This document shows positions 1-64,000 of a stretch of 64,000 nt of DNA, in pieces. Made by a program: the position numbers and the translations under genes. The notes under the pieces were generated by a model. That model had not been told where the DNA came from. It worked only from the letters and a program-made list of their open reading frames with translations, and did not search any database. Source of the DNA: a bacterium (GTDB lineage Bacteria > Elusimicrobiota > Elusimicrobia > UBA1565 > UBA9628). The DNA lies in assembly GCA_021782205.1 (NCBI GenBank), contig JAJXVH010000010.1, forward strand, positions 75-64,074, written 5' to 3'. Positions within the stretch are counted from its first letter, which is position 1, and every line of letters starts with the position of its first letter.

Positions 1-721
1 TGCCGTTGGCGTGGATGAAGACGACCTCGCCTTGGCCCGGGCGCAGAGGCGGCGCGCCGGGGCCTTCGCGGTCGTCGCGGCCGCCGATCAAGGCCTCGGC
101 CTTGTCGAAGCTGATGCGCGCGTCGTCGGGCTGGCCGGCGTCGGCGTAGAGCAATCCGGAGATATATTCGCCGAAGGCGTCGTCCTTGTAGGCGTTCTTG
201 CGCGCGCCGTAGACGTCGGAGTACTCCTGCAGAAGGCGCGAGAGGCGGCGGATTTCCACCATGGCGCCGCTGCGGTCTCCTGACAGGAGATAGGCCAGCG
301 CACCGTCGACGTTGGCCAGCGCGCGCTCGAAGCGCTCTCCGGCGTAGTCGACGGTATTGTCGTTGAGCAGGAGCGCACCCAACTCCTTGTGGATGCTTTT
401 GGTGAAGAGTTCGTCCATGCGTCGCTCGGCGGTCGCGAAGCTTTGGATGGCCGGTTTGTCTTGGCCGCCGTCGAGTTGGACCTGGCCCAGGTCGAGGTAG
501 TAGAGCGCCTCGTTCTTGTGTCCGTAGGACGTGTATTTGGCGTCCTCGATCAGCGACTGGGCGCCGGCGTAGTCGCGCGCGGCGATGCGGGAGTCGACGC
601 GGCGCACGAGCCTCTCGGAAGGGCCCGCGCACGCCGCCAGCAGAAGCGCCAGGCCAGCAAAAAACGCGGCCCCTCCTTTCGCGCGCGAGAGGAGGGGCCG
701 CCGGACGCCGCGGTTGTTCAA
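1..721 (-). CDS. TPR-like lipoprotein, partial (C-terminus lies beyond the left edge)
   Basis: Minus-strand frame that is open to the window edge, so it is absent from the ORF track. My translation from TTG at 721 reads MNNRGVRRPLLSRAKGGAAFFAGLALLLAAC/AGPSERL... It has a lipobox (LLAAC) followed by helical TPR-like repeats (YYLDLGQVQL, AFGEYISGLLYADAG). Third codon positions are G/C-rich. The start lies 5 nt after the stop of the upstream gene. Confidence 0.6.
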   Translation of the reverse strand, partial: MNNRGVRRPLLSRAKGGAAFFAGLALLLAACAGPSERLVRRVDSRIAARDYAGAQSLIEDAKYTSYGHKNEALYYLDLGQVQLDGGQDKPAIQSFATAERRMDELFTKSIHKELGALLLNDNTVDYAGERFERALANVDGALAYLLSGDRSGAMVEIRRLSRLLQEYSDVYGARKNAYKDDAFGEYISGLLYADAGQPDDARISFDKAEALIGGRDDREGPGAPPLRPGQGEVVFIHANG

Positions 722-725
722 GGGC

Positions 726-1322
726 CTACCAGGACGCGCGCGGCCTCTCGACGAATTTCTTGAGCTTCTTCTGGCCGATCCAGGCGATCTCGTTGGTGGT
801 CATGTTCAGCAGTTTCAGGTCGACCTGGTAGAAGATGACGGCGCGGCCGCCCTCTTGGTCCACGATCGAGTTGATGACGCCGCTGAGCATGAAGTTCGCT
901 CCCGTCTCTTGGCCGTTGGCGTTGCGCGTGGCGGCCGAGGCGTTCGTGTCTTGATCCATGCGCTCGTCGCGCACGTCGCCGCGCTCGTTGCGGGAGGCGA
1001 CGAAGTCCACCTTGCCCGAGTTGATCAGCGAGCGCTGCAGGTCCTCGATGAACGTGTCGGTCGCGATGTGCTCCTGGGACTGGTTGCGCACCCGGCCCAC
1101 GATCACGGTCGGGTTCTTGCCCAGCTTCTGCTGGGCGTCGGCCAGCCACGGCCGCGACAGGCAGTCCGTGATCATCTCATCGGCCACCAGGCGCGAGTCC
1201 GTGTCGTCCCAGCGGCCGCTGATGTCCTTGACCGCGTTCGGGTCCATCCGGGTTACGCTGGTCGCGCAGGCCGAGAAGGCCAGCGTGGAGCCCAGCGCGA
1301 CGAGGGCGGGAAGGCGGCGCAT
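726..1322 (-). CDS. LpoB/YcfM-family lipoprotein (penicillin-binding protein activator-like)
   Basis: 198 aa with signal peptide and lipobox (LAFSAC). Motifs GRVRNQS...FIEDLQRSLINSGKVDFV and FMLSGVINSI...FYQVDLKLLN are typical of the COG3417/LpoB fold. Confidence 0.7.
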   Translation of the reverse strand: MRRLPALVALGSTLAFSACATSVTRMDPNAVKDISGRWDDTDSRLVADEMITDCLSRPWLADAQQKLGKNPTVIVGRVRNQSQEHIATDTFIEDLQRSLINSGKVDFVASRNERGDVRDERMDQDTNASAATRNANGQETGANFMLSGVINSIVDQEGGRAVIFYQVDLKLLNMTTNEIAWIGQKKLKKFVERPRASW

Positions 1323-1323
1323 T

Positions 1324-1890
1324 TTAGTGCTTCGCCTCTTCGGCCGAGAGGTCGTCGAAGGCCTTGTCGGCGTTGGCCTTCACGTAGTCGCGCAGCTTGG
1401 AGTCCAGATCCTTGGACTGGGCGATGCTGTCCTGGACGGAGGCCATGTCGAGCTTGACCAGCGCGTAGACGACGTTGTTCTGGCGGTCGACCCAGTGGTC
1501 GACGGGCACCGCGCCGTGCAGCGTGAACTTGGCGAAGTTCTTCATGGTCTGCGAGACCATCTGCTCCTCGCTCGACTTGGACATGTCGCCGGCCGTGATC
1601 GAGGCCTGGTAGTCCTTGCTCAGCGAGGTCACGTAGGAGTCCATGATCTTGGCCAGGTCCGCGCGGCCGCGATCCTCGGACGCCGCGCGTGCCAGGGGGA
1701 TGTTGCGCACGCCCTCGATGGCGCCCACGCCGTAGAACACCTGCTTGCCGGCGGCGTCCTTGAACGCGCCGGAGCCCTTATTGACCCAGTCCGGCGCATT
1801 GTCGGCGACGGGCGAGGGCTTGTAGTGCGCGCAGGCGCCGAGCACGAACGCGGCGGCGGCCGCGGCGACGAAAGTGGACAAACGCTTCAT
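1324..1890 (-). CDS. LPP20-family lipoprotein
   Basis: Start moved to MKRLSTF (ATG 1890), which has AGGAGG 8 nt upstream. Lipobox LGAC. The body (FYGVGAIEG...RADLAKIM...VYALVKLD) resembles LPP20/YcfL/FlgP-type lipoproteins. The stop abuts the next gene. Confidence 0.65.
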   Translation of the reverse strand: MKRLSTFVAAAAAAFVLGACAHYKPSPVADNAPDWVNKGSGAFKDAAGKQVFYGVGAIEGVRNIPLARAASEDRGRADLAKIMDSYVTSLSKDYQASITAGDMSKSSEEQMVSQTMKNFAKFTLHGAVPVDHWVDRQNNVVYALVKLDMASVQDSIAQSKDLDSKLRDYVKANADKAFDDLSAEEAKH

Positions 1891-2053
1891 GGTTGTGTTC
1901 CTCCTGTGTCTATGACGCCACGGACGCGAATCTGTGTCGTTTGCGTACGCCCTGAGTCTAACAGACCGTGGGTGGGGTGTCAAGCAAACGGCGTGTCAAC
2001 CCGGTCACATGCTTTTGGATCGCCATGCCGCGGTTTTTGGTAGGATTGCGACC

Positions 2054-2599
2054 ATGCCGAACGCCGATGAGCGCAACCTGATCTGGCTGGACCTGGAGAT
2101 GACGGGGCTGGATCCGGAGAAGGACGTGATCCTAGAGATCGCGACGGTCGTCACCGACGGCCAGCTCAACGTGCTGGCCGAGGGGCCGTGCCTGGCGATC
2201 CATCATCCGGACGCGGTGCTGGACGGGATGGATCCGTGGTGCGTCGAGCAGCACGGCAAGTCCGGCCTGACGCAACGCTGCCGCGAGTCTAAAATCTCGA
2301 CGCTGGACGCGCAGGCGCGCACGTTGGAATTTTTGGCGCCGCTGTGCGCGGCGGGCAAGTCGCCGCTGTGCGGCAACACCATCGGTCAGGACCGGCGCTT
2401 CCTTGTTAAGTATATGCCGCGCCTGAACGATTTCTTCCACTACCGCTCCATCGATGTCTCCTCGATCAAGGAGCTGGTTTCGCGCTGGTATCCCGAGGCG
2501 AAGTACGTGTACTCAAAGACCAAGCAGCACCTGTCGCTGGCCGACGTACACGAGTCCATCGACGAACTGCGCCACTACCGCAAGACCGTCTTTCGCTGA
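2054..2599 (+). CDS. orn: oligoribonuclease
   Basis: 181 aa DEDDh exonuclease: [13 protein letters not shown]..., [21 protein letters not shown]. Start ATG 2054 is preceded by TGgTAGGAT plus 7 nt. Confidence 0.9.
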
Positions 2600-2617
2600 A
2601 GCGCCCGCCGGACGGCG

Positions 2618-2917
2618 TCAGTTGCCCGTCGACTTGCGCTCGGCGTGCCCGCCGATGCCTTCGCAACCGCAGGACTCCGGGTGCGGCTGGCCTTCGCGCC
2701 AGCCGTCCTTCTCCAGCTGGACCTTGACCCAGCACGGGTAGCAGAGCATCAGGCGGTTGATGGGCTTGTTGTCGCCGCAGCGGCGGCACAGGCCGTCGGT
2801 CGGCGGCTTGCGCTTCATGAGCTTGCGCAGGTCGGACTCCTCTTCGGGAGCCTCCTTGACGGGGGCGTCGGTCTGGGGGCCTTCGATGATCAGTTCTTCG
2901 GCCAAGGTTTCGGTCAT
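2618..2917 (-). CDS. small Cys-rich zinc-ribbon protein, function unknown
   Basis: 99 aa with strong G/C third-position bias. Contains CRRC...CYPC plus CGC. Last gene of the hpnG-ispA-dxs-ispH transcription unit, starting 17 nt after the ispH stop. Confidence 0.5.
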   Translation of the reverse strand: MTETLAEELIIEGPQTDAPVKEAPEEESDLRKLMKRKPPTDGLCRRCGDNKPINRLMLCYPCWVKVQLEKDGWREGQPHPESCGCEGIGGHAERKSTGN

Positions 2918-2934
2918 GGAGTTCTCCGCGGGCG

Positions 2935-3918
2935 TCAGGCCGCGCCGCTGTCCTTGATGAGCTTGACGATCTCCGCGGGCAGGCCGAAGTGCTCGGTCTC
3001 CTCCACGGTTTCCAACTCCTCCACGCTCTTGACGCCGTAGCGGTCGTGGGCCAGGGCGACGACTTCCTGGATCAGGATCTCGGGCGCGGACGCGCCGGAG
3101 GTCAGACCCATGGTCTTGACGCCCTCAAGCCACTCGTCCTTGATGTCGGCGGCGCGCTCGATGAGGTAGGAGCGGATGCCCTTGGAGCGGGCGACCTCGC
3201 AGAGGCGGTTGGAGTTCGAGCTGTTGGGCGCGCCCAGCACCAGCAGGACTTCGACCTGCGGGATCATCGCCTTGACCGCGTTCTGGCGGTTCTGGGTGGC
3301 GTAGCAGATGTCGTCCTTCTTGGGCGGCATCAGCTTGGGAAAGCGCCGCTTGAGCACGGCCACGATCTCGCGCGTGTCGTCGAGCGACAGCGTGGTCTGG
3401 GTGAGGTAGGCGATTTTTTCAGGGTTGGGTACCGCGATGGTCTCGGCTTCCTGGACGTTGCCGACCACGAGCATGTGCTCCGGCGCCTCGCCGAGCGTGC
3501 CGATGGTCTCCACGTGATCGCGGTGGCCGATCAGGATGATGGTGTAGTCGTGCTTGGCCAGCGCGATGGCTTCCAGGTGCACCTTGGTCACCAGCGGGCA
3601 GGTGGCGTCGATGATCTTGAGCTTGCGCGCCTTGGCTTCCGACACCACGTCCGGGCCCACGCCGTGCGCGGAGAAGATCAGCCAGGAGCCCTCGGGGACC
3701 TCCTTCAAATCCTCGACGAACACCGCGCCTTTCTTGCGCAGTTCGTCGACGACGTAGCGGTTGTGGATGATCTCGTGGCGGACGTAGACGGGCTTGCCGC
3801 ACAGCTCCAGGGCGCGCTCGACGACCTCGATGGCGCGCACCACGCCCGCGCAGAAGCCGCGGACCTTGGCGAGGATCAGCTTGTCGATCTTGATCTGAGA
3901 CGGGGCTTGGGGGCTCAT
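2935..3918 (-). CDS. ispH: 4-hydroxy-3-methylbut-2-enyl diphosphate reductase
   Basis: 327 aa with GFCAGVVRAIE, ATCPLVTKVH and ICYATQNRQ (the three Fe-S cysteines). Confidence 0.95.
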   Translation of the reverse strand: MSPQAPSQIKIDKLILAKVRGFCAGVVRAIEVVERALELCGKPVYVRHEIIHNRYVVDELRKKGAVFVEDLKEVPEGSWLIFSAHGVGPDVVSEAKARKLKIIDATCPLVTKVHLEAIALAKHDYTIILIGHRDHVETIGTLGEAPEHMLVVGNVQEAETIAVPNPEKIAYLTQTTLSLDDTREIVAVLKRRFPKLMPPKKDDICYATQNRQNAVKAMIPQVEVLLVLGAPNSSNSNRLCEVARSKGIRSYLIERAADIKDEWLEGVKTMGLTSGASAPEILIQEVVALAHDRYGVKSVEELETVEETEHFGLPAEIVKLIKDSGAA

Positions 3919-3931
3919 GTTGACTCCTTGC

Positions 3932-5818
3932 TTAAACCAGGTTCTTGGACTTGTTCGGCACCCAGGCGGCGATCTTCTCGGCGATCTTGGGGGCCGACAG
4001 GCCGACGGCGTCGTAGAGCAGGTTCGGCGCGCCGTGCTCCACGTAGGAGTCCGGCAGGCCCAGGCGCAGGACCTCGGCGCGGCCGGGGGTGAGGGCTTCC
4101 AAAACCGCGGAACCGAAGCCGCCCTGCAAGACGTTGTCTTCCACGGTGACGAGGCGAGGGGTCTTGGCCGCGCACTCCTTGAGAAGTTCCACGTCCAAGG
4201 GCTTGACGAAGCGCATGTTGACGACGCCGCAGGAGATGCCCTTGTCCTCCAGCAACTGCGCGGCCTCCAGCGCCGGGTGCACGCGGTTGCCGATGGCGAG
4301 GATGGTCACGTCCGCGCCGTCCTTCAGGCGCACGCCCTTGCCGATGGGCAACTCCTTGAGCTCCGCGTCCAGCGTCACGCCCACGCCCGCGCCGCGCGGG
4401 TAGCGCAGGGCGATGGGGCCGTTGAAGCGGATGGCGGTGTGCAGCATGTGGCGCAGTTCGTTCTCGTCGGCGGGGGCGGCCACGGTCATGCCCGGGATCA
4501 TGCGCAGGTAGGAGAGATCGAACACGCCGTGGTGCGTGGGGCCGTCCTCGCCCACCAGGCCGGCGCGGTCCAGGCAGAGCACCACCGGCAGCTTCTGCAG
4601 GCAGACGTCGTGCTCGATCTGGTCGTAAGCGCGCTGCAGGAACGTCGAGTAGATGGCGACCACGGGCTTGTAGCCCTCGCTGGCCAGGCCCGCGGCGAAG
4701 GTGACCGCGTGCTCCTCGGCCAGGCCCACGTCGAAGTAGCGGCGCGGGAAGGCGTCGCGAAACGCGTCCATGCCGGTGCCTTCCGGCATGGCGGCGGTGA
4801 TGCCGACGATGCGCGGGTCGGCCTCGGCCTCGGCGACCACGGACTTGCCGAAGACCGCCGTGTAGGTGGGCGGCGGCGTCTTGGTGATGGGGGCCTTCAG
4901 GAACTTCGCGGTGGCCACGTCGAACTTGCCCGGGCCGTGCCAGGTGTACTGGTCTTCCTCGGCGGGCGCGTAGCCCTTGCCCTTCTTGGTCACGCAGTGG
5001 ACCAGGATGGGGCCCTTGAGTTTTTTCACATGCTCGAAGACCTTGGCGAGCTGGACCACGTCATGGCCGTCCACGGGACCGAAGTAGGAGAAGCCCATCT
5101 CCTCGAACAGCATGCCGGGAAACAGGAGGACCTTCGCGCGCCTGGCCACGCGCAGGATGCTCTCGCCCCAGAACTGGAAGCGCGCGAGAAACTTCTTGAT
5201 GCTGTGCTCCGCGTCGCGCACCGCGCCCAAGGTGAGCAGCTTGGACAGGAACGCGCCCAGCGCGCCCACGCGGTTGGAGATGAACATCTGGTTGTCGTTC
5301 AAGACCACGATCAAGTCGGTCTGCACCTGGCCGGCGTTCTGCAGGCCCTCGTAGGACTCGCCGCCGGTCATGCAGCCGTCGGAGACGATGGCCACGACCT
5401 TGGTCTTGTCGCCCTTGAGGTCGCGCGCCACGGCCATGCCGAGAGCCGCCGAGATCGCGGTGGAGGCGTGGCCGGCACCGAAGGAGTCGTAGGGGGACTC
5501 GGAGCGCTTCAAGAATCCGGAGAGGCCGCCGAACTGGCGGATGGTGTTCATCTTCTCGCGCCGTCCGGTGAGCACCTTGTGGCCGTAGGTCTGGTGGCCG
5601 GTGTCCCACACCAGCTTGTCCTTGGGCGTGTCGAAGACGTAGTGGAGGGCCACGGTGATGTCCGCGGAACCCAGGCTTGAGGCCAGATGGCCGCCCAGCT
5701 TGGAGACGGTCTCCACGATGAAGGCGCGCATTTCAGAGGCGACCTGCGGCAACTGCTCTGGTTTGAGCTTCTTGAGGTCCGCCGGCGAGTCGATTTGTTT
5801 CAGCAGTTCCATGGTCAT
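3932..5818 (-). CDS. dxs: 1-deoxy-D-xylulose-5-phosphate synthase
   Basis: 628 aa, full-length Dxs-like with GHLASSLGSADITVALHYVF, GHQTYGHKVLTGRR and SDGCMTGGESYEGLQNAG. The start overlaps the ispA stop (ATGA). Confidence 0.95.
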   Translation of the reverse strand: MTMELLKQIDSPADLKKLKPEQLPQVASEMRAFIVETVSKLGGHLASSLGSADITVALHYVFDTPKDKLVWDTGHQTYGHKVLTGRREKMNTIRQFGGLSGFLKRSESPYDSFGAGHASTAISAALGMAVARDLKGDKTKVVAIVSDGCMTGGESYEGLQNAGQVQTDLIVVLNDNQMFISNRVGALGAFLSKLLTLGAVRDAEHSIKKFLARFQFWGESILRVARRAKVLLFPGMLFEEMGFSYFGPVDGHDVVQLAKVFEHVKKLKGPILVHCVTKKGKGYAPAEEDQYTWHGPGKFDVATAKFLKAPITKTPPPTYTAVFGKSVVAEAEADPRIVGITAAMPEGTGMDAFRDAFPRRYFDVGLAEEHAVTFAAGLASEGYKPVVAIYSTFLQRAYDQIEHDVCLQKLPVVLCLDRAGLVGEDGPTHHGVFDLSYLRMIPGMTVAAPADENELRHMLHTAIRFNGPIALRYPRGAGVGVTLDAELKELPIGKGVRLKDGADVTILAIGNRVHPALEAAQLLEDKGISCGVVNMRFVKPLDVELLKECAAKTPRLVTVEDNVLQGGFGSAVLEALTPGRAEVLRLGLPDSYVEHGAPNLLYDAVGLSAPKIAEKIAAWVPNKSKNLV

Positions 5819-6702
5819 TTATCCCCCTTGCTGATGTAGTCGGCCAGCTCATGCAGCACGGCGGCGCGCGTCCCGAACGACTTCAGGTGCGCGTGCGCCA
5901 TTTCCACGAGCGCGCGGGCCTTCGCGCGCGCCCCGTCCACGCCGTAGAGCGAGGCGTAGGTCAGCTTGTCGTTGTCCCGATCTGAGCCTTTCTTGCCCAG
6001 CTTCTTCTTGTCGCCCACCACGTCGAGCACGTCGTCGGCGATCTGGAAGGCCAGGCCCACGCATTCGCCGTAGGAGCGAAGCGCCTCGCGCTTGGCTTGG
6101 GAGGCGCCGGCCAGCAGCGCGCCGGCGTCGAGGCTGGCGATGATCAAGGCGCCGGTCTTGCGACGGTGCACGGCCTCCAGCACTCGGGCCGCGGCCGCCT
6201 TGGAGATCTTCTTGGTCATGCCTTCGGCCGCCAGGTCGGCGACCTGCCCGCCCACCATGCCCTCGGCGCCCGCGCCGAAGGCGATCAGGCGCACCAGTTC
6301 CGCGCACGCGGAGCCGTTCAGCTTGAGCTCCGCGGCGTTCTGCGCCGCGGCCTCGAACGCCTTGGTCAAAAGCCCGTCGCCGGCGAGAATGGCCAGCGCC
6401 TCGCCGAAGACTTTGTGGTTCGTCGGCTTGCCGCGGCGCAGGTCGTCGTCGTCCATCGCCGGGAGGTCGTCGTGGATCAAGGAATACGTATGGATCATCT
6501 CAAGGGCCGCCGCCGTCTTCAGCGCCTTGCGCGGCGCCAGGCCGCACGTCTCCGCTGCGGCGAGCACGAGCGTGGGCCGCAGGCGCTTGCCGCCCGCGAA
6601 CAAAGAGTAGCGCATGGCCTTGCGCAACGTCTCCGGCAGATCGGCGGTGGGGGCGAGCAGCTTCTCGATGGCCTCGTCGACCAAAGCGGTATTCTTGTCC
6701 AT
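5815..6702 (-). CDS. ispA: polyprenyl (farnesyl/geranylgeranyl) diphosphate synthase
   Basis: Start moved to MDKNTALV (ATG 6702). The 159-aa upstream extension in the track is Arg/Gly junk that overlaps hpnG. Aspartate-rich motifs IHDDLPAMDDDDLRRGKPT and FQIADDVLD. Confidence 0.9.
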   Translation of the reverse strand: MDKNTALVDEAIEKLLAPTADLPETLRKAMRYSLFAGGKRLRPTLVLAAAETCGLAPRKALKTAAALEMIHTYSLIHDDLPAMDDDDLRRGKPTNHKVFGEALAILAGDGLLTKAFEAAAQNAAELKLNGSACAELVRLIAFGAGAEGMVGGQVADLAAEGMTKKISKAAAARVLEAVHRRKTGALIIASLDAGALLAGASQAKREALRSYGECVGLAFQIADDVLDVVGDKKKLGKKGSDRDNDKLTYASLYGVDGARAKARALVEMAHAHLKSFGTRAAVLHELADYISKGDK

Positions 6703-6722
6703 GGCGCGCGCCAGCGTCGTGT

Positions 6723-7448
6723 TCAAATCGCCTCCAGGTACGCCTTCAAAAACCGTGACAGCGTCTTCATCGCGCGTCCGGTCCGCAGTCCCACGCCGAT
6801 CATGCCGGGCAGGCCGGCCGCGTGCGTCAGCGCGAACTTCGCCAAGGACGCCGCGTCCTCGCCTTCGGGCGCGTCGCCGGGCAGTTCCTCGTCCAGCTCG
6901 TCTAAAACCACGCGCACGCCGATGGCCGGCGCCTTCGGCGACGCCCAGCGCCGCACCGCCGCCGTCTCCATGTCGCACGCCACCGCGCGCTGCTCCGCGC
7001 CCAGCTTGCGCTTCATCTCCGGCTTCAAAACGACGTTCGTGTGCAGTATCCGTCCAAAGTGAAACGCCAGTCCCAGATTCTTCGCCGTCTCGCGCAGCGG
7101 CCGCACGAAGTCCATCTCCACTTCGGCCGGATCGGCGACGACGTCTCCCAAATGCACGTCCGGATTCATCGCCCCGCAAAGACCCGCGCTCAGCACCAGC
7201 CCGAAGTCTCCGGCCACGAAATCCTTAGCCAAAACCGCGGAAGTCTTCTGCGCCCCCATGCCGGTCTTGACCAGCACCACGCGCCGGCCGCCCAAGTTGC
7301 CTTCCCAGCGCCCGTCGCCGGAGGGGGACAGACCCAAGCCCTTCGCGAGCGGCTGAGCCTCCCATTTCGTCGCCGCCGTGATGAGAACGGGCGTCTTCGG
7401 GAGCTTGATCTGGGGCGTCTGGGATGATTCTTCCATCAACTGGGCCAT
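6723..7448 (-). CDS. hpnG: hopanoid-associated phosphorylase (adenosylhopane nucleosidase-like, PNP/UDP fold)
   Basis: 241 aa with VLVKTGMGAQKT and ACDMETAAV, typical of the PNP_UDP_1 fold, and hopanoid gene context. Confidence 0.8.
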   Translation of the reverse strand: MAQLMEESSQTPQIKLPKTPVLITAATKWEAQPLAKGLGLSPSGDGRWEGNLGGRRVVLVKTGMGAQKTSAVLAKDFVAGDFGLVLSAGLCGAMNPDVHLGDVVADPAEVEMDFVRPLRETAKNLGLAFHFGRILHTNVVLKPEMKRKLGAEQRAVACDMETAAVRRWASPKAPAIGVRVVLDELDEELPGDAPEGEDAASLAKFALTHAAGLPGMIGVGLRTGRAMKTLSRFLKAYLEAI

Positions 7449-7625
7449 CCTGTCTATTATCCCATTTTTCGACCCATTTTTGAGGGGTTTTTAGACGGTG
7501 GAATGTCTTTTTCGTCACATGAATGTGGCGGAGTTGTCGCCGGTGCAGGATCAACTTGAAGCGATCTCCAATGTTCGCCGCGTGCCTGGCCCTTGTCTTT
7601 TTAGGTTAGGGGCCGCCATGTCGTA

Positions 7626-7997
7626 TCAGGCCAGGACCGGGTGCCGTTGCCCGTGCGCCATCGCGATCAGGTAGAGCGCGTATTGGTTGACCGAGATGCC
7701 CTCGACCTGCGCCGCTTCGCGAAGGCTTTTCTGGAGCGTCTTGGGGAGACGCAAGAGCACGCGGCCGTCATTTTCTTGACCCGCGGCCGGTTTCGGAATC
7801 GAGAGCCCGGCCGAGCGGCGCACGTCCAGATGGAGCTGGATGGCGACGTCCAGTTCCTTCAATGCCTCCGCGTCGGTGTCGCCGTGAGCCGCGCACCCCA
7901 TGAGCTCGGGCGCGACCGCGACCCAGCACTTGTCCTCGGGGCTGAAGAACACTTTGCGGACGTAGGCGCTTCCCGGCACCGCGCGCATCTTTCTCAT
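7626..7997 (-). CDS. hicB: HicB-family antitoxin (HicB fold plus C-terminal ribbon-helix-helix)
   Basis: 123 aa. N-terminus FSPEDKCWVAVAPELMGCAAHGDTDAEALKEL; C-terminus RLPKTLQKSLREAAQVEGISVNQYALYLI (RHH). GGGAG lies 7 nt upstream. Starts 21 nt downstream of hicA. Confidence 0.75.
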   Translation of the reverse strand: MRKMRAVPGSAYVRKVFFSPEDKCWVAVAPELMGCAAHGDTDAEALKELDVAIQLHLDVRRSAGLSIPKPAAGQENDGRVLLRLPKTLQKSLREAAQVEGISVNQYALYLIAMAHGQRHPVLA

Positions 7998-8018
7998 ATC
8001 GAATCTCCCTGGTGTCGC

Positions 8019-8261
8019 CTATTTCAATTTCAGCCCGTATGCGTCGACGGCCTGGAGCAACTGGACGATCTGGTATGACTTCGCCTCGCCGCCCGACTCT
8101 TGAATGTTGAGAACCGCGCCGCAGGGATGGCGATAGGCTTTGTGGCTCCCGCGCTGCCGGTCGAACGCGAATCCGAGCGCCTCGATCAGCGCGACGAAAT
8201 CCGAGAAGCGCACGTTCTGTCTCTTGATCCGTATCCGTGCCAAGAGCGCCCGCGCCTTCAT
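8019..8261 (-). CDS. hicA: HicA-family mRNA-interferase toxin
   Basis: 80 aa. FVALIEALGFAFDRQRGSHKAYRHP carries the HicA GSH signature. Toxin-first order as in hicAB. Confidence 0.75.
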   Translation of the reverse strand: MKARALLARIRIKRQNVRFSDFVALIEALGFAFDRQRGSHKAYRHPCGAVLNIQESGGEAKSYQIVQLLQAVDAYGLKLK

Positions 8262-8267
8262 TCCTGC

Positions 8268-8296
8268 ATGATATCACCGGCGGCACCTTCTGTCAA
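8268..8296 (-). promoter_or_regulatory. candidate hicAB promoter (TTGACA-17-TGaTATCAT); the -10 ends 6 nt before the ATG
   Basis: Minus strand reads cTTGACAgaaggtgccgccggTGaTATCATgcaggaATG. Consensus -35, 17-nt spacer, extended -10, no SD. Confidence 0.5.
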
Positions 8297-8506
8297 GAGC
8301 CAGCGCTCGGGCTTTTTTCGTTTACAAAAAGGAATAGGACAAATTCCTTTTGCGAAGATCATCCACTCAAGTCAGAGTCGTGTCGCGAAGATGAAGGCGG
8401 CCGACGCTTCGGTCTCGATCGATCTGTTGGTGCGATATCATCTTGCGCTGGGTGCGTCCGGGGTAGAACTGGGACGCATCCTCTCCCGACCGCTCGCCAA
8501 AGCGCG

Positions 8507-9517
8507 TTAAGCGGCGGTCTTTGAGCGGACGTATCCGTTGACGGTGAACCAGTCGGCGGCGTCTTTTAATGCGAGGCGCGCGGCGCGCGACTCGTAGCCC
8601 AGTTCGCGCTTGGCTTTTTGCGATGAGAACCACATGTAGTGCCGCGCCATCTTGATGGCGTCGAGGGGGGCCATGGGTTCGACGCCGCGAAGCTTCGCGA
8701 TGGCCGTGTCGACGGCGCCGAAGGCATAGGCCACCGCGTAGGGGGTCTTGAAGCGCGGGGCGGCGCGGCCCGTGACGGCGGCAAGCTCGTCGAGGACGCC
8801 CTTGAGCGTGAGGTTTTCGCCGCCCAGGATGTAGCGTTCGCCGACGCGGCCTTTCGTCGCGGCCAACCAATGGCCCATGGCCACGTCGTCGACGTGGACG
8901 ATGTTCATGCCGGTGTCGATGTATGAGGGCATCTTGCCGTTCAAGAAATCGACGACGATCCTGCCGGTGGGCGTGGGCTTGATGTCGCGCGGGCCGATGG
9001 GCGCGGCGGGATTGACGATGACGACGGGCAGGCCTTCTTCTTTCGCGATCTTGCGGGCGAGGATGTCGGCTAGAAATTTTGATTTTTTGTAGACGCCGAC
9101 GACTTCGTCCACGGAAGAATATTCGCTGGTCTCGTCGACGGGGGTGTGATCGTCGGGCACTTTGATGGCGGCCACCGACGAGCAATGAACGATTTTCTCG
9201 GCGCCGGCTTTCGCGGCGGCGCGAATCATCAGCTCGGTGCCGTCCACGTTGGCGCGGTACATGTCGGCGGGGTTGGGCACCCATATTCGATAATCCGCGG
9301 CGACATGGAAGACGTAACGGCAACCGGCGACGCCTTTCTCGATGGCATCGCGATCCAGAAGGCCGCCTTCGACGATTTCTACGTTTAAGCCTTCGAGGTT
9401 TCGCCGATCGCTCCCTTTTCTGGCGAGGGCCTTAACGGCGATGCCCTTCTGTAAAAGCAGACGGGCGAGACTTGCTCCGACGAAGCCCGTCCCGCCCGTC
9501 AGGAACGCCGAGTCCAC
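8507..9517 (-). CDS. hpnA: hopanoid-associated NAD-dependent sugar epimerase/dehydratase
   Basis: 336 aa with FLTGGTGFVGASLARLLL Rossmann motif and the YKKSK catalytic motif. Its start abuts the hpnH stop. Confidence 0.85.
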   Translation of the reverse strand: MDSAFLTGGTGFVGASLARLLLQKGIAVKALARKGSDRRNLEGLNVEIVEGGLLDRDAIEKGVAGCRYVFHVAADYRIWVPNPADMYRANVDGTELMIRAAAKAGAEKIVHCSSVAAIKVPDDHTPVDETSEYSSVDEVVGVYKKSKFLADILARKIAKEEGLPVVIVNPAAPIGPRDIKPTPTGRIVVDFLNGKMPSYIDTGMNIVHVDDVAMGHWLAATKGRVGERYILGGENLTLKGVLDELAAVTGRAAPRFKTPYAVAYAFGAVDTAIAKLRGVEPMAPLDAIKMARHYMWFSSQKAKRELGYESRAARLALKDAADWFTVNGYVRSKTAA

Positions 9518-10633
9518 TTAGGACTTGGTGCCGGTGAGAGTCTTGGACTCCTCGCGCGCGACCTGCTCTTCGTAGGTGCCGGTGCGGTCGTAAGACGCCT
9601 GGACCTTCTTCGGGGCCTTGATGGAGGCGAAGTCGGCGACCAGCTCGAAGAAGCTGGAGAAGCTGCCGAACGCCTCGGCCACCGACGTGGGCTCGAAGCC
9701 GCAGTGCGTCATGCAGTTCAAGCACTTGGGGTTGCCGGACGCGTGGCCGTATTTGGACCAGTCCGTGGTTTCCAGAAGCTCGTGATACGTCTTCGCGTAG
9801 CCGCCCTCGTTCATCAGGTAGCACGGGCGCTGCCAGCCGAAGACGTTGCGCAGGGGGTTGCCCCACGGCGTGCAGTCGTATTGGCGCTTGCCTTCCAGGA
9901 AGTCCATGTAGAACGGGGAGTGGTTGAACGCCCAGCCCTTCTTGCGCCAGTCCTTGAGCGCCTCTTTAAACCACGCCTTGGACTGCTCCTGCTTGAGGAA
10001 GAGCTGCTGCTCCGGCGCCTTCTCGTAGGCGTAGCCGGGGGAGATCATCATGCCGTCCAGGCCCATGGCCATGTTGTCGTCGAAGAACTGCCGGAACTCC
10101 GCGGCGTCCTCGCCCTGGAAGATGGTGGAGTTCGTCATCACGCAGAAACCGCGATTTTTCGCGGCACGAATGGCCGCAATCGCGGTCTTATAAACGCCCT
10201 TCTGGCAGACCATGCGGTCGTGCGTCTTCTCGACGCCGTCCAAATGCACGGAGAAGATCAGGTAGGGCGAAGGCGTGAACTTGTGCAGGTTTTTTTCAAG
10301 AAGGATGGCGTTCGTGCACAGATAGACGGGCTTCTTGCGCGCGACCATTCCGTTGACGATCTCCGCGATCTCCGGGTGGATCAGAGGCTCGCCGCCGGCG
10401 ATGGAGACCACGGGCGCGCCGCACTCCTCGACGGCGTCGAAGCATTCCTGGGGCGTCATGCGCTTGCGCAGGATGTCGGTGGGATACTGGATCTTGCCGC
10501 AGCCGGCGCATTCCAGGTTGCAGGCGAACAGTGGCTCCAGCATCATCACCAGGGGGTACTTCTCCACGCCCTTCATCTTCTGCGTGACCAGGTATTTGAA
10601 CACCGACAACTGCGCCTGCATCGACATGGCCAT
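9518..10633 (-). CDS. hpnH: adenosyl-hopene transferase (radical SAM)
   Basis: 371 aa with CNLECAGC (CxxxCxxC) and a conserved C-terminal Cys cluster (KCLNCMTHCGFEP). Confidence 0.9.
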   Translation of the reverse strand: MAMSMQAQLSVFKYLVTQKMKGVEKYPLVMMLEPLFACNLECAGCGKIQYPTDILRKRMTPQECFDAVEECGAPVVSIAGGEPLIHPEIAEIVNGMVARKKPVYLCTNAILLEKNLHKFTPSPYLIFSVHLDGVEKTHDRMVCQKGVYKTAIAAIRAAKNRGFCVMTNSTIFQGEDAAEFRQFFDDNMAMGLDGMMISPGYAYEKAPEQQLFLKQEQSKAWFKEALKDWRKKGWAFNHSPFYMDFLEGKRQYDCTPWGNPLRNVFGWQRPCYLMNEGGYAKTYHELLETTDWSKYGHASGNPKCLNCMTHCGFEPTSVAEAFGSFSSFFELVADFASIKAPKKVQASYDRTGTYEEQVAREESKTLTGTKS

Positions 10634-10660
10634 GACGTTCTCCTTGCGGCTCGAAAATTC

Positions 10661-12685
10661 CTACGCGCGCGCGCGGCCCGACAGCAGGGCCTTGCGATAC
10701 GTTCCCAGCGCCTGGAGGGGGAAGTAGTTGCGATACATCGTGTATTCCAGGTAATAGACCTTCGGAAATCCAGTGCCGGTGAACTCCGTCTCATCCCAGG
10801 TGCCGTCCACGCGCTGGGTGGCGGCCAAGTAGGCCACGCCGCGGCGCACGCTCTCGTCGTCGGCTCCGGCGGCGAGCAGGCCCATCAGCGCCCAAGCGGT
10901 CTGCGCGGGCGTGGAGGGGCCGCGGCCCTTGGCGGCGGGATTTTCGTACGTCTCGCACGTCTCGCCCCAGCCGCCGTCGGCGTGCTGGACGGACCGGAGC
11001 CACGCGGCCGCGCGCTGGACGTAGGGCTTGCGCATGTCCTCGCCGATGGCGGCCAGGCCGCGCAGGGACTGCCAGGTGCCGTAGATGTAGTTGACGCCCC
11101 AGCGTCCGTACCAGGAGCCGTCGGTTTCCTGCTCGGCCTTCAGAAACTTGATGGCCTTGTGGACGGGCGCGTAGCTCTCGTCGTAGCCCACGCAACCCAG
11201 CAGTTCCAGCACACGCGCGGTGATGTCCGACGTGGGCGGGTCGATCATCGCGTTGTGGTCGGCGAACGGGATTTTGGTCAGGACGACCTTGGTGTTCTCC
11301 TTGTCGAAGGCCGCCCAGCCGCCGGTCGCCGACTGCATGGAGAGAATCCAGTTGAGGCCGCGCAGGAACGATTTCTCCCGGATTTGCGCGTTCGTGTCTT
11401 CCAGGTGGACGTGGCGCAGGGCCAGCAGGACCATGGCCGTGTCGTCGACATCCGGGTAGAAGACGTTGTTGAATTGAAAATGCCAGCCGCCGGTGGGGCC
11501 GTGCGGGTTGGTGACGGCCCAGTCGCCGCGGACCTTGATCTCCTTGGAGATCGTCCACTGGCAGGCCTGCACCAGCGCTGGATGCGCGCGGTCCAGGCCC
11601 GACTCCGCCAGCGCGATCATGGTGATGGCCGTGTCCCAGACCGGCGAGCGCGAGGGCTGATAGCGCGTGGAGTCCGTGCCCGGGTGCTCCAGGCGGTCGA
11701 GCTCCTGCAGAAGAGAGACCAGCCGAGGGTCCGTGTCCGGGTAGCCCAGGCACTTCATGGCCATGATCGCGTTGACGATGGGCGGATAGATGGCGCCGGG
11801 GCCGTCGGAGTCCTGCAGGCGCTCCAGGATCCAATCCTCCGCCAGGCGCAGGGCCCAGACGCGAATCCAATGGCCGCCGCGGCCTTCCATGCCCTTTAAG
11901 AAAGAGTCCCACATCAGGAAGAACGTGGTCCAGGAGACCAGGCGGTGCGGACCCACGGCCTCGGAGAGAGGGACGTGGCGGCGCGTGTCCGGGAACAATT
12001 CGTCGATGGTGGCGTGCGCGGGACACGGCACCGCGGGCTGGAACGCCCAGACGATGGACAGCGGCACCACGATGGGCCGCGTCCAGGCCGACATCTCATA
12101 GAGGTTGAAGTAGAACCACTTTGGGAACAGCATGATCTCCGGGGGGATGGAGGGCACGCCGCGCCAGTCGTATTGGCCGAACAAGGCGAGGTAGAACTTG
12201 GTGTAGGAGTTGACCTTGTGGATGCCGCCCAGCGCCTTGATGCGCTTGCGCGCGGACTCCAGGCACGGCTCCTGCGGCGAGTGGCCGGCGAACTTCAGGG
12301 CCCAGTAGGCCTTGACCGTCGCGGAGATTTCCGAGGGGCCGTTGTCGTAGATGGGCCAGCCGCCGTCCGGGTTCTGCTTGTTGAGGAGGTGGTTGGCGAT
12401 GCGCCGGACCTTGATCGAATTTCCCCGGCCGAGGAAATTCAGCAGCATGATCGTGTCCGAGTCGATGGTGGTGTCGCCGAAGATCGGGCCGCACCAGTAG
12501 CCTTCCTCGGGATTCTGCTGGCGCAGGAGCGCCTCCTGCGAGCGGCGGATGGTCTGGGTTAGAGCTTCCGGCAGGGGGCCTTCGGCGGCCGCGGGGGCGT
12601 CCGGGCGGACGTGATCGGCCCAGTCCTGGGGTTTTCTGTAGCGGCGGCCTTCGGCCAGCCAGCCTGAGACCAGGTTTTTGAGCAT
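10661..12685 (-). CDS. shc: squalene-hopene cyclase
   Basis: Contains the DVDDTA catalytic motif (FYPDVDDTAMVLLAL) and multiple QW repeats (DGGW, GGWG). Start moved to ATG 12685 (MLKNLVSGWL) because TGgTATAAT sits 7 nt upstream. The track start (GTG 12712) would lie upstream of that -10. Confidence 0.93.
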   Translation of the reverse strand: MLKNLVSGWLAEGRRYRKPQDWADHVRPDAPAAAEGPLPEALTQTIRRSQEALLRQQNPEEGYWCGPIFGDTTIDSDTIMLLNFLGRGNSIKVRRIANHLLNKQNPDGGWPIYDNGPSEISATVKAYWALKFAGHSPQEPCLESARKRIKALGGIHKVNSYTKFYLALFGQYDWRGVPSIPPEIMLFPKWFYFNLYEMSAWTRPIVVPLSIVWAFQPAVPCPAHATIDELFPDTRRHVPLSEAVGPHRLVSWTTFFLMWDSFLKGMEGRGGHWIRVWALRLAEDWILERLQDSDGPGAIYPPIVNAIMAMKCLGYPDTDPRLVSLLQELDRLEHPGTDSTRYQPSRSPVWDTAITMIALAESGLDRAHPALVQACQWTISKEIKVRGDWAVTNPHGPTGGWHFQFNNVFYPDVDDTAMVLLALRHVHLEDTNAQIREKSFLRGLNWILSMQSATGGWAAFDKENTKVVLTKIPFADHNAMIDPPTSDITARVLELLGCVGYDESYAPVHKAIKFLKAEQETDGSWYGRWGVNYIYGTWQSLRGLAAIGEDMRKPYVQRAAAWLRSVQHADGGWGETCETYENPAAKGRGPSTPAQTAWALMGLLAAGADDESVRRGVAYLAATQRVDGTWDETEFTGTGFPKVYYLEYTMYRNYFPLQALGTYRKALLSGRARA

Positions 12686-12726
12686 GGGGGAGATTATACC
12701 ACGCCGGAGCACTCCCGCCGACGTGG

Positions 12727-12764
12727 AAAAAGCGCCCCGCGCGGGCAGGGACCGCGCGGGGCGT
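12727..12764 (-). terminator. rho-independent terminator of the 12779-13663 gene
   Basis: Perfect 12-bp GC stem (cgccccgcgcgg / ccgcgcggggcg) with a 7-nt loop. On the minus strand it is followed by TTTTT. Lies 15 nt after the stop. Confidence 0.8.
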
Positions 12765-12778
12765 TTAAGACGGAGGCG

Positions 12779-13663
12779 TCAGCGCGCGAAGGCCAGCGCC
12801 CCAGGGGCGTAGGAGACCTGCGCGGTCTTCAGCTCAGGTGTGAATTCCGCCGAGGAGACCGAGCCGACACGCTCGACCGAGTACTCCACGTAGTAGCGGC
12901 TGCCGGCCGCGGGCTTCTGGGAGAACTGGGCGGCGTAGCGGTTGAGGTCCACGTCGTAGGACGCGGCCACGGGGAGGGTGACCGACGTCTCAATCAAAGA
13001 CTCGTCGGGCCAGAAGTCGACGTGCTTCTTGAGCTCGACCTTGACGACGGTCTGTTCGCCCTTGTAATACGTGGACCACTTGTCGGTCAGCTGGAGATGA
13101 AGCTGGGCGTTCAGTTGGCCGGTCACGCCCACGGGATCCGGCGCCTCCGGCGTGCGCGCACCGGCGGAGACCACCACGCCGCCGGTGTCGTAGCCGTCGG
13201 AGACGACCTTGAACGAGTAGGCGGCCTGCACCGGGTCGGTGGTCAGCCACGGGCCCTGCAGGCAGACACGGAACACGTTCTGCTCCCAGGGGAGCAACGG
13301 CTGAGGATTGGAGATGGTCACGGTCACCTGCTGGCTCCAGGAGTTGCCGGGCACGTCCCAGCACTGCTGGCTTCCGTAGGGTGGAGCGCCCACGTATTGG
13401 CACTGCGTGTCCCATTCCTGACTTTTCAGCCAGACGCCGTTGGACGTCGGCTTGTCGCCGGCGTGGAAGACGATGTTCGTGCAGGACATGTCGTAGCGCA
13501 TGCCCATCATCGACTGGGTCTTGGTCGTGTCTTTCGCGGCGGCCATCTTCGCTTGGGACGCCAGGGCGGAAACGTCCACACCTTGGTCGAAGGACGCGTC
13601 TGGTGCTGAGAACGCGGGGGCGGCGGCGAGGAGGAGGACGGCGAGGGTCGGCGTTAGGGTCAT
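12779..13663 (-). CDS. secreted hypothetical protein (Cys-containing, beta-rich)
   Basis: 294 aa with signal peptide (LLLAAAPAFSAP), GGAGG 7 nt upstream and its own terminator. I recognise no family. Confidence 0.6.
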   Translation of the reverse strand: MTLTPTLAVLLLAAAPAFSAPDASFDQGVDVSALASQAKMAAAKDTTKTQSMMGMRYDMSCTNIVFHAGDKPTSNGVWLKSQEWDTQCQYVGAPPYGSQQCWDVPGNSWSQQVTVTISNPQPLLPWEQNVFRVCLQGPWLTTDPVQAAYSFKVVSDGYDTGGVVVSAGARTPEAPDPVGVTGQLNAQLHLQLTDKWSTYYKGEQTVVKVELKKHVDFWPDESLIETSVTLPVAASYDVDLNRYAAQFSQKPAAGSRYYVEYSVERVGSVSSAEFTPELKTAQVSYAPGALAFAR

Positions 13664-13734
13664 CGGGAGCCTCCGGGGCTGGGATTACGAAGATGATACC
13701 CGAAAGGCCTAGCCGATGTCTAGGACTTTGCGTC

Positions 13735-13899
13735 TTACGGCTTGGAGGCTTCCACGGATTTGCTGCGTTGGGCCCGTCCCTGTATTCGGCGTCCCTGAGC
13801 GAGTCCGAACCAGGTGATGAAGAACGAGAGCACGCCGGCGATCGCCAGGAGCAGGCCCCACAGCGGCACCCCCACCGACGCGCCGGAATCTCGGACCAT
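13735..13899 (-). CDS. possible 54-aa single-pass membrane micro-protein
   Basis: Below the track cutoff. My translation is MVRDSGASVGVPLWGLLLAIAGVLSFFITWFGLAQGRRIQGRAQRSKSVEASKP, one hydrophobic helix plus a basic tail with G/C-rich third positions. No SD or -10 seen. Confidence 0.3.
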   Translation of the reverse strand: MVRDSGASVGVPLWGLLLAIAGVLSFFITWFGLAQGRRIQGRAQRSKSVEASKP

Positions 13900-13961
13900 G
13901 ATCGCCGCGCCCCGCGCGGTTCTTCGCGGCGGTTTTGAGAGAAAATATGTATGATCGCGCC

Positions 13962-14618
13962 ATGCGCACGCTTACGATGGCTTTTATGCTGACCGTGGCG
14001 CCGTGTTTGGCGCAGACCTCCGCGCCCTACGGCCTTGCGGGCTCCTATCACGCCGCGCTGGAGCTGGTGGACGGAGCCTTCGCGACGATGAGCGGCGGAC
14101 TGTTTTTTCCGGATGAAGCTTCCGAGGGCCCGGCTCCGGAGAACATCGACGCGGCGCCGCACGGCTTTCATCTGGTGTCTCCCGGTCTTTACCGTTCGGC
14201 TCAGCCGTCGCTGGAGAACATCGGCTGGCTGAGCGGCTTCGGCATGGCGACCTTGCTGGACCTGCGCGACCCGATCACCGCGGCGCTGGAGCGCCGCGCG
14301 GCCGCGCGCGCGGGCATCGGCGTGGAGAGCGTGCCGATGAGCGGCGCGTGGGCGCCGACGTTCGGAGAATTGGACCGCGCGCTGGCGGTGCTGACGGACC
14401 CGGCCACGCCGCGGCCCATCTTGGTCCATTGCCTCCACGGCCAGGACCGCACCGGCGTGGTGATCGCGGCCTACCGCGTGATCGTCGAGGGCGTCTCTCC
14501 GACGCAGGCCGCCGCAGAGGCCCAGGGGTTCGGCTGCTGCCATCTTGTCACGCGGGATCTGCGCGGATTGTTGGAGCGCTACCGCCGCCATGTGCGGCGT
14601 CAGTTCCGCCGCTATTGA
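13962..14618 (+). CDS. secreted Cys-based protein tyrosine/dual-specificity phosphatase family protein
   Basis: HCX5R(T) P-loop VHCLHGQDRTG. Signal peptide MRTLTMAFMLTVAPCLAQ. Start ATG 13962 is preceded by TATGAT plus 6 nt. Confidence 0.75.
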   Translation: MRTLTMAFMLTVAPCLAQTSAPYGLAGSYHAALELVDGAFATMSGGLFFPDEASEGPAPENIDAAPHGFHLVSPGLYRSAQPSLENIGWLSGFGMATLLDLRDPITAALERRAAARAGIGVESVPMSGAWAPTFGELDRALAVLTDPATPRPILVHCLHGQDRTGVVIAAYRVIVEGVSPTQAAAEAQGFGCCHLVTRDLRGLLERYRRHVRRQFRRY

Positions 14619-14838
14619 TCGGTCGCGCGCGAAGCGTTTGGCCGGGAACGCGGCGGATTGACCGCCGCATGGCATCGCTTGCGCGGCGGACGGAGGAATC
14701 ACGGCCTCGCCGCCGTCGCCGCTCGACACCGCGTCCAACCGCTTCGCGCCGGCGCGGCGCTTTAATTGTCCCGCTCAAATTGTCGCGTTTGTGTCAGGTG
14801 TGCGGGCGCTCGCACACCCTCACGAAGCCGTATCCGTT

Positions 14839-15705
14839 TCAGCGCGAAGAGTTCAACTCTGACCGTGCCGAGCGCAGCATCGCGACCGCGGTATAAAGCA
14901 CCACGACGATCACCAGCCAGCGCACCGCCGTCAGCGGCAGGGACTTGACCACGTAGGCGGCCAGCAGGACCGCCGGCGCGCCGCCCACGGTCAGGCCCAG
15001 CGCCGGACCCGGCGCGTAGCGCTTCTGGCGGATGAAGCGGATGGAGGCGGCCGGCATCAGGAACGCGCAGGAACCCATCATGATGGGAAAGGCCGTCGTC
15101 GGGTTCATCCCCAGCAGGCTGGTCAGGATCATGCACGGCGCGTAGGCGCCGATGCCCAAGGTCATCAACGCGCCGAAGATGAAGTTGAAGGCCAGGCCGA
15201 CGGCAAGCTTCGCGCCGCTCAGACCCAGCGCGGCTCCGCCGCCGGGAAACAGCCCCAGGTTCTTCATGACGAAGAAGCCCGCGGCCGCGATCAGAGCCAC
15301 GCCCATGCCCCACTGTATGCGGCGCCGCGGCCAGCGGCTGACGGTGCCGGCACCCAGCCACGCGCCCACCACCGACGCGGTGATCATCAGCACCAGCGTG
15401 CGGCCCTCCACGGCCACGATCGCGATGAAGATGAAGGCTTCCAAAAAAGTGGGAATCGCGTGGCCGACGTTGAGCGTGCCGGGGATGTCTTCGTCGGGCA
15501 CGAGACGCAGGAGTTTATAAAGAGCCGTGGTGACCGCGAAGGAACCGATGCCCAAAGTGTCCAGGAAATCGGTCAAGAAGCCCACGCCGAGTTCCGCGGC
15601 GCTGGGCCGGCGCGCGCCTTCGGTGCGCAGGCGGACCAGCCACAAGACGGTGAACGCCGCGGAGAGGACTCCCAGCGCCGCCAGAAGTGCTGTGCGCGCG
15701 GTCAT
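14839..15705 (-). CDS. TauE/SafE (TSUP) family anion exporter-like permease
   Basis: 288 aa polytopic membrane protein with two Gly-rich repeat halves (LGIGSF..., LGIGAYAP...). Confidence 0.8.
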   Translation of the reverse strand: MTARTALLAALGVLSAAFTVLWLVRLRTEGARRPSAAELGVGFLTDFLDTLGIGSFAVTTALYKLLRLVPDEDIPGTLNVGHAIPTFLEAFIFIAIVAVEGRTLVLMITASVVGAWLGAGTVSRWPRRRIQWGMGVALIAAAGFFVMKNLGLFPGGGAALGLSGAKLAVGLAFNFIFGALMTLGIGAYAPCMILTSLLGMNPTTAFPIMMGSCAFLMPAASIRFIRQKRYAPGPALGLTVGGAPAVLLAAYVVKSLPLTAVRWLVIVVVLYTAVAMLRSARSELNSSR

Positions 15706-15708
15706 GCG

Positions 15709-17205
15709 CTAGGAGCGCGCGGCGGCGCGGCGCTTGGCCAGCACGCTGTGATGGCGTCCGTAGGAGAAATAGATGGCGAAGCCGATGCCCAGCCAGATGA
15801 TCAGCCGCCACCAGTTCTCGACCGGCAAGGAGAACATCAGCAGGAGGCAGAAGCCGATGCCAAGCATGGGCACCAGCGGCACCATCGGACAGCGGAAAGG
15901 CCGGTCCGCCTCGGGGTTGGTCTTGCGCATGATCAGCACGGCCCCGCAGACGATGACGAAGGCCAGCAAGGTGCCGATGTTGACCAGTTCCGCGAGTATG
16001 CGCAGGGGCACGAAGGCGGCCATCGTGGCCACGATGATGGCGGTGAGAATGGTGGACTTGTAGGGCGTGCGGAACTTCGGGTGCACGGCACCGAAGAAGC
16101 TTTCCGGTACCAGCCCGTCGCGCGCCATGGCCAGGAACACCCGCGGCTGGCTGAGCATCATGACGAGCAGGACCGAGGTGATGCCCGCGATCGCGCCCAG
16201 GGAGATCAAGAACTGCGCCCAGGGCAGGCCCACTTGGCGGAAGGCGTCGGACACTGGGGAGTCGATGCTGAGTTTCCCGTAGGGGACCATGCCGGTCAGG
16301 ACCGCGGTGACCAATATATAAAGGATAGTGCACACGATCAGCGAGGTGATGATGCCGATGGGCAGGTCCTTCTGCGGGTTGATCGCCTCCTCGGCGTGGG
16401 TGGAGATGGAGTCGAAGCCGATGTAGGCGAAGAAGATCATCGCCGCCCCCGCGAAGACGCCCAGCGGCTCCCCGTTGGCGCCGGTCTGGCCCATCAAGGT
16501 CCTGCCGAAGAAGCTGACGCCGGTGTAGCCGAACGGGGCGAACGGGTGCCAGTTGGCGGGCTTGACGTAGAACGCGCCCACCACGATGACGAAGAGCACG
16601 ATGGTCACCTTCGTGATCACCATGGTCGTGTTGAACGTGGCGCTCTCTTGAATGCCGATGACGAGGATGGTCGCGACGATGGCGGTGATGACGATGGCGG
16701 GCAGGTCGAACCAGGTGCCGGTGGCGGCCAGGTGGCCGACGGCGTTGAAGTCGAAGGGCGCGTTGGAGAGCACTCGGGGGATGTGCAGTCCGAACACGCT
16801 GATGAAGTCCTGGAAGTAGTGCGACCAGCCGTGGGCGACGGCGGAGGAGGCGACGGTGTACTCCAGGATCAAATCCCAGCCGATGATCCAGGCGAAGAGC
16901 TCGCCCAGAGTGGCGTAGGCGTAGGTGTAGGCCGAGCCCGCGATGGGCACCATGGAGGCGAACTCCGAATAGCAAAGTGCCGCGAAGATGCAGGCCACGC
17001 CGGCCAGCACGAAGGAAAGGATCAGCGCGGGGCCGGCCTTGTCGTGCGCGGCCACGCCGGTCAGCACGAAGATGCCGGTGCCGATGATGGCACCCACGCC
17101 CAGGCTGGTCAGATGGAGCGGCCCCAGCACGCGGTGCAGTCGATTTTCGCCCTTCATTTCTTCCAGCAGAAGACTGAGGGGTTTGGTCTCGAACAGGTGC
17201 TTCAT
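15709..17205 (-). CDS. APC-family (cationic) amino acid permease
   Basis: Start moved to MKHLFETKPL (ATG 17205, GGAGG 8 nt upstream). SLGVGAIIGTGIFVLTG is the signature of APC/CAT transporters. A TATAAT at 17257-17252 would give a UTR of about 45 nt. Confidence 0.9.
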   Translation of the reverse strand: MKHLFETKPLSLLLEEMKGENRLHRVLGPLHLTSLGVGAIIGTGIFVLTGVAAHDKAGPALILSFVLAGVACIFAALCYSEFASMVPIAGSAYTYAYATLGELFAWIIGWDLILEYTVASSAVAHGWSHYFQDFISVFGLHIPRVLSNAPFDFNAVGHLAATGTWFDLPAIVITAIVATILVIGIQESATFNTTMVITKVTIVLFVIVVGAFYVKPANWHPFAPFGYTGVSFFGRTLMGQTGANGEPLGVFAGAAMIFFAYIGFDSISTHAEEAINPQKDLPIGIITSLIVCTILYILVTAVLTGMVPYGKLSIDSPVSDAFRQVGLPWAQFLISLGAIAGITSVLLVMMLSQPRVFLAMARDGLVPESFFGAVHPKFRTPYKSTILTAIIVATMAAFVPLRILAELVNIGTLLAFVIVCGAVLIMRKTNPEADRPFRCPMVPLVPMLGIGFCLLLMFSLPVENWWRLIIWLGIGFAIYFSYGRHHSVLAKRRAAARS

Positions 17206-17440
17206 CGGCGGCGTGCCTCCGGTGTCATCGGGATCGGGCGTCGATCCTACCATTATATCGTCCGTTTGGTCGGACCGATGTTCTCGATCAGGAGGTCTTT
17301 GGTCCTATGACTGTTTGGGGCGATCGCCTCAGGCGCGCATCCACGGTGCCGACTACACTTCGGTCGTAGTTGAAATGAATACTCTGTAGCCTGGGGGATC
17401 GGCCCCGGGGCATCCACGATCCGGCCGCAACCGGGTGAGA

Positions 17441-17491
17441 CCAGAGACTTGAAGGCGCACGCGCGCCCGAGTCGCTGGTTTTTTTATTTTT
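17441..17491 (+). terminator. strong intrinsic terminator / attenuator hairpin 14 nt upstream of the lipoprotein gene
   Basis: Two-tier hairpin: ccagagact...agtcgctgg (9 bp, 1 mismatch) enclosing ggcgc-acgc-gcgcc. It is followed by TTTTTTTATTTTT. No plus-strand gene lies upstream. Confidence 0.7.
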
Positions 17492-17504
17492 CGTGGGGAG
17501 ACTC

Positions 17505-18413
17505 ATGCAAAAACGGATGAGCCGGGAATTCGCCGCCGCGGCGCTTCTGTTGACGTTCGCGGCCGGTTGCGGAAAGAAAAGCGCGCCGTCTCGCGCCTTC
17601 GACCTGTCCATGCCGTCGAGTTCGCAACGGCCGGCTTCCGCCCCGCTTGCGCCCGAGGCGGCGGCGACGGGCGAGCAGTCGCCGGTCAAGCTGACGCTGA
17701 GGCTCTACCGCAAGAGCGTCAAACGGACGGGCTCCCTTTGGGTGCAGGTCGCGCTCGCCAACATCGGCGACCGCCATCTGGTCGTCACCGACGATTGCTT
17801 CTACGAGCCGACGGCGCTGGACGTTGTCAACCCAAAGACCGCCCGCGGCGTCTACGTCGAGATCGTCGATTCGTTAGGAAAGGTCATGACTGCGTCGCCA
17901 CCTTCCGTAGACGTCGAGCCGCGAATGATCACGTATGACCAGATGACGCCGGAACAGCGCAAGGGCGCCGATATCGTGACCGCCAAGGTGCGCGGTTGGC
18001 GCGCCCAGGGTGTGAGCGAAGATCAAATCCGGCTGAAGGTCCTCGACTTGAGCGAAGAGATGTCGATGCAACGTCGTGAGGCCGAAGCGGCGGCACGCAC
18101 CGTCGCGCTCCTGCCGGGGCAGTCGATCCAAACGGTCGCTTACGCGGACAAATTCGCCGAGAACCAGCATGCTCCTCTCGGCTCCTACACGGAGGTGGCC
18201 CTGCCGTATTATTTTGACCTTCATCCGGGCCGGTATCGCATCAGAGCGGTCTACGATCAAATCCCGCATCGTTGTCGCCGCGTGTCTGGAACGATCCTCT
18301 GTCCAAGCGATGATAGGGTATGGAACATCACCGATCAGAGGCTTCGCGATTATGAATCATACGTGGATGTCCGGGTCGAGACTTCCGATATCGACTTTGA
18401 GGTCGTTCCATGA
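17505..18413 (+). CDS. lipoprotein, function unknown
   Basis: Start at ATG 17505 (MQKRMSREF) with GGGGAG 5 nt upstream. Lipobox LTFAAGC. No recognisable family. ATGA overlap with the next gene. Visibly lower GC than its neighbours. Confidence 0.65.
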   Translation: MQKRMSREFAAAALLLTFAAGCGKKSAPSRAFDLSMPSSSQRPASAPLAPEAAATGEQSPVKLTLRLYRKSVKRTGSLWVQVALANIGDRHLVVTDDCFYEPTALDVVNPKTARGVYVEIVDSLGKVMTASPPSVDVEPRMITYDQMTPEQRKGADIVTAKVRGWRAQGVSEDQIRLKVLDLSEEMSMQRREAEAAARTVALLPGQSIQTVAYADKFAENQHAPLGSYTEVALPYYFDLHPGRYRIRAVYDQIPHRCRRVSGTILCPSDDRVWNITDQRLRDYESYVDVRVETSDIDFEVVP

Positions 18414-19846
18414 AAATGTTTGTGACAGCCTCCATGGCGCTGTTATGGGCATCACCGGCACTCGCACTCCATCCCGCATCTATCGACGATAGAGGAAAGA
18501 TCGCCGAACTGTTCGCAGCGGGAGATTCTCAGCAGGTCGAGGTCCAGGAACTTGCTAAAAGCATAAAAGATGAAAAGGAAATTCTGGCATACGATACCGC
18601 CAATAATGACGTCTCAGGAATTGCGAAGGACAATCAAATGTTGCGTGACTTTAACGAATACCTCATAGACGATACCCGCGAACGCGACCTGGACTACGAC
18701 AAGGCGATCCATCTCACCTTGACGGCCTACGGGATCGTCACGGCCGCTTCGGACGGCCTGCCGCAGATGCCCGTGAGCGAAGGCCGGATGCCGGGCGCAT
18801 ACGACGGTAAAGAAATCACGTGGCTGGCGACCGCGCGCGACCTGGGGGATCGTTATGGGACGGGCGGTCATGGCGAAACCACTTATTTCGGCGGTGTAAC
18901 ACCCGGGACTTTCGCCTTGACGGGCGTCGACGGGGTCACGACGGTCTTCCCGTCGGAATTCAATCGGCCTGAATTTGAGACGCCGGAATTCTTGGCGCTG
19001 ATCTTGGCGCATGAGTATGTCCATTACCGGCAGTTCACGACTGAAGATCAAGGCGCCGCGATGTCGTATGCGGAGCGCGAGGAGCAGGCCTGGGAGGCGA
19101 CGAAGGAGTACCTCTTGAAACTGGGGTTCAGCGACGAAGAGAGGGCGCTGCTGCTCAAGGAGCTGGTCGATCCGCAAATCCGGTCCTTCACGAATCAAGT
19201 CGAGAAGGAGCGGCTTTTGAAAAAATGGACGTTCGGATTGTGGACGCCGAGCCAGGGAAGGGCTGAGGCGCAGGCGCATGATTCCGACGACCTTTACAGG
19301 ATCGAGGAGCGCTTCGACGATATCAGCCAAGCCATGGCCCTGGAACTTAAGCGGGCTCGCGCGCAAGCCGATCAGGAGAAGGATGAGCGAACGGTCTCGC
19401 AGTATCGTGAATTCGCGATCAGATTCTGCGCGCTCGGAGGCAACGTCGCGCAGTCGGAACTGGACGCGCTTGCTATGCCTCGCAACGGCGGCGTCTTGAC
19501 TGGGGCCGATCCCTCCGGCCCAGGTGTCGAAACCGGGAGTTGCGCCTTCGACGTGTATAAAATTTTGGCTTCGGATATCGCGCAATCCCTGCCTTTGAAC
19601 GTAACGACTTTGAGCGACCAGGCGCTGCCGGCCCAGGCGCAAGCGGCACCGCCCGCGCCGGCTGAACCTCAGCCGGCGCCTGCGCCGGAACCTCAGCCCC
19701 AGCCAAATCCGCAGCCCGCACCCCAACCCGCGCCGCAGCCGCGGCCGTATCCGAGGCCTATGCCACGTCCGGCGCCGCCGCCGACGCCGCAGCCCGATCC
19801 GCCGGAGCATTGCGGCTTCGGTGACGGCTCGGCGTTTTGCGGCTGA
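18410..19846 (+). CDS. secreted HExxH (zincin-like) protein with a C-terminal proline-rich tail
   Basis: 478 aa with signal peptide (ALLWASPALALHP). LILAHEYVHYRQF (HExxH codons at 19010-19024), with acidic residues 17-20 aa later (AEREEQAWE). Tail is PAPAEPQPAPAPEPQPQPNPQPAPQPAPQPRPYPRPMPRPAPPPTPQPDPPEHCGFGDGSAFCG. Confidence 0.65.
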   Translation: MKMFVTASMALLWASPALALHPASIDDRGKIAELFAAGDSQQVEVQELAKSIKDEKEILAYDTANNDVSGIAKDNQMLRDFNEYLIDDTRERDLDYDKAIHLTLTAYGIVTAASDGLPQMPVSEGRMPGAYDGKEITWLATARDLGDRYGTGGHGETTYFGGVTPGTFALTGVDGVTTVFPSEFNRPEFETPEFLALILAHEYVHYRQFTTEDQGAAMSYAEREEQAWEATKEYLLKLGFSDEERALLLKELVDPQIRSFTNQVEKERLLKKWTFGLWTPSQGRAEAQAHDSDDLYRIEERFDDISQAMALELKRARAQADQEKDERTVSQYREFAIRFCALGGNVAQSELDALAMPRNGGVLTGADPSGPGVETGSCAFDVYKILASDIAQSLPLNVTTLSDQALPAQAQAAPPAPAEPQPAPAPEPQPQPNPQPAPQPAPQPRPYPRPMPRPAPPPTPQPDPPEHCGFGDGSAFCG

Positions 19847-19885
19847 TCGCGTAAGCATGGCGCTTGCCGTTGGCAATCAGGCATA

Positions 19886-21079
19886 ATGCGCGCAGCGATG
19901 GCTAAGACGAGCCGAGGCGTGCGCGCCTCACGCCGGGCCGCCTGGTTGCTTTGCGCCGCCGCGCTGTGCGCGTGCGGGCCGCGGGACCATTCCGTGATCA
20001 TCGCGGTGGCCGCGCCCTTGACGGGCGACACGGGCGCGGAAGGCCAAGGCATCAAGCGCGCCGTGATCATGGCCGTGGAGGAAGCCAACGCGTCTCATCG
20101 GTTCCCGTATAAGATCGAAGCCAAGCCCTTCGACGACCGCGCCGATCCGAAGGAGGCCGTCAACGTCGCCAACCTGATCATCTCCGACCCGCGCATCGTG
20201 GCGGTGGTGGGCCACTACACGTCGGGCTGCTCCATTCCCGCCGCGAAGGTGTACGCGCGCGCGCCCATCGCGATGATCTCCCCGGGCGCCACCACTCCGG
20301 AGGTCACGCTCCAGCAGTTGTCGCCGGACTGGATCGGGCCGCGGGTGGTGTTCCGTGACGTGGCCACCGACGACGTGCAGGGTGCCGCCGCCGCGCAGTT
20401 CGCCTACAACCGCCTGGGCAAAAGACGCATGGCGCTGGTCCACGACAAGACGCCCTACGGCCAGGGCATCGCCGAGCAGTTTCAAAAGACGTTCGAGGCG
20501 CTGGGCGGCAAGGTCGTCAGCTTCGACGGTATCTCCGTGGGCGACCGGGACTTCAAGGCCCTGCTCACCAAGATCAAGGATTCGTCGGACCGGCCGCAGG
20601 GGATCTACTTCGGCGGCCTCTACACCGAGGCGGGCCTGATCCTCGTGCAGATGCGCGAGCTGGGCCTCAAGGCTCCATTTGTATTCATGTCCGACGACGG
20701 CGCGCAGTCGCCGGTGCTCTACGAGGTGGCGGGAGACGCCGCCGACGGCGCCTACCTGACGACCATCGGCGTGCCGGTGGAGGAACTGCCCAGCGCCCAG
20801 GACTTCATCCGCCGCTATAAAAAGCGCTGGACCGGCGCGTCCCAGGACATCAAGCCTTTCGACCACTTCGGCTACGAGGCCGCGCAGATCGTGCTGGACG
20901 CGCTCGCGCAGGCGGGCGTGCCGCCCGACCGCGAGAAAGTCCTGGCCGCCCTGCCCGGCGTGCGCCACAAAGGCATCCTCGGCGAGACCGTCTTCGACGA
21001 CAAGGGCGACACCCAGAACAAGATCGTGACCATGACGCGCGCGCGCGCCAAGGACCGGGCGTTCCCCTCGGTGCGCTGA
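19886..21079 (+). CDS. livJ: branched-chain amino acid ABC transporter substrate-binding protein
   Basis: 397 aa Peripla_BP_6-like (IIAVAAPLTGDTGAEGQG, VVGHYTSG). Lipoprotein-like N-terminus (LCAAALCAC). The true start may be ATG 19898. Confidence 0.85.
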   Translation: MRAAMAKTSRGVRASRRAAWLLCAAALCACGPRDHSVIIAVAAPLTGDTGAEGQGIKRAVIMAVEEANASHRFPYKIEAKPFDDRADPKEAVNVANLIISDPRIVAVVGHYTSGCSIPAAKVYARAPIAMISPGATTPEVTLQQLSPDWIGPRVVFRDVATDDVQGAAAAQFAYNRLGKRRMALVHDKTPYGQGIAEQFQKTFEALGGKVVSFDGISVGDRDFKALLTKIKDSSDRPQGIYFGGLYTEAGLILVQMRELGLKAPFVFMSDDGAQSPVLYEVAGDAADGAYLTTIGVPVEELPSAQDFIRRYKKRWTGASQDIKPFDHFGYEAAQIVLDALAQAGVPPDREKVLAALPGVRHKGILGETVFDDKGDTQNKIVTMTRARAKDRAFPSVR

Positions 21080-21080
21080 G

Positions 21081-21983
21081 ATGCTGACCCAGCAGATCGT
21101 CAACGGCCTGGCTCTCGGCGCCATCTACGCGCTGATCGCGCTCGGCTACACCTTGGTCTACGGGATACTCGCGATGATCAACTTCGCGCATTCGGAGGTG
21201 CTCATGCTGGGCTCCTTCGCGGCGCTCGGTTTGGCCGCGTTCGCCCCGGCCGCGTTCGGCACGGGCCCCTTGGCGCTGGCGGGCCTGTTCGCGGCCGGCA
21301 TGCTGGCCGCGGGCGCGCTCAACGCGTTCATCGAGCGCTTCGCCTACCGTCCCTTGCGCGCCGTCTCGCGCCTGGCCCCGCTGATCTCGGCTATCGGGGT
21401 CTCGATCATACTGCAGAACGCCGTGTTCCTGTGGGTCAGCGACCAGTCGGTGGCGTTTCCCCAGCCCATCGCCATCCGCCAGATCCCGTTGTTCGGCGGC
21501 GCGCAGATCAGTTCTTTGCAGGCGGTGACCTTGGCCGCCGCGCTGATCCTGATGGCGCTGCTGCACTTCGTCGTGGAGAAAACTCGCATCGGCAAGGCCA
21601 TGCGCGCGTGCGCCGATGATCTGGAGGCGGCGGGCTTGATGGGCGTCGACGCGGACGTGGTCATCGCGGCCACGTTCTTCATCGGCGGCGCGCTGGGCGG
21701 GGCGGCGGGCGTGCTCTACTCCATGAGCTACGGCTCGACCAAATACAACCTGGGCTTCCTGCCCGGCGCCAAGGCGTTTACCGCCGCCGTGCTGGGCGGC
21801 ATCGGCAACGTGCGCGGCGCGGTGCTGGGCGGCTTCATCCTGGGTTTTCTTGAAGTGCTGGCCGCCGGCTACATCCCCAACGGCGCGCAGTGGCGCGACG
21901 TGATCGCGTTCTCCGTGCTGATCTTGGTCCTGCTGGTGCGCCCGTCGGGACTGCTGGGCGAGAAGCTGGCGGAGAAAGTATGA
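21081..21983 (+). CDS. livH: branched-chain amino acid ABC transporter permease
   Basis: 300 aa, QQIVNGLALGAIYALIALGYTLVYG is typical of LivH. Confidence 0.9.
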   Translation: MLTQQIVNGLALGAIYALIALGYTLVYGILAMINFAHSEVLMLGSFAALGLAAFAPAAFGTGPLALAGLFAAGMLAAGALNAFIERFAYRPLRAVSRLAPLISAIGVSIILQNAVFLWVSDQSVAFPQPIAIRQIPLFGGAQISSLQAVTLAAALILMALLHFVVEKTRIGKAMRACADDLEAAGLMGVDADVVIAATFFIGGALGGAAGVLYSMSYGSTKYNLGFLPGAKAFTAAVLGGIGNVRGAVLGGFILGFLEVLAAGYIPNGAQWRDVIAFSVLILVLLVRPSGLLGEKLAEKV

Positions 21984-22969
21984 AGGGCCTGCTGCATTCG
22001 CGCCGCACGCAGTGGGTCCTGCTGGCGGCGGCGCTGAGCCTTCCGTTTCTGGCGCGCGCGCTGGAGTTCTCATTCTTGACTCGCGTCGGCGGCGTCGTCG
22101 GCCTGCTGATGCTCTTGTCCCTGGGCCTCAACGTCACTTTGGGCTACGTGGGCCTCTTCGACCTGGGCTTCATCGCGTTCTACGCCGTCGGCGCCTACGC
22201 CACGGCCATCCTCATGCGCGCGCACGTGGCCGCACCTCTGGCCGTCCTGCTGGCCGTCGCGCTGACCGTCTTGATCCGTTTCCTCCTGGGGTTGACGATT
22301 TTACGCCTGCGCGGCGACTATCTGGCGGTCGTGACCATGGGCTTCGGGGAGATCGCGCGCCTGACCTTCAACAACCTCGACGCGCTGACCAACGGTCCCA
22401 AGGGACTGCAGGTGCGGCCGTGGCGGCCGCTGGCGTTTTTGGGCGCGTGGAAGCCGCTGGAGTTCGTGCGCAAGGAGTCCAACGTCCAGTTCTACTTCTT
22501 GATCGTCGCGGCGGTGTTTTTGGCCGCCGAGGCCTCGCGGAGGCTTGAGGACTCCCGCGTGGGCCGCGCCTGGGTGGCCATCCGCGAGGACGAGGTCGCC
22601 GCGCGCCTATCCGGCATCCCCGTGCGCGAGTACAAGCTGCTGGCCTTCACTCTCTCCGCCGTCTTCGCGGGCCTGGCGGGCGCGCTGTTCGCGCTGTGGG
22701 ACCAGTTCGTCACGCCGGAGTCGTTTATTTTTTGGGAATCGATCCTGCTGGTGGCCATCGTGGTGCTGGGGGGGATGGGCTCGATTGCCGGGGTGCTGCT
22801 GGGCGCGCTCATTCTGGGCGGCATCCCGCTCTTGATGGAAGCCACGCTGTCGCCGCAGTGGATCGACTATCGCTATCTCTTCTTCGGGGTCATCCTGGTG
22901 CTGATGACCTTGTTCCGGCCGCAGGGGCTCCTGCCCTCGGCGCGGCGCGAGGCGGAGCTGTCCTCATGA
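21980..22969 (+). CDS. livM: branched-chain amino acid ABC transporter permease
   Basis: Start moved to MKGLLHS (ATG 21980, ATGA overlap with livH). GYVGLFDLGFIAFYAVGAY is typical of LivM. Confidence 0.9.
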   Translation: MKGLLHSRRTQWVLLAAALSLPFLARALEFSFLTRVGGVVGLLMLLSLGLNVTLGYVGLFDLGFIAFYAVGAYATAILMRAHVAAPLAVLLAVALTVLIRFLLGLTILRLRGDYLAVVTMGFGEIARLTFNNLDALTNGPKGLQVRPWRPLAFLGAWKPLEFVRKESNVQFYFLIVAAVFLAAEASRRLEDSRVGRAWVAIREDEVAARLSGIPVREYKLLAFTLSAVFAGLAGALFALWDQFVTPESFIFWESILLVAIVVLGGMGSIAGVLLGALILGGIPLLMEATLSPQWIDYRYLFFGVILVLMTLFRPQGLLPSARREAELSS

Positions 22970-23742
22970 GCGGCGCGCGCGCCTTGCTGGAAGTCCGCGA
23001 CCTGGCCCAGCACTTCGGCGGCCTGAAGGCCGTCGACCAGGTCACGCTCTCCATCCGCGCCGGCGAGATCGCCGCCCTCATCGGCCCCAACGGCGCGGGC
23101 AAGACCACGTTCTTCAACGTGCTGACCGGCGTCTATCCCGGCACGCGCGGCGAGATCTTCTTCGACGGCAGTCCTATCCGCGGGCGCCCCGCGCACGAGA
23201 TCGTCGCGCGCGGCATCGCGCGCACGTTCCAGAACATCCGGCTCTTCTCCGACATGAGCGCGCTCGAAAACGTCATGGTCGGACGCCACGCGCGCTCATC
23301 GGAGTTCCTGCTCGGCCCGCTTCTGCGCACCGCCGCCTTCCGCCGCGAGGAGGCGGACATCGAGGCGCGCGCCAAGGAGCTGCTGGCCTTCGTGGGCCTG
23401 AAGGCTCTCGGCAACGAGCGCGCGCGCAACCTAGCCTACGGCGCCCAGCGCCGCCTGGAGGTGGCCCGCGCGCTGGCCAGCGAACCCAAGCTCCTCATCC
23501 TCGACGAGCCGACCGCCGGCATGAACCCGACGGAGAGCGCCGACCTGGTGGCCCTCGTGCGCCGCGTGCGCGAGCGCGGCGTGACCGTCCTGCTCATCGA
23601 GCACCAGATGCGCGTGGTCATGGACGTCTCCGACCGCGTGTTCGTCTTCGACTACGGCGTCAAGATCGCCGAGGGCGCGCCGCGCGAGGTCACGGCCAAC
23701 CCGCGCGTCATCGAGGCCTACCTGGGCCAGGAGGCCGCGTGA
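22966..23742 (+). CDS. livG: branched-chain amino acid ABC transporter ATP-binding protein
   Basis: Start moved to MSGARALLEV (ATG 22966, overlaps the livM stop). Walker A GPNGAGKTT, signature motif and LILDEP. Confidence 0.9.
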   Translation: MSGARALLEVRDLAQHFGGLKAVDQVTLSIRAGEIAALIGPNGAGKTTFFNVLTGVYPGTRGEIFFDGSPIRGRPAHEIVARGIARTFQNIRLFSDMSALENVMVGRHARSSEFLLGPLLRTAAFRREEADIEARAKELLAFVGLKALGNERARNLAYGAQRRLEVARALASEPKLLILDEPTAGMNPTESADLVALVRRVRERGVTVLLIEHQMRVVMDVSDRVFVFDYGVKIAEGAPREVTANPRVIEAYLGQEAA

Positions 23743-24461
23743 GCGGGGGCGCGATGCTTTCGCTGGACGGCGTCCACGCCGTCTACGGCCGCAAGATCCG
23801 CGCCCTGCGCGGCGTGAGCCTGGAGGTGCGCGCCGGGGAAGTGGTCGCGCTGATCGGCAACAACGGCGCGGGCAAGACCACCCTGATGAAGACGATCGCG
23901 GGCCTCCTGGCCCCGGAAAAGGGGCGCGTGACCTTTCAGGGCCGCGCGTTGTCCGGCCTGCCGCCGCACGAGGTCATGCGCATGGGCCTGTCCCTGGTGC
24001 CGGAGGGACGGCGCATTTTCCCGCGCCTGACCGTGATGGAAAACCTGGAGATGGGCGCGTATTCCCGCGCGCACGGCGCGGAGTTGGCGCGCGAATACGA
24101 GCATGTCTTCACTCTTTTTCCCGTGCTGGGCCGGCGGCGCGCCCAGCTGGGCGGCACTCTGTCCGGCGGTGAACAGCAGATGCTGGCCATGGGCCGCGCG
24201 TTGATGGCCGCGCCCAAGCTGCTGATGCTCGACGAGCCGTCGATGGGCCTGGCCCCCGTCGTCGTCGACAAGATCTTCGAGATCATCGCCCGCATCAACC
24301 AGGAGGGCGTGACCGTCCTGCTGGTGGAGCAGAACGCGCGCCGCGCGCTGAAGGCCGCCGCGCGCGCCTACGTCCTGGAGACCGGCGAGATCGTCTCCGC
24401 CGGCGACTCCGCGTCCCTGCTCCGGGACCCGGCCGTGCAAAAAGCCTACCTGGGACTGTAA
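23739..24461 (+). CDS. livF: branched-chain amino acid ABC transporter ATP-binding protein
   Basis: 240 aa with GNNGAGKTT, LSGGEQQML and LMLDEPS. GTG 23739 overlaps the livG stop; the alternative is ATG 23751. Confidence 0.9.
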   Translation: MSGGAMLSLDGVHAVYGRKIRALRGVSLEVRAGEVVALIGNNGAGKTTLMKTIAGLLAPEKGRVTFQGRALSGLPPHEVMRMGLSLVPEGRRIFPRLTVMENLEMGAYSRAHGAELAREYEHVFTLFPVLGRRRAQLGGTLSGGEQQMLAMGRALMAAPKLLMLDEPSMGLAPVVVDKIFEIIARINQEGVTVLLVEQNARRALKAAARAYVLETGEIVSAGDSASLLRDPAVQKAYLGL

Positions 24462-24495
24462 GCCTCGTGCGCGCCCGGGCCCCTGCTATTTTTTT

Positions 24496-24562
24496 AAATG
24501 TCCAATGTTATTATGTAAATAACATAAATACACTGGACACATTTAAGGTGGCGACGTATAAT
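24496..24562 (+). promoter_or_regulatory. promoter (TGGACA-17-TATAAT) with an overlapping nested palindrome; candidate operator of the CarH/LitR-like regulator
   Basis: The only A/T-rich island in this region. -35 TGGACA at 24534-24539, 17-nt spacer, TATAAT at 24557-24562, GTG 6 nt later. Inner inverted repeat ATGTTATT(24505-12)/AATAACAT(24518-25). Outer repeat AAATGTCCA(24496-504)/TGGACAcATTT(24534-44), which overlaps the -35. Confidence 0.55.
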
Positions 24563-24568
24563 TCACGT

Positions 24569-25435
24569 GTGCTTCATGATTTGAAGGAAGTGTCGGGTTA
24601 CCTGGGCGTGCCCGCCGACACGCTGCGCAAATGGGAGTCGCGCCACGCGGTGGTGGCGCCGCGCCGCAGGCGCAACGGCTACCGCTCTTATGACGACGCG
24701 GACCTGGAGCGTCTGCGCCGTTTCGCCGCGCTGCGCCGGCAAGGCCTGAGCGCGGGTGCCGCGGCCCGCTCGGCACGGCGCGCATCGCTTCGCGCGGACC
24801 CTTGGATCGGCCGCATTAAAAATGAGACCGTCGCGGCGATCGGCGCGTTGGACCGGCGTCGCCTGGGACGGGTCTTCGACGCCAGTCTGCGCCGCCAGGG
24901 CTTGGAGCGCGCCGTCTCCCAGGTTTGGCTTCCGACGCTGGCGGTGGTCGGCGCGCGCGCCCACGCGCGCGGCGGCTTCTGGATCGCCGCCGAGCATTTC
25001 GCCTCCGCTTTTCTGCGCGAGCGCCTGCTCGGCGCGGCCCAAGAGGCGCGCGCCGACGGCCCGCCGGCGCTGGTGCTGGCCGCACCCGCCGGCGACCGGC
25101 ATGAGTTGGGCATGTTGGCCGCGCTGTGTCGATTGGAATCTCTCGGCGTGGGCTGCCTGTATCTGGGCGCCGACCTGCCGCAGGAGAGCCTGACGGCGGC
25201 GTTGGCGCGCGTGAAGGCGCGGGGCCTAGCGCTGACGTTGACGGCGGACTTGGCGCGCCGCGAGCTGCGCGCCGTTCTTGCCGATCTGCGGCGGCGCTTC
25301 CCGCGCCTGCGCTTATATGTGTGCGGTCAGGCCAGCCCGCGACATGCGAATCTGATCCGGGACATGGGCGCGGCCTTTTTGGGCACGGATCTTCCCGGCG
25401 GCACGGCGCGCATCGCCGCGGAGCTGGCACCATGA
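24569..25435 (+). CDS. MerR-family transcriptional regulator with a C-terminal cobalamin-binding domain (CarH/LitR-like)
   Basis: N-terminal MerR HTH (LKEVSGYLGVPADTLRKWESRH...YRSYDDADLERL). C-terminal B12-binding domain with DxHxxG (GDRHELG) in LVLAAPAGDRHELGMLAAL. Start is GTG 24569 if the TATAAT is real; the alternative GTG 24548 or the track start 24467 would place the promoter inside the ORF. Confidence 0.8.
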   Translation: MLHDLKEVSGYLGVPADTLRKWESRHAVVAPRRRRNGYRSYDDADLERLRRFAALRRQGLSAGAAARSARRASLRADPWIGRIKNETVAAIGALDRRRLGRVFDASLRRQGLERAVSQVWLPTLAVVGARAHARGGFWIAAEHFASAFLRERLLGAAQEARADGPPALVLAAPAGDRHELGMLAALCRLESLGVGCLYLGADLPQESLTAALARVKARGLALTLTADLARRELRAVLADLRRRFPRLRLYVCGQASPRHANLIRDMGAAFLGTDLPGGTARIAAELAP

Positions 25436-26880
25436 GGACCTCGCTAGTCTGGCTGCGCGCGGACCTGCGTCTGCAGGACAATCCCGCGCTTCAGGAGGCC
25501 GCCCGCGCGGGGGCCGTGCTCCCGGTCTACGTTTGGTCGCCGCAGGAGGAAGGGGCGTGGCCTGAGGGCGCGGCTTCGCGCTGGTGGCTTCATGGAAGCT
25601 TGGAGTCCTTGGGGGCGGCGTTCGCGGCGCGCGGCGTGCGGCTGGTGCTGGCCGCGGGACCGGCGGCACGCGTTTTGGTCGAATCGGCGCGCGCGGCCGG
25701 GGCTCGGGCTGTGTATTTTTCACGCCGCGTCGAACCGGCGGCGGCGGCGCAGGAGCGGGAGGTCGCGCAAGCCCTGGCGGCCGCCGGCATCGAGGCGCGC
25801 GCCTTCCCGGCGAATCTTCTCTACGATCCGGACGCCGTGCGCGGGCGCGAGGGCAAGCCCTACCGCGTGTTCACGCCGTTTTGGTCGCGCTGCGCGGAAC
25901 TGCCGTCCCCGCCGCCGCCGTGCGGCGATCCCGGCGACCTGCGCGCGCCGGCGCGGGCGCCGCGCGGCCTGGCGCTGGCCGCGCTGGGTTTGAAGCCGAC
26001 GATCGGCTGGGACGCGGGTCTGGGAGAAAGCTTCGCGCCGGGAGAGGCGGGGGCGAGGCGGGAGCTGCGGAGATTTCTCGACGACGGCCTGACGGACTAC
26101 CGCACGGCGCGCGATCTGCCCGCGCGCGCCGGTACGTCGCGCCTCTCCGCGCGCCTGCACTTCGGCGAATTGAGCGTGGGCCGGGTCTGGAAGGAGGCGA
26201 GTCGGCGCGCGCCTGCGGCGAACATGAAAGGGGGATTTTTAAGCGAACTGGGCTGGCGGGAGTTCGCGCACCACGTTCTCCATCACCAGCCGCAAACGCC
26301 GGAGGAGCCGCTCGACGCGCGCTTTTCCAGATTCGACTGGCGGCGCGACGACGCCGGGCTGAAGGTCTGGCGCCGCGGCAAGACCGGCTATCCCATCGTG
26401 GACGCGGGCATGCGCGAATTGTGGCGTACCGGCTGGATGCACAACCGCGCGCGGATGATCGTCGCCTCGTTTCTGTGCAAGGACCTGCTGATCGATTGGC
26501 GCGAGGGCGCGCGCTGGTTCTGGGACACCCTGGTGGACGCCGATCTGGCGGCCAACACCTTGGGCTGGCAGTGGACGGCGGGCTGCGGCGCGGACGCGGC
26601 ACCTTTCTTCCGAGTCTTCAACCCGATTCAGCAGGGCGTGCGTTGGGACGAGGACGGCGCGTACGTCAAGCGCTGGGTGCCGGAGCTTTCGCGCCTGCCT
26701 GCGCGCTGGATTCACGAGCCGTGGTCCGCGCCGCTCGAGGTGCTGCGCGAAGCCGGCGTGGAACTGGGCAAGAACTACCCGCGTCCCGTCGTCGAGCATG
26801 CGCAGGCGCGTCTGCGCGCGCTGGCGGCCTTCGCGCGCCGCGACCCGCGCGCCGCCGCCGGGGCGGGGGGCGCGCCGTGA
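25432..26880 (+). CDS. phrB: deoxyribodipyrimidine photolyase (CPD photolyase/cryptochrome family)
   Basis: Start moved to MRTSLVWLRADLRLQDNPAL (ATG 25432, ATGA overlap with the regulator). FAD-binding TGYPIVDAGMRELWRTGWMHNRARMIVASFL and WQWTAGCGADAAPFFRVFNP. Confidence 0.9.
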   Translation: MRTSLVWLRADLRLQDNPALQEAARAGAVLPVYVWSPQEEGAWPEGAASRWWLHGSLESLGAAFAARGVRLVLAAGPAARVLVESARAAGARAVYFSRRVEPAAAAQEREVAQALAAAGIEARAFPANLLYDPDAVRGREGKPYRVFTPFWSRCAELPSPPPPCGDPGDLRAPARAPRGLALAALGLKPTIGWDAGLGESFAPGEAGARRELRRFLDDGLTDYRTARDLPARAGTSRLSARLHFGELSVGRVWKEASRRAPAANMKGGFLSELGWREFAHHVLHHQPQTPEEPLDARFSRFDWRRDDAGLKVWRRGKTGYPIVDAGMRELWRTGWMHNRARMIVASFLCKDLLIDWREGARWFWDTLVDADLAANTLGWQWTAGCGADAAPFFRVFNPIQQGVRWDEDGAYVKRWVPELSRLPARWIHEPWSAPLEVLREAGVELGKNYPRPVVEHAQARLRALAAFARRDPRAAAGAGGAP

Positions 26881-27812
26881 CGCCGGCGTCCGCGGCGACG
26901 GCGGCGGTTGGAAAACTTCGCTTCGGCTTCGCCTGCATCCCGCTGGGCCTGCCCCAGCCCGTCGTGCGTACCTGCCGCCTTGAAAACGCGACGCCTTCGC
27001 GTCTGCGCGAACTCATTGAGGCGAACCTTGCGGCGCTGGATGCCTGCTTGGACTACGTCGCGCGCTTGAATCTGGAGCTTTTCCGGATCAACTCGGGCGT
27101 CATCCCTTTCGCGTCTCATCCGGTCAACGGCTTACCGTGGACCCGGCTCTATGCCGCGCCGCTGGCCGCGCTGGGGCGCAAGGCGCGGCGGCTGGGACTG
27201 CGGCTGTCCATGCATCCGGGACAGTTCACGGTGCTTAATTCTCCGTCTCCCGACGTCGTCGCGGCGTCGGTCGCGGAGTTGAAGTATCACGCCGATTTTC
27301 TGGACGCGCTCGGCATGGCGCAGGACAGCAAGGTCGTCATTCATTTGGGCGGCGTCTACGGCGACAAGCCCGCCGCGCTGCGGCGCCTGGACGGGGCCTG
27401 GGCGCGCCTGCCGCGAGACGTGCGGCGCAGGCTCGTCTTGGAAAACGACGAACGTCTGTATTCGGCGCAGGAGGCGCTTGACGCCGCCGAGCGCCTGGAC
27501 GCGCCGATGGTCTTCGACCGCTTCCATCACCGCGTCTACGGCGGACCTTCCGGCGCGCCGGTCGCCGCGCTGTTGAGGCGCGCGGTGAAAACCTGGCGGC
27601 GTCGCGACGGGAGGCCGAAGGTGCATTTTTCGTCGCAGGCCGCCGGAGAGAAGGCGGGAACGCACGGCGAGACGATCGTGAAAGGTGAATTCGAGGAATT
27701 TCTGGAGGAATCGCGCGGCATCGACCTGGACGTGATGGTCGAGGCGCGCGCCAAGGAGGCGGCCGCCTTGGAGGCGCGCGACTGGGCGCGGCAGGCCGGG
27801 AGGACGAAATGA
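26877..27812 (+). CDS. uvsE: UV damage endonuclease
   Basis: Only the last 311 codons of the 742-aa track ORF are real. GTG 26877 overlaps the phr stop (GTGA). UvdE motifs are FRINSGVIPFASHP, LSMHPGQFTVLNSP and VVIHLGG. Confidence 0.85.
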   Translation: MTPASAATAAVGKLRFGFACIPLGLPQPVVRTCRLENATPSRLRELIEANLAALDACLDYVARLNLELFRINSGVIPFASHPVNGLPWTRLYAAPLAALGRKARRLGLRLSMHPGQFTVLNSPSPDVVAASVAELKYHADFLDALGMAQDSKVVIHLGGVYGDKPAALRRLDGAWARLPRDVRRRLVLENDERLYSAQEALDAAERLDAPMVFDRFHHRVYGGPSGAPVAALLRRAVKTWRRRDGRPKVHFSSQAAGEKAGTHGETIVKGEFEEFLEESRGIDLDVMVEARAKEAAALEARDWARQAGRTK

Positions 27813-28258
27813 GCGTGAAAATATTCCTGCGTGAACAGCTTCTGCCTCGGCCGCGGGCCGAGGTCTTCCGCTTCTTCGAGACGCCCGAGAATCTGGCGCG
27901 CTTGACCCCGCCGCGCCTGGGCTTCGAGGTCCTGACGCCGTCGCCCATCCGCATGCGGGAAGGCGCGTTGATCGACTACCGCGTGCGGCCGCTGGGATTT
28001 CCCCAGCGCTGGACGACCTACATCGAGTCCTACGATCCTCCGCGGCGCTTCAGCGACGTGCAGTTGCGCGGACCCTACGCCTACTGGCACCACACGCACA
28101 CGTTCGAGGAGGCCCTCGGCGGCACGAAAATGACCGACGAGGTGCGCTATATTCTGCCCTACGGACCCTTCGGCGCGCTGGCGGCGCCGCTGATCGCGGC
28201 GGAGTTGGCGCGCATCTTCGCCTTTCGGGCGAAGACCGTCGCGGCGCTTCTGCGCTGA
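27809..28258 (+). CDS. SRPBCC (START/cyclase-dehydrase-like) family protein
   Basis: 149 aa. VFRFFETPENLARLTPP...YAYWHHTHTFE is typical of the COG4276-type SRPBCC group. ATGA overlap with uvsE. Confidence 0.75.
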   Translation: MSVKIFLREQLLPRPRAEVFRFFETPENLARLTPPRLGFEVLTPSPIRMREGALIDYRVRPLGFPQRWTTYIESYDPPRRFSDVQLRGPYAYWHHTHTFEEALGGTKMTDEVRYILPYGPFGALAAPLIAAELARIFAFRAKTVAALLR

Positions 28259-28280
28259 AGTAGGGTATAATGTCGGCCGT

Positions 28281-28352
28281 GCCGGGGTAGCTCAACGGTA
28301 GAGCAATCGCTTCGTAAGCGATAGGTTGTGGGTTCGAATCCCATCCCCGGCT
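28281..28352 (+). tRNA. tRNA-Thr (anticodon CGU)
   Basis: Hand-folded cloverleaf: acceptor GCCGGGG/CCCCGGC, D arm GCTC-AACGGTA-GAGC, anticodon arm ATCGC-TTCGTAA-GCGAT, variable loop AGGTT, T arm GTGGG-TTCGAAT-CCCAT, discriminator T. 72 nt, no encoded CCA. TATAAT at 28266-28271 lies 9 nt upstream. Confidence 0.9.
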
Positions 28353-28455
28353 TTCTATTTCTAGCAGGCTGCTGAAAAACCACTGGCGCGCTGAAAATGG
28401 TGACTTCCGCGTCAGTCGATTTTTTTAGTCGGGATTCGTCCCGCTCTATTTTCGG

Positions 28456-28695
28456 CTAAACGGCGGCCTGGCGGGTTGCGATCCGCTTGAGGTTGAGCAC
28501 CCAGCCGATCATGAATGCTTCCTGACGAACGTTTTTGAGCTGTCGCCGAGCAAAGCGTCGCAATCCGTGCAGTTCTTTGCCCTCGCCCCAAAGTTCCTCG
28601 ATCTTCTTTCGGGCACGCTGACTCAGCGTGCCAGCCGATGCTCGTATTTTCCTTCGAACCTCGACGGTGAGTTCCGTCCCGGCAACAGCGGTCAC
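28456..28695 (-). pseudogene. C-terminal remnant of an IS5/IS1182-type DDE transposase
   Basis: 79-aa ORF. SQRARKKIEELWGEGKELHGLRRFARRQLKNVRQEAFMIGWVLNLKRI matches the conserved C-terminal block of these transposases (R..IE..FG..K...GLRRF..RGL..V..E......NLKRL). No DDE core and no inverted repeats are present. Confidence 0.5.
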
Positions 28696-28841
28696 GCCAG
28701 CCTCTCAGTCGTGCTGCGCGCAGACCACTCCAGCTTCTGCGCTGGTTCGGCTCTCACTGATATCCGCGCGCGGCGGGGCCCCGGCCGTTTTCCGCCTTGA
28801 ATGTCGTATCATTATCGACCGTGAAGGATGCCTCGGCGACG

Positions 28842-31400
28842 ATGCGGCGCTGGTTGCTTGTCGCCTGCCATTTCGTTGGGCCGCTGATCTTCTTCACGAA
28901 CCTGACGCGCAATCCCTACGAAGGTCAGATCGCGCTGGTGCAGGCGGGATTGGCGCTCGGCCTGGCGGTCTGGGCGTGGGACGAAGCACGTCGACCCGGC
29001 GGCTGGCGGCCGCCGCAGCTTCCGGTTTCCCTGCCGCTGGCGCTGTTCGCGGCGCTCTGGGTCTTGAGCCTGGCTCGCTCATGGCTGGTCCACCCCGCGT
29101 TCTTCCGCCCGTCGATCGCGGCGTTGGGACTGCACGCGCTTTTCTTTCAGGGATCCGTCTGTGCCGCGGCGTTCCTGCTGGCGGCCGGGATCGCGGCGCG
29201 CGACGACGGCTCCGTGGACGTGTCGTTGGGCGCGTGGGTGGGCTTCGCACTGGGTTGGGGGTTGTTGTGGACGTTGTATCCGCAGGTTCGGGCCGCCGTC
29301 TACGCTCCGCCCGAGGACTTGTGGGCTTTTTTCTGGGATCCATACGGCGCGCTAGTCTGGTCGCTGGGCCTGGCCGGCGTCCTGCGCCTGACGCGGCGCG
29401 GGCGCGTGACGGATTTTCTTCACCTGGCGTTGTGCGTGGGCTTCTTGGCCTCGGCCTACGGCGTTCTGCAATATTTCAACCTGGATTTCATCTGGCCGTA
29501 CGCGCTGAATCCTTACGGGGGCCGTGCGGTTTCGACGTTCGGCAACCCTAACTTTCTCTCCAGCTACGACGTTGCACTGATGCCCATTGCGCTGGCGCTG
29601 TTCTTGACCGAACGGAAGACGGCTCGACGTGTCGTTTACGCGGGGGTGTTCTTGACGCTGGAGGGCGCTTTGCTGGCCACGCTCACGCGCTCGTCGTGGG
29701 TGGGCGCGGGCGCGGCTTGTTTTGCTCTGGCCGCCTTCGCTCCCCTGCGCGAGCGTCTGCGACGCGACGCGCGCTTCGTCGGGCTTCTTCTGGCGGCCGC
29801 GGCCGCGCTCGCCGTGCTGTGGCCGTCCAGTTCGATCACGACCGGCTACACACCCACGGTGGTGGACCGCCTGACCGAGATCGGTGCTTTTCTCAAGCGC
29901 GACGGTTCCTACAGCCCTCTGCACCAGCGCGTGCTGATCTGGGGCAGCGCGTGGCTGATGGGCCGCGAAGCGCCCCTGCTGGGCAAGGGCGCGGGAGTCT
30001 TCGAGTTGTTCTATCCTTTTTATCAAGGCACGATGCTACACGCCTACCCGTTCTTCCACAACATGCGCACGCACGCCAACAACGCGCACAACGAGATCGT
30101 GGAGAATTTCGCGCAGGTGGGTCTGCTGGGCTTGGGCGCGTTCCTGGCCTTCTGGGCCGCGTTCTTCGAAGCGGCGCGGCGCTGGGGGCGCGGCCGCGCG
30201 GGCGCGGACCCGCTGTGGACGGGCGCGGTGGCCGGCTGCGCGGGCGTGCTGGTCGACAACCTGCTCAACGTTTCCTTGCACTTCACTGTGCCCGCCTTCC
30301 TATTTTGGTGGCTGGCTGGTACCGCCATGGGACGCGGCGAGCGCGAGGGCGCGACCACGCCTGCGCGGATTCTGCCGCAAGGGGCTGGCCGCGCCGCGGC
30401 GGCGGCGCTGACCCTGGCCGCCGCGGCCACGGTCTGGGTTTCGGTCCGGGTTTGGCGGCGCGAGGCCTGGTATTTTGCCGGGTTCAAGCGCTCGAAGGGA
30501 GGCGATCTGGTTCTGGCTCAAAGCGACCTGGAGCGCTCGCGCGCGATCGGCCCGCGGGAAGTCAACGCGCTCTATGAATTGGGCAACGTCTACGCGCGTG
30601 GTTCGCATCCGCACAAGGCCTCGGGCGCCTACCGCGCCGCGCTCTCGGCCAACGCCGGCTACGACGAAATTTACTTCAACCTGGGAACCCTCGACAACAC
30701 GGTGCTTGCCCGCCCCGACGAGGCGCGCGGACTTTATCAGGTCGCCTGGGCCATCAATCCCTTGTCGAGCGGCCTCGATAACGCGCTGAGCGCGATCTAT
30801 CTGCGCGATCCCGCCCGGGACGGCGACGCCGCTGAGCAGGTCCTGCGCCAAGCCACGCGCGATTTTCCGGAGAATCCCGACCACTGGAACAACCTGGGCT
30901 ACGTGCTGGCCGCGCGTCGCGACTGGCCGGGCGCGGAAGCGGCCTACACGCGCGCCTTGGAACTCGCCCCCGACATGCCGACGGCCCTGCGCAATCTGGA
31001 GAGCGAGTCCGCGCAGTCCGGGCGTCCTCCGGCGCCCATCCTGCGGGCGCTGCGCGACCTTCAGACCGTGACCGCCGCCGTCGCGCGCCGCGACTCCTCC
31101 GACGCGACGCTGGCGCGGGCCGCTGCCGTCGTGCGCCTGGCGCCGGACATCTTGAAGGGACGCTTTTTGTATGGCAGCCTTCTGCTGGCTCGCGGCCGGG
31201 CCGCTGCCGCGCTGCCCGAATTGGAATACGTGGTCTCCCGCCTTCCCTCCAAGGCCGCGCCACGCCTGAACCTGGGCGCGGCCTACCGCGCGTTGGGCCG
31301 CGAGGCCGAGGCTCGGACGCAATTTCAGGCGGCGATCTCTGACGAGCCGAACAATCCCCAGGTGCTCGCTCAACTTCGCGCGCTGGGCGCGATCAAATGA
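28842..31400 (+). CDS. O-antigen ligase (Wzy_C)-family polytopic membrane protein fused to C-terminal TPR repeats
   Basis: About 852 aa from ATG 28842 (track start is TTG 28797). Roughly 11 TM segments. The Wzy_C-like core is TRSSWVGAGAA...HAHNEIVENFAQVGLLGLGAF. The C-terminal 330 aa or so carry TPR repeats (ALYELGNVYARG, WNNLGYVLAARRDW, AEAAYTRALELAPD). Confidence 0.8.
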   Translation: MRRWLLVACHFVGPLIFFTNLTRNPYEGQIALVQAGLALGLAVWAWDEARRPGGWRPPQLPVSLPLALFAALWVLSLARSWLVHPAFFRPSIAALGLHALFFQGSVCAAAFLLAAGIAARDDGSVDVSLGAWVGFALGWGLLWTLYPQVRAAVYAPPEDLWAFFWDPYGALVWSLGLAGVLRLTRRGRVTDFLHLALCVGFLASAYGVLQYFNLDFIWPYALNPYGGRAVSTFGNPNFLSSYDVALMPIALALFLTERKTARRVVYAGVFLTLEGALLATLTRSSWVGAGAACFALAAFAPLRERLRRDARFVGLLLAAAAALAVLWPSSSITTGYTPTVVDRLTEIGAFLKRDGSYSPLHQRVLIWGSAWLMGREAPLLGKGAGVFELFYPFYQGTMLHAYPFFHNMRTHANNAHNEIVENFAQVGLLGLGAFLAFWAAFFEAARRWGRGRAGADPLWTGAVAGCAGVLVDNLLNVSLHFTVPAFLFWWLAGTAMGRGEREGATTPARILPQGAGRAAAAALTLAAAATVWVSVRVWRREAWYFAGFKRSKGGDLVLAQSDLERSRAIGPREVNALYELGNVYARGSHPHKASGAYRAALSANAGYDEIYFNLGTLDNTVLARPDEARGLYQVAWAINPLSSGLDNALSAIYLRDPARDGDAAEQVLRQATRDFPENPDHWNNLGYVLAARRDWPGAEAAYTRALELAPDMPTALRNLESESAQSGRPPAPILRALRDLQTVTAAVARRDSSDATLARAAAVVRLAPDILKGRFLYGSLLLARGRAAAALPELEYVVSRLPSKAAPRLNLGAAYRALGREAEARTQFQAAISDEPNNPQVLAQLRALGAIK

Positions 31401-31494
31401 ACACTTGCCATGGCGGCCATATGTCCGCAATAATTCAGCAATCGCTATCGTTTATCCTGCCGTGGAAGGCTCCCGGAGTCGGGGGCCTCATTGT

Positions 31495-33306
31495 ATGCCC
31501 GACCTGAAAATCACTATTATCCTCGCGCTTTGCCTGGCAGGGTCCTCCGTCCGCGCTCAGGACTCAGGCGACGAGCATCCTAGGCTGAGCCGTCAGATGA
31601 AATCCGCCATCCACCTTTATGAAGTCGGCGACGACATGGAGTCCATGAATCGCTTCATGGACATTCTGACGCACGGCGACCCGTCCGAGCGGCCGATGGC
31701 GAATCAGTATCTGAATTTAATTACGAAGCGCATGAGCAGTTCTGGAGGAGCGGGCGGCGCTCCGGCGGCTCCCGCCCCGGCGCCGACGCCCGCGCCCGTC
31801 CAGCCCCCGGTGGCCGTGGAATCCTCGGAGCCCGCGCCTCCGCCGGCTCCAGCCCCGAAGCCGGTGGAGGAAAATGTTCCGGTGGTCAAGCCGCCATCCT
31901 CTTCGGCGGAGCCGATGAGCGCGGCCAATAAGGTGTTGATGCGTCAGGAGATTCAGGCGCGCCTTCGCGCCGCGCAGGAGAAGAGCGTGGCGGATCTGCG
32001 CGAGCTCGACGGCGTGCGCGTGATCATGCGGGCCAACGGCAAGCCGGCCGCCATCGGCATACCGTCGCCGCTATTGTTCCGTTCCGGGATTTCCTTTCAA
32101 CGCGACGCGGGGCGCATCCTGGACCCGCTGACGAAGCTGGTTTTCGCGCTGGGCGAAACCCAGGTCGTGATTCTGCCCGAAGGCACGGCCATCGGCGACG
32201 CGAAGGTTTTGGACATGCGCCGCACGATGGGCATCTCGGCGCATCTCTACGAAGAGGGCGTGGCGCCTCCGCGCGTGCGCGTGAACCTGCTGAACACTCA
32301 GGTCGATCTGCCCCGCGGCCTGCTGGACTTCAAAGGCGTGGTGATCACTTTCGTGTATGACCAACCAATGAACCTAGAGGCCGAAAGCGAGGTGGGCGAC
32401 GAACTTGGCCCGCCCATCTCCTTGGGCGTTTTCCCGCCGCAACTGCGGCCCTCGCGCAATCAGGGCGCGATCATCGAGTTCTCGGTCTCCGATCCGCCAT
32501 CGGGCCTGACCTCGTGGAAATTCCAGCTCCTTCAGCCCGCCGCCGGGGGGGAGGAATTGGCGCCGCTGCAGGAGGTCATCGGAGGAGGCCCCGTGTTCCA
32601 TCAAATCTTTTGGAACGCGCGGCAGAACTATTTTGGCGCGCCGTTGGCACCGGGGCGCTACGAGTGCGTGCTGACCGCCACGGACACGAAGAACCGTCAG
32701 CGCGCCCTGCATCGCTGGATCACCGTCTTGGGCGAAAGCGAACCGGAGGAAAATCTGCTGGCGACGCCCGCCGAAAAGGTCCAGGCTGCGACGGTCGTGA
32801 GCGCGTCTGTCGCCGCTCCGGCCGCTCCGGGGGATGCTCTCCCCGGCGGCGACGCTCCCGCCCCTTTGGTCAAAGGCGTGAAGGCCGACGCGGAGATCGC
32901 GCCGAAGCCCGCTCATGTTCAGAAACCGACGCGGCGCGTGGCGAAACGAGCGGGGCGAAAGAAGAAGGTTCACGCGAAGGCCCAGCCCGATTCGAGCGAC
33001 GCCGCAGCCGCCAAGCCCGGGCGCTACAAGCTTAAATTCGATCCGACCACTCATGAATTGACGGCCGCGGCTGAACGCGCGTTGGCCAAGGCGGCGGGAG
33101 CGTTCGCGCCCGGGGGAACGTTGAAGGTCATCGGGCACGCCGGCCCCGATGAGGCCGATGCCGCCGCTCTGGCCGATCGGCGCGCGAAGCTGGTCGTCGG
33201 CCTGCTGATCAACCGATATCAGATCGACCCGAAGAGCATCGAGATGTCGACGTCCGACGCGTCCGACGTGGCGATGGTCGAGGTGATCGTGGGCGGCAAG
33301 GACTAG
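31495..33306 (+). CDS. secreted OmpA/MotB-like domain protein with Pro/Ala-rich linkers (first gene of the pilus cluster)
   Basis: Start moved to MPDLKITIILALCLAGSSVRAQ (signal peptide). The central region (PSPLLFRSGISFQRDAGRILDPLTKLV...VILPEGTA) and C-terminus (VIGHAGPDEADAAALADRRAKLVVGLL) look like degenerate OmpA_C peptidoglycan-binding modules, judged by eye. Confidence 0.55.
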   Translation: MPDLKITIILALCLAGSSVRAQDSGDEHPRLSRQMKSAIHLYEVGDDMESMNRFMDILTHGDPSERPMANQYLNLITKRMSSSGGAGGAPAAPAPAPTPAPVQPPVAVESSEPAPPPAPAPKPVEENVPVVKPPSSSAEPMSAANKVLMRQEIQARLRAAQEKSVADLRELDGVRVIMRANGKPAAIGIPSPLLFRSGISFQRDAGRILDPLTKLVFALGETQVVILPEGTAIGDAKVLDMRRTMGISAHLYEEGVAPPRVRVNLLNTQVDLPRGLLDFKGVVITFVYDQPMNLEAESEVGDELGPPISLGVFPPQLRPSRNQGAIIEFSVSDPPSGLTSWKFQLLQPAAGGEELAPLQEVIGGGPVFHQIFWNARQNYFGAPLAPGRYECVLTATDTKNRQRALHRWITVLGESEPEENLLATPAEKVQAATVVSASVAAPAAPGDALPGGDAPAPLVKGVKADAEIAPKPAHVQKPTRRVAKRAGRKKKVHAKAQPDSSDAAAAKPGRYKLKFDPTTHELTAAAERALAKAAGAFAPGGTLKVIGHAGPDEADAAALADRRAKLVVGLLINRYQIDPKSIEMSTSDASDVAMVEVIVGGKD

Positions 33307-33307
33307 G

Positions 33308-34933
33308 ATGCCGGACCTAGACGACATCGTCGAGCAGCTCGCCTTCGGCAAAGAGAAGCGCAAGCCCGGTCCGAGCTTGGGTCTTTACCTGAGTCCGGAC
33401 ACGATCTATCTTGCGGAGTCGCACGTCGACCGAGCCGGGAAATTCGTCGTGGACCACCTGGTGCGCATCCCGATCCCGGCCGCGGTCAAGGGTGCTGGTG
33501 CGACGGCGACGATGAACACAGATTTCCTGGCCGATCCGCAGAAGATCGCCGGTCTGATTCAGCAGTCGATGGCGCAAACGCGCTGGAACTCCAAGAACGT
33601 CCGGGTCACCCTTTCTCATCACCTGGGCATGCTGCGGTATTTCACGATGCCGACTCTGGAGAAACGCTTCCTCCAGACCGCAGTGCCCTTGGAATCTAAA
33701 AAATACATCCCCATTCCGTTCGACGTTCTGGTCCACGACTTTCAAACGATGCCCCTGCCGCCTGACTCCGCGGGAAAGAGCCGCGTCGGCGTGCTGATCG
33801 CGGTCACACAGAACAAGAATGTGCCGAACATCATCGGCCTGCTCAACAGCCTGGGCCTGAAGCTCGATGGCTTGGAGGTCGCGCCCTGTTCCGTTCTTCG
33901 TTTGTGGCAGGCCGTGAATCCCTCGAAGGAAGTCGGGGCCTTCGCGCACGTTCACATGGACGGTGGCAACGTGCGCGTGATGGTCAGTGAGCACGGCGTG
34001 CCGATTTTCTTCCGCGAGGTCTTCCTGGGCTCTGATCCGACGCTCAACGATTTGCGTAAGATCGACCTGGCCGGCTGTCTGTCCTATATCCAAAAGCAGT
34101 TGGGCATCGCGAGCGTTTCTCGTGTCCGCGTCAGCGGCAATGTCGCCAACGTCGAGGAGCTTCGCGCGGCTTTTTCCGCTGAGGCGGGCGTCGAGGCGGA
34201 AATTCAGGACACCCCGGCATTGCTCTCGATCAAGAGCGGCGAGTGGGGCGGCTACGCGGCCTTGGGAGCTTCGGCGCACGCGCTGGTTTCCACGCCTTTG
34301 AAGCTGGACCTCGGCGCGCTGGACCGCGTCAGCGACGATGAGCGCCGCGTTTCGCGTGATATCCTGCTAACGGGCACGGCTTTTGCGGCTGTCTTGGCGG
34401 CCGCGGGCGCCTTCAAATCCGCGACTTACGCCTACCGGGCGCAGGAGCTCGCCAAATATCCTCTCGACGCGAATGTGAAAGCCGCGATCGGCACGATGCC
34501 GCCTGCTCAGATCGATACTTTGCTTGTCGAAATGCAGAAGCAGGCGACGGATCTTCAGGTCATCGTTCCGACCAATCGTCCGAAAATGACCGCCTTGCTC
34601 GCGGAAATCATTCAGCGGATGCCCGATAAAATTTGGCTGACACGAATCTCCATCTTCAGCCCCCTGGTGGAGGCAGAGCATTCCAAGTTCAAGATGGTTC
34701 TTGAGGGGCGCGCGCAGAGCGACTCTGTTTCAAGCGAACAGGCCGCGGCTTTCAAGTTTAAGGACGACCTGCTGCGTTCGCCTATGATCGGGCGTTATTT
34801 CAATATTCAAATCTCCCTGGAGAAGGGCGAGGGCACCAACGTGTCCCCGTCGTCGGGCATGGACCCGGAGCTCCTGCGCCAGAAGCTCGAGGATCGCACC
34901 AAATTCACTTTGGAAGTGAACTCAAAACACTGA
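33308..34933 (+). CDS. pilM: type IV pilus assembly protein, PilM-PilN fusion
   Basis: 541 aa. The N-terminal 340 aa or so are an actin-like PilM fold (LGLYLSPDTIYLAE, GLEVAPCSVLRLW, HMDGGNVRVMV). Then comes a TM helix (ILLTGTAFAAVLAAAGAF) and a PilN-like periplasmic domain (IWLTRISIF...KMVLEGRA). Confidence 0.8.
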   Translation: MPDLDDIVEQLAFGKEKRKPGPSLGLYLSPDTIYLAESHVDRAGKFVVDHLVRIPIPAAVKGAGATATMNTDFLADPQKIAGLIQQSMAQTRWNSKNVRVTLSHHLGMLRYFTMPTLEKRFLQTAVPLESKKYIPIPFDVLVHDFQTMPLPPDSAGKSRVGVLIAVTQNKNVPNIIGLLNSLGLKLDGLEVAPCSVLRLWQAVNPSKEVGAFAHVHMDGGNVRVMVSEHGVPIFFREVFLGSDPTLNDLRKIDLAGCLSYIQKQLGIASVSRVRVSGNVANVEELRAAFSAEAGVEAEIQDTPALLSIKSGEWGGYAALGASAHALVSTPLKLDLGALDRVSDDERRVSRDILLTGTAFAAVLAAAGAFKSATYAYRAQELAKYPLDANVKAAIGTMPPAQIDTLLVEMQKQATDLQVIVPTNRPKMTALLAEIIQRMPDKIWLTRISIFSPLVEAEHSKFKMVLEGRAQSDSVSSEQAAAFKFKDDLLRSPMIGRYFNIQISLEKGEGTNVSPSSGMDPELLRQKLEDRTKFTLEVNSKH

Positions 34934-35532
34934 TGGCAGAGCCTATCGACCTGAAGAAATTTTCCGATCTCGCGGTCAAAGAGATTGAGCTCGTTTTTGG
35001 CACTCTCCGGGACAAAGGCGCCAAGCGATTCGGCCGGACTTTTGCCCTGGCGGGCATCATGATCGCCGCGTCCTACATGCTCGTTTATCGGCCGCCGCAA
35101 AATAAGAGCGAAAAGCTGGAGGCGCAGATCGCTCACGCAAAACAGATCTTCGACTACGGCGAAAAATATAAGGCCTTGCGCGAGCAAACCGTTGCCGCGT
35201 ATTCGCGTCTTCCCTCCCCGACCGACCGCCCCCAGTGGTTGGCGAACTCGACGCGCGCGCTTTTGGAGGCCGGAAATCTGCAGAGCGACAATTTCGGGCC
35301 GTCGGACGAGACCGAGCACAACGGCCTGGTCTTTCAGTCCGCGATGATCTCCTTCGACGCGCATTTCTCGGACGTGTACGGCGTTCTGCTTCGCGCGGAG
35401 AACGCCCGTCCGCTGATGCACATCCAGCGCATCGACATGGCGAAGCTTCCACGAAGCGATCCGGACGATGCCGGAATCGCCCATATCGACTGCGACATCT
35501 CGACCGTGATTCCGATCAAGAGATTCCAATGA
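34933..35532 (+). CDS. pilO: PilO-like pilus assembly protein
   Basis: 199 aa with one N-terminal TM helix (FALAGIMIAASYMLVY), a coiled coil and an alpha/beta domain. The position after pilMN and a 1-nt TGATG overlap support the call. Confidence 0.6.
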   Translation: MAEPIDLKKFSDLAVKEIELVFGTLRDKGAKRFGRTFALAGIMIAASYMLVYRPPQNKSEKLEAQIAHAKQIFDYGEKYKALREQTVAAYSRLPSPTDRPQWLANSTRALLEAGNLQSDNFGPSDETEHNGLVFQSAMISFDAHFSDVYGVLLRAENARPLMHIQRIDMAKLPRSDPDDAGIAHIDCDISTVIPIKRFQ

Positions 35533-36272
35533 GCGAGAGCGAGGGACGCCGTCGCGGTGGGGCCGGCTGGCTGATTTTGGTCGCGGCGCTTGCCGTTCCC
35601 GGGTTCCTTTTTTATAACTGGTCGCGCAGCATGAAAGCGGAACACGAGCGGGCTTTGTCCGGCAAGGCGATGAGCCGGGCGGCAGAGGGCGCGTTGTTTG
35701 CAACGCCTCCCTCAGGAGGGCGCCTCGTTAATCCGATCGCGCCCGGCGCATCGGCGACAAATGTGCGCGCGTCGACCTCGACTCCCATGGCGACGACCGC
35801 GGCGGCGCGTCCGGCGGCATTGCCTTCAAAGAAAGTCCTTCCTTTGTCGGCGCCTTCCGTCCAGCCGAACGGGCCCGGCACTGCCGTCGCGGCGCCCGTG
35901 GTGTTGTCCAGCGCCGCGGTGACGCTGTCGCGCGACCCGTTCGTGTCGCCGCTGGACATCGTTCGTCAGCGCGAGGCCGCGGCGGAGCGCGAGCGTCAGC
36001 GACTGGCGGCGCTGGCGGCTTCGCGGCCCGTGATTCACCACCATGCTCGTCCCGTTGAGCGCAAGGTCGAGCAGGACGTCGAACTTCAGGGCGTGATCAC
36101 GACGCCGGACGGCAGCGCCCGGGCCATCATAAACAACGAGACTTTGGCCAAAGGCGAGACCTTCCGCGCCCCGGGGCACGAAGGCCGGGTGACCGTCGAG
36201 GAGATTACGTCCGACACGGTCTGGTTTGTCTACAAGAAGCGACGCTTTAAAAAAGTCATCAGCAACGAGTAG
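35529..36272 (+). CDS. pilP: PilP-like pilus assembly protein
   Basis: Start moved to MSESEGRRRGG (ATG 35529, overlaps the pilO stop). Has a TM anchor, a long Ala/Pro linker and a C-terminal beta domain (LQGVITTPDGSARAIINNETLAKGETF...VTVEEITSDTVWF) as in PilP/GspC HR domains. Confidence 0.55.
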   Translation: MSESEGRRRGGAGWLILVAALAVPGFLFYNWSRSMKAEHERALSGKAMSRAAEGALFATPPSGGRLVNPIAPGASATNVRASTSTPMATTAAARPAALPSKKVLPLSAPSVQPNGPGTAVAAPVVLSSAAVTLSRDPFVSPLDIVRQREAAAERERQRLAALAASRPVIHHHARPVERKVEQDVELQGVITTPDGSARAIINNETLAKGETFRAPGHEGRVTVEEITSDTVWFVYKKRRFKKVISNE

Positions 36273-36286
36273 TGCCTGGAGGCATC

Positions 36287-38104
36287 ATGAGGCTCGTCAC
36301 GCAGTCGCGACGCACGTCAATCCCGCGTTCCGCGGCGGCCCTGGCCGTCGGCGCGAGTCTTGCGTTTGGCGACGTTCCCGCCTATGCGCAGCGCCGCCAG
36401 GCCGAACCGGACGCCAATCCCGCGTTCCAGGGCCAGACCTCCGGGGCCCCCAGCGATGCGGGCGCGCCGGTCGCCGAACCGGGAATGGTGGCGCCGGCGG
36501 CGGCCTCTCCGGCCCCGGTCGGGTCCGATACCGCCTTGGGCGAGCCGCGCAGCGTGCAAAGCGTTCAGATCGGAGCCGCGCCCGCGCCAGTGGAAGCCGT
36601 GCCAGTGGAGACGACTCCGCTGGAGACGCGCGTGACCGTGCGCGTCAAGGGCGTGCCTCTGGCGACGTTCCTGGACACGATCTCGGCTCAAGCCAAGATC
36701 AACTTCATCATCACCGAAGGCCTGGAAGAGAAGCGCGTCACGGCCTTTCTCCAAAACGTGACGGTGCGCGATGCGCTGCAGGTTCTGCTCGAAATCAAAG
36801 GACTGACGTATCAGCGCATCGGTAAGACCAACACCTATGTCGTGACCCAGCGCTCAAAGCAGGCCGAGAATCTGGTGACGCGCATCTACGCGCTCTCCTA
36901 CATACCGCTCATCGACCTGACCGCCAAGGATGTGACGTCTGTCGCCTCGAGCGCGTCCGGAGGCTCCCCGACCGGGGGTGCGCCCACACCTTCGCCCACG
37001 GCTGCGAGCGGCGGGACCGGTGGGACCGGCGGCGCCGGGGGGCCGGGAGGAGGAAACAATAAACCATGCTCTCCCAAAAACCGGACCATCGACATCGCGC
37101 GCATCCTCTGTTCGGTGCTTTCTAAATCCGGCGATATCGAGATCGAGCCGCGCACGAATTCGATCATCGTCACGGATATCCCCGAGAGCTTCCCGCAGGT
37201 GGAGCAGATCCTCTCCGAACTGGATAAGAAGGCCCCGCAGGTGCTCATCGAGACGCAGATCGTGGAAATCGATTCGACGCGCACGCGCAACCTCGGTTTC
37301 GAGTGGGGCGGTCAGAACGGCGAGTTGGCGACCTTCACCGGAGGCAAACGCGACACGACATTCCCTTTGAATATTTCTGGGACTCCGTCGAACACGCACT
37401 TTTTCGATCCGTTGCTGCTGCCGGGCGGCGTGATTAGCACGATCGGCATGCTCTCCGGAGGTGCCAGCGGCGCCGCGGCGCTGGGCACGACCGGCGCTGG
37501 CGGCGGCGCCGCGACCCAGAATACCCAACTGTTCGGTTCTTACCTGCAGACCAGCGTCCTGGACCTTACCTCGCTGGCGGTGACCCTGCGCGCTCTCGTG
37601 GAGAGCTCCGAGGCACGCTTCTTGGGCAAGCCCAAAGTCCTGACGCTGAACAACAAGACCGCGACGATCGAGATTCAGCAGGACCAGGCCGTCGCGATCG
37701 AAAGCACCTTGGCGGGAGGCTTCGGGGTCACTCAATCCGTTCAGCAGGCCGAACGCTACAACACCGGAGTCAAGCTGAGGGTCACGCCTCAGGTCAACAA
37801 GGACGGCTATATCACCATGTTGCTGGAGCCGACGTTCGCCAACGTCGAGCAGTCGGTGGTTTCGACGGCGGCCAACCCCGTCTACGACCCGCTGACGCGC
37901 GCCAGCGTCACTCTTGTGCGCGTCAAGAACGGGCAGACCGTGGTCATCGGCGGTCTGCTGGAGTCCAACGAGACGAAGGATGTGCGAAAGGTTCCTTTTC
38001 TCGGCTACATCCCGCTGATCGGCTGGCTGTTCACGAGCAATCTCTACACGCGCACCAACACCGATCTGGTCATCTTCATCACGCCGACCATCGTCAGCGA
38101 CTAA
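36287..38104 (+). CDS. pilQ: type IV pilus / type II secretion secretin
   Basis: ATG 36287 with GGAGG 5 nt upstream. STN-like N-terminal domain (VTVRVKGVPLATFLDTISAQAKINFII), N-domains and the secretin C-domain (VVIGGLLESNETKDVRKVPFLGYIPLIGWLF...LVIFITPTIV). Confidence 0.9.
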   Translation: MRLVTQSRRTSIPRSAAALAVGASLAFGDVPAYAQRRQAEPDANPAFQGQTSGAPSDAGAPVAEPGMVAPAAASPAPVGSDTALGEPRSVQSVQIGAAPAPVEAVPVETTPLETRVTVRVKGVPLATFLDTISAQAKINFIITEGLEEKRVTAFLQNVTVRDALQVLLEIKGLTYQRIGKTNTYVVTQRSKQAENLVTRIYALSYIPLIDLTAKDVTSVASSASGGSPTGGAPTPSPTAASGGTGGTGGAGGPGGGNNKPCSPKNRTIDIARILCSVLSKSGDIEIEPRTNSIIVTDIPESFPQVEQILSELDKKAPQVLIETQIVEIDSTRTRNLGFEWGGQNGELATFTGGKRDTTFPLNISGTPSNTHFFDPLLLPGGVISTIGMLSGGASGAAALGTTGAGGGAATQNTQLFGSYLQTSVLDLTSLAVTLRALVESSEARFLGKPKVLTLNNKTATIEIQQDQAVAIESTLAGGFGVTQSVQQAERYNTGVKLRVTPQVNKDGYITMLLEPTFANVEQSVVSTAANPVYDPLTRASVTLVRVKNGQTVVIGGLLESNETKDVRKVPFLGYIPLIGWLFTSNLYTRTNTDLVIFITPTIVSD

Positions 38105-38131
38105 ATCCGTCCGACTTGCGCGGTCCGGGGC

Positions 38132-38159
38132 TTGACAAGCGACGGGGTCCGGCTATACT
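38132..38159 (+). promoter_or_regulatory. candidate internal promoter upstream of pilB (TTGACA-16-TATACT)
   Basis: cTTGACAagcgacggggtccggcTATACT, 29 nt upstream of ATG 38189. Shares the extended motif CTTGACAAG..GACG..GGG with the pilC promoter. Confidence 0.45.
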
Positions 38160-38188
38160 TCGGTTACAGCGAGAGGAATGTATCCACT

Positions 38189-39919
38189 ATGGCCGAAACA
38201 CTTGCCGATATTTTGGTGACGAGCGGGGTTCTGACCCTCGAGCAGAAGGACAAGGCGCTCAAGGTCGCGACGCAGACGAAGTGCCAGTTTTCCGAAGCGG
38301 CCGTGAAGCTTGGGTTTACCAAGGAAGAAGACATCGCGATCGCCCTGTCCAAGCAGTATGGCGTTCCCTACGCCTCGCGCGACAACAAGATACTGAAAGC
38401 CGAGAAGGGCCAGAACCTGGAGAAGATTCTGCCCGAGGCCTACGCGCGGCAGAATTTCATCCTCCCGCTCTTCCAGGACAACAACGTGCTCGCGGTCGCC
38501 ATGTCGGAACCCGAGAACATGCTGCTGCTCGACAACGTTAAAATGCTGACGGGCCTGGAGGTTCAGGCTTTCATTTCGACGAAGACTCAGATCATCAAGG
38601 CGATCGATGAATTCTACCTGGGCGGCAGCGCCATCGACCGTACGCTGGACAGCAAGAACGCCTCGGATGAGGTCGAAGAGGCGGTGCAGACGGGCGACGA
38701 GCGCCTCAACCTCGACCAGGCCTCGGCCGACGCGCAGGGAGCGCAGGTCGTTTCCCTGGTCAACGCGATCCTCAAGCAGTCCATCCAAGAGCGCGCTTCG
38801 GATATCCACATTGAAAAATACGACGACCGCATCAACATCCGCTTCCGCATCGACGGCGTGCTCTATGAGCGCACGCCGCCGCCCAAGCAGATGTTCAACG
38901 GCATCGTCTCGCGCCTGAAGATCTTGTCCAAGCTGGACATTGCCGAGCGGCGGCTTCCGCAAGACGGCCAGTTCTCGATCAAGGTTCAAAACCGCGTCAT
39001 TGACCTGCGCGTCTCGATTTGTCCCTGCGTGTTCGGCGAGAAGGTCGTTATGCGCCTTCTCGACAAGGGCGCCGTGGAGCTCGACATCAACAAGGTCGGT
39101 TTGGACCCGCGGCAGCGCGACGACATCATCGAGGCGGCCAACCGGCCACACGGCCTGTTCTTCATGACCGGCCCGACCGGTTCGGGCAAGACCACGACGT
39201 TGGGCGCGATTCTGAACACGATCAAGAACCCCGAGATTAACATCATGACCATCGAGGACCCGGTCGAGCTCAAGATCGAGGGCATCAACCAGGTCCAAGT
39301 GCGCGCGGCCATCGGACTGACGTTTGCCTCGGCGCTACGCTCCTTCTTGCGTCAGGACCCGGACGTGATCTTGGTTGGAGAGGTTCGCGACCAGGAGACC
39401 GCGCAGACCTGCCTGCGCGCGGCACTCACGGGCCACCTGGTGATCTCGACTCTGCACACCAACGACGCTCTGTCGTGCGTCGTGCGTTTGATCGACATGG
39501 GCATCGAACCGTTCATGCTCGCCAACTCCCTGCAGCTGGCCGCGGCCCAGCGCTTGGTGCGCCTGCTCTGCCCGCACTGCAAGAAGCCGGCGAAGGTTCC
39601 GCTGGAAATGGCGCAAACGGTGGTGAAGGAAGCCCTGATCGAACAGGCGCCGGACCCCGCTTCGGTCGTCTTCTACGAGGCGCGCGGCTGCGACCGCTGC
39701 TCCCGCACCGGCTACGCCGGCCGCAAGGCGATTTACGAGGTGTATAAGCTCAACGGCGCGATGCGCGAGATCATCTACCGCTACGGCGGAGACATCGGCC
39801 GTCTGCGCGCCGCGGCCGAAGAGGCGGGCATGTGGACCATGCGTGCCAGCGGTTTTCGCAAGGTTATCAACGGTCTGACGACCATCGAGGAAGTGATGTC
39901 CGTCACCGTCGCGGAGTGA
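38189..39919 (+). CDS. pilB: type IV pilus assembly / type II secretion ATPase (GspE/PilB family)
   Basis: Start moved to MAETLADILV. Has an N-terminal T2SSE_N/MshEN-like domain, Walker A GPTGSGKTTT, Asp/His boxes and the tetracysteine motif CPHCK...CDRC. Confidence 0.9.
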   Translation: MAETLADILVTSGVLTLEQKDKALKVATQTKCQFSEAAVKLGFTKEEDIAIALSKQYGVPYASRDNKILKAEKGQNLEKILPEAYARQNFILPLFQDNNVLAVAMSEPENMLLLDNVKMLTGLEVQAFISTKTQIIKAIDEFYLGGSAIDRTLDSKNASDEVEEAVQTGDERLNLDQASADAQGAQVVSLVNAILKQSIQERASDIHIEKYDDRINIRFRIDGVLYERTPPPKQMFNGIVSRLKILSKLDIAERRLPQDGQFSIKVQNRVIDLRVSICPCVFGEKVVMRLLDKGAVELDINKVGLDPRQRDDIIEAANRPHGLFFMTGPTGSGKTTTLGAILNTIKNPEINIMTIEDPVELKIEGINQVQVRAAIGLTFASALRSFLRQDPDVILVGEVRDQETAQTCLRAALTGHLVISTLHTNDALSCVVRLIDMGIEPFMLANSLQLAAAQRLVRLLCPHCKKPAKVPLEMAQTVVKEALIEQAPDPASVVFYEARGCDRCSRTGYAGRKAIYEVYKLNGAMREIIYRYGGDIGRLRAAAEEAGMWTMRASGFRKVINGLTTIEEVMSVTVAE

Positions 39920-39968
39920 TGCCCCCGGCGACGTCTGGGAGAGCACAGAAATCGCACAGGTGGTTGCC

Positions 39969-39997
39969 TTGACAAGGACGTAGGGGCGTATTACACT
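39969..39997 (+). promoter_or_regulatory. candidate internal promoter upstream of pilC (TTGACA-17-TACACT)
   Basis: cTTGACAaggacgtaggggcgtatTACACT, 18 nt upstream of ATG 40016. Confidence 0.45.
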
Positions 39998-40015
39998 GCC
40001 TCTACACCCCGATTT

Positions 40016-41230
40016 ATGGCGCGATACTCTTATACCGTCCAAGACAGCCGAGGCGAAACCAGCTCCGGAGCCATTGAGGCTACCGACGAGAACGAGGCCA
40101 TATCGGCCCTGCAGTCGAAGGGCTACTTCATTCTTTCGATCAGCGCCGACAAGGCCGCCGGCAGCAGTTCCTCCAAGGGCGGCGGGTCCGTCGCCATTCA
40201 GGATCTCGTTTTCTTCTCCGAACAGTTGGCGACGCTGCTCAACGGCGGCGTTCCTCTGGTCCGCGCTCTGTCCTTGCTGGGGGAGAACTCGGGTTCGAAG
40301 GGCCTCCAGTTCGCGTTGGCGCAGGTCACCAAGGACGTGGCCAGCGGCACGGCGCTCTACAAAGCTTTGGAAAAGCATCCCAAAATATTCGACACCCTTT
40401 GGGTCTCGCTGGTCCAAGCCGGTGAAATGGGAGGCCAACTGCCGAAGGTTCTCAAGCAGATCGGCGCCTACCTGGCTTCGCAAGCAGAATTGCAGGGCAA
40501 GATCATCACGGCGCTGGCCTATCCCGGCGTGCTGATGACGGTTTCGCTCGGCGTGCTGCTGTTTTTTATCGTCAAGATCGTTCCGGTCTTCGCGGACATT
40601 TTCGCGGGCTTCAACATCAAACTGCCGCCCCTGACCCAAGCCATCATTTTCGTCTCGCACCTGATCGTCCACCACTTGGCGGGCCTGATCACCAGCATGG
40701 TGGGCTCGTATTTTGCGTGGTCCGCGTATACCTCGACGGAGCCGGGGCAGGAAGCGAAGTGGAACATGATCATGGGTTTTCCATTTTTCGGCGATTTCGT
40801 TAAAAATATCCTCATTGAGCGGCTGCTGACCACTTTGTCGACTTTGATCGAGTCCGGCGTGAGCATTCTGAGCGCCATCACCGTGCTGGAGGGGGTCTTC
40901 GCCAAAAACATCATCTTCCGGCGCGTTTTGGGCGCGGTCAAGAACGACGTCGCCAGCGGCAAATCAATTTCACAGTCGTTTAAGAAGACCGGCGTCCTTC
41001 CCAATCTGGTCACGGAGATGATCTTCATGGGCGAGGAGTCCGGTAAGCTTCCGGATATGCTCGTGACCCTTTCGTCTTTTTACAAGGAGCAGATTGACCA
41101 GTTCACGCGGCGCTTCAACTCGATCATCGAACCGCTGATGGTGGTGGCGGTCGGCGCGATCGTCGGCGTCATCGTCCTGGCGGTGTTCCTGCCGATCTTC
41201 AAGCTTTCGACCATGGGAGGCGGACATTGA
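40016..41230 (+). CDS. pilC: type IV pilus / T2SS platform protein (GspF/PilC family)
   Basis: 404 aa with two T2SSF repeats (FSEQLATLLNGGVPLVRAL; ERLLTTLSTLIESGVSILSAI) and three TM blocks. Confidence 0.9.
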   Translation: MARYSYTVQDSRGETSSGAIEATDENEAISALQSKGYFILSISADKAAGSSSSKGGGSVAIQDLVFFSEQLATLLNGGVPLVRALSLLGENSGSKGLQFALAQVTKDVASGTALYKALEKHPKIFDTLWVSLVQAGEMGGQLPKVLKQIGAYLASQAELQGKIITALAYPGVLMTVSLGVLLFFIVKIVPVFADIFAGFNIKLPPLTQAIIFVSHLIVHHLAGLITSMVGSYFAWSAYTSTEPGQEAKWNMIMGFPFFGDFVKNILIERLLTTLSTLIESGVSILSAITVLEGVFAKNIIFRRVLGAVKNDVASGKSISQSFKKTGVLPNLVTEMIFMGEESGKLPDMLVTLSSFYKEQIDQFTRRFNSIIEPLMVVAVGAIVGVIVLAVFLPIFKLSTMGGGH

Positions 41231-41766
41231 TGAGACGCGCGCGATCTGGCGGCTACACGCTGATGGAGCTTATCACCACGGTTCTTCTCGTGGGGATATT
41301 GGCGGCGTTCGCGGTGCCTCAATATTTGAAGACCGTGGAGACGAATAAATTCGACGACGCCGTGGGTCTGACCAACCAGATCGGCATGACCAACCGGATG
41401 TTCGCGCTCGATCATGCCGGCGTTTATACCCAGGGCGCCTTCGGCGGCACAAGTTGCAACTGCAACAGTGGCACTTGCTCAAGCTATAATCCGATCCTGG
41501 CGCCGTTTACTAAACCATGCGCGCTCGTGTGCTGCAACTATCTCGGCGACCAGAACTGGAGCCAGAAGCCGTACACGTTCTACGCCTGCGATCCGGGCAG
41601 CGGCGGCGGCGGCGGCCCCTGCTCGTCGACCTACGTTTCCGGCGCGTCGCGTACGAATGGCGCGAGTCCGGGCACCACTTTTTCGCCCTACACGGCTTGG
41701 AGCGTTTATATGAATTCGTCGGGGGGTATCTATTCGCTTGGCGGCGCGCCGACTCCGACCTATTGA
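41227..41766 (+). CDS. prepilin-type N-terminal cleavage/methylation domain pilin (candidate major pilin), Cys-rich
   Basis: Leader MMRRARSGG | YTLMELITTVLLVGILAAFAVP with Gly-1 and Glu+5. Globular part carries 8 Cys (SCNCNSGTC, PCALVCC, YAC, GPC). ATGA overlap with pilC. Confidence 0.8.
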   Translation: MMRRARSGGYTLMELITTVLLVGILAAFAVPQYLKTVETNKFDDAVGLTNQIGMTNRMFALDHAGVYTQGAFGGTSCNCNSGTCSSYNPILAPFTKPCALVCCNYLGDQNWSQKPYTFYACDPGSGGGGGPCSSTYVSGASRTNGASPGTTFSPYTAWSVYMNSSGGIYSLGGAPTPTY

Positions 41767-42337
41767 TGCCCGTCACCTCGGCGGCTACACGCTCATCGAG
41801 GTGGTGGTGGCTTTGCTGGTGTCGGCGATTATCGCGACGGCGGTCATGAGCGTCGCGCTCACCGCGAAGATGAACGGGGGACAAAACGGTAAAACCGACC
41901 GGCACGAGATCGCGGGGGAGGCCGTGAAGAACATCTCCTCGGCGTTGCGCAACTTCGCCAGCGGCTGCTGCGACGTGCAAAAGGGATGCAATCCGAACGG
42001 TTACGGCGCCGGGAACTTGTGGACGTGCTACCCGATTTCGGGTCCGAATGTGAACGATCCCTCCTACCACGGCTGGACGTTCAACAACTATCCCTTGGCG
42101 ACCGGGCCTGTGGGCGACTCCGGTTTTGCCGGCCGCTACGCGCTGCTCAACGGAACACATATCTTGACGAACGTTCTTCCGTCTTGGTTCACCGCGGCGC
42201 CATACAACGCTCAGGTGAGCTACACGGTGAATGCGGCTGCAGGTGTCCCGTACACACTGCCCGCCGCTTTCCCCGCCACCCCGGTCATGCCGCCGGTCTA
42301 TGTCAGCGTCACCTGGACGGAACCGGTATCCCCATGA
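41738..42337 (+). CDS. prepilin-type minor (pseudo)pilin
   Basis: ...ARHLGG | YTLIEVVVALLVSAIIATAV with Glu+5. TTG 41738 is the only in-frame start. 4 Cys (SGCCDVQKGC...WTC). Confidence 0.7.
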   Translation: MAARRLRPIDARHLGGYTLIEVVVALLVSAIIATAVMSVALTAKMNGGQNGKTDRHEIAGEAVKNISSALRNFASGCCDVQKGCNPNGYGAGNLWTCYPISGPNVNDPSYHGWTFNNYPLATGPVGDSGFAGRYALLNGTHILTNVLPSWFTAAPYNAQVSYTVNAAAGVPYTLPAAFPATPVMPPVYVSVTWTEPVSP

Positions 42338-43104
42338 AAAATCAACGGCGTGGCTTTTCGTTGCTTGAGTTAGTGCTTGCGCTTTCTTTCGCGGCGATCG
42401 TTCTTTATGGGATCACCAGCGTGTTCACTTCATTGACGAAATTCGAATTCGAGGCCGTGCGCAAAAACTCGGTCGACGGCTGGTCCCAGGCGTCGCTTTC
42501 ATCCATGACCAAGGAGATCGAGGACGCCACGATAATCTACTTCCCGAGCGCGGCGTTCGCCGGCCTCTCTGGGGTGTCCGCGACGAACGGGATACTCGGT
42601 TGCACGAACTGGTCGACGATGCTCAACAACGGCCTCAACAACGCCACCTCTGGTGGGCCGCTCGATCCAAGCTTGCCGGTGGTTCAGTTCTACTACTGCT
42701 ATGACGCCACGTCCGGACCCACTCCAGCGCCGAGCATAAATCCAGTCGCCTACCTAAGACGCATCGCGGCCTCCGGGGCGGCCGTGACCTGTCCGGCGGT
42801 GGGGGCCGTGAACCCCGGAACCTATCCTTGCCACGGAGGTTCCGTTCTGCCGCGCCAAACTTCGAACGATGTGATCGCCACGAACGTCAACCTCACTCCC
42901 GGCAACACGGATATGTTTTTTTACTACAAGAGCGGCCCGGCCGAAGGCGTCAGCTTGAACTTTCTCGTTGGCAATCCTACGCCGGGCCCGCCCGGTGGTT
43001 CGCAATCCGGCGTGCCTTCCGCGGCGAACATAACGAATCCCCAAACGCTCTTGGTCCAGACGTCGATCGCCTTGAACAGGCCGTACATGAACTCGAACGA
43101 CTGA
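42334..43104 (+). CDS. prepilin-type minor (pseudo)pilin
   Basis: Start moved to MKNQRRG | FSLLELVLALSFAAIVLYG (ATG 42334, ATGA overlap). Confidence 0.65.
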   Translation: MKNQRRGFSLLELVLALSFAAIVLYGITSVFTSLTKFEFEAVRKNSVDGWSQASLSSMTKEIEDATIIYFPSAAFAGLSGVSATNGILGCTNWSTMLNNGLNNATSGGPLDPSLPVVQFYYCYDATSGPTPAPSINPVAYLRRIAASGAAVTCPAVGAVNPGTYPCHGGSVLPRQTSNDVIATNVNLTPGNTDMFFYYKSGPAEGVSLNFLVGNPTPGPPGGSQSGVPSAANITNPQTLLVQTSIALNRPYMNSND

Positions 43105-43529
43105 TGAACAAGCGCGGCAGCATCCTTCTTCAGGTGCTTGTGACCGGGGTCATCCTGGCGATGATCTCCGCTGCCATTCTGCGCCTCACCCTGGGATCTT
43201 CTTTCCTGACGGCTCGAGTCAACGGCGAGATGGTCCAAAAGCGCGCCGATGAGGGTGGTCTGGCGCGGCTGTCCGCGTATTGGAATGCGAACGGCTTGTG
43301 CACGAGCAACGTGACCATCGGTTATTCGTGTTCCGGAACATCCGGCTCTTGCAACTGTGTCTGCACCCCGACCAACATGTCCGATCCGTCCGTGAATGTG
43401 ACTTGGCTCGGGCCACCGGCGGCGCCGGTGGGTCCGCCGTTCACCGCTCCGGGCCAATGCCAAGTGACCGTGACTGCGGTCGACACGGTCGGCCTGGCTG
43501 CGTCGGACCAGGCTGCCTCCACTTATTGA
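43104..43529 (+). CDS. PilX/GspK-like pseudopilin lacking Glu+5, Cys-rich
   Basis: Start moved to MNKRG | SILLQVLVTGVILAMISAAIL (ATG 43104). 6 Cys, including SCSGTSGSCNCVC. Confidence 0.5.
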   Translation: MNKRGSILLQVLVTGVILAMISAAILRLTLGSSFLTARVNGEMVQKRADEGGLARLSAYWNANGLCTSNVTIGYSCSGTSGSCNCVCTPTNMSDPSVNVTWLGPPAAPVGPPFTAPGQCQVTVTAVDTVGLAASDQAASTY

Positions 43530-43531
43530 CC

Positions 43532-44329
43532 GTGCGCCGACTCTACGTCACCGCCGACGATTTCGGCGATTCTGCGGAGGTCAATGAGGCGGTGGTGCGC
43601 GCCTACCGCGAGGGCGTGCTGCGCTTTGCGAGCCTCATGGTTCTACGCCCCGCCGCTCGCGCCGCGGCCGCGCTCGCCCGAGAGAACCCGGGATTAGGCG
43701 TAGGCCTGCATTTGGAGTTGTGCGCCGACGCGCCCGAAAAGGCGGGCCTTCGTTATTTTTTCGACGCGCGCGCACGCGCCGGGGTGGAGGCTGAGATCCG
43801 TGCGCAGATCGAGGCCCTGCGCGCGCTGGGTGTCACGCCCACTCATATCGACGGCCACATCAACGTCCACGTCCATCCGGTCATTTTCCCGGCGGTGTGC
43901 CGCGTGGCGCGCGAGTACGGCATACCGCGCGTGCGACTGCCGTCCGGAGAATTTGCGGCAAGCCTGTCCGCTGCGCCCGATGATCCGGTCATCCCGCGCC
44001 TGGCGCTGGCGGGCACGTTCGCGGCGATGGGCGTTTGGGTGCGTGGGGCGGCGCGCGGCCTGGAGGTTCCGACCACGTGGGGGCTTCTGCGTTCGGGACG
44101 CATGAGCGAGGACTACGTGGTCGGTCTGCTCTCGCGCCTGCCGCAGGGTCCGACGGAAATCTACTTCCATCCGCACCAAGATCCCGCCACGGCCGCCCAC
44201 GGCACGCCGACGGCCACGCACCAGTCCTACAGCGAGCTTCAGACCTTGCTCAGCCCGCGAGTGCGCCGTGCGCTGGAGGAGTCCGGCGCTGAGCTGGCGA
44301 GCGTGGGCGACGCGTCAGACGCGCGCTGA
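43532..44329 (+). CDS. hpnK: hopanoid biosynthesis-associated YdjC-like deacetylase
   Basis: GTG 43532 gives (M)RRLYVTADDFGDSAEVNEAVVRAYREGVL...THIDGHINVHVHP, the YdjC fold signature. Sits next to hpnL-I-J. Confidence 0.8.
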   Translation: MRRLYVTADDFGDSAEVNEAVVRAYREGVLRFASLMVLRPAARAAAALARENPGLGVGLHLELCADAPEKAGLRYFFDARARAGVEAEIRAQIEALRALGVTPTHIDGHINVHVHPVIFPAVCRVAREYGIPRVRLPSGEFAASLSAAPDDPVIPRLALAGTFAAMGVWVRGAARGLEVPTTWGLLRSGRMSEDYVVGLLSRLPQGPTEIYFHPHQDPATAAHGTPTATHQSYSELQTLLSPRVRRALEESGAELASVGDASDAR

Positions 44330-45292
44330 GGCGCGCGCGCGGCGCTGATGCGCCGCATAAAAGCCCAGGCCCAGACCGGCCCAACAGACCTCGCGCACGT
44401 GCCGGATGATGCCCACGGTAAAGCCCGTCGCCACAGGCAGGCCCAGCCCCGCGAAGATGGCCACCTTACCGCCTTCCTGCGTACCCAGCTTGGCCGGGAC
44501 CCAGAACGCCAGCGCGTCGACCAGATTCGAGAGGAACTCGATGGAGAACGCGGTCTCCACTCCGATGGGCAGGCCCAGAAAGCGGCAGATCAGCCAGACC
44601 TCGGCCGCGCCCCAGGCGTAGCCCAACATGAAGAGGCCGATGGAGCCTAGCAGCCGCACGGGATGGCGGCGCAGATAGGATTTGAGCAGGGCGCGCACGG
44701 GAGCGCTGCGCTCCACGGCGTCTGGGAAGCGGCGCGAAAACCACAGCGGCGGCTCGATGAGCAGGAGGCAGACTCCCAGCACCAGTCCGAAGAGGATCGA
44801 GCCCACGCCGAATGCGCCGAACGTCGCCTCGCGGCCGGGGAAATCGAACAGGTGGGCGTGCAGAAGATAGCCCAGGCCGCTGAGAATGAAGAACGCCTGG
44901 CCGACGGTCTGCGTGACCTTGGCGACCAGCACGCTGGTCGTCTTGACCTCCGCGGGCAACGGCCCGGGCAGCATGCCTGGGCGGATGAATTCTCCGGCCA
45001 CGTTGGCGCTCGGAGTTAGATAGTTGACCCCGTCTCCCGCGATGCGCACTCGCACCAGATCTCGGAAGCGGACGCCGCCGGCGCTTTCCGGCGGAAACGC
45101 CAGCTTCCAGCCCATCGCGTTGAGCATGTGATCGAAAATCTGGAAAGGCAGGATCACGGCAAAGCCCCAGCCGAAGCCGGCGACCTGGCTCCAGACCCGC
45201 CGCGGATCGAAGGACCAGAGCAGGTAGAGAAAAGTGGCGCCGCCCAGTAAGAGAACGACGGGCGTGAAATAATCGCGCAGCTTGCGAAGCAC
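44315..45292 (-). CDS. hpnL: hopanoid-associated membrane protein (UPF0104 / lysyl-PG-synthase-TM-like flippase domain)
   Basis: 325 aa polytopic protein. Position directly downstream of hpnI. Its 3' end overlaps hpnK convergently by 15 bp. Confidence 0.7.
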   Translation of the reverse strand: MLRKLRDYFTPVVLLLGGATFLYLLWSFDPRRVWSQVAGFGWGFAVILPFQIFDHMLNAMGWKLAFPPESAGGVRFRDLVRVRIAGDGVNYLTPSANVAGEFIRPGMLPGPLPAEVKTTSVLVAKVTQTVGQAFFILSGLGYLLHAHLFDFPGREATFGAFGVGSILFGLVLGVCLLLIEPPLWFSRRFPDAVERSAPVRALLKSYLRRHPVRLLGSIGLFMLGYAWGAAEVWLICRFLGLPIGVETAFSIEFLSNLVDALAFWVPAKLGTQEGGKVAIFAGLGLPVATGFTVGIIRHVREVCWAGLGLGFYAAHQRRARASARV

Positions 45293-45295
45293 GAT

Positions 45296-46507
45296 CTAGG
45301 GCTCGAAGGCCAGCGCGCGGCGCGGGGCGGCCGAGGCCACGGGAGTAAGCTGGCCGCGGTGGCCCACGTCATAGAGCTGCCCGCGCCAGAGCACGCGCGA
45401 AGAGCTCCACGCGGCGAGCCAAGCCACGAACGCCGACCATTCACCCAGCGGGATCAGCAGAAGCGCGGCCGCGTCCCGGCGCGAGCCAGCCGCCCGCGTC
45501 AGCGCGTCCGCCGCGAATGCCTTGGCCGCCCAGACGGCGGCCATCAGGCACAGCACGGAAGGGGCGGGCCCGACCAGCAGGGCGGCAAGCGTCAGCAGGG
45601 AGAAACCATGCAGGACCACGCTTCCGGCGTGGCCGGCGGGCTGGCAGAGGCGGATCGTGCGCGCCCAACGCGTCATGTGCCGGAAGTGCTCGGCGCCGTC
45701 GTCGATGTCAGGGAGGACGGAGGCCAGCGCGTCGGCGATTTCCAGTCGCCAGCCGGCGGCGCGGATGGATTCGCCCAACCAGTAGTCATCGGCCAAATGG
45801 TCGGCTAAGTTCTCGAAACCGCCCGAAGCGTCGAAGGCCGCGCGGCGCACCATCATCGCCGCGCCCATCGCAAAGCGCATCCCAAACGAGGCCGCCGTCA
45901 GCGCCTGGGGCAGGAAGCCCGCGTTGACCGCGAGGGCTTCCAGTCGTCCCCACAGACCACGTGCGTCGGCGGCCTCGTAGAAGGCGGTGGTCAGGCCCGT
46001 GGCCGGTTCGGCGAAAGGCGCGGCCATGCGGCGCAGAAAATCCGGCGCCACGCGCACGTCGGCGTCGGACAGCAGGAGTAGGTCGTATTTAGCGAACGCG
46101 TAGGCGTTCGCCATGTTGTTGACCTTCGGGTTGAAGCCCAGGCGGTTCTTGGAAACCACCACCTCGATGTCGACCTGAGGAAACTTCTTGCGCATGCGCG
46201 TTGCGACGGCCAGCGCGGGATCGTCGGGGTTCTGGAGGCAGAGGATCATCTGAAAACACGGATAATCCAGGCGGCAGAACGAAGCCAGATTTTCCTCGAG
46301 CGCGCCCTCGGCACCCTTTAGGGGTTTGATGATCGTGACCGGCGGCATTGGGGCGGCCGTCGGCGAGTGCCGCGCCGCGCGCAGACGCCGTGCGCCGACC
46401 ACTCCAGCGAAGACGAAGAACGCGACGGTGAACGCGCCGCAGGCCAGCGCCACCCAGCGCAATCCTAAGGCGAACCCGGAGAGTACGACGACGGCCGAAG
46501 GCGCCAT
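45296..46507 (-). CDS. hpnI: hopanoid-associated glycosyltransferase (GT21, ceramide-glucosyltransferase-like)
   Basis: 403 aa with VTIIKPLKG, LLLSDADVRVAPDFL and N- and C-terminal TM helices. Confidence 0.8.
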   Translation of the reverse strand: MAPSAVVVLSGFALGLRWVALACGAFTVAFFVFAGVVGARRLRAARHSPTAAPMPPVTIIKPLKGAEGALEENLASFCRLDYPCFQMILCLQNPDDPALAVATRMRKKFPQVDIEVVVSKNRLGFNPKVNNMANAYAFAKYDLLLLSDADVRVAPDFLRRMAAPFAEPATGLTTAFYEAADARGLWGRLEALAVNAGFLPQALTAASFGMRFAMGAAMMVRRAAFDASGGFENLADHLADDYWLGESIRAAGWRLEIADALASVLPDIDDGAEHFRHMTRWARTIRLCQPAGHAGSVVLHGFSLLTLAALLVGPAPSVLCLMAAVWAAKAFAADALTRAAGSRRDAAALLLIPLGEWSAFVAWLAAWSSSRVLWRGQLYDVGHRGQLTPVASAAPRRALAFEP

Positions 46508-46515
46508 CGGCGCGG

Positions 46516-47997
46516 CTAGACGGCGGCCGTCGGCCGGACGTCCTTCTCGGCCGCCGGGGCGGCCGTGCGCGACGCGGCGGGCTCCTGGCGTCCGCGCAGG
46601 TATTTCAGGAACTCCTGTCCCTCGCGCAGGCGGCGGCGGCGTTCGATGGGATCCTTGGCCATGTTCACGAGCATGCGCAGGATCGGCGTGGGGCGCGCGT
46701 AGAACTTCGAGTAGAAGCGCTTGACGCCCGCCTCGATCGCGGCGGCCTTCAGGTGCGGGTATTGGATGGCCGCGCTCTGCGTGCCGTCGTTGCGCACCAG
46801 GATGCTGTCGTCATACCACTTGTTGGTCATCGCCTGGCGGTAGAGCTCGGTGCCGGGATAGGCGGCGGCGAGCGAAACCTGGATGGTGTCGACGTTGAGG
46901 GCGCAGGCGAACTTGATCGATTCCTCGATGGTTTCCTTCGTCTCGCCGGGCAGGCCCAGGATGAAGGTTCCGTGGATGATGATGCCGAGTTTGCGGCAGT
47001 TCCTGGTGAACTCACGCGCGATGTCCACGCGCACGCCCTTCTTGATGTTGTTGAGGATCTGCTGGTTGCCGGACTCGTAGCCGACCAGCAGGAGCCGCAG
47101 GCCGTTGTCCTTGAAGATCTTGAGGTATTCGTAGGGGACGTTCGCGCGGGAGTTGCACGACCACGTGATGCCGAGCTTGCCCAGGCCCTTGGCGATCTCG
47201 GCGGCGCGCGTGAGGTCGGCGGTGAACGTGTCGTCGTCGAAGAAGAACTCCTTGACCTCCGGGAACATCTTCTGCGCCTTGGCCATCTCGGCGATGACGG
47301 CCGAGGCACTCTTGGTGCGGTAGACGTGGCCGCCGACGGTCTGCGGCCACAGGCAGAACGAGCAGCGCGCGGGGCAGCCGCGGCCGGTGTAGAGCGACAG
47401 GTACGGGTGCTTGAGATAGCCGATGTAGTAATTCGGGATATGGAGGTCTCGCTTATAGACGTCCAGCACGGACGGCAACGCGTCCATGTCCGCGATCAGG
47501 GAGCGGTCGGGGTTGTGGATGACCTGGTCGTCTTTGCGGAAGGACAACCCGGCGATGCTTTCATAGGGGCGGCCTTCGGCGACTTCCTTGAGCGTGAAGT
47601 CGAACTCCTCGCGGCCGACGAAGTCCAGCACCGGCGCGGCCTTCAGCGACTCCTCGGGCAGGACCGCCACGTGCGCGCCGACGAAGCCGATGCGCATGTC
47701 CGGGTTCTGTTTTTTAAGCGCCTCGGCGACCTTGGCGTCGTTGTCGAAGGACGGAGTGGAGGTGTGAATCACGCAAAGCTCGAAGCCGCGTGCGCGGCGC
47801 AGCACTTCCTCCAAGTCGAGGTCGTCGGCCGGCGCGTCGATGATCTTGGAGTTGGCGATGAGCGCGGCCGGCTGGGCCAGCCAGGTGGGATACCAGAACG
47901 ACTTGATCTCGCGGCGGGCCTGATAGCGGGCGCCGGCGCCCCCGTCGAAGCCTTCATAAGAGGGGGGGTTGAGGAAAAGCGTGCGCATCGTGGCCAT
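46516..47997 (-). CDS. hpnJ: hopanoid-associated B12-binding radical SAM protein
   Basis: 493 aa with an N-terminal B12-binding-like domain and GRGCPARCSFC (CxxxCxxC). GGAG lies 5 nt upstream of the ATG. Confidence 0.85.
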   Translation of the reverse strand: MATMRTLFLNPPSYEGFDGGAGARYQARREIKSFWYPTWLAQPAALIANSKIIDAPADDLDLEEVLRRARGFELCVIHTSTPSFDNDAKVAEALKKQNPDMRIGFVGAHVAVLPEESLKAAPVLDFVGREEFDFTLKEVAEGRPYESIAGLSFRKDDQVIHNPDRSLIADMDALPSVLDVYKRDLHIPNYYIGYLKHPYLSLYTGRGCPARCSFCLWPQTVGGHVYRTKSASAVIAEMAKAQKMFPEVKEFFFDDDTFTADLTRAAEIAKGLGKLGITWSCNSRANVPYEYLKIFKDNGLRLLLVGYESGNQQILNNIKKGVRVDIAREFTRNCRKLGIIIHGTFILGLPGETKETIEESIKFACALNVDTIQVSLAAAYPGTELYRQAMTNKWYDDSILVRNDGTQSAAIQYPHLKAAAIEAGVKRFYSKFYARPTPILRMLVNMAKDPIERRRRLREGQEFLKYLRGRQEPAASRTAAPAAEKDVRPTAAV

Positions 47998-48117
47998 AAT
48001 TTCTCCGTGATCGTCGTATGAAGGATTTATTTTACCAAATTCGACCCGCGAATGGACGAGCCGTCGTCGGGGCGCCGACTCCTGGCGGACGGGTCACTCA
48101 TCTGTTAGACTGGTTCC

Positions 48118-49134
48118 ATGCGAATGTGCGCGTGGCTTTTGATCGCGGCTCTTTCAGGGAGTTCGGCGCGCGCGCAGGGCGGCTGGCAGTGGCATGAGAC
48201 CACCACGCCGCACTTTTCCGTGCACCACCAGTCGGTGTGGCTGCCGGAGGGGTTGACGATGGGCCTGGAGAAGATCAACTTCCGCCTGCACATGGACCTG
48301 GGCATCTTCTCCAACTGGTCGTCGTCGGGGCGCGTGGCGGTCTACATTTACAAGAACCAGCAGGCCTACGCCGGCGGCCGGTTTCATCCGCCGTCTTGGT
48401 CCAACGGCGTGGCGATCTACGACAAGAAGGCCGTGGCCATCCCCGCCATGCACTCGCGCGCGCAGATGCTGCGCGTGCTGGCCCACGAGAACACCCACCT
48501 CATCTTCGTCAACTACTTCCGGGAGTCCCACCGCGACCCGCCGGCCTGGGTCAACGAGGGCCTGGCCATGTTGGAGGAGGCGGACTCGCCCGAGAGGCCT
48601 CAGACCTCGGTCTGGTATCAGAACATGGTGGAGATGAACCCCCAGCGCTGGTTTCCGCTGGAGAAATTCTTCGCGATCTCGCCCACCACGGACCTGGTCA
48701 ATGATCCCAACCTGGTCACTATTTTTTACGTGCAGGCCTACTCGCTGACGCATTTCCTGATGCGCAAGCACACGAAGATGCAGTTCAAGTCCTTCTGCGA
48801 CCACCTGCGCGCCGGGGATTCCGTCGCCGATTCCCTGCGCCTGGCTTATCAATACGAGACGGTGGGCGACTTCGAGCGCGCCTGGCGGCGCTGGCTGGCC
48901 CTGCCCGAGCACCTGCGCCGCGTGCAGGAACTGCCGTTGGCCGACCGCGACCAGGACACCGCCGTGGACCAGGCCGGCGTGGCCAACGACGGCAGCGGCG
49001 GCTTCAGCGAGCACTCCGCAGGCTTCGGCTCCGGCTTCTCGGTCTGGAAGGTGCGCGAGCCCAACGCCTTCGGCCGGCCCCTGCCCATGCCGACCTTCGC
49101 CCCGCAGGCGCCGTCGACGCAGTCCAACCCCTGA
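48118..49134 (+). CDS. secreted peptidase MA-family (HExxH...E) protein
   Basis: 338 aa with signal peptide, LAHENTHLIF (HExxH) and WVNEGLAMLEE downstream. TGtTAGACT sits 6 nt upstream of the ATG. Confidence 0.65.
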   Translation: MRMCAWLLIAALSGSSARAQGGWQWHETTTPHFSVHHQSVWLPEGLTMGLEKINFRLHMDLGIFSNWSSSGRVAVYIYKNQQAYAGGRFHPPSWSNGVAIYDKKAVAIPAMHSRAQMLRVLAHENTHLIFVNYFRESHRDPPAWVNEGLAMLEEADSPERPQTSVWYQNMVEMNPQRWFPLEKFFAISPTTDLVNDPNLVTIFYVQAYSLTHFLMRKHTKMQFKSFCDHLRAGDSVADSLRLAYQYETVGDFERAWRRWLALPEHLRRVQELPLADRDQDTAVDQAGVANDGSGGFSEHSAGFGSGFSVWKVREPNAFGRPLPMPTFAPQAPSTQSNP

Positions 49135-49141
49135 GGCGGTC

Positions 49142-51973
<2,832 letters not shown>

Positions 51974-52110
51974 GAACGTCCATTTTATCATTTCCGGCCG
52001 TGGAGCTTCATTGGAATGGAACAAAAGAGGGGGTCGCCGCGTATGTTTGGTGAGCTGGGCCCTAAATTCAATCCCGACTAAAACAGTCAACTGACGCTGG
52101 AGTCACCAAA

Positions 52111-53241
52111 ATGAGCATCCTCGACGATTGCCGTGCGCTGAGCGACTCGGACCTGGAGCAGGCTTTGGCGTTTCTCGCGGAGCGGGAAAAGCACGGTCTG
52201 ACGAAACTTCTCGCGCATCTCGCGGAGTACGACCGCCGCCAGTTGTGCGTCAAGCTCGGCCATTCCAGCCTCTACCAATATTGCCTCCAGGTCCTACATT
52301 ACGACGAAGGAGGGGCTTTTCGCCGCATCCGCGCGGCGCGGGTGGCGCGTCGCTGGCCGGAGGTTCTCGGCCTTTTAGAGAGTGGCGCTCTCCATTTGAC
52401 GGCGCTTGTCGTGCTTCATCCCGTGCTCACGGACGCAAATAGAAAGGAGCTATTCACGCTCGCCGCTGGGAAAACGCGTCGCGAGCTCGACGCGCTGGTC
52501 GCGGCGCGCCTTCCGCGCCCGGCGCAGGCGGATTTCTCCCGACGCTTGCCGGTTCCCGGAGGCTGGAGCGTCGCCGTCGCGGCTCCCGTCGACGCCGTTG
52601 AAGCTGTTTCTTCCGCGTCGTCGCCGCTGGGACCGAACGTCCCATCCGGAGGCGTCCCGGCGCCCGGATCCGCGGTCCCCGTGTCACGGGATAATGCCCG
52701 TCCCTGGGAGTGGCAGGCGGTCGTTCATACGGCCTTGGATCGCGTGCGCATCGGCTTCGACGCCGGAATCGGGGTGCTGAATCTTATTGATCGTGCGCGT
52801 CAGGTCCTGCGTCATAAATATCCCGAAGGCCGTTTGGAGGACGTGGTCAAAGAGGCGTTGGAAGCTTTGCTGGATCGGCGCGATCCCCAGCGCCGCCTGA
52901 CGCTCAAGCCCTCGCTCGCGGGCAGCGGCACGGCACCCTCCGCCGCCGCCGGCCCGGCGTCGTCTTCCTCTTTCGTGCCGCGCGGCTGGCGGGCGGGACG
53001 CTACATCCCCGCGTGGGTCAAGCGCGCGGTCTGGGAGCGCGACGAAGGCCGCTGCGCATGGCGCTTTGCCGACGGCACGCCGTGCGGGTCCAAGGACTGG
53101 ATCGAATACGACCACGTGCGCCCGTTCGCCAAGGGCGGGCGTTCCGACACGCCGCGCAACATCCGTCTCTTGTGCCGCGTCCACAACCAATTGGCCGCGG
53201 CCGCGCAGGGGCTCAGCGCGAAAGCGCCCGGCGGAAAGTGA
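52111..53241 (+). CDS. HNH endonuclease domain protein (DUF222-like N-terminus)
   Basis: 376 aa. The C-terminus (RCAWRFADGTPCGSKDWIEYDHVRPFAKGGRSDTPRNIRLLCRVHN) is an HNH motif. GGAG lies 9 nt upstream. Confidence 0.75.
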   Translation: MSILDDCRALSDSDLEQALAFLAEREKHGLTKLLAHLAEYDRRQLCVKLGHSSLYQYCLQVLHYDEGGAFRRIRAARVARRWPEVLGLLESGALHLTALVVLHPVLTDANRKELFTLAAGKTRRELDALVAARLPRPAQADFSRRLPVPGGWSVAVAAPVDAVEAVSSASSPLGPNVPSGGVPAPGSAVPVSRDNARPWEWQAVVHTALDRVRIGFDAGIGVLNLIDRARQVLRHKYPEGRLEDVVKEALEALLDRRDPQRRLTLKPSLAGSGTAPSAAAGPASSSSFVPRGWRAGRYIPAWVKRAVWERDEGRCAWRFADGTPCGSKDWIEYDHVRPFAKGGRSDTPRNIRLLCRVHNQLAAAAQGLSAKAPGGK

Positions 53242-54799
53242 TGGGCCGGCGCAGGCGGTCGTTCTTTTTCGGGTAGTTCAAGGTATAGTGCAGGCCGCGC
53301 GACTCCTTGCGCGCCAGCGCGCCGCGGATCACCAAGGTCGCCACGTCGGCGATGTTGCGCAGTTCCACGATGTCCGGCGTGGGCACGGTGCTCCAGTAAT
53401 ATTCGGCGATCTCCCGGTTGAGCATCTCCATGCGCGAAAGCGCGCGCGCCAGGCGCTTGTCGGTGCGCACGATGCCCACGTAGTTCCACATCAGCCGGCG
53501 CACCTCGTCCCAATTCTGGGTGACGACGACGGCCTCGTCGGAGGTCGCGGCCTTGCCGTGACGCCAGGGCGCGGCGGTAAACGGCGCCGGGCGGGGCCGG
53601 GAGCGCGCGTCGGCCAGGTGCTCGGCCAGGCGGTGCGCGAACACGCAGCCTTCCAGAAGAGAGTTGGAGGCCAGGCGGTTGGCGCCGTGCAGGCCGGTGC
53701 GCGCGGTCTCGCCCACGGCGAACAGGCGCGGCACGGAAGTCCGGCCCCAGACGTCGGTGGCCACGCCGCCGCAGAAGAAATGCGCCGCCGGGACCACGGG
53801 GATGGGCGCGGCCGCCATGTCGATGCCGAAGCTTAGGACCTTCTCGTAGATGTTGGGAAAGCGCGCCTTCAGGAATTTGCGCGGGTGATGCGTCATGTCC
53901 AGGAACACGCACTCGTCGCCGGTGCGCTTCATCTCCGCGTCGATGGCGCGCGCGACCACGTCGCGCGGAGCCAACTCCGCGCGGCGGTCGTAGCGCGGCA
54001 TGAAGCGCGCCCCATTCTTGAGACAAAGCCTCCCGCCTTCGCCGCGCAGGGCCTCGGAGAGCAGGAAGCTCTTGGCCAGCGGGTGGAACAGGCAGGTGGG
54101 ATGGAACTGCACGAACTCCATGTCCGCCATGCGCGCACCCGCGCGCCACGCCATGGCCATTCCGTCGCCGGTCGCGATGTCGGGGTTCGAGGTGTAGAGA
54201 TAAACCTTTCCCGCTCCGCCGGTCGCCAGCACGGTGGCGTCGGCGACGAAGGGCGCGATGCGGCCGTCCGCGCGGTCCATCACGTAGGCGCCGCGGCAGG
54301 CGCCGGAGCGGTCTCGGAGCAGATCGACGGCCAGGTGATCCTCGACGATCGTCACCGCCTTGGCGCGGCGCACGGAGGCCACGAGCGCGCGCTCGATCTC
54401 GCGGCCGGTGATGTCGCCCGCGTGCAGGATGCGACGGTGGGAGTGTCCCGCCTCAAGCCCCAGGTCCACCGCGGCCTCGCGCTCGGAGAAGCGCACGCCC
54501 AGCTCCTGGAGCTCGCGAACGCGCGCGGGCGCCTCGGACACGGTCAGGCGCACCACCGCCTCGTCGCACAGTCCGGCCCCGGCGATCAAGGTGTCCTTGA
54601 CGTGGGACTCGAAGCTGTCCAGCGCGCTGATGACCGCGGCGATGCCGCCCTGGGCGTAGTTCGTGTTCGACTCGGCGGCTTCCTTCTTGGTGACCAAGGT
54701 CACCCGGCCCAGACGTGAGAGCTTCAGCGCGGAGAGTAGTCCGGCGATGCCCGAGCCGAGGACCAGGAATTCAGTGCGTCGCGCGCCGTGTGAAGTCAT
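53213..54799 (-). CDS. nadB: L-aspartate oxidase
   Basis: 528 aa with VLGSGIAGL, YAQGGIAA and RLFAVGETARTGLHGANRLASNSLLE. Confidence 0.9.
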   Translation of the reverse strand: MTSHGARRTEFLVLGSGIAGLLSALKLSRLGRVTLVTKKEAAESNTNYAQGGIAAVISALDSFESHVKDTLIAGAGLCDEAVVRLTVSEAPARVRELQELGVRFSEREAAVDLGLEAGHSHRRILHAGDITGREIERALVASVRRAKAVTIVEDHLAVDLLRDRSGACRGAYVMDRADGRIAPFVADATVLATGGAGKVYLYTSNPDIATGDGMAMAWRAGARMADMEFVQFHPTCLFHPLAKSFLLSEALRGEGGRLCLKNGARFMPRYDRRAELAPRDVVARAIDAEMKRTGDECVFLDMTHHPRKFLKARFPNIYEKVLSFGIDMAAAPIPVVPAAHFFCGGVATDVWGRTSVPRLFAVGETARTGLHGANRLASNSLLEGCVFAHRLAEHLADARSRPRPAPFTAAPWRHGKAATSDEAVVVTQNWDEVRRLMWNYVGIVRTDKRLARALSRMEMLNREIAEYYWSTVPTPDIVELRNIADVATLVIRGALARKESRGLHYTLNYPKKNDRLRRPITFRRALSR

Positions 54800-54836
54800 G
54801 TTGAAAGGGGAGGCCGGGAGTGCTAGATTCTAACAC

Positions 54837-55361
54837 ATGCTCCGAACATTCGCCTCCGCCGCCCCCAAGCTCCACGCCTCGGCCTTCGTCCACGACTCCG
54901 CCGAACTCATCGGCAAGGTCTTTCTGGAGCGCGAGGCGTCCGTCTGGCCCGGCTGCGTCCTGCGCGGCGACATCGACCGCATCGTCGTCGGCGCGCGCGC
55001 CAACGTCCAGGACCTCACCGTCATCCACACGCGCGACGGCCACCCCACGATCATCGGCCCCGGCGTCACCGTCGGCCACCGCGTCATCCTGCACGGCTGC
55101 AGCATCGGCGCGCGGGCGCTGATCGGGATGGGCGCCATCATCATGGAGGCGGAGATCGGCGCGCGCTGCCTGATCGGCGCGGGCGCTTTGATCCCGGCCG
55201 GCATGAAGATTCCTCCGGGCGTGCTGGTGCTGGGCGCGCCGGGAAAAGTCGTGCGCAAGCTGCGCGCCGACGAGCTGCGCATGCTGGCCGAAAGCGAGCG
55301 CGACTACGTGGCGCGCGCCAAGGCGCACGCGGCGCAGTCCCGGCCGGTGTTCGGACGCTGA
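54837..55361 (+). CDS. gamma-class carbonic anhydrase family (hexapeptide-repeat, YrdA/PaaY-like) protein
   Basis: 174 aa left-handed beta-helix: SVWPGCVLRGD...VGARANVQDLTVIH...GHRVILHGCSIG. Confidence 0.85.
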   Translation: MLRTFASAAPKLHASAFVHDSAELIGKVFLEREASVWPGCVLRGDIDRIVVGARANVQDLTVIHTRDGHPTIIGPGVTVGHRVILHGCSIGARALIGMGAIIMEAEIGARCLIGAGALIPAGMKIPPGVLVLGAPGKVVRKLRADELRMLAESERDYVARAKAHAAQSRPVFGR

Positions 55362-56134
55362 TGCCGGCTTGGGCGGCGTTCGCGCTGGGCGCGGCGTCGG
55401 GCGCGGGCGCGGCGGCGGTCGCCGCACGGCTTCTGCACCGGCGCTGGAGGGAGCGCCGCGGTCGCCTGCTGGCTTTCGCTCTGCACGAGTTGAACACGCC
55501 CGCGACCGCCGCCACGCTGACCTTGGTCAACCTGGCCGACGGAGTGTTCGGCGACCTGACCGAGCCGCAGGCCAAGTGGACGGGCACCGCGCGCGATCAG
55601 CTTGAGCGCCTGGGCGCGATCGCGGGAGAGGCGCGCGACTTGGTGCACCTGGAACTGCTGGGCGGATTGAAGCTGCACGTGGAGCCGGTCTCGGCCGAGG
55701 AGCTGGTGGACGGCGCGCTGTCCGGCGCGCGCGGCGCCTACGCGCACGCCGACATACCGCTGGAGCACGCGCTGGAACAGGGCCTGCCGGAGGTGCTGAC
55801 CGACGCGGAGCGCGCCGGGCGCGCTCTCTCCGGCCTGCTCTATCACGCGCGCAAGTTCCGCGCCGCCGGTCCCGTGCGTCTGCGCGCGCGGCGCGCCGGC
55901 GACGCGGTGGTCTGCGAGATCGACTATGAGTCCGTCGCCACGACCCCGGCCGAGGCCGAGGCCAGCCTGGACCTGTTCTATCCAGCGCGCGCGCGCAAGG
56001 ACCACGTGCTGCCCGCGTCCGGCCTGGGTTTGGGCCTGAGCCGCGCCGTCATGCGCCTGGCCGGCGGCGACGTGGACTGCGCGGTCGAGGGCGGCCGCGC
56101 GCGGCTGGCGCTGATCCTGCCGGCGCGGCCGTGA
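55361..56134 (+). CDS. membrane-anchored histidine kinase-like protein with a degenerate ATPase domain
   Basis: 257 aa with one TM helix and H-box FALHELNTP. The G2-like box SGLGLGLS is present, but the N-box Asn is replaced (LLYHARKF) and I see no DxGxG. Overlaps the gamma-CA gene by 1 nt (TGATG). Confidence 0.6.
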   Translation: MPAWAAFALGAASGAGAAAVAARLLHRRWRERRGRLLAFALHELNTPATAATLTLVNLADGVFGDLTEPQAKWTGTARDQLERLGAIAGEARDLVHLELLGGLKLHVEPVSAEELVDGALSGARGAYAHADIPLEHALEQGLPEVLTDAERAGRALSGLLYHARKFRAAGPVRLRARRAGDAVVCEIDYESVATTPAEAEASLDLFYPARARKDHVLPASGLGLGLSRAVMRLAGGDVDCAVEGGRARLALILPARP

Positions 56135-56167
56135 CGCGCAATCGGAGGAACTGCTAATCTCATGACC

Positions 56168-57598
56168 ATGATCCGACCGCTCGCGGCCGCCGTCTTCGCC
56201 CTGGCGCTGAGCCGTCCCGCTTCCGCCTTGGAGGCCGCCGCCGCGAAAGTGGACATCACGCCGGACCTCAAGACCGAGAAAATATGGCTGGGGGGCTTCG
56301 GCGCCGTCGGGCGCAGGCCCGAGGGCGTGCACGACCCGCTGTACGCGCGCCTGCTGGTCCTGCGCGAGGGGTCGCAAGAGGTCGCGGTGGTGGCCGTCGA
56401 TCTGTTGGGCTTCTACCGCAACGACGTGCAGGACCTGCGCCGGCTGTCCGGCTTCGACCGCCCCGACCGCGCGCTCTTTTTGGCGTCCACGCACACGCAT
56501 TCCGGCCCGGACACCCTGGGGCTGTGGGGGCCGTTCATCGGCGTGTCCGGCGTCAACCGCGCCTATCACGCGCGTCTGAAAGCAAAGATCGCCGACGCGC
56601 TGAAGCTTCTGGAAGGCCAACTGCGGCCGGTTGCCGCGCGCGGCGGCCACGGCCTGCTGGACCCGCGCGGGCTTTGCCGCGACTCGCGCGACCCGCAGAT
56701 CATCGATCCGAACCTGGGCGTCCTGCGCCTGGTCGGCCGCGACGGCAAGGCGGTGGCCACGGTGGTCAACTGGTCCTGCCACGCCGAAGTCATCGGTCGC
56801 CACAACATGCTGGTGACGGCGGATTTTCCCGGGCCGCTGTGCGCGCGCGTGGAGGAGAAGACCGGGGGCGCGTGCGTGTTCTTGAACGGCATGATCGGGG
56901 GGCTGATGACGCCGGACTCGCGCGCGGAGAACTTCTACGAGTCCGACCGCATCGGCCAAGCGGTCGCCGACGCGGCGCTGGCCTTGAAGACCTCGGCCGC
57001 GCCCGCGCGCGCGCTGGCCCTGCGCTCCGAGAAAATACTCGTGCCCATCGAAAACTCGCGCTACCGCCTGCTCCTGCCCGCGCTGACCTTCGGCCATCAT
57101 CTCTACGACGCTCAGGACCGCGAGCTGCCGAATTGGAAGGCCTGGACCTTGGCCCTGCGCGAGGCCGTGCTGGGCTTGGACCAGGACACCGAGCCGTGGG
57201 TGGAAAGCGAGGTCTCTTTGCTGGACGTCGGCCCCGCGCGCCTGCTGGGCGTGCCCGGTGAGGCGTTTCCGGAATTGGCCATCGGCGGCTACGACGGCCG
57301 CTACTCATTCGGCCGGCCCGTGATCACGCCGGGCAACCCGAATCCTCCCGATCTGTCGAAAGCGCCGAAGGCGCCGTATTGGCGCGACCTGGTCAAGGCC
57401 CCGGCGCCCATGCTGGTGGGCCTGACCGACGACGAACTCGGTTATTTCGTGCCCGTGTATGATTTCAAGGCCAGCCCGCACAAGATCATGCTCCCGCGCC
57501 TGCCCGGCAACCACTACGAGGAGACCAATTCCATCGGGCCCTCCGCGGCGGGGATCGTGAACGCCGCGGTCGCGCGTCTGGTCGAGGAGAAAAAATGA
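56168..57598 (+). CDS. neutral/alkaline non-lysosomal ceramidase N-terminal domain family protein (secreted)
   Basis: Signal peptide MIRPLAAAVFALALSRPASA. Motifs KVDITP...GVHDPLYARLLVL...VAVVAVDLLGF...ASTHTHSGPD. Start set to ATG 56168 (TGcTAATCT 7 nt upstream); the track start is 56162. Confidence 0.75.
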   Translation: MIRPLAAAVFALALSRPASALEAAAAKVDITPDLKTEKIWLGGFGAVGRRPEGVHDPLYARLLVLREGSQEVAVVAVDLLGFYRNDVQDLRRLSGFDRPDRALFLASTHTHSGPDTLGLWGPFIGVSGVNRAYHARLKAKIADALKLLEGQLRPVAARGGHGLLDPRGLCRDSRDPQIIDPNLGVLRLVGRDGKAVATVVNWSCHAEVIGRHNMLVTADFPGPLCARVEEKTGGACVFLNGMIGGLMTPDSRAENFYESDRIGQAVADAALALKTSAAPARALALRSEKILVPIENSRYRLLLPALTFGHHLYDAQDRELPNWKAWTLALREAVLGLDQDTEPWVESEVSLLDVGPARLLGVPGEAFPELAIGGYDGRYSFGRPVITPGNPNPPDLSKAPKAPYWRDLVKAPAPMLVGLTDDELGYFVPVYDFKASPHKIMLPRLPGNHYEETNSIGPSAAGIVNAAVARLVEEKK

Positions 57599-58686
57599 CC
57601 CGCAAGCTCAACTTCAACGCCGGTCCCGCCGGGTTGCCCCTGCCCGTCTTGGAGGAGGCGCGCGACCAGTTCGTGGATTTCCGGGGTACCGGCATGTCCC
57701 TGGTGGAGCACAGCCACCGCGGCAAGGCCTATGACGCGGTGCATCAGGAGGCGCTGGCCCTATTCGCGGAACTGCTGAACCTGCCGAAGACGCACGGCGC
57801 GCTGCTCCTTCAAGGCGGCGCCAGCCTGCAGTTCGCCATGCTCCCGCTCAATTTCCTGCCCGCGGGAAAATCCGCGGACTACATCGTCACCGGGCATTGG
57901 GCGAAGCTGGCCTTTTCCGAGGCCGGCAAACTGGGGGCCGTGCGCAAGGCCGCCGACTGCGCCAACGCCGACAAGACCTACACGCGCCTGCCCAAGCCCG
58001 AGGAAATCTCCCTCGATGCCAACGCCGCCTACGTCCACATGACCAGCAACAACACCATCTTCGGCACCGAGTGGAGCTCCCTGCCCGACGTCAAAGGCGC
58101 GCGCCTGGTCGCCGACATGAGCTCCGACATTTTGTCGCGCCCGATCGACGCCGCCAAATTCTCCCTGATCTACGCCGGCGCGCAGAAGAACCTGGGACCC
58201 GCGGGCCTGACCGCCGTGATCGTCGACCGCGACTGGCTCAAGGACGCTCGCGCCGACGTCCCCGACATCCTGCGCTATCAGAAGCACCTGGACGCCCAGT
58301 CCCTCTACCACACCCCGCCCGTGTTCGCCATCTACCTGTTCGGCCTGAACCTGAAGTGGATCAAGGCGCAGGGCGGTGCGGCCGGCATGGAGGCGCGCAA
58401 CCGGGCGAAGGCCGACGCGCTCTACGGCGCGCTCGACCGGCTCTCCGGCTTCTACCAAGCGCCCGTGGAGAAATCCGCGCGCTCCTGGATGAACGTGGTC
58501 TTCCGCACGCCCACGCCGGAGCTCGACGACGCCTTCGCCGCCGAGGCCGCGAAAGCCGGCATGGAAGGCCTCAAGGGCCACCGCTCCGCCGGCGGCCTGC
58601 GCGCCTCGCTCTACAACGCGGTCTCGCCCGACGACGTGAAGGCGCTGGTGTCCTTCCTGGACGACTTCGCAAAGCGCAAAGGCTGA
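57595..58686 (+). CDS. serC: phosphoserine aminotransferase
   Basis: 363 aa with NFNAGPAGLP and YAGAQKNLGPAGLT (PLP lysine). ATGA overlap with the ceramidase homolog. Confidence 0.9.
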   Translation: MTRKLNFNAGPAGLPLPVLEEARDQFVDFRGTGMSLVEHSHRGKAYDAVHQEALALFAELLNLPKTHGALLLQGGASLQFAMLPLNFLPAGKSADYIVTGHWAKLAFSEAGKLGAVRKAADCANADKTYTRLPKPEEISLDANAAYVHMTSNNTIFGTEWSSLPDVKGARLVADMSSDILSRPIDAAKFSLIYAGAQKNLGPAGLTAVIVDRDWLKDARADVPDILRYQKHLDAQSLYHTPPVFAIYLFGLNLKWIKAQGGAAGMEARNRAKADALYGALDRLSGFYQAPVEKSARSWMNVVFRTPTPELDDAFAAEAAKAGMEGLKGHRSAGGLRASLYNAVSPDDVKALVSFLDDFAKRKG

Positions 58687-58713
58687 CTCACTTCCATTCT
58701 CGCCAAACTGGCC

Positions 58714-59328
58714 ATGACCAACGGTCCATTTTATCTCTCGGCTTCTGAGGAGATGGAATCAGTGGAATTTCGATACATGTCTTGCGTAACACGAACGGGA
58801 ATCGCTGACGCGGCTTCTTTGCGGCGGTTAGCGATTGCGCCGTTGTTGATTCTCTCGTTGCTGGCTTCCTCAGGTCATGCCGCGTCGCTGGAATATTTAG
58901 GAGCGGCGGATTTCCAGGTGAACGGCGTCGTCTTGGAGGAGCCGATGTCGGTCGCTCTTAAAGCGCTTGGTCCGGCAAAATCCTCCGCGACGGCTTCCGG
59001 ATTTCACGTTTATGACTTCGGGCGCATGACGATTTGGGCCGCGAGTGATGCCAGCCCCGTGACGGCATTCCAGATTCTCTCTCCGGGCATAAAGACGCAT
59101 CGCGGTCTTCAGATTGGAGACAGCGTCCACACGCTTGAACTTCTATACGGACACGGGGAATCGGAAAAAGTGCTGGTCCGCGCGGAGGATGACGTGGATG
59201 CCAATTTTACGGACTATTCCGAGGTCCGATTCTATGAATACTACGAAAAGAGCTGGTACACGGTGTTTTACTTGAAGGGGCAAAAGGTTGTCCGCATATA
59301 TTTTTATGTGGGTTCGGACGATATCTAG
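58714..59328 (+). CDS. hypothetical secreted protein (start uncertain: 58714, 58753 or 58777)
   Basis: Signal-like RRLAIAPLLILSLLASSGHAAS. No family recognised. Noticeably A/T-richer codons than its neighbours. Confidence 0.5.
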   Translation: MTNGPFYLSASEEMESVEFRYMSCVTRTGIADAASLRRLAIAPLLILSLLASSGHAASLEYLGAADFQVNGVVLEEPMSVALKALGPAKSSATASGFHVYDFGRMTIWAASDASPVTAFQILSPGIKTHRGLQIGDSVHTLELLYGHGESEKVLVRAEDDVDANFTDYSEVRFYEYYEKSWYTVFYLKGQKVVRIYFYVGSDDI

Positions 59329-59410
59329 TTCCGATTCTTCGCGCCACGAATTGCTTCGGATCCGTCGGCGCGGCCATTTCAGCTGGTGCCCGAAACCAGG
59401 CGACCACGCT

Positions 59411-61438
59411 TCAGACGCCGAGGATGCTTAAAAGCCTCACCGCCGCGAAGGACAGCGCGTAGGCGATGACGAAGAAGGACGCGAACTGGATGGCCGGCCA
59501 CTTCCAGCCGCCGGTCTCGCGGCGCACGACGGCGATGGTCGAGACGCACTGCAGGGCGATCGCGAAAAAAATCAGCAGGCCGACCGCGGTGGGGATGCCG
59601 TAGCGCGGAGAGCCGTCGGGCTTCTTGGCGTCGCGCAGGGCGGCGATGAGGCCGGAGGAATTTCCTTCCTCGCGGCCCATCGCGTAGAGGGTGCCAAGCG
59701 TTCCGACGAACACCTCGCGCGCGGCCAACGAGGCCATCACCGCCACGGACACGCGCCAGTCCCAGCCCAGCGGCCGGAACGCGGGCTCCACGCCGCGGCC
59801 GAGGCGGCCCAGCAGGCTGCCGGAGATGCGCGCCGAGGCGATCTGCCGGCTCAACTGCTCGAGGCGCGCGTCGCGCTCGGGCGCGGCGGCGGACGTCAGG
59901 ATGGACGCGCGCTGCTCCTCCAGTGGGCGCAGGACTTTTTCGTCGCGCGGGAAGGCGGCCATCGCCCACAGAAGCAGGCTCACCGCGAAAATGACCTTGC
60001 CGGCGCGCTCCAGGAAGTGACGGCAGCGGACCCAGATATAGTGGGCCAACTCACGTGGCCGGGGCAACCGGTAGGGAGGGAGAACGACGACGGGCGACGG
60101 GTGCGCCTCATAGAGCCGCGTCCATTTGAGCGCCAGGGCCAGCACGAGCGCCATGACCACGCCGAAGACGTACATCGCGGCCATGACCACGCCGCGGCCG
60201 TCGAAGCCGCCGGGACGGAAGTTCGCGGGCACGAAGGCGGTGATGATCAACGCGTAGACCGGCAGGCGCGCGGAGCAGGTCATCAGCGGGGCCAGCAGGG
60301 TCGCGACCAGCCGACGTTTTTCATTGGGGATCGTGCGCGCGGCCATCACGCCGGGGATAGCGCAGGCGAAGCTGGACAAAAACGGGATGAAGACGCGCCC
60401 GTCCAGGCCAAAAGGCCTGAGCGCGCGGTCGATCATCGCTCCCGCGCGCGGCAGGTAGCCGGTCTGCTCCAGCGCCCCGATCAACGCGAACAGGATCGCG
60501 ATCTGCGGCACGAACACGATCACGGCCGACACGCCGGGGATGGCGCCGTCGCAGAGGAGGCTCGGCAGCGGACCCGCGGGCAGACGCGCGCGCAGGAGCC
60601 CGGACGCCGCCGCCAGCGCGCGGGCCAGCAGGTCCATGAGCGGCTGGGCCCCGCTGAACAGCGCCTGAAAGAGCAGGAACATGGCTGTCGCGAAAATCAA
60701 CGGCCCCGCGACCGGGTGCAGGACCACGCGGTCGATGCGGATGGAGCGCGAGAGCGTGGGCAGGAGCGCGTTTGCGGGAAGATCCACGGCCGCCGCGCAG
60801 GCGCGTTGCGCGGCGGCAACGGCGTCGTCTTGGAGCTCGCGCAGACGCGTCTTGGTCGCGCGGCGAAAATCGAGCGCGCGGGTCAGGTCGGCGGGACTTC
60901 CCGCGGGCTCAAGAAGTGCCGCGACCGCGTCCAGGCCGACGCCTTCGCGCGCCGCCGCCGTCGCCACGGGCATGTCCAGCGCCTGGGACAGGGCCTCGGC
61001 GTCCACGTGGATGCCGTTGAGCTCGGCCTCGTCGATCATGTTGACGACCAGCGCTGTCCGGTAGCCTGCCGCCTTCACGCCGACGGCGAGCGCCAGGTCG
61101 TTGGACAGGTTGCTGGCCTCGGCCACGCACAGCACCAGCAGGTCGGCGCGCTGCGCGGCGCACTCGGACAGGAAGCGGAAGGCGACGCGCTCGTCTTCGG
61201 TGTCCGGCAGGAGCGCGTGCGTGCCGGGCAGGTCCACGATCTCGATCATCCTCCCGTCGACCAGCCGTTCGCCGACGGCTTTCTCCACGGTGCAGCCCGC
61301 GAAGTTGGCCACGCGCTGGCGCAGGCCGGTCAACGCGTTGAACAAAGTCGTCTTGCCGGTGTTCGGCCGTCCCGCCAGGGCGACGACGCGGCGCGCGACG
61401 GCCTCGGACGGGGGAACGGCGCGCGCGGCGGGCGTCAT
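59411..61438 (-). CDS. feoB: ferrous iron transporter B
   Basis: Start moved to MTPAARAV (ATG 61438, ATGA overlap with feoA). G-domain GRPNTGKTTLFNALTG, DLPG and the polytopic gate domains. The 111-aa upstream extension in the track is junk. Confidence 0.9.
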   Translation of the reverse strand: MTPAARAVPPSEAVARRVVALAGRPNTGKTTLFNALTGLRQRVANFAGCTVEKAVGERLVDGRMIEIVDLPGTHALLPDTEDERVAFRFLSECAAQRADLLVLCVAEASNLSNDLALAVGVKAAGYRTALVVNMIDEAELNGIHVDAEALSQALDMPVATAAAREGVGLDAVAALLEPAGSPADLTRALDFRRATKTRLRELQDDAVAAAQRACAAAVDLPANALLPTLSRSIRIDRVVLHPVAGPLIFATAMFLLFQALFSGAQPLMDLLARALAAASGLLRARLPAGPLPSLLCDGAIPGVSAVIVFVPQIAILFALIGALEQTGYLPRAGAMIDRALRPFGLDGRVFIPFLSSFACAIPGVMAARTIPNEKRRLVATLLAPLMTCSARLPVYALIITAFVPANFRPGGFDGRGVVMAAMYVFGVVMALVLALALKWTRLYEAHPSPVVVLPPYRLPRPRELAHYIWVRCRHFLERAGKVIFAVSLLLWAMAAFPRDEKVLRPLEEQRASILTSAAAPERDARLEQLSRQIASARISGSLLGRLGRGVEPAFRPLGWDWRVSVAVMASLAAREVFVGTLGTLYAMGREEGNSSGLIAALRDAKKPDGSPRYGIPTAVGLLIFFAIALQCVSTIAVVRRETGGWKWPAIQFASFFVIAYALSFAAVRLLSILGV

Positions 61439-61671
61439 GGGCGGGCGGGCTCCACGCGGATGCGCGAGAGCAGCCGCCGGTCCAGCGCGAGCAGCTGGGA
61501 GCCCACCAGGCACTCCACGGGGTCGCGCAGAGGCGTGAGCATCAGCTTGACGACGGACACTCCCGGCCGCAGTCCCAGTCCGGACAGGCGCGCGCGTTCG
61601 GACTCGCCCACCGCCGGCAGAAAGCCGGCGACGACCAGCGGCGCGTCCAGCGCGGCTTCGTCCAAAGTCAT
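61435..61671 (-). CDS. feoA: ferrous iron transport protein A
   Basis: 78 aa FeoA SH3-like: RLSGLGLRPGVSVVKL...PVECLVGSQLLALDRRLLSRIRV. Confidence 0.8.
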   Translation of the reverse strand: MTLDEAALDAPLVVAGFLPAVGESERARLSGLGLRPGVSVVKLMLTPLRDPVECLVGSQLLALDRRLLSRIRVEPARP

Positions 61672-61754
61672 GGAGTATTATAACCTTGTTGAGATTTAAT
61701 ATCAATAATAGCCGCCGCGGCCCCGCGGCGCGGCGTTTTGGTATCATCACGCGC

Positions 61755-62831
61755 ATGAGCCGCGACCCCATCGCCCGACTGGAAGCCGCCCGCGAAGCCC
61801 TGGACGCCGGCCGTCCGGACCGCGCCGAGCGCGCGTTGAGCGGAGCCTTTCCGAATGGCTTCGCGGGGGAGGCTCTTTTCCTGCGCGCCGAGGCCCTGCG
61901 CGCGCAGGGTTTTTTCCGCCGCGCGCAGGCGGCCTATCGCGCGGCCCTCAAGAAGTTGGGCGGTGAGGACGACCTTTTGATCGGCGCGCATCTGGGCTTG
62001 GCGCGCGCGGCGCGCAGCTTGGGCGAAACCGCCGACGCCCGGCGCGACATGAAGGCGGCCCGGGCCTTGGCCCGCCGCGGCGACGCGGAACTGACGGAGA
62101 CGCTGACGCTCGAAGACGCGCTGGTGGAACGCGCGGCGGGCGATTATCCGCGCGCGCTGAAAGCGCTGGCGCCGCTGCTCGCGGCCGCGCGGCGGCGGCG
62201 CGACTGGTCCGCCGTGGGCTTCATTCTGTGGGCGACCGGCGGCGCGCGCCGTTTTTCCGGGGACCTGGCGGGCGCGCACGCGGATTTCCGGAGTTCGCTG
62301 GCGGCTTTCCGTCGCGCCCAGGACCGCGAGGGTGAGGTCTACGCGCTGTTCGGCCTGGGCGGCATCGCGCGCGTGCGCGGTTTTTTCACCGAGGCGCGCG
62401 CGGCGTACGCGGACGCGGGACGCCTGCTAGGGCGCGGCCCGGATTTGTTCGGCCGTGCCTACGCGCATTGCGGCCTGGCCAACGTGCTTCGGCAATTGGG
62501 ACACTGGGGACAAGCGGAGAGGCACTACCACCGGTCGTATGAGTTGTACGCGCGCCTGGACGACCGCGTCGATCTGGCCTACGTGGACTGGGGACTGGGC
62601 CAAGTGCATCTCAAGCGCGGCGAATTGGCGGCGGCCGAGCGCCGCTTCGAGGCGGCGCGCGCGGCCTTCGCGGCGGGCGACGAGGCGCGGGGCGAGGCGC
62701 TGTCCTTGCACTCTCTGTCCCAGGTCCTGCACGCGCGCGGCCGTACCGCGCTGGCGGAGAGGACCTTCGACGCGGCCGTGCGCCGCGCGCGCGGCGCGGG
62801 CCTGCACGCGCATCTCGAGATCTACACGTGA
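61755..62831 (+). CDS. tetratricopeptide repeat protein
   Basis: Start moved to MSRDPIARLE (ATG 61755; TGgTATCAT 7 nt upstream). Has repeated A..Y..AL...G/D..G.A helix pairs (CHAT-less NB-TPR-like tandem TPRs). Confidence 0.7.
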   Translation: MSRDPIARLEAAREALDAGRPDRAERALSGAFPNGFAGEALFLRAEALRAQGFFRRAQAAYRAALKKLGGEDDLLIGAHLGLARAARSLGETADARRDMKAARALARRGDAELTETLTLEDALVERAAGDYPRALKALAPLLAAARRRRDWSAVGFILWATGGARRFSGDLAGAHADFRSSLAAFRRAQDREGEVYALFGLGGIARVRGFFTEARAAYADAGRLLGRGPDLFGRAYAHCGLANVLRQLGHWGQAERHYHRSYELYARLDDRVDLAYVDWGLGQVHLKRGELAAAERRFEAARAAFAAGDEARGEALSLHSLSQVLHARGRTALAERTFDAAVRRARGAGLHAHLEIYT

Positions 62832-63283
62832 TCCTGCGCCGGGCGCGGCGCGAGGACGTGCCCGCGATCGTCGCGCTCTTTCAAGAGGATTTTTTTGGCG
62901 CGGAACGCGAGTCGCCGAAAGGCGCGCCCCTGCCGGATTCCTACGCGGCGGCGTTTGACGCCATCGACCGCAATCCGGACGTCGAGCTGATGGTCGCCGA
63001 AGACGCTGGGCGGGTGATCGGCGGCCTTCAGCTCACCGTGCTGACCTACCTCAGTTTTCGCGGCGGCCGCGCGGGCCTGATCGAGAACGTCCATGTCGCC
63101 GCGTCGCACCGTAACCGCGGCGTCGGCCGCGCGCTGATGGAGCGCGCTCTCGCGCGGGCGCGCGAGAAGGGGTGCGCGCGCGTTCAGCTGACCACGAACA
63201 AAGCGCGCGCGGACGCTCGCCGGTTTTACGAGCGCCTGGGCTTCCAGGCGACGCACGAAGGCATGAAGCGGACTCTGCCGTAA
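62828..63283 (+). CDS. GNAT family N-acetyltransferase
   Basis: 151 aa. The acetyl-CoA motif HRNRGVGRALMERAL fits Q/RxxGxG/A. GTGA overlap with the TPR gene. Confidence 0.8.
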   Translation: MILRRARREDVPAIVALFQEDFFGAERESPKGAPLPDSYAAAFDAIDRNPDVELMVAEDAGRVIGGLQLTVLTYLSFRGGRAGLIENVHVAASHRNRGVGRALMERALARAREKGCARVQLTTNKARADARRFYERLGFQATHEGMKRTLP

Positions 63284-63317
63284 CAAGTCGGCAACGCGGC
63301 TTTCGTAGTCTGCCCCC

Positions 63318-63536
63318 ATGGGACAGAAAATCTGGGACGTGCTCACTTCGTGCGAAGGCGGCTGGGCGGCGATCGCCCGCGACGGCAAAGTGATCGCGCG
63401 GGCGGGCTCGCTGGAAGAGGCCGAGCGTCTGGCCGCCGCGGACCGGCACCGCGTCACGTTCGTCTATTCCGCCCGCGCCGAGGCCGAGCGGCCGACGGAG
63501 GCCGAGGTCTCCAAGCGCCGGCGCTTCGGCTCTTAG
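63318..63536 (+). CDS. small hypothetical protein
   Basis: 72 aa with G/C-rich third positions. TAGTCT sits 6 nt upstream of the ATG. No family recognised. Confidence 0.45.
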   Translation: MGQKIWDVLTSCEGGWAAIARDGKVIARAGSLEEAERLAAADRHRVTFVYSARAEAERPTEAEVSKRRRFGS

Positions 63537-64000
63537 AACATGTTGTCGGGATTGCGCATGGTCTGCGCGCGCCCTTCCCAGGCCTTGAGCTCCTGGGGGC
63601 TGAGGAACTTCTTGTGGACGATGACCTCGAAGACGCGGTCGCGGAACCACTCCAGATACATGTGGAAGAAGCCGCTGCTGCCCACCTGCGGGCCCCAGGA
63701 GTTCTTGACCTTCATCTTGACGATGGGTCCGTTCGGCGCGGGCTGGTCGTAGCCCGTGATGGCCATGGCGTGGTCGGGCTGGTTGAGCTGGAAGTAGACC
63801 GACGCCTTGCGCGACAACTTCTCCTTCCTCTCGGCCCGCGTAAAGCCGTAGATCGGGTCGCGCCGGAAGATGTCCGGGTGCATGATCCCGCTCTTGACGT
63901 CCACGTCGTCGACCACGTCGGAGGCGAACCACGCGGCGTGCCCGCCGCGGATGGACGCGGCCACCAGCTCGGCCAGGCGCTTGGCGCCCACGTCCATGAA
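63533..64000 (-). CDS. pepC: aminopeptidase C / bleomycin hydrolase-like C1 peptidase, partial (N-terminus beyond the right edge)
   Basis: C-terminal 155 aa: PDHAMAITGYD (catalytic His), KVKNSWG (Asn-Ser-Trp) and FFHMYLEWFRDRVFEVIVHKKFL. Confidence 0.8.
   Translation of the reverse strand, partial: FMDVGAKRLAELVAASIRGGHAAWFASDVVDDVDVKSGIMHPDIFRRDPIYGFTRAERKEKLSRKASVYFQLNQPDHAMAITGYDQPAPNGPIVKMKVKNSWGPQVGSSGFFHMYLEWFRDRVFEVIVHKKFLSPQELKAWEGRAQTMRNPDNMF

Follow-up and report, generated by a model that had tools for sequence, protein, structure and literature searches.

Candidate -10 boxes 5-8 nt before start codons and predicted leaderless mRNAs at operon heads of an uncultured Elusimicrobiota bacterium

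The window, by which we mean the whole 64-kb stretch of DNA analysed here, contains 22 transcription-unit heads, and 12 of them carry a TAnnnT hexamer (GATAAT at hpnG) 5-9 nt 5' of the start codon. The distance from box to start is 5-8 nt, mostly 6-7 nt, at about half of the operon heads. An earlier note had listed 13 such -10 elements with their spacers and start codons, all of which match the DNA in coordinates and strand. Among the listed hexamers, that of hpnG is GATAAT and departs from TAnnnT. The note's placement of all 13 at transcription-unit heads does not hold for the ceramidase gene and a small ORF, which lie 33-35 nt behind a co-oriented upstream gene. The host is an uncultured Elusimicrobiota bacterium from mine drainage; three metatranscriptomes of the same study contained no contig on the two stretches tested.

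The orn gene (RNase_T/oligoribonuclease; 2038..2056, + strand) has TGgTAGGAT 7 nt before its ATG, and its relatives carry TGGTAGTAT-6-GTG (L088), TAGGAT-6-ATG (L121) and TACAAT-7-ATG (L091). At the head of the hpnG / polyprenyl synthase / dxs / ispH operon, the hpnG-like gene (PNP_UDP_1; 7446..7464, - strand) has TGgGATAAT 7 nt before ATG; 'aaaaTGGGATAAT' is found 7-9 nt 5' of the hpnG ATG in L116, L090, L092 and L094 and is missing in L088, L121, L099 and L104, in which hpnG directly adjoins the gene before it, so that the box is limited to relatives in which hpnG is the operon head. The hicA toxin gene, heading hicAB (8259..8296, - strand), is preceded by TTGACA, 17 bp, TGaTATCAT and 6 nt to ATG, which matches the full sigma-70 consensus, and the downstream hicB has GGGAG at a spacer of 7; no hicA orthologue was found among the fetched relatives. 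The squalene-hopene cyclase gene shc, heading the shc / hpnH / hpnA operon (12683..12701, - strand), has TGgTATAAT 7 nt before ATG. In an alignment with relatives of 69-90% protein identity its TATAAT is invariant (18/18) and the sole invariant non-coding block, positioned 6-8 nt from the ATG or GTG; the TG is kept in 14/18. The regulator resembling CarH/LitR (MerR plus B12-binding domains), at the head of a photolyase operon (24534..24571, + strand), shows TGGACA, 17 bp, TATAAT and 6 nt to GTG; its orthologues show TTGACA-17-TATACT-6-GTG (L167) and TGGACA with a 14-bp gap followed by TGgTAGACT-7-ATG (L168).

On the remaining part of the window, the Peptidase_MA_2 gene (48103..48120, + strand) has TGtTAGACT 6 nt before ATG, and L081, L082, L083, L084 and L085 carry this extended -10 or one like it at 6-7 nt upstream of the start. 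TGaTAAAAT lies 8 nt before the ATG of uvrA (51971..51990, - strand), and in all six relatives (6/6) the ATG or GTG is preceded at 7-10 nt by 'aaTGnTAnnnT' within unrelated flanks. The hexapeptide-repeat (gamma-carbonic-anhydrase-like, gamma-CA) gene, an operon head (54801..54839, + strand), shows TTGAAA, 17 bp, TGcTAGATT and 7 nt to ATG; this promoter is identical in L081-L084 with a spacer of 7-9, and the more distant L085 and L086 have 'ttttatcataat-cgaaGGAGact-ATG' in its place. feoA, the head of feoAB (61669..61705, - strand), is preceded by TTGATA, 17 bp, TATAAT and 5 nt to ATG, and in L081-L084 by TATACT or TATAAT 6-7 nt before ATG-ACN-CTN-GAY-GAG. Divergent from it, a TPR protein gene (61739..61757, + strand) has TGgTATCAT 7 nt before ATG, and its orthologue in L082 has TGGTATCAT-6-ATG ahead of the N-terminus MSQDPFARLD. 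At orthologous loci on related Elusimicrobiota contigs, box and distance are thus kept while the flanks diverge, with the box retained in 6/6 relatives for uvrA, 4/4 for peptidase MA, 4/4 for feoA, 4/6 for gamma-CA, 3/5 for orn and 2/2 for CarH.

The earlier note had revised several start codons. For uvrA, shc and the CarH-like regulator, homologues support the revision; the phosphatase start is putative and the ceramidase start ambiguous. Full-length UvrA homologues are mostly 942-946 aa, which agrees with the proposed start, with MDxIxVxGAR conserved at the N-terminus from the first residue on; tblastn matches to shc also begin at residue 1. For the CarH-like protein, 11/13 homologues have their first residue at the position of GTG 24569, 7 codons inside the pipeline call of 295 aa. 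FeoA and MerR domains begin at residues 1-5 (Pfam), FeoA profile positions 1-74 aligning with residues 1-75 of the feoA product, and the RNase_T match in orn starts at residue 10. It is nevertheless conceivable that the promoters are real and the starts mis-assigned, with a downstream in-frame codon in use and the first part of the ORF acting as leader: the start codons are predictions, and alternatives exist downstream for orn (GTG 2126 with GGAG), hpnG (ATG 7436, AGGA at 11 nt) and the phosphatase gene. We hold this to be very improbable given that amino acids are conserved from residue 1-2 in uvrA, shc, gamma-CA, feoA, orn and CarH, and that most sites have no downstream combination of Shine-Dalgarno (SD) sequence and start within 30 codons. 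Downstream initiation would moreover cost orn its exonuclease motif or the regulator its MerR helix-turn-helix, as the next orn starts, ATG 2099 and GTG 2126 (with SD), are located inside or past the LDLEMTG motif.

Boxes were confined to operon heads, with 12/22 heads against 0/28 tightly coupled internal genes (Fisher p 5e-6, an optimistic value because head starts were chosen partly with the box in view). SD sequences showed the complementary distribution: 17/28 internal genes and 6/10 unboxed heads have one and no boxed head does. The SD-led heads named previously were confirmed at 1890, 13663, 47997 and 52111. The claimed lack of SD sequences at the listed sites is essentially correct, the exception being the ceramidase gene with GGAGGA 12 nt before an alternative ATG at 56162. 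At six of the 10 unboxed heads a TAnnnT is located farther from the start, 18-46 nt upstream. Leadered heads of this kind are the OMP-like gene (13661..13698, - strand; TATCAT 29 nt upstream, GGAGG 6 nt before ATG) and a B12-binding radical-SAM gene, hpnJ in the earlier note (47995..48037, - strand; TGgTAAAAT 31 nt upstream, GGAG 5 nt before ATG), whose SD 'catGGAGa' is kept in 5/6 relatives and reads 'tacGGAGa' in L081. The L-aspartate-oxidase-like gene nadB (54797..54835, - strand) has TGtTAGAAT 27 nt before ATG and no SD; its box overlaps that of gamma-CA by 3 bp, back to back, an arrangement conserved in L081-L084.

These distributions also speak to the idea that the box is a non-SD translation signal, such as an A/U-rich enhancer or S1 site comparable to GeneMarkS-2 group B, on mRNAs that start further upstream. 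The box does occupy the expected position of a ribosome-binding site, several sites have no recognizable -35, and nadB and pilC suggest that SD-less leadered mRNAs are probably present here. A translation signal would be expected at internal genes too, yet the box is absent from all 28 (the group B argument; PMC6028130), and it is gone where hpnG is fused to the upstream gene. In addition, RNA-polymerase features are seen in the TG two bases upstream and in the -35 hexamers spaced by exactly 17 bp, and what is conserved is the pattern T-A-n-n-n-T and no A/U-rich run. We consider such a signal improbable.

Coincidence was assessed with two tests that are independent of the earlier reader's choices. 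The word TGNTANNNT occurs 23 times on both strands of the window and is followed by ATG at a spacer of 5-8 in 9/23 cases (binomial p about 3e-7 at a per-position ATG frequency of 0.011). When every candidate start of the codon-bias-called genes was considered, TANNNT occurred at spacer 5-9 in 13-14 of 56-57 genes, compared with a mean of 4.9 in the other 5-nt bins out to 59 nt (Poisson p 0.0006-0.002); these other upstream bins of the same intergenic regions showed no enrichment. Both results uphold the view that A/T-rich hexamers at a fixed register are unlikely by chance. The opposing account, in which the few A/T-rich words of a G+C-rich genome gather intergenically, some near starts, and were then selected by the reader, takes its force from the fact that sites and starts were both picked by that reader and from the weak peak in the word-to-ATG histogram of TANNNT alone (19 observed vs 15.5 expected). 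It is disfavoured and appears exceedingly improbable in view of the unselected tests and of orthologues at 69-90% protein identity that keep box and distance while neighbouring bases are randomised. Neither a pyrimidine at -1 (12/14 boxed vs 20/33 other genes) nor a preference for ATG (12/14 boxed vs 27/33) differed significantly between boxed and other genes.

The boxes look like sigma-70 promoters through a TGn extension or, alternatively, a -35 hexamer across a 17-bp gap. Four sites combine the box with a hexamer matching TTGACA at 5-6/6 positions at exactly 17 bp (TTGACA for hicA, TGGACA for CarH, TTGAAA for gamma-CA and TTGATA for feoA), and most sites without a -35 have TGn, which is present at 9/14 sites in total; the phosphatase, Wzy/TPR and small-ORF sites have neither. 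The mean best -35 score is 3.4 at the sites vs 2.4 at random positions, a value reached in 0/2000 resamples. Variation in the footprint follows the sigma-70 rule, with T-12, A-11 and T-7 fixed and the middle three positions free. The earlier interpretation as -10 elements agrees with the anatomy, the restriction to heads, the exclusion of SD sequences, the conservation and the protein starts. Bacterial RNA polymerase usually starts about 7 nt past the -10 hexamer and prefers a purine, which would place transcription at the A or G of ATG or GTG or 1-2 nt earlier. In the proposed mechanism, the boxes would be -10 elements of housekeeping sigma-70-type promoters, mostly of the extended TGnTAnnnT form, and the resulting mRNA would leave no room for an SD sequence and be translated from the start codon at its 5' end, as happens in Actinobacteria and Deinococcus-Thermus, while downstream genes of the same operons would use ordinary GGAG-type SD sites. 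The sequence comparisons fit -10 elements from which transcription would begin at the start codon or no more than 1-2 nt away, and with a -10 box 5-8 nt from the start codon these operons most likely produce mRNAs without a leader; some orthologues have spacers of 8-10 nt, which would mean leaders of 1-3 nt and not zero. Leaderless mRNAs are thus predicted here with good confidence, as a well-supported prediction and not as a demonstration, and 'pervasive' refers to 64 kb and syntenic relatives that are non-independent samples.

The arrangement itself is already known as GeneMarkS-2 group C, whose defining trait is a -10 box at a distance of 6-8 nt from the gene start (PMC6028130); what is new is the lineage. 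Leaderless-rich group C taxa are Actinobacteria (for example Mycobacterium tuberculosis and Streptomyces) and Deinococcus-Thermus (PMC6028130, PMC3160421, PMC3898074, PMC4007540, PMC12340547). The arrangement has been validated for Deinococcus deserti with dRNA-seq (PMC4007540), and experiments have confirmed it for D. radiodurans (PMC12340547). Shared with group C are the TAnnnT Pribnow box 6-8 nt before first-in-operon starts, boxed heads without and internal genes with SD, a G+C-rich genome with little information in the three middle box positions, a large share of heads (about half vs 25-60% in group C taxa) and the switching of close relatives' orthologues between SD-led and leaderless forms (Zheng et al. 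2011), here seen for the amino-acid permease. Unlike those taxa, the present case concerns the phylum Elusimicrobiota, as judged by the source names of the UvrA homologues, is predicted from sequence and has an unusually frequent TGn extension (9/14 sites). The TG one base upstream of the hexamer recalls the extended -10 sigma-70 promoters of E. coli and Gram-positive bacteria, as does the apparent tendency of TGn sites to be without a -35 and of non-TGn sites to have a good one at 17 bp. Archaeal leaderless transcripts (group D) likewise start at the start codon, as predicted here, with SD at internal genes, but their TATA box lies about 26 nt upstream in contrast to the bacterial -10 box at 6-8 nt. 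A full-text literature search and the main texts of leaderless surveys yielded no report of the arrangement for Elusimicrobiota. The suggestion of a lineage-level trait holds as well, with a 1.7-2.5-fold positional enrichment in related high-GC Elusimicrobiota contigs, across which the arrangement is kept: the crude ratio is 2.7 in the window and 2.5 and 1.7 in the relatives, compared with 3.2 in Actinobacteria, 0.7 in Firmicutes, 1.3 in Proteobacteria and 0.8 in Thaumarchaeota.

The phosphatase, small-ORF and ceramidase sites are weaker. TATGAT stands 6 nt before the ATG of the dual-specificity/Tyr phosphatase-like gene (13950..13964, + strand) without an in-register TGn or a -35 hexamer, and ATG 13947 and TTG 13935 are alternative in-frame starts. 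The weakest site, TAGTCT 6 nt before ATG (63306..63320, + strand), precedes a 72-aa ORF with a low coding score (15) and no matching Pfam family, 34 nt behind the preceding co-oriented gene. The ceramidase-like gene (56152..56170, + strand; TGcTAATCT, 7 nt, ATG), whose Pfam Ceramidase_alk score is under the cut-off, has its box 33 nt past the stop of a histidine-kinase gene; in L082-L084 it has no box and is coupled to an upstream response-regulator gene, and in L081 box and called start are 32 nt apart. This ambiguous site is possibly an internal promoter. An additional site absent from the earlier note precedes a Wzy_C/TPR gene (28807..28823, + strand; TATCAT, 8 nt, GTG; alternative start ATG 28842), and in L092, L094 and L095 the ATG of the orthologue is preceded, at 8 nt, by TGCTAATCT or TGCTAGTCT.

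Thirteen -10-like hexamers (TAnnnT), mostly extended by an upstream TGn, had been reported immediately before start codons in the earlier note, and a check of the sequence found every one of them at the position assigned to it. The hexamer before hpnG (GATAAT) departs from the general form of the box that had been proposed, and one further site of the same pattern (TATCAT-8-GTG, 28807-28823) precedes a Wzy_C/TPR gene. Across these 14 sites, the spacer between the box and the start codon measures 5 nt at one site, 6 nt at five, 7 nt at six, and 8 nt at two. The window has a G+C content of 62-70%, and the view that such an arrangement is unlikely to arise by chance was borne out, as the two strands together contain just 23 TGNTANNNT words, and in nine cases an ATG comes 5-8 nt after the word (binomial p 3e-7, with a per-position ATG frequency of 0.011 as the null). 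Without TGn, TANNNT peaks only weakly in the word-to-ATG histogram, so a gene-anchored count was needed, in which genes were called by codon bias and every in-frame candidate start was allowed, independently of the choices made in the earlier note. TANNNT then occurred at a spacer of 5-9 nt in 13-14 of 56-57 genes, whereas the remaining 5-nt bins, taken as far as 59 nt, averaged 4.9 (range 3-9; Poisson p about 0.001). Neither a pyrimidine at position -1 nor a preference for ATG among the candidate starts was significant.

Four DNA sequencing runs of a mine-drainage metagenome cover the window almost completely, and its nearest UvrA proteins (98% identity, then 87-67%) are from MAGs source-named Elusimicrobia or Elusimicrobiota. 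Most of the gene names proposed previously were confirmed by Pfam, including orn (RNase_T), hpnG-like (PNP_UDP_1), hicA, hicB, shc, feoA, a dual-specificity phosphatase, a CarH/LitR-like regulator (MerR and B12-binding domains), Peptidase_MA_2, a hexapeptide-repeat (gamma-CA-like) protein, and a TPR protein, as well as dxs, ispH, polyprenyl synthase, hpnH-like, and hpnA-like genes. Three names fared less well: the ceramidase-like gene scored under the Pfam cut-off, the 72-aa ORF had no Pfam family, and the gene called LPP20 had no Pfam match, with LpoB assigned by Pfam to the gene beside it.

The boxes are confined to particular genes. When the gene map was curated, 22 genes were classed as heads of transcription units and 28 as internal and tightly coupled; a box was present at 12 of the 22 heads in the 64 kb and at none of the internal genes (Fisher p 5e-6, a value that is optimistic because head starts were partly picked with knowledge of the box). 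All sites had initially been taken for heads, which does not hold for the ceramidase-like gene and the small ORF. The proposed division of ribosome-binding signals was also recovered, with a Shine-Dalgarno (SD) sequence at none of the 12 boxed heads and at 17 of the 28 internal operon genes. Among the 10 unboxed heads, six have an SD and six have TAnnnT 18-46 nt upstream instead, and the SD-led heads of the window remain SD-led in relatives, e.g., a radical-SAM gene preceded by “catGGAGa”.

Several features of the sites are those of promoters. A strong -35 element lies at exactly 17 bp in four cases, namely hicA (TTGACA), CarH (TGGACA), gamma-CA (TTGAAA), and feoA (TTGATA), and the mean best -35 score was 3.4 versus 2.4 at random positions, with none of 2000 resamples reaching the observed value. 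TG at -15/-14, one base 5' of the hexamer, was found at 9 of the 14 sites. Sites lacking TGn mostly have a good -35 and conversely; CarH and feoA, for instance, both have no TGn and a -35 matching at five of six positions at 17 bp. Such a trade-off between TGn and the -35 is expected of extended -10 promoters, and as a correlation it holds that TGn offsets a weak or absent -35. The phosphatase, Wzy/TPR, and small-ORF sites have neither element and are weak. That the boxes are promoter -10 elements is supported as a strong prediction. Transcription usually initiates about 7 nt past the -10 hexamer, and spacers of 5-8 nt would place the initiating position on or beside the A/G of the start codon. 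We therefore infer from sequence that the mRNA 5' end would coincide with the start codon, the defining feature of a leaderless transcript. Three small metatranscriptomes from the same study yielded zero contigs on 54300-55400, and their word share on shc was 0.00.

The box register also bears on start-codon assignment. Full-length UvrA homologues are mostly 942-946 aa long, in line with a start at ATG 51973, matches to shc start with the first residue of the query, and 11 of 13 homologues of the CarH-like regulator start where GTG 24569 lies. The public call for this regulator (295 aa, starting at GTG 24548) is seven codons longer than these 11 homologues (24548-24571), runs through the TATAAT box, and is therefore a likely mis-annotation of the start. 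FeoA and MerR profiles start at residues 1-5, N-terminal conservation begins at position 1-2 in uvrA, shc, gamma-CA, feoA, and orn, and downstream alternative starts would remove the orn exonuclease motif or the MerR helix-turn-helix. Of the start codons that had been revised on the strength of the box, those of uvrA, shc, and the CarH regulator are therefore backed by homologues. The start of the ceramidase-like gene is ambiguous, with GGAGGA 12 nt before ATG 56162, a box 32 nt from the called start in L081 (an orthologous locus on a related contig), and coupling to a response-regulator gene in the orthologous loci L082-L084. For uvrA, shc, CarH, feoA, gamma-CA, and orn, translation would begin at a 5'-terminal start codon, a prediction that homologue lengths and N-terminal conservation support indirectly. 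As a side observation, the response-regulator gene lies between the histidine-kinase-like and ceramidase-like genes in L082-L084 and is absent from the window and L081, in both of which a short gap with TGCTAaTCT or TGCTAgTCT replaces it (56135-56167 in the window).

Conservation was examined in orthologous loci on related contigs, comprising six syntenic uvrA loci (UvrA 74-87% identical), 36 shc loci (57-90% identical), and two CarH-like loci. In an alignment of 18 shc sequences (17 relatives and the window), the only invariant non-coding columns are those of TATAAT, located 6-8 nt before ATG or GTG, while the other upstream bases vary. The TG is kept in 14 of the 18, and the four without it (L100, L101, L103, and L120) have an upstream -35-like TTGCAA, 18 bp from the hexamer in L100, the one in which the distance was counted. 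Upstream of uvrA, aaTGnTAnnnT occurs in all six relatives at 7-10 nt from the start, within unrelated flanks, and the hexamers (TAGGAT, TAAAAT, TAAGAT, TAAACT, and TAATAT) differ just in the middle three positions. The box is further kept in 4/4 relatives for both Peptidase MA and feoA, in 3/5 for orn, in the TPR orthologue of L082, and in 4/6 for gamma-CA-like, where the two most distant relatives have another promoter and GGAG. Both CarH orthologues keep it as well, one as TTGACA-17-TATACT-6-GTG and the other as TGGACA, a 14-bp gap, and TGgTAGACT-7-ATG.

Two contrasts among the relatives support the promoter reading. In the four relatives in which hpnG is the first gene of a unit it is boxed, and in the four in which it directly follows the upstream gene it is not. 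The amino-acid permease gene (17205-17262) has an SD and a leader of 30-40 nt in the window and in two orthologous loci (L116 and L090), and a third (L089) has TAGAAT-6-ATG, which amounts to a predicted change of form, leadered to leaderless or the reverse, within a group of close relatives.

That the arrangement is a trait of the lineage, as had been suggested, agrees with a crude gene-anchored count applied identically to all sets, in which the 5-9 nt spacer bin was divided by the mean of the 15-59 nt bins. This ratio was 2.7 for the window, 2.5 for Elusimicrobiota around uvrA, and 1.7 around shc; because these loci largely share synteny with the window, they support conservation and are not an independent genome-wide sample. 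Phylum-control loci came from distant phyla among the UvrA matches listed (52-62% identity). The known leaderless-rich Actinobacteria gave 3.2, Proteobacteria 1.3, Thaumarchaeota 0.8, and Firmicutes 0.7, and four loci of low-GC Endomicrobia/Elusimicrobia also gave 0.7; in A+T-rich DNA the test is low-powered. The anchor genes, through about 20 orthologous shc sites, inflate the relatives' word-to-ATG histogram, which was therefore not used as independent evidence. Separately, more distant shc loci on metagenome contigs (L123-L166, 46-52% identical) showed TANNNT in 2.0-fold excess at spacer 5-9, with an ATG peak at spacer 8 after TGNTANNNT. Other hopanoid-producing lineages may therefore share the adjacent -10 arrangement.

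TAnnnT about 10 bp before translation starts has been identified as the signature of leaderless genes in bacteria (Zheng et al. 2011, PMC3160421), and group C of GeneMarkS-2 comprises genomes in which 25-50% of operons have a Pribnow box 6-8 nt before the start of their first gene (PMC6028130), a group with which the window agrees in every testable respect. In Deinococcus deserti, 47-60% of mRNAs are leaderless according to dRNA-seq (PMC4007540), and the adjacent -10 motif has been validated by experiment in D. radiodurans (PMC12340547). A full-text search brought up two papers that mention both leaderless genes and Elusimicrobia, incidentally in the one examined, and the main texts of two surveys and the supplement of Zheng et al. 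2011 do not name the phylum. No new mechanism is revealed here; what is supported as a strong prediction is that a known type of gene organisation occurs in a lineage not covered by any published report that we found. We consider it reasonably probable that the high-GC, free-living Elusimicrobiota of mine drainage, groundwater, and soil form a further major leaderless lineage beside Actinobacteria and Deinococcus-Thermus, with about half of the units leaderless and served mainly by extended -10 promoters that lack a -35.

If so, an uncultured phylum would join the short list of bacterial lineages that rely on leaderless initiation as a main mode of gene expression, and it would be informative on the gain, retention, and loss of this mode. 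Gene-start annotation of Elusimicrobiota MAGs would then be systematically biased. Gene callers that reward an SD can misplace leaderless starts, as the CarH-like call exemplifies, and longest-ORF calls would likewise be too long for shc, uvrA, and the phosphatase. The value would lie mainly in annotation and comparative work on translation initiation. The compact conserved promoters, e.g., shc TGGTATAAT-N7-ATG, are directly testable.

Some other promoters are of note. At 54797-54839, the gamma-CA-like box TGCTAGATT (+) and the nadB box TGTTAGAAT (-) stand back to back and overlap by 3 bp, an arrangement kept in L081-L084, and polymerases at the two boxes would probably be mutually exclusive; the nadB leader would then be C-rich, about 20 nt long, and devoid of an SD. 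For hicA (7626-8296), tblastn at E 1e-8 gave no match among the 36 shc-anchored relatives, and in several relatives hpnG directly follows the upstream gene, so that hicAB looks like a recent insertion with its own consensus promoter (TTGACA-17-TATCAT). Lastly, pilC (T2SSF; 40016 in the window) has TTGACA and TGTTACACT 8-11 nt before ATG in the orthologous loci L085 and L086, an SD-led leader in L081, and, in the window, a leader of about 20 nt that lacks an SD, and thus one promoter occurs at three distances from the start.

Follow-up and report, generated by a model that had tools for sequence, protein, structure and literature searches.

A CarH/LitR-type regulator leading a photolyase operon in Elusimicrobia: a probable B12-dependent light switch with a relocated tryptophan

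Can a CarH/LitR-type regulator work as a B12-dependent light switch when the tryptophan of its Wx9EH motif is missing? This question is raised by a four-gene operon of an uncultured Elusimicrobia bacterium of mine drainage origin, which lies in the 64 kb stretch of DNA analysed here (the window). The notable point is that a tryptophan important for the B12 pocket has shifted to a new position throughout a small clade of regulators.

The operon and its cargo

The features of the locus are listed below with their coordinates in the window, strand and basis.

24499..24539, no strand: predicted operator, 41-bp imperfect palindrome TGTCCA-N29-TGGACA (inverted-repeat search and conservation)
24534..24562, + strand: sigma-70-type promoter TGGACA-17-TATAAT (11 of 12 consensus positions)
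24569..25435, + strand: CarH/LitR-type regulator, 288 aa (profile matches, TtCarH alignment, AF2 and Foldseek)
25432..26880, + strand: CPD photolyase, 482 aa, nearest class III type, Agrobacterium PhrA (Pfam, NCBIfam, PDB match)
26877..27812, + strand: UV damage endonuclease UvsE/UVDE, 311 aa (TIGR00629, PDB match)
27809..28258, + strand: SRPBCC (helix-grip) protein, 149 aa (Pfam, PDB match, AF2/Foldseek)
28281..28352, + strand: tRNA-Thr (CGU), 22 nt past the last stop of the operon (ARAGORN)
28430..28453, + strand: terminator-like hairpin with T-rich tail (consensus match only; the regional count of such matches is at chance level)
28459..28704, - strand: IS1182-family transposase, C-terminal remnant (PF13751, E = 9e-8; NF033551 positions 420-487 of 488)

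The genes follow in the order regulator, photolyase, UvsE and SRPBCC, and each stop codon overlaps the next start codon (ATGA at 25432-25435, GTGA at 26877-26880 and ATGA at 27809-27812), exactly where the earlier note had placed this ATGA/GTGA chaining. The results support one tightly coupled, regulator-led operon that is kept in relatives.

In the regulator, a MerR winged helix (RKWESRH) is followed by a four-helix bundle, which contains A131-H132...W138-I-A-A-E142-H143, and then by a Rossmann B12 domain (D176-R-H178-E-L-G, then x41, T-L-T, x27 and C-G). In the Pfam profile search, MerR_1 matched with 54.9 bits, the B12-binding profile PF02310 matched weakly with 20.3 bits (under the gathering cut-off of 32.1), and PF02607 (B12-binding_2) gave no match. 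The NCBIfam CarH profile NF052513 was matched over positions 10-264 of 274 (E = 5.8e-28), and its 97.9 bits are below the equivalog cut-off of 400. In addition, homology to Thermus thermophilus CarH (TtCarH) runs along the full length (E = 8e-25), and the TtCarH/LitR structures 3whp and 5c8d matched with E about 1e-24. The AF2 model had a pLDDT of 94.9, and its best 50 Foldseek matches were all TtCarH entries. Its cobalamin-binding domain matched them with TM 0.83-0.85 and rmsd 2.4-3.0 Å (for instance, TM 0.85 and 2.4 Å with 8c33). Furthermore, the recognition helix R-K-W-E-S-R-H is of the RxWERRY type, and DRHELG-x41-TLT-x27-CG follows the Rossmann motif D/ExHxxG-x41-SxT/V-x22-27-GG, whose His is the lower axial ligand, with two conservative changes (T in place of S, and C in place of the first G of GG). 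The GDRHELG stretch aligns with E-R-H177-E-I-G of TtCarH. These alignments and the model support a CarH/LitR-type architecture; the earlier note had read the same MerR HTH and cobalamin-binding domain, with GDRHELG as the DxHxxG motif, from the sequence.

The identities that it gave to the other three genes held as well. The photolyase matched FAD_binding_7 (301 bits) and DNA_photolyase (161 bits) in Pfam, and its best PDB match was 4u63 (E = 6.7e-135), with plant CRY1/CRY2 and E. coli photolyase ranking behind it; by best match rather than by tree, it appears closest to class III. UvsE matched UvdE (200.5 bits) and TIGR00629 (190.8 bits, over the equivalog cut-off of 124.45), and T. thermophilus UVDE 2j6v over residues 14-295 (E = 1.8e-58). 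The SRPBCC protein matched Polyketide_cyc (30.7 bits, over the cut-off of 23.4) and carries the conserved motif F-x-D-x-Q-x-x-G-P-x3-W-x-H-x-H-x-F. Its AF2 model (pLDDT 91) had Bet v 1-like, TcmN ARO/CYC and TTHA0849 structures as Foldseek neighbours (TM 0.6-0.72), and this helix-grip fold, together with the Pfam score, places it in the SRPBCC superfamily. In addition, it matched the N-terminal domain of 3oh8 (E = 5e-6), and it corresponds to the N-terminal domain of SRPBCC-YfcH fusions in stand-alone form.

We compared the operon content over 12 loci. SRPBCC and a TIGR01777/YfcH-type reductase, fused or adjacent, were found in 11 of the 12, the photolyase in nine and uvsE in five. The constant cargo is the SRPBCC protein with the YfcH-type oxidoreductase, the photolyase is usual, and uvsE is an optional passenger. 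The unit of photolyase, uvsE and SRPBCC described in the earlier note is real at this locus, but uvsE is not fixed cargo. The relatives also carry genes for a lipocalin, an SDR and a CMAS/DUF1365/DUF2878/amine-oxidase set, and such cargo, like the photolyase, is typical of light responses and comparable to the Pseudomonas LitR regulon (PMC9758184). A CbiX-like gene (class II chelatase fold) shares the operator in five relatives, and in a sixth (L003) it lies directly 3' of the regulator gene. Meanwhile, none of the 12 loci has an antirepressor-like or LOV gene, and their genes, inspected without a profile search, showed no sign of a small acidic SH3-like one.

A tblastn search found no trace of the reductase gene within the window, and the IS1182 scar adjoins the spot where relatives have a yfcH-like gene. 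The SRPBCC protein of the window is the split-off N-terminal half of the SRPBCC/reductase pair, and the partner gene is deleted here. In the syntenic locus L083, the same tRNA-Thr comes after the yfcH-like gene. The tRNA-Thr may be co-transcribed with the operon, and the hairpin is the first terminator-like site past both.

A tryptophan at a new position

In TtCarH, the adenosyl group stacks against Trp131 and is hydrogen-bonded by Glu141, and His132 is the upper ligand in the light state (PMC10442372). In our alignment with TtCarH, Ala131 of the regulator occupies the position of TtCarH Trp131, while the His of DxHxxG, His132 and the Glu-His pair are kept and one residue is inserted. An intact Wx9EH motif is therefore absent, the EH being there with Ala131 in place of Trp. 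The loss of the Trp with retention of EH, seen by eye in the earlier note, was right by this alignment; it overlooked a clade-conserved Trp in ..GGFWIAAEH...

Wx9EH was present in 134 of the 169 sequences examined, and none of these 134 falls inside the clade of the regulator, where W-x3-EH replaces it. This moved Trp stands four residues ahead of EH (W-I-A-x-E-H), and the canonical one at -10. The clade is small and monophyletic, was found only among Elusimicrobia MAGs and metagenomes, and forms a separate branch among canonical CarH with a long stem (0.95) and long terminal branches. Residue conservation was counted over the 26 non-basal members, leaving out the basal P0031 and P0032, which have lost both His and EH. 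The lower ligand His178, Glu142 and His143 were each found in 26 of 26, and Trp138 in 24. The remaining B12 motif reads DxHxxG-x41-(T/S)xT-x27-(C/A)G, and in the recognition helix, RxWExR(Y/H), R20, W22, E23 and R25 are invariant across the clade, followed by Y or H. The equivalent of His132 is retained in just 17 of 28 clade members.

Among the 24 clade sequences having the moved Trp, the canonical Trp position is Ala in 21. At position -4 to EH, 72 of 107 canonical sequences have S, T or G and the clade has Trp, a reciprocal size swap between the two positions. The AF2 model has helix 3 running to residue 134 and helix 4 beginning at 137; thus, Trp138 precedes Glu142 by four residues (i-4) and faces the same side of the helix. 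The Trp is relocated from -10 to -4 relative to EH within a monophyletic clade, rather than merely lost, so the Ado-capping role may persist.

Operator, promoter and the proposed light switch

The operator pattern occurs once in the 64 kb window, and its GC content is 37% compared with about 70% in the surroundings. The core is A/T-rich, and the right arm doubles as the -35 hexamer. The operator overlaps -35 as in known CarH targets, the spacer has the optimal 17 bp, and T-nn-ACA, which is the core of nAnnTnnACAn, the 11-bp site of CarH (PMC8156234), is present in the arms. TGTCMA-N29-TKGACA is common, in the same register, to 10 clade loci (the window and L001, L003, L081, L083, L085, L086, L087, L089 and L091), and this in-register conservation is the real support for the predicted operator. 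The promoter is the sole such site in 24000-29200 (5.2 kb), where shuffles give 0.4. Furthermore, the distance from -10 to the start codon is only 6-7 nt in all 10 loci, so the mRNA is predicted to be leaderless and to begin at or beside GTG 24569. The gene callers started the regulator at GTG 24548, inside the promoter; GTG 24569 agrees with the family N-terminus M-x-Y/H-x-L-K and is favoured by the promoter and leaderless geometry. Operator, promoter and start codon stay in register in the 10 loci despite 37-61% protein identity.

From these features, we consider the regulator to be probably an AdoCbl-dependent, light-inactivated and autoregulated repressor of the CarH/class I LitR kind. In the dark, the AdoCbl-loaded regulator would oligomerise, bind the palindrome and cover its right arm; because this arm is the -35 hexamer, RNA polymerase would be excluded. 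UV, blue or green light would then break the Co-C bond, the oligomer would dissociate, and the free operator would allow a leaderless polycistronic mRNA to be made from GTG 24569. This mRNA would encode the regulator itself, the class III-type CPD photolyase, the light-independent UvsE and the SRPBCC protein, and the downstream genes would be translated via the 4-nt overlaps, each with its own Shine-Dalgarno. In the pocket, which is rebuilt in the clade, Ala replaces the Trp at the end of helix 3, and the capping would have passed to the Trp in the opening turn of helix 4, a single turn ahead of Glu-His. However, the canonical Trp, described as crucial for AdoCbl-specific binding and tetramers, is absent, the B12-binding and CarH scores are under their cut-offs, and GG has changed to CG; these points stand against a B12-dependent reading.

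It is rather unlikely, in our judgement, that the regulator binds a corrinoid with another upper ligand (methyl-, hydroxo- or other cobalamin), possibly with altered photochemistry or spectral sensitivity, or that it senses B12 or redox status instead of light. The remodelled pocket (Trp to Ala, a one-residue insertion, Gly/Ser to Trp) and the incomplete retention of the His132 equivalent would fit this explanation, and the CbiX-like gene in six relatives hints at special corrinoid or tetrapyrrole handling. However, Glu-His, the adenosyl contact in TtCarH, is invariant, the photolyase and light-stress cargo argues for light input, and AdoCbl alone supports TtCarH tetramers (PMC10442372).

We give a slightly lower chance to a B12-independent repressor like CarA, which would sit constitutively on the same operator, as a dimer or a tetramer, with the B12-type residues as structural relics. 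Its release would then depend on another signal, such as an oxidative one, a partner photoreceptor or an antirepressor. CarA also misses the canonical Trp and is B12-independent despite its EH and His motif (PMC9304148); a palindromic operator fits symmetric dimers, and the domain-model scores are under thresholds. Because P0031 and P0032 have lost His and EH, a B12-free function is reachable in this lineage. Nevertheless, His178, Glu142 and His143 are invariant over long branches, which is hard to account for without a ligand, the regulator carries one inserted residue and a Trp that became fixed at a new place, and the 12 loci offer neither an antirepressor-like nor a LOV gene.

A classical MerR-type activator working by ligand-driven promoter remodelling, which the N-terminal MerR winged helix would allow, is very improbable, since the spacer is the optimal 17 bp at all loci whereas MerR-activated promoters have 19-20 bp, the conserved repeat extends from upstream of -35 over it rather than sitting within the spacer, and the closest characterised relatives are repressors (PMC8156234).

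Returning to the AdoCbl-dependent repressor, the arms of the operator are inverted and spaced by 35 bp instead of forming tandem direct repeats, so the DNA-bound assembly may differ from that of CarH. It is possible, although we hold it only tentatively, that the clade is a distinct subclass of B12 photoreceptors with a helix-4 capping Trp, a different DNA-bound assembly and a co-regulated CbiX-like protein. In the relatives, the 41-bp inverted repeat would then be the -35 of two divergent leaderless promoters, and the CbiX-like protein, co-regulated in most of them, could handle or recycle the photolysed corrinoid. To our knowledge, no pathway for such handling or recycling is known.

Comparison with known systems

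The closest known system is Thermus CarH/LitR (5c8d, 5c8e, 5c8f and 3whp), which shares the three-domain build, a full-length identity of about 29-30% and a cobalamin-binding domain that matches with TM about 0.85. Common to both are Glu-His, the lower-ligand His in (D/E)-R-H-E-(L/I)-G, the His beside the place of the canonical Trp, the dimer-interface Arg/Asp pair (R177, D202), Gly193 and an operator over -35. However, the regulator differs in Trp131 to Ala, the one-residue insertion past His132, the new Trp at the position of TtCarH Gly137, GG to CG and SxV to TxT, and the Gly160 equivalent is not kept. In addition, its operator is a 41-bp inverted repeat instead of the three tandem 11-bp direct repeats of TtCarH (three or four in Thermus/Bacillus CarH operators), its cargo is DNA repair and SRPBCC instead of carotenoid genes, and its mRNA is predicted to be leaderless and autoregulated.

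Myxococcus xanthus CarA likewise lacks the Trp of Wx9EH and retains EH and the B12 His motif (PMC9304148). CarA, too, acts as a repressor, and its large operator has palindromic elements over -35. Reportedly, Lopez-Rubio et al. described the CarA operator as palindromic in 2004. However, CarA deletes the Trp and four neighbours, whereas in the clade a residue is inserted and the Trp is conserved at its new position, and for this reason we did not assign the regulator to the CarA type. Furthermore, CarA requires the antirepressor CarS, and none was seen at the 12 loci.

LitR-photolyase operons are established (PMC9758184, PMC11417400), as the earlier note had held. The class II/III LitR regulons of Pseudomonas and Burkholderia also encode a MerR-type LitR with phrB, and the SDR, lipocalin, CMAS, DUF1365 and amine-oxidase genes of the relatives recall the Pseudomonas light regulon (PMC9758184). 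In the literature searched, uvsE was not reported in these LitR-photolyase regulons. However, class II LitR has only the four-helix bundle and acts through LOV proteins, and class III LitR has an unrelated C-terminus. A class II identity was rejected because the Rossmann domain and His178 are present and the neighbourhoods have no LOV gene.

Finally, SRPBCC-YfcH fusions ('SulA family' epimerase, TIGR01777), such as 3oh8 of C. glutamicum, carry the SRPBCC domain at the N-terminus; the window locus differs in having no reductase partner, which in the relatives is fused or directly adjacent. Taken together, the system is a recognisable variant of the known CarH/LitR light-switch type, and, judging from the sequences, the photolyase, the UV endonuclease and the small ligand-binding protein are most likely induced by light.

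Operon layout and gene identities

The regulator is probably an AdoCbl-dependent, light-released repressor of its own operon. This reading is based on its conserved ligand residues, CarH fold and invariant recognition helix, and on an operator lying over the promoter of light-stress cargo genes. Upstream of the four genes, and co-directional with them, is a liv-type ABC transporter operon; a Wzy_C-TPR gene lies beyond the IS1182 remnant downstream.

Features of the operon and of its downstream side in the window
24569-25435, + strand: regulator, first of four gapless genes
25432-26880, + strand: photolyase, second operon gene
26877-27812, + strand: UvsE, third operon gene
27809-28258, + strand: SRPBCC protein, fourth operon gene
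28281-28352: tRNA-Thr(CGU), downstream of the operon
28459-28704, - strand: C-terminal remnant of an IS1182 transposase, downstream of tRNA-Thr

The start-stop overlaps from which the earlier note read an operon are present (ATGA at 25432-25435, GTGA at 26877-26880 and ATGA at 27809-27812), and a Shine-Dalgarno-like purine-rich stretch is found at every downstream start (e.g. GGGAGGA at 27798-27804). The regulator matched MerR_1 (54.9 bits), the photolyase matched DNA_photolyase (161 bits) and FAD_binding_7 (301 bits), UvsE matched UvdE (200.5 bits) and TIGR00629 (190.8 bits; cut-off 124.45), and the SRPBCC protein matched Polyketide_cyc (30.7 bits; cut-off 23.4). By these profile matches, the identities of all four genes can be regarded as secure. 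The photolyase was nearest to Agrobacterium PhrA (4u63, E = 6.7e-135) and then to plant cryptochromes, which suggests a class III CPD photolyase, and UvsE matched Thermus thermophilus UVDE (2j6v, E = 1.8e-58). Meanwhile, the SRPBCC protein matched the N-terminal domain of the SRPBCC-epimerase fusion 3oh8, carries the invariant polar motif F-x-D-x-Q-x2-G-P-x3-W-x-H-x-H-x-F and was modelled as a helix-grip fold (pLDDT 91); its structural neighbours were generic helix-grip proteins, from which no ligand could be inferred.

Just past the SRPBCC stop there is a perfect TATAAT (28266-28271), 9 nt 5′ of tRNA-Thr and without a good -35. Either a separate promoter or read-through from the operon may supply the tRNA. 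The only sequencing runs in which the window sequence was found were DNA metagenomes of mine drainage and of tailings.

A CarH/LitR-type regulator with a moved tryptophan

The earlier note had assigned the regulator to the CarH/LitR architecture, and both alignment and fold keep its C-terminal domain within the B12-binding families. Residues 4-271 aligned with full-length T. thermophilus CarH/LitR (TtCarH; phmmer; 3whp, 5c8d; E ~1e-24), and the NCBIfam CarH model was covered at profile positions 10-264 of 274 (E = 5.8e-28), at 97.9 bits against an equivalog cut-off of 400. The B12-binding domain match was weak (20.3 bits; cut-off 32.1). In the AlphaFold2 model (48 aligned sequences; pLDDT 94.9, pTM 0.84), the cobalamin-binding domain superposed on TtCarH with TM 0.83-0.85 and rmsd 2.4-3.0 Å, and the best 50 Foldseek matches in the PDB were all TtCarH entries. 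A class II LitR identity was excluded by the presence of the Rossmann domain.

The residue assignments made by eye also held in the alignment. GDRH178ELG aligned with GERH177EIG of TtCarH, which holds the lower axial ligand, and E142-H143 corresponded to E141-H142. The canonical Trp is replaced as had been read: Ala131 stands opposite TtCarH Trp131 and is followed by a one-residue insertion, H132 aligns with TtCarH H132, and Trp138 stands opposite Gly137. The rest of the B12 motif is x41-TLT-x27-CG, where the consensus has SxT/V and GG (PMC9304148). The domain architecture, recognition helix and His motif of the family are thus all present; since an intact Wx9EH is absent and the NCBIfam threshold is not reached, we file the protein as a divergent CarH/LitR subfamily rather than as a CarH orthologue.

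AdoCbl-specific assembly of CarH is considered to require Trp131, and the relatives of the regulator were examined at this position. Among 5.8 billion proteins, a word-indexed search returned only 16 close relatives (44-100% identity), all of which carry W-(I/V)-(A/S)-x-E-H; beyond them, identity was at most 33%, in proteins with canonical Wx9EH and a PF02607 match. When 1.84 billion representatives were searched exhaustively with a profile, ~13 clusters scored 194-430 bits, and canonical CarH formed a plateau near 160 bits beneath them. In the motif census, Wx9EH was found in 134 of 169 sequences, and position -4 of this class was S, T or G in 72 of the 107 tallied. Trp occupied position -4 in 24 sequences, 21 of them with Ala opposite the canonical Trp. 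Every one of these Trp-at-minus-4 sequences fell within one group of 27 in the maximum-likelihood tree, whose stem had an SH-aLRT of 100 and 0.95 substitutions per site. Thus, the Trp moved in one event, a large-to-small and small-to-large exchange, and was then retained. Only three named genomes, all Elusimicrobia MAGs (loci L001-L003), contain clade members.

Among the 26 non-basal members of the clade, His178, Glu142 and His143 are kept in 26/26 and Trp138 in 24/26. In the two basal proteins, P0031 and P0032, His and EH are both gone; this suggests that B12-free regulation was acquired here independently, as a parallel to CarA. In the model, residue 134 is the last of helix 3 and residue 137 the first of helix 4, which places Trp138 on the Glu142 face, one turn ahead of that residue, and near the helix 3 end, where TtCarH has Trp131. 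In TtCarH, the adenosyl group is stacked by Trp131 and hydrogen-bonded by Glu141 (PMC10442372). We infer from the model that Trp138 may cap the adenosyl group as Trp131 does, from helix 4 instead of helix 3.

The missing canonical Trp, the sub-threshold domain scores and the CG in place of GG speak against the AdoCbl-dependent repressor. The alternative that survives best, and which we consider unlikely, is that the protein binds a corrinoid but has a different upper ligand or altered photochemistry. Next in order, and also improbable, is a B12-independent repressor like CarA, which lacks the canonical Trp as the regulator does (PMC9304148). However, the indel pattern of the regulator is not that of CarA.

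Operon content in relatives and in canonical CarH loci

LitR-photolyase adjacency, which the earlier note took as established, is known from published operons (PMC9758184, PMC11417400). The further proposal that uvsE and an SRPBCC gene belong to the same unit is borne out in the window; across the clade, however, uvsE is only accessory. We compared gene calls and tblastn matches at twelve loci (the window, L001-L003, L081, L083, L085-L087, L089, L091 and L092), at least two of which may be redundant (L092 probably duplicates L085). A metagenome scan had added only two clade loci, one of them probably identical to L085.

Genes accompanying the regulator in the clade
SRPBCC: 11/12 loci
TIGR01777/YfcH-type reductase (329 bits; cut-off 207): 11/12 loci
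Photolyase: 9/12 loci
uvsE: 5/12 loci (window, L081, L083, L089, L091)
CbiX-like gene, ~166 aa: 6/10 loci with a visible 5′ flank
Lipocalin: 3/12 loci

The reductase is fused to SRPBCC or directly follows it in 10 loci, occupies another place in the L003 locus, and is absent only from the window. Thus, the SRPBCC-reductase pair is the constant partner of the regulator. L083 shows full synteny with the window (liv operon, regulator, phr, uvsE, SRPBCC, yfcH-like gene, tRNA-Thr(CGU) and Wzy_C-TPR), and the yfcH-like gene is missing from window positions 28259-28796, where 22 nt separate SRPBCC from tRNA-Thr(CGU), with the IS1182 remnant beyond. By tblastn, the window contained no cbiX-like, lipocalin or yfcH-like gene.

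CbiX-like genes in the clade loci
L086:1582-2082, - strand: divergent
L087:3008-3508, - strand: divergent
L085:5395-5901, - strand: divergent
L089:5378-5878, - strand: divergent
L001:6398-6901, - strand: divergent
L003:7931-8428, + strand: directly 3′ of the regulator

The CbiX-like protein has a class II chelatase fold (PF01903, 42.9 bits) with conserved CAYNEFCGPS and HSECEIP, and its kinship to solved chelatases is distant. It could handle a corrinoid or tetrapyrrole for the photoreceptor.

For comparison, 155 loci with canonical CarH homologues were used (7 kb of fetched flank in genome loci). A photolyase was inside the fetched flank in 1/155; uvsE was nearby in 3/155 and never the same-strand neighbour of the regulator. 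Thus, predicted operons in which phr and uvsE are co-transcribed with a CarH-type regulator were seen only in the clade. An SRPBCC homologue directly 3′ of the regulator was found in 2/155, both Limisphaerales/Verrucomicrobiota MAGs (L065:6324-6659 and L079:7960-8385), with 42-46% identity to the window protein and regulators of canonical Wx9EH type. The SRPBCC link therefore recurs outside the clade, and this family may be a recurrent light-regulon member.

Operator, promoter and proposed mode of regulation

The G+C content of the window is ~70% and drops to 37% at 24500-24599. In this A/T island, TGGACA-17 nt-TATAAT at 24534-24562 agrees with the promoter consensus at 11 of 12 positions and is the sole promoter-like site within 5.2 kb. 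An imperfect palindrome has its outer arms at 24499-24504 (TGTCCA) and 24534-24539 (TGGACA). Allowing one mismatch, a palindrome search gave one match in the window, and 14/100 shuffles also matched; by itself this palindrome is weak evidence, and its strength comes from conservation in relatives. TGTCMA-N29-TKGACA was present in 10/10 clade loci with a visible 5′ flank, whose proteins are 37-61% identical to that of the window. The span is 41 bp (40 bp in L003), and the consensus is TGTCAAGTGTTTTT-N13-AAAAACACTTGACA.

In the clade loci, the right arm is the -35, followed by a 17-bp spacer, a TAnAnT -10 and the start codon after 6-7 nt. A protein on the palindrome would therefore cover the -35. 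This conserved geometry puts the regulator start at GTG 24569 (288 aa), giving M-L-H-D-L-K, in line with M-x-Y-x-L-K at the N-terminus of the family, whereas public gene calls use GTG 24548 (295 aa), between -35 and -10. From the conserved -10-to-start distance, the operon mRNA is predicted to be leaderless. In five loci (L001, L085, L086, L087 and L089), the left arm reads as the -35 of a divergent leaderless promoter for the CbiX-like gene; it is retained without a divergent gene in the window and L083, which argues for an operator element rather than merely a promoter element. A MerR-type activator is very improbable, since the 17-bp spacer and the repeat position disfavour it.

For the AdoCbl-dependent repressor, a working mode as in class I LitR/CarH is the most likely one. 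In the dark, the AdoCbl-loaded regulator would oligomerise on the palindrome and block the -35; light would photolyse the cofactor and release the repressor. The leaderless operon mRNA would then be made, including the regulator's own gene, and photoreactivation, UvsE-initiated excision repair and the SRPBCC function would increase jointly.

The founding member of the B12 photoreceptors is CarH, which is also in wide use as an optogenetic and material-science module. A natural clade with a moved Trp and all other ligand residues kept is a test of how an adenosyl pocket can be built, and may supply variants differing in kinetics, ligand selectivity or oligomer geometry. Elusimicrobia is a phylum with few cultured members, and the locus suggests that some of them sense light and couple it to photoreactivation, in some species to dark excision repair too. 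For the uncharacterised SRPBCC-YfcH family, the locus provides a putative link to light stress. Our literature search found no description of a relocated Trp in CarH/LitR, nothing relevant combining CarH and Elusimicrobia, no paper placing uvsE (UV damage endonuclease) under a LitR/CarH regulator, and none on DUF1731 plus SRPBCC.

Compared with known systems, the arms include T-nn-ACA, the core of the 11-bp CarH site nAnnTnnACAn (PMC8156234). However, the window operator has inverted arms 35 bp apart, which counts against the AdoCbl-dependent repressor, whereas Thermus and Bacillus CarH use three or four tandem direct repeats (PMC8156234). In addition, L089:1-5381, adjoining a clade locus, encodes two CMAS-type methyltransferases, DUF1365, DUF2878, an amine-oxidase-type flavoprotein and an SDR. 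This set resembles the light regulon of Pseudomonas LitR (class II), in which light induces genes of these kinds (PMC9758184).

Follow-up and report, generated by a model that had tools for sequence, protein, structure and literature searches.

The eleven co-directional genes at positions 31495-43529 (here G1 to G11, + strand) are a real and complete-looking machine of the type IV pilus/type II secretion kind, encoded at a single locus of the window (the whole stretch of DNA that was analysed, 64,000 nucleotides) of an Elusimicrobiota MAG. All eleven are confirmed. The preliminary description anticipated a type IV filament machine at one locus, built from a secretin, four prepilins and a single assembly ATPase and platform protein, and this is borne out. 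On balance we take the block to be the type IV filament machine that the Elusimicrobiota have inherited vertically, most like type IVa pili in grade and sharing its backbone gene order with the MSHA (mannose-sensitive haemagglutinin) locus. It is an unusual form of a well-known class of systems and not a novel class.

Table 1. Genes and sites of the filament block and its immediate neighbours.
Feature	Position	Strand	Description
tRNA-Thr(CGU)	28281..28352	+	Rfam tRNA 73.8 bits; also found by ARAGORN; conserved upstream neighbour
Wzy_C-TPR gene	28797..31400	+	O-antigen-ligase-like polytopic membrane protein, C-terminal TPR domain
Promoter-like site upstream of G1	31405..31434	+	TTGCCA-18-AATAAT
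G1	31495..33306	+	Secreted scaffold protein, 603 aa; signal peptide visible in sequence
G2	33308..34933	+	PilM-PilN fusion; PilM_2 E 1.2e-9, PilN E 0.027 (weak)
G3	34933..35532	+	Bitopic PilO/GspM-family protein; GspM NF040576 E 3e-4
G4	35529..36272	+	Bitopic: N-terminal TM helix, Pro/Ala-rich linker, C-terminal GspB/GspC-type HR domain
G5	36287..38104	+	Secretin; Pfam Secretin 2.2e-41, Secretin_N, STN
Sigma-70-type promoter-like site upstream of G6	38132..38159	+	TTGACA-16-TATACT, 11/12
G6	38189..39919	+	PilB/GspE-class assembly ATPase; T2SSE 6.6e-133, N-terminal MshEN 7.6e-17
Sigma-70-type promoter-like site upstream of G7	39969..39997	+	TTGACA-17-TACACT
G7	40016..41230	+	PilC/GspF inner-membrane platform; T2SSF 4.2e-56, two repeats
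G8	41230..41766	+	Candidate major pilin; leader ...SGG/YTLMEL, Glu5, 8 Cys
G9	41738..42337	+	Minor pilin; leader ...HLGG/YTLIEV, Glu5; N_methyl 1.6e-5
G10	42334..43104	+	Minor pilin, 256 aa; leader ...QRRG/FSLLEL, Glu5; N_methyl
G11	43104..43529	+	Small minor pilin-like protein; leader ...KRG/SILLQV, no Glu5, six conserved Cys
hpnK-like YdjC deacetylase	43532..44329	+	Last gene of the co-directional run; YdjC 8.3e-54

The genes are tightly packed (Table 1), overlapping by 1 nt (G2/G3, G7/G8 and G10/G11), 4 nt (G3/G4 and G9/G10) or 29 nt (G8/G9), or lying 1 nt (G1/G2), 14 nt (G4/G5), 84 nt (G5/G6) and 96 nt (G6/G7) apart, and the block ends, as had been noted, 2 nt before the GTG start of hpnK. 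Pfam calls on public contigs, Pfam on the first 8.4 kb and a tblastn self-search found neither a prepilin peptidase nor a second T2SSE ATPase in the window. The window also has no PilT/retraction ATPase, and neither has any relative up to 10 kb from the block; the earlier claim of a window lacking prepilin peptidase and PilT therefore holds.

The affinity to type IVa pili is argued for, in the first place, by the ATPase. In NCBIfam, G6 scores 598.6 bits with the PilB model (cut-off 675.65) and 561.2 with that of GspE (630.25), and among PDB structures it aligns end to end with the PilB of M. xanthus (484 bits) and of Geobacter (473), the preference for PilB over EpsE holding both end to end and for the catalytic core only (PilB 412 and 397 bits, EpsE 381, PilF 337). 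Walker A and B, the Asp and His boxes and a CxxC...CxxC zinc motif are visible in its translation. In the second place, the cytoplasmic domain of G2 has a full PilM fold (Foldseek: PilM 7e-20, FtsA 1e-11, cyto-EpsL 2e-8), with Thermus PilM as a PDB match by sequence (5.6e-8). As far as can be judged from such matches, ATPase and PilM domain thus seem to lean towards type IVa pili. The same affinity is argued for by a secretin with N0 and a single N-domain but no S-domain, by a major pilin of 150-197 aa with 6-10 Cys, and by the order M(N)-O-'P'-Q-B-C-pilins, which is that of mshI-J-K-L-(M-N)-E-G-pilins (PMC4624765).

Other parts point the opposite way, and several of them would suit the alternative of a type II secretion system (T2SS), in which G8 would build a short endopilus in the periplasm and push folded exoproteins out via the secretin, with G2 as GspL, G3 as GspM, G4 as GspB/GspC and G9-G11 as GspI/J/K. 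All Elusimicrobiota isolates are reported non-motile (PMC11257099), and no relative carries PilT at the locus. The locus is single and operon-like, with secretin, ATPase, platform, major and minor pilins in the order of gspD-K; the platform G7 scores higher with GspF (324.5 bits, cut-off 424) than with the PilC models (295 for the Thermus-type, cut-off 700, and 261), its match to M. xanthus PilC being 222 bits; G4 matches T2SSB/T2SSC; G3 matches GspM and T2SSM_b; the M-N fusion is GspL-like; G1 is a peptidoglycan-binding accessory protein as in the GspA/GspB (ExeA/ExeB, OutB) anchoring pair of the Gsp/Pul/Eps/Out systems; and the last minor pilin lacks Glu5. The secretin, too, is ambiguous: it comprises a signal peptide, N0/STN, a low-complexity Gly/Ser/Pro insert, a single Secretin_N and the core, without the AMIN domains that PilQ often has, and it scores equally with GspD (217 bits, cut-off 351) and PilQ (211, cut-off 284), as it does in the PDB with 6hcg (type II secretion system protein D, a GspD-family secretin; 117 bits) and M. 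xanthus PilQ (111). Finally, the minor pilins are three only.

Even so, we regard a T2SS as an unlikely, if serious, alternative. GspE, GspF and GspD all remain under their equivalog cut-offs, the ATPase is closer to PilB, and the cytoplasmic domain of G2 has the PilM fold and not the reduced fold of GspL. Pfam detects no PDZ-family match in G4 and, in G5, neither an S-domain nor the second and third Secretin_N that make up GspD's N1-N3; a GspH-like protein and a full-size GspK are both missing; peptidoglycan would be bound by OmpA-like domains and not by the ExeA type; and GspG is smaller and less Cys-rich than G8. Since the core proteins fall just short of the NCBIfam cut-offs for both PilB/PilQ and GspE/F/D, and no score reaches a curated equivalog cut-off, the block, classed by Pfam and NCBIfam profiles, fits neither the curated T4aP nor the curated T2SS definition.

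The alignment subcomplex is where the earlier contrast, PilMNOP rather than GspCLM, breaks down. In its AF2 model, G2 consists of the cytoplasmic actin-like PilM domain, one TM helix, a coiled coil and a periplasmic ferredoxin-like domain, so that the PilM-PilN fusion is real, with a weak PilN match, and yet its topology is that of GspL/MshI. In the family of G3 (n=32), PilO is matched by 19 members, T2SSM by 16 and T2SSM_b by 14 (best E 7.5e-8), GspM being thus matched as often as PilO. G4 occupies the position of PilP in the gene order, but T2SSB is matched by 15/17 members of its family (best E 1.1e-5), T2SSC by one and PilP by 0/17; by sequence, its closest PDB entry is 2lnv, the HR domain of GspC (E 0.12). 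Having a TM anchor and no Cys in its N-terminal region, it is not a lipoprotein, and its identification as PilP was rejected. G1, described correctly as an OmpA-like peptidoglycan-binding protein, starts with a helical N-domain, followed by an OmpA/MotB-like domain, an Ig-like sandwich, a disordered basic linker and the C-terminal OmpA-like peptidoglycan-binding domain. The OmpA domain is found in 27/27 family members (best E 4.7e-13), and the AF2 model (pLDDT 71.7) matches OprF, A. baumannii OmpA, PAL, MotB and the PorE C-terminal domain in Foldseek.

N_methyl (class III) signal peptides are present on G8-G10. G8, conserved in 18 relatives together with its C-terminal tail GGAPTPTY, matches N_methyl, TIGR02532 and PilA/GspG N-terminal models. 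A start-codon scan shows that G9 retains its leader only if it starts at the TTG at 41738; the leader is conserved in 12 relatives, and the protein also has a weak GspI match. G10, conserved in 14 relatives, matches the prepilin-peptidase-dependent protein PRK10557 (E 2.2e-5). G11 had no family match in profile searches, but 13 relatives retain its leader RG/S(I/V)L(L/I)(Q/H)V and its six Cys. GspK and PilX lack Glu5, and G11, whose leader is of this type, could be the equivalent tip subunit.

The preliminary description implied that so compact a layout is unique among pili, which it is not. The type IVa MSHA locus of Vibrio cholerae, mshI-J-K-L-M-N-E-G-F followed by mshB-A-C-D-O-P-Q, shares with the block its contiguity, the backbone order (GspL/PilN-like fusion, PilO-like protein, small protein, secretin, ATPase, platform, pilins), an associated TPR protein and a retraction ATPase placed outside the locus (PMC4624765). 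The N-terminus of the ATPase is also MshEN-type, although its c-di-GMP-binding motif remains sub-threshold (25.6, cut-off 38). The block differs in its secretin (MshL model 137 bits, cut-off 250), in having four pilins instead of seven, in the fusion of its TPR domain to a Wzy_C membrane domain, and in lacking MshF and the ExeA-like ATPase MshM, with the OmpA-type scaffold G1 instead. With the T4aP of Myxococcus xanthus and Geobacter (PilB, PilC, PilM, PilN, PilO, PilP, PilQ, Tgl, TsaP) it shares the pilM-N-O-P-Q order, and these are the top solved-structure matches of ATPase, platform and PilM; in the block, however, PilM and PilN are fused, a TM-anchored HR-domain protein replaces the PilP lipoprotein, PilQ has no AMIN domains, the PilB and PilQ scores are under cut-off, and neither a nearby PilT nor a separate Tgl/PilF pilotin is present. 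The pilus-like cluster Amuc_1098-Amuc_1102 of Akkermansia, a non-proteobacterial diderm, likewise combines a long PilM-like protein with a secretin, but its NCBIfam models match so weakly (Amuc_1101 30 bits, cut-off 650; Amuc_1098 86, cut-off 750) that membership of these families was rejected.

From this parts list, with its homologies and folds, we infer the following mode of action. Prepilins G8-G11 would be cleaved by a prepilin peptidase encoded elsewhere, and a G9-G10-G11 tip complex would prime assembly. The PilB-like hexameric ATPase G6 would dock on the PilM domain of G2 and, through the PilC-like platform G7, power polymerisation of G8. In the periplasm, the PilN-like half of G2 could pair with G3, and the HR domain of the membrane-anchored G4 could contact the N0 domain of the secretin, whilst the OmpA-like domains of G1 may tether the trans-envelope assembly to peptidoglycan, a job done in other systems by ExeA/GspA, FimV or TsaP. 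Function (fibre, secretion or DNA uptake) was left open before, and we agree that the sequence does not decide it; as product, a surface fibre is favoured over protein secretion by a periplasmic piston.

The gene directly 5′ of G1 encodes a Wzy_C-TPR protein in some two dozen relatives among the 25 loci with enough flank, even where PilM-N identity is as low as 25% (exceptions: L043 and L045, which are rearranged, and L048). It matches Wzy_C (56.8 bits, cut-off 31.7) and many TPR families, and has weak TPR matches to PilW and Tgl. The protein is probably an accessory factor of the machine, acting in glycan transfer to pilin or envelope and/or as a TPR scaffold or pilotin-like protein.

On the other side, hpnK/L/I/J do adjoin the block, as described, but the view of a block wedged between two hopanoid halves does not stand: hpnA/hpnH/shc (8507-12712) lie 19 kb upstream with unrelated genes between, and in an hpn-less relative the gene found here after hpnJ comes immediately after the same block, so that the variable neighbour is the hpnKLIJ module, not the pilus block. 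A functional coupling, in which hpnK/L/I/J and Wzy_C-TPR would decorate pilins with glycan or the machine would depend on hopanoid-modified membranes, would account for hpnK being part of the same operon. In its favour, hpnK abuts or overlaps G11 in L007, L009-L012, L019 and L049 despite a G11 identity of 36-46% (72% in the close L007), an HpnL-like flippase-like gene stays beside the block even without hpnI/J/K (L043, L048), the pilin O-oligosaccharyltransferases PilO/TfpO and PglL are Wzy_C enzymes, and the conserved tail of G8 is Pro/Thr-rich. We nevertheless find this coupling improbable: hpnK is missing beside the block in L022, L024, L037 and L050, and Wzy_C-TPR and block persist in L050, L051 and L053 without any hpn gene; adjacency can be inherited gene order, flanks being syntenic on both sides; and, since HpnI and HpnJ exceed the curated equivalog cut-offs for hopanoid proteins and the window also holds shc, hpnH and hpnA, ordinary hopanoid side-chain biosynthesis is the simplest interpretation. 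The hpnK-like gene (HpnK 211.3 bits, cut-off 232.6) is a neighbour of the machine and not a demonstrated part, and the location of the block beside hopanoid genes probably reflects neighbourhood only.

The same block and flanks recur in some 30 related contigs, with PilM-N identities from 82% down to about 25%, and the tRNA-Thr is kept upstream of the Wzy_C-TPR gene in 18/21 related loci, among them the distant L050, L051 and L055. The block was rightly seen as more A/T-rich than its flanks, no other 12-kb stretch of the window having so low a GC (0.618, rest 0.668), but the hint of foreign origin fails, since its GC tracks that of the host genome from 0.36 to 0.68 across relatives with a deficit of at most 4 points. 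These observations mean that the block is inherited vertically throughout this little-studied phylum and is ancestral. A recently acquired island at a tRNA gene, which the tRNA-Thr at the upstream boundary and the lower GC might suggest, is contradicted by the deep synteny and host-tracking GC, by the absence of an integrase from the neighbourhood in Pfam calls on public contigs and by named close homologues (those of G1 and Wzy_C-TPR included) that are all from Elusimicrobiota, and is hardly credible.

Conservation extends to the promoter-like sites, whose hexamers are kept while the surrounding sequence diverges. The motif TAATAATTCAGCAATCG is retained upstream of G1 in relatives; hexamers and spacing of the site upstream of G6 recur in L007, L009-L012, L019 and L022, and with one mismatch in L024, L046 and L049; and the site upstream of G7 is conserved in L007, L009, L011, L012, L019, L022 and L024. 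Transcription would thus seem to begin at three conserved promoters of the sigma-70 type, one each ahead of G1, G6 and G7, the last of which would drive G7-G11 and hpnK.

The eleven plus-strand genes of the block (G1 to G11) seem, with slightly better than even confidence, to encode a type IVa-grade pilus machine. Family assignment, based on Pfam and NCBIfam scans run in part over whole orthologue families, gives an OmpA-domain scaffold (G1), a PilM-PilN fusion (G2), a PilO/GspM-like protein (G3), an HR-domain protein (G4), a secretin (G5), a PilB/GspE ATPase (G6), a PilC/GspF platform protein (G7), a candidate major pilin (G8) and three minor pilins (G9-G11). The components of a diderm type IV filament (TFF) are thus present, namely PilB/GspE ATPase, PilC/GspF platform, class III pilins and secretin. 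There is no prepilin peptidase (PilD/GspO) in the 64-kb window, nor does the window contain another ATPase of the G6 class; a retraction ATPase, PilT/PilU, is found neither in the window nor in the 10-kb flanks of any relative. The preliminary description, which reported an eleven-gene type IV machine with neither peptidase nor PilT/PilU in the window, is therefore confirmed. In known systems the prepilin peptidase gene can be located elsewhere, and pilT is often unlinked.

Positions of the features discussed (window nucleotides unless a protein or a related locus is named)
Feature	Position	Strand	Basis or remark
DXP synthase and polyprenyl synthetase genes	3932-7179	-
HpnA, HpnH and squalene-hopene cyclase (shc) genes	8507-12712		NCBIfam
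2'-dG-II purine-riboswitch aptamer	17379-17449	+	RF03165
tRNA-Thr(CGU)	28281-28352	+
Wzy_C-TPR gene	28797-31400	+	upstream neighbour
Block, G1-G11	31495-43529	+	Pfam, NCBIfam
G8, candidate major pilin	41230-41766	+
G9, minor pilin	41738-42337	+	TTG start
hpnK-like YdjC gene	43532-44329	+	downstream neighbour; possible GTG start
G1, three-helix N-domain (confident)	residues 33-82		predicted structure
G1, OmpA/MotB-like domain	about residues 143-287		predicted structure
G1, Ig-like sandwich	residues 308-411		predicted structure
G1, disordered basic linker	between Ig-like sandwich and second OmpA-like domain		predicted structure
G1, second OmpA-like domain	residues 510-600		predicted structure
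G2, actin-like domain	about residues 1-330		AlphaFold2
G2, long TM and coiled-coil helix	residues 343-419		AlphaFold2
G2, ferredoxin-like alpha/beta domain	residues 427-539		AlphaFold2
Related locus L001, public call of G9	13619-14149		176 aa
Related locus L008, split ORFs	12241-17824		CP096137.1
Related locus L043, ComP_DUS-matching pilin	7109-7576
Related locus L043, HpnL-like gene	15416-16429	-	LPG_synthase_TM
Related locus L048, HpnL-like gene	12059-13066	-	LPG_synthase_TM

The envelope-spanning proteins are the least orthodox parts. Besides a signal peptide, G1 (603 aa) carries an OmpA domain at its C-terminus, sub-threshold in the window protein yet matched in all 27 orthologues (best E 4.7e-13, Pfam). 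Its predicted structure (pLDDT 71.7) falls into five regions, and Foldseek matches it to the peptidoglycan-binding domains of OprF, Acinetobacter baumannii OmpA, PAL, MotB and PorE. G2 (541 aa) combines an N-terminal PilM_2 domain with a weak PilN match downstream (Pfam). Against its AlphaFold2 model, built from an 18-sequence alignment (mean pLDDT 70.7), the top Foldseek matches in the PDB are PilM of P. aeruginosa (7e-20), Thermus (1e-17) and M. xanthus (3e-17), ranking above FtsA (1e-11) and then the EpsL/GspL cytoplasmic domain (2e-8). Judged by this predicted fold, G2 is by descent a true fusion of PilM and PilN, with the one-chain topology of GspL or MshI. Proteins of PilM-N length are fairly common: 469 representative clusters match the family profile at E < 1e-10, many of them of 500-560 aa and matched across most of their length.

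For G3 and G4, Pfam scans across orthologue families told more than searches of family profiles against PDB sequences. G3 (199 aa, a single TM helix) matches only GspM in its window version (E 3e-4), and its 32 orthologues match PilO (19), T2SSM (16) and T2SSM_b (14), so that its sequence is ambiguous between PilO and GspM; its profile has no match among PDB sequences. G4 (247 aa) carries a TM helix at the N-terminus and no cysteine for a lipobox. The PilP identity proposed for it earlier does not hold, as none of 17 orthologues matches PilP, against 15 matching T2SSB and one T2SSC; its top match among sequences of solved structures, the HR domain of GspC, is marginal (E 0.12). The secretin G5 consists of STN/N0, one Secretin_N domain and the secretin core (141.7 bits, Pfam), with no S-domain at its end and no AMIN domain found by Pfam, and is equidistant from the GspD-family secretin 6hcg and M. 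xanthus PilQ.

The ATPase and platform are more conventional. G6 matches T2SSE at 443 bits, has an MshEN region, and its translation shows Walker A/B, Asp and His boxes and the tetracysteine motif. Its alignment with M. xanthus PilB (484 bits) covers the full length, and with the catalytic core only the order is PilB (412 and 397), EpsE (381) and Thermus PilF (337 bits), a ranking against solved structures that leans towards PilB rather than GspE but is a weak substitute for a tree. The plasmid ATPases recovered by tblastn, nearly all GspE or unclassified and below 46% identity, form too poor a set for a meaningful PilB/GspE tree. G7 has the two repeats of T2SSF (188.7 bits).

Canonical class III signal peptides (G|F/Y-x-L-x-E followed by a hydrophobic helix) with Glu5 are found in G8, G9 and G10 and kept in 12-18 relatives. 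G11 (141 aa) is a prepilin without Glu5, with the leader KRG|SILLQV, which 13 relatives keep in the form RG|S(I/V)L(L/I)(Q/H)V. Matches of the pilins to GspG, GspH and GspI are N-terminal only. The C-terminus of G8 ends in a Pro/Thr-rich tail, GGAP(T/N/A)P(T/A)Y, kept in most high-GC relatives, and the protein has a conserved cysteine pattern, C.LV.C.YL.DQ.W; the tail could plausibly be an O-glycosylation site, because a Wzy_C-family gene is adjacent. The public gene call of G9 starts at the equivalent of 41807 and loses the class III signal peptide, the TTG being the only start that keeps the conserved leader ...G|YTLIEV. This pilin has probably been mis-started in databases and hence hidden from pilin searches.

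None of the block's proteins reaches the cut-off of an NCBIfam equivalog model.

Scores of the block's proteins against NCBIfam equivalog models (bits)
Model	Score	Cut-off
PilB	598.6	675.65
GspE	561.2	630.25
GspF	324.5	424
PilC (Thermus type)	295	700
GspD	217.1	351.35
PilQ	211.2	284.35
MshL	137.3	250.2
PilM	61.6	133

Compared with type IVa pili (T4aP), the block lacks PilB, PilQ and PilM at curated level, although folds and match ranking still favour PilB and PilM; T4aP has separate PilM, PilN and PilO and a PilP lipoprotein, whereas here M and N are fused and G4 is of another kind. A T2SS-like secretion role is a serious rival, if on the whole an unlikely one. Leaning that way are the score of the platform protein, a G4 of GspB/GspC type, the GspM-like scoring of G3, the fusion in G2 and the lack of a nearby PilT; the ATPase, the fold of the PilM domain, the domain layout of the secretin and the pilin size lean towards T4aP. 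The parts of a T2SS are also imperfectly matched: GspD, GspE and GspF are lacking at curated level, G4 has the HR-type domain of GspC but no PDZ domain, G2 has the topology of GspL but a PilM-fold cytoplasmic domain, the GspM matches of G3 are weak, and there are four pilins instead of the five pseudopilins GspG-H-I-J-K with their large GspK. If the block does build a type IVa-grade pilus, G9, G10 and G11 would form a tip complex, G4 would contact the secretin, G1 would anchor the machine to peptidoglycan, and the Wzy_C-TPR protein would play some part as well.

The MSHA locus of V. cholerae consists of mshI (GspL/PilN-like), mshJ (PilO-like), mshK, mshL (secretin), mshM, mshN (TPR), mshE, mshG, mshF and pilins, its PilT being encoded elsewhere (PMC4624765). 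The block has the same backbone order, and a single-locus pilus of this layout is therefore already known. Only gene order and the TPR neighbour are shared, however: the block has no MshM-like gene, the c-di-GMP motif of MshEN scores 25.6 against a cut-off of 38, and it does not qualify as MSHA. Membership of the Akkermansia Amuc_1098/1101 family was rejected on score. Because the scores are mixed and sub-threshold, TXSScan would be expected to call the system 'generic' or T4aP; the supplements of Denise et al. 2019 list no Elusimicrobia entries as text.

The system is old in its phylum. When 84 related loci were compared with all window proteins by tblastn, the order Wzy_C-TPR, G1-G4, secretin, ATPase, platform and pilins recurred in ~30 contigs with enough flank, at PilM-N identities from 82% to about 25% (lowest in L050, L051, L053 and L055), and the named homologues of G1, G2 and the Wzy_C-TPR gene are all from Elusimicrobia/Elusimicrobiota. 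The MAG contig DAHZIH010000102.1 (GCA_027401735.1) matches the window at about 28.2-49.9 kb over the 21.7 kb compared, with the cluster proteins all 99-100% identical; overlapping stretches are also matched by ENA metagenome contigs. The tRNA-Thr(CGU) just 5' of the Wzy_C-TPR gene and co-oriented with it is in the same place in 18 of 21 relatives examined, the most distant included (36-68% GC). Synteny extends to a Liv-type ABC transporter beyond the tRNA on the upstream side and to the Peptidase_MA/UvrA genes on the downstream side; this part of the chromosome is old and stable. In several loci the tRNA lies 30-150 nt from the Wzy_C-TPR start, and the two may share a promoter.

The greater A/T-richness first noticed by eye is real on computation (block GC 0.618 against 0.668). 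Block GC tracks the host contig (0.36, 0.44, 0.51, 0.58-0.68), with a deficit of at most 4 points in high-GC genomes; the difference is therefore a systematic compositional feature and not a sign of recent transfer. A recent genomic island, considered in view of the tRNA and of the lower GC, is in practice ruled out by this tracking and by the synteny, the block having the same flanks and the same tRNA throughout the phylum, with no integrase in Pfam calls on public contigs.

In a sub-lineage (L043-L045) the ATPase, platform and pilins are placed ahead of G1, the order being Wzy_C-TPR, ATPase, platform, several small pilin-like ORFs, G1-G4, secretin and a G8-like pilin. One L043 pilin has a match (E 1e-7) to ComP_DUS, the minor pilin that serves as receptor for DNA uptake sequences, a hint that some versions of the machine bind DNA. 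In the closed 3.8-Mb Elusimicrobiota genome CP096137.1, G4, secretin, ATPase and platform are each two ORFs, which suggests either that the long-read assembly contains frameshift errors or that the cluster is decaying in this lineage.

The block has nearly no intergenic space, with overlaps of 1-4 nt (29 nt at G8/G9) or gaps of 1-14 nt, except for 84 nt 5' of the ATPase gene and 96 nt 5' of the platform gene; 94 nt separate G1 from the Wzy_C-TPR gene. A consensus scan finds only three promoter-like sites on the plus strand in 18 kb, exactly in these three gaps. Seven relatives have that of the ATPase gene, TTGACA-16-TATACT, unchanged and three others have it with a single mismatch, while the sequence between and around its hexamers differs; that of the platform gene, TTGACA-17-TACACT, is likewise kept, and so is the motif TAATAATTCAGCAATCG 5' of G1. 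These signals would divide the genes into three transcription units, G1-G5, G6, and G7-G11 with hpnK. The Rfam search gave no riboswitch or other element within the block, and no intrinsic terminator in or after it is convincing (20 found, 16 expected).

The block had been described as wedged between two halves of a hopanoid gene set. Downstream this stands, with HpnI and HpnJ confirmed on the minus strand 3' of the block and HpnK (211 bits against 232.6) and HpnL (131 against 195.65) just below their NCBIfam cut-offs. HpnA, HpnH and squalene-hopene cyclase are confirmed too, but 19 kb of unrelated genes (phosphatase, permease, ABC transporter, MerR, photolyase and UvdE among them) lie between shc and the block, and 'wedged' is therefore overstated. 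Nor is the block always next to hpnK. In L007, L009-L012, L019 and L049 this gene adjoins or overlaps the final pilin gene, but L022, L024 and L037 lack it there and go straight on to hpnL and hpnI. No hpn genes at all occur in L050, L051 and L053, and in L050 the same eleven genes are followed immediately by the Peptidase_MA gene that lies 3' of hpnJ in the window. What varies is the hpnKLIJ module rather than the pilus block, whose constant companion is the invariably linked Wzy_C-TPR gene. The hopanoid link is most likely conserved gene order; hpn models match only the neighbours, and a functional link is unsupported and improbable. Hardly better placed is the broader proposal of a distinct ancient type IV filament lineage in Elusimicrobiota, between T4aP, MSH and T2SS, with an accessory module formed by the OmpA-like peptidoglycan anchor and Wzy_C-TPR (O-glycosylating the Pro/Thr tail of G8, or a membrane-embedded pilotin), and with hpnK co-transcribed with the pilin operon in hopanoid producers, which would tie assembly of the fibre to the remodelling of outer-membrane lipids.

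Elusimicrobiota occur widely in groundwater, in soils and in guts and are barely cultured. They have no flagella, and pilin-type appendages are the only ones encoded in their genomes (PMC11257099). The locus defines well, and for the whole phylum, the parts of their only filament machine with a secretin, including three parts beyond current models (the fused PilM-PilN, a membrane-anchored GspB-type HR protein and the OmpA-type scaffold), and literature searches found no paper describing this cluster. Falling between the curated T4aP, MSH and T2SS definitions, it is a useful data point on the divergence of secretion systems from pili and is likely to draw 'generic' calls from automated classifiers. 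Alone it leaves the understanding of these machines unchanged, its value being mainly for type IV filament evolution, automated classification and the cell biology of an uncultured phylum.

Some neighbouring genes deserve mention. In L043 and L048 an HpnL-like, flippase-like gene convergent with the pilin end is retained although hpnI and hpnK are not adjacent; the window copy being sub-cut-off, its hopanoid assignment is not secure. The DXP synthase and polyprenyl synthetase genes lie just upstream of hpnA/hpnH/shc, so that in this genome the genes for supplying isoprenoid precursors and those for making hopanoids are clustered. The RF03165 aptamer (78 bits, gathering score 60) precedes two genes without Pfam family (302 and 478 aa) and then a periplasmic-binding-protein/ABC transporter operon, which may serve nucleoside/purine uptake under riboswitch control.
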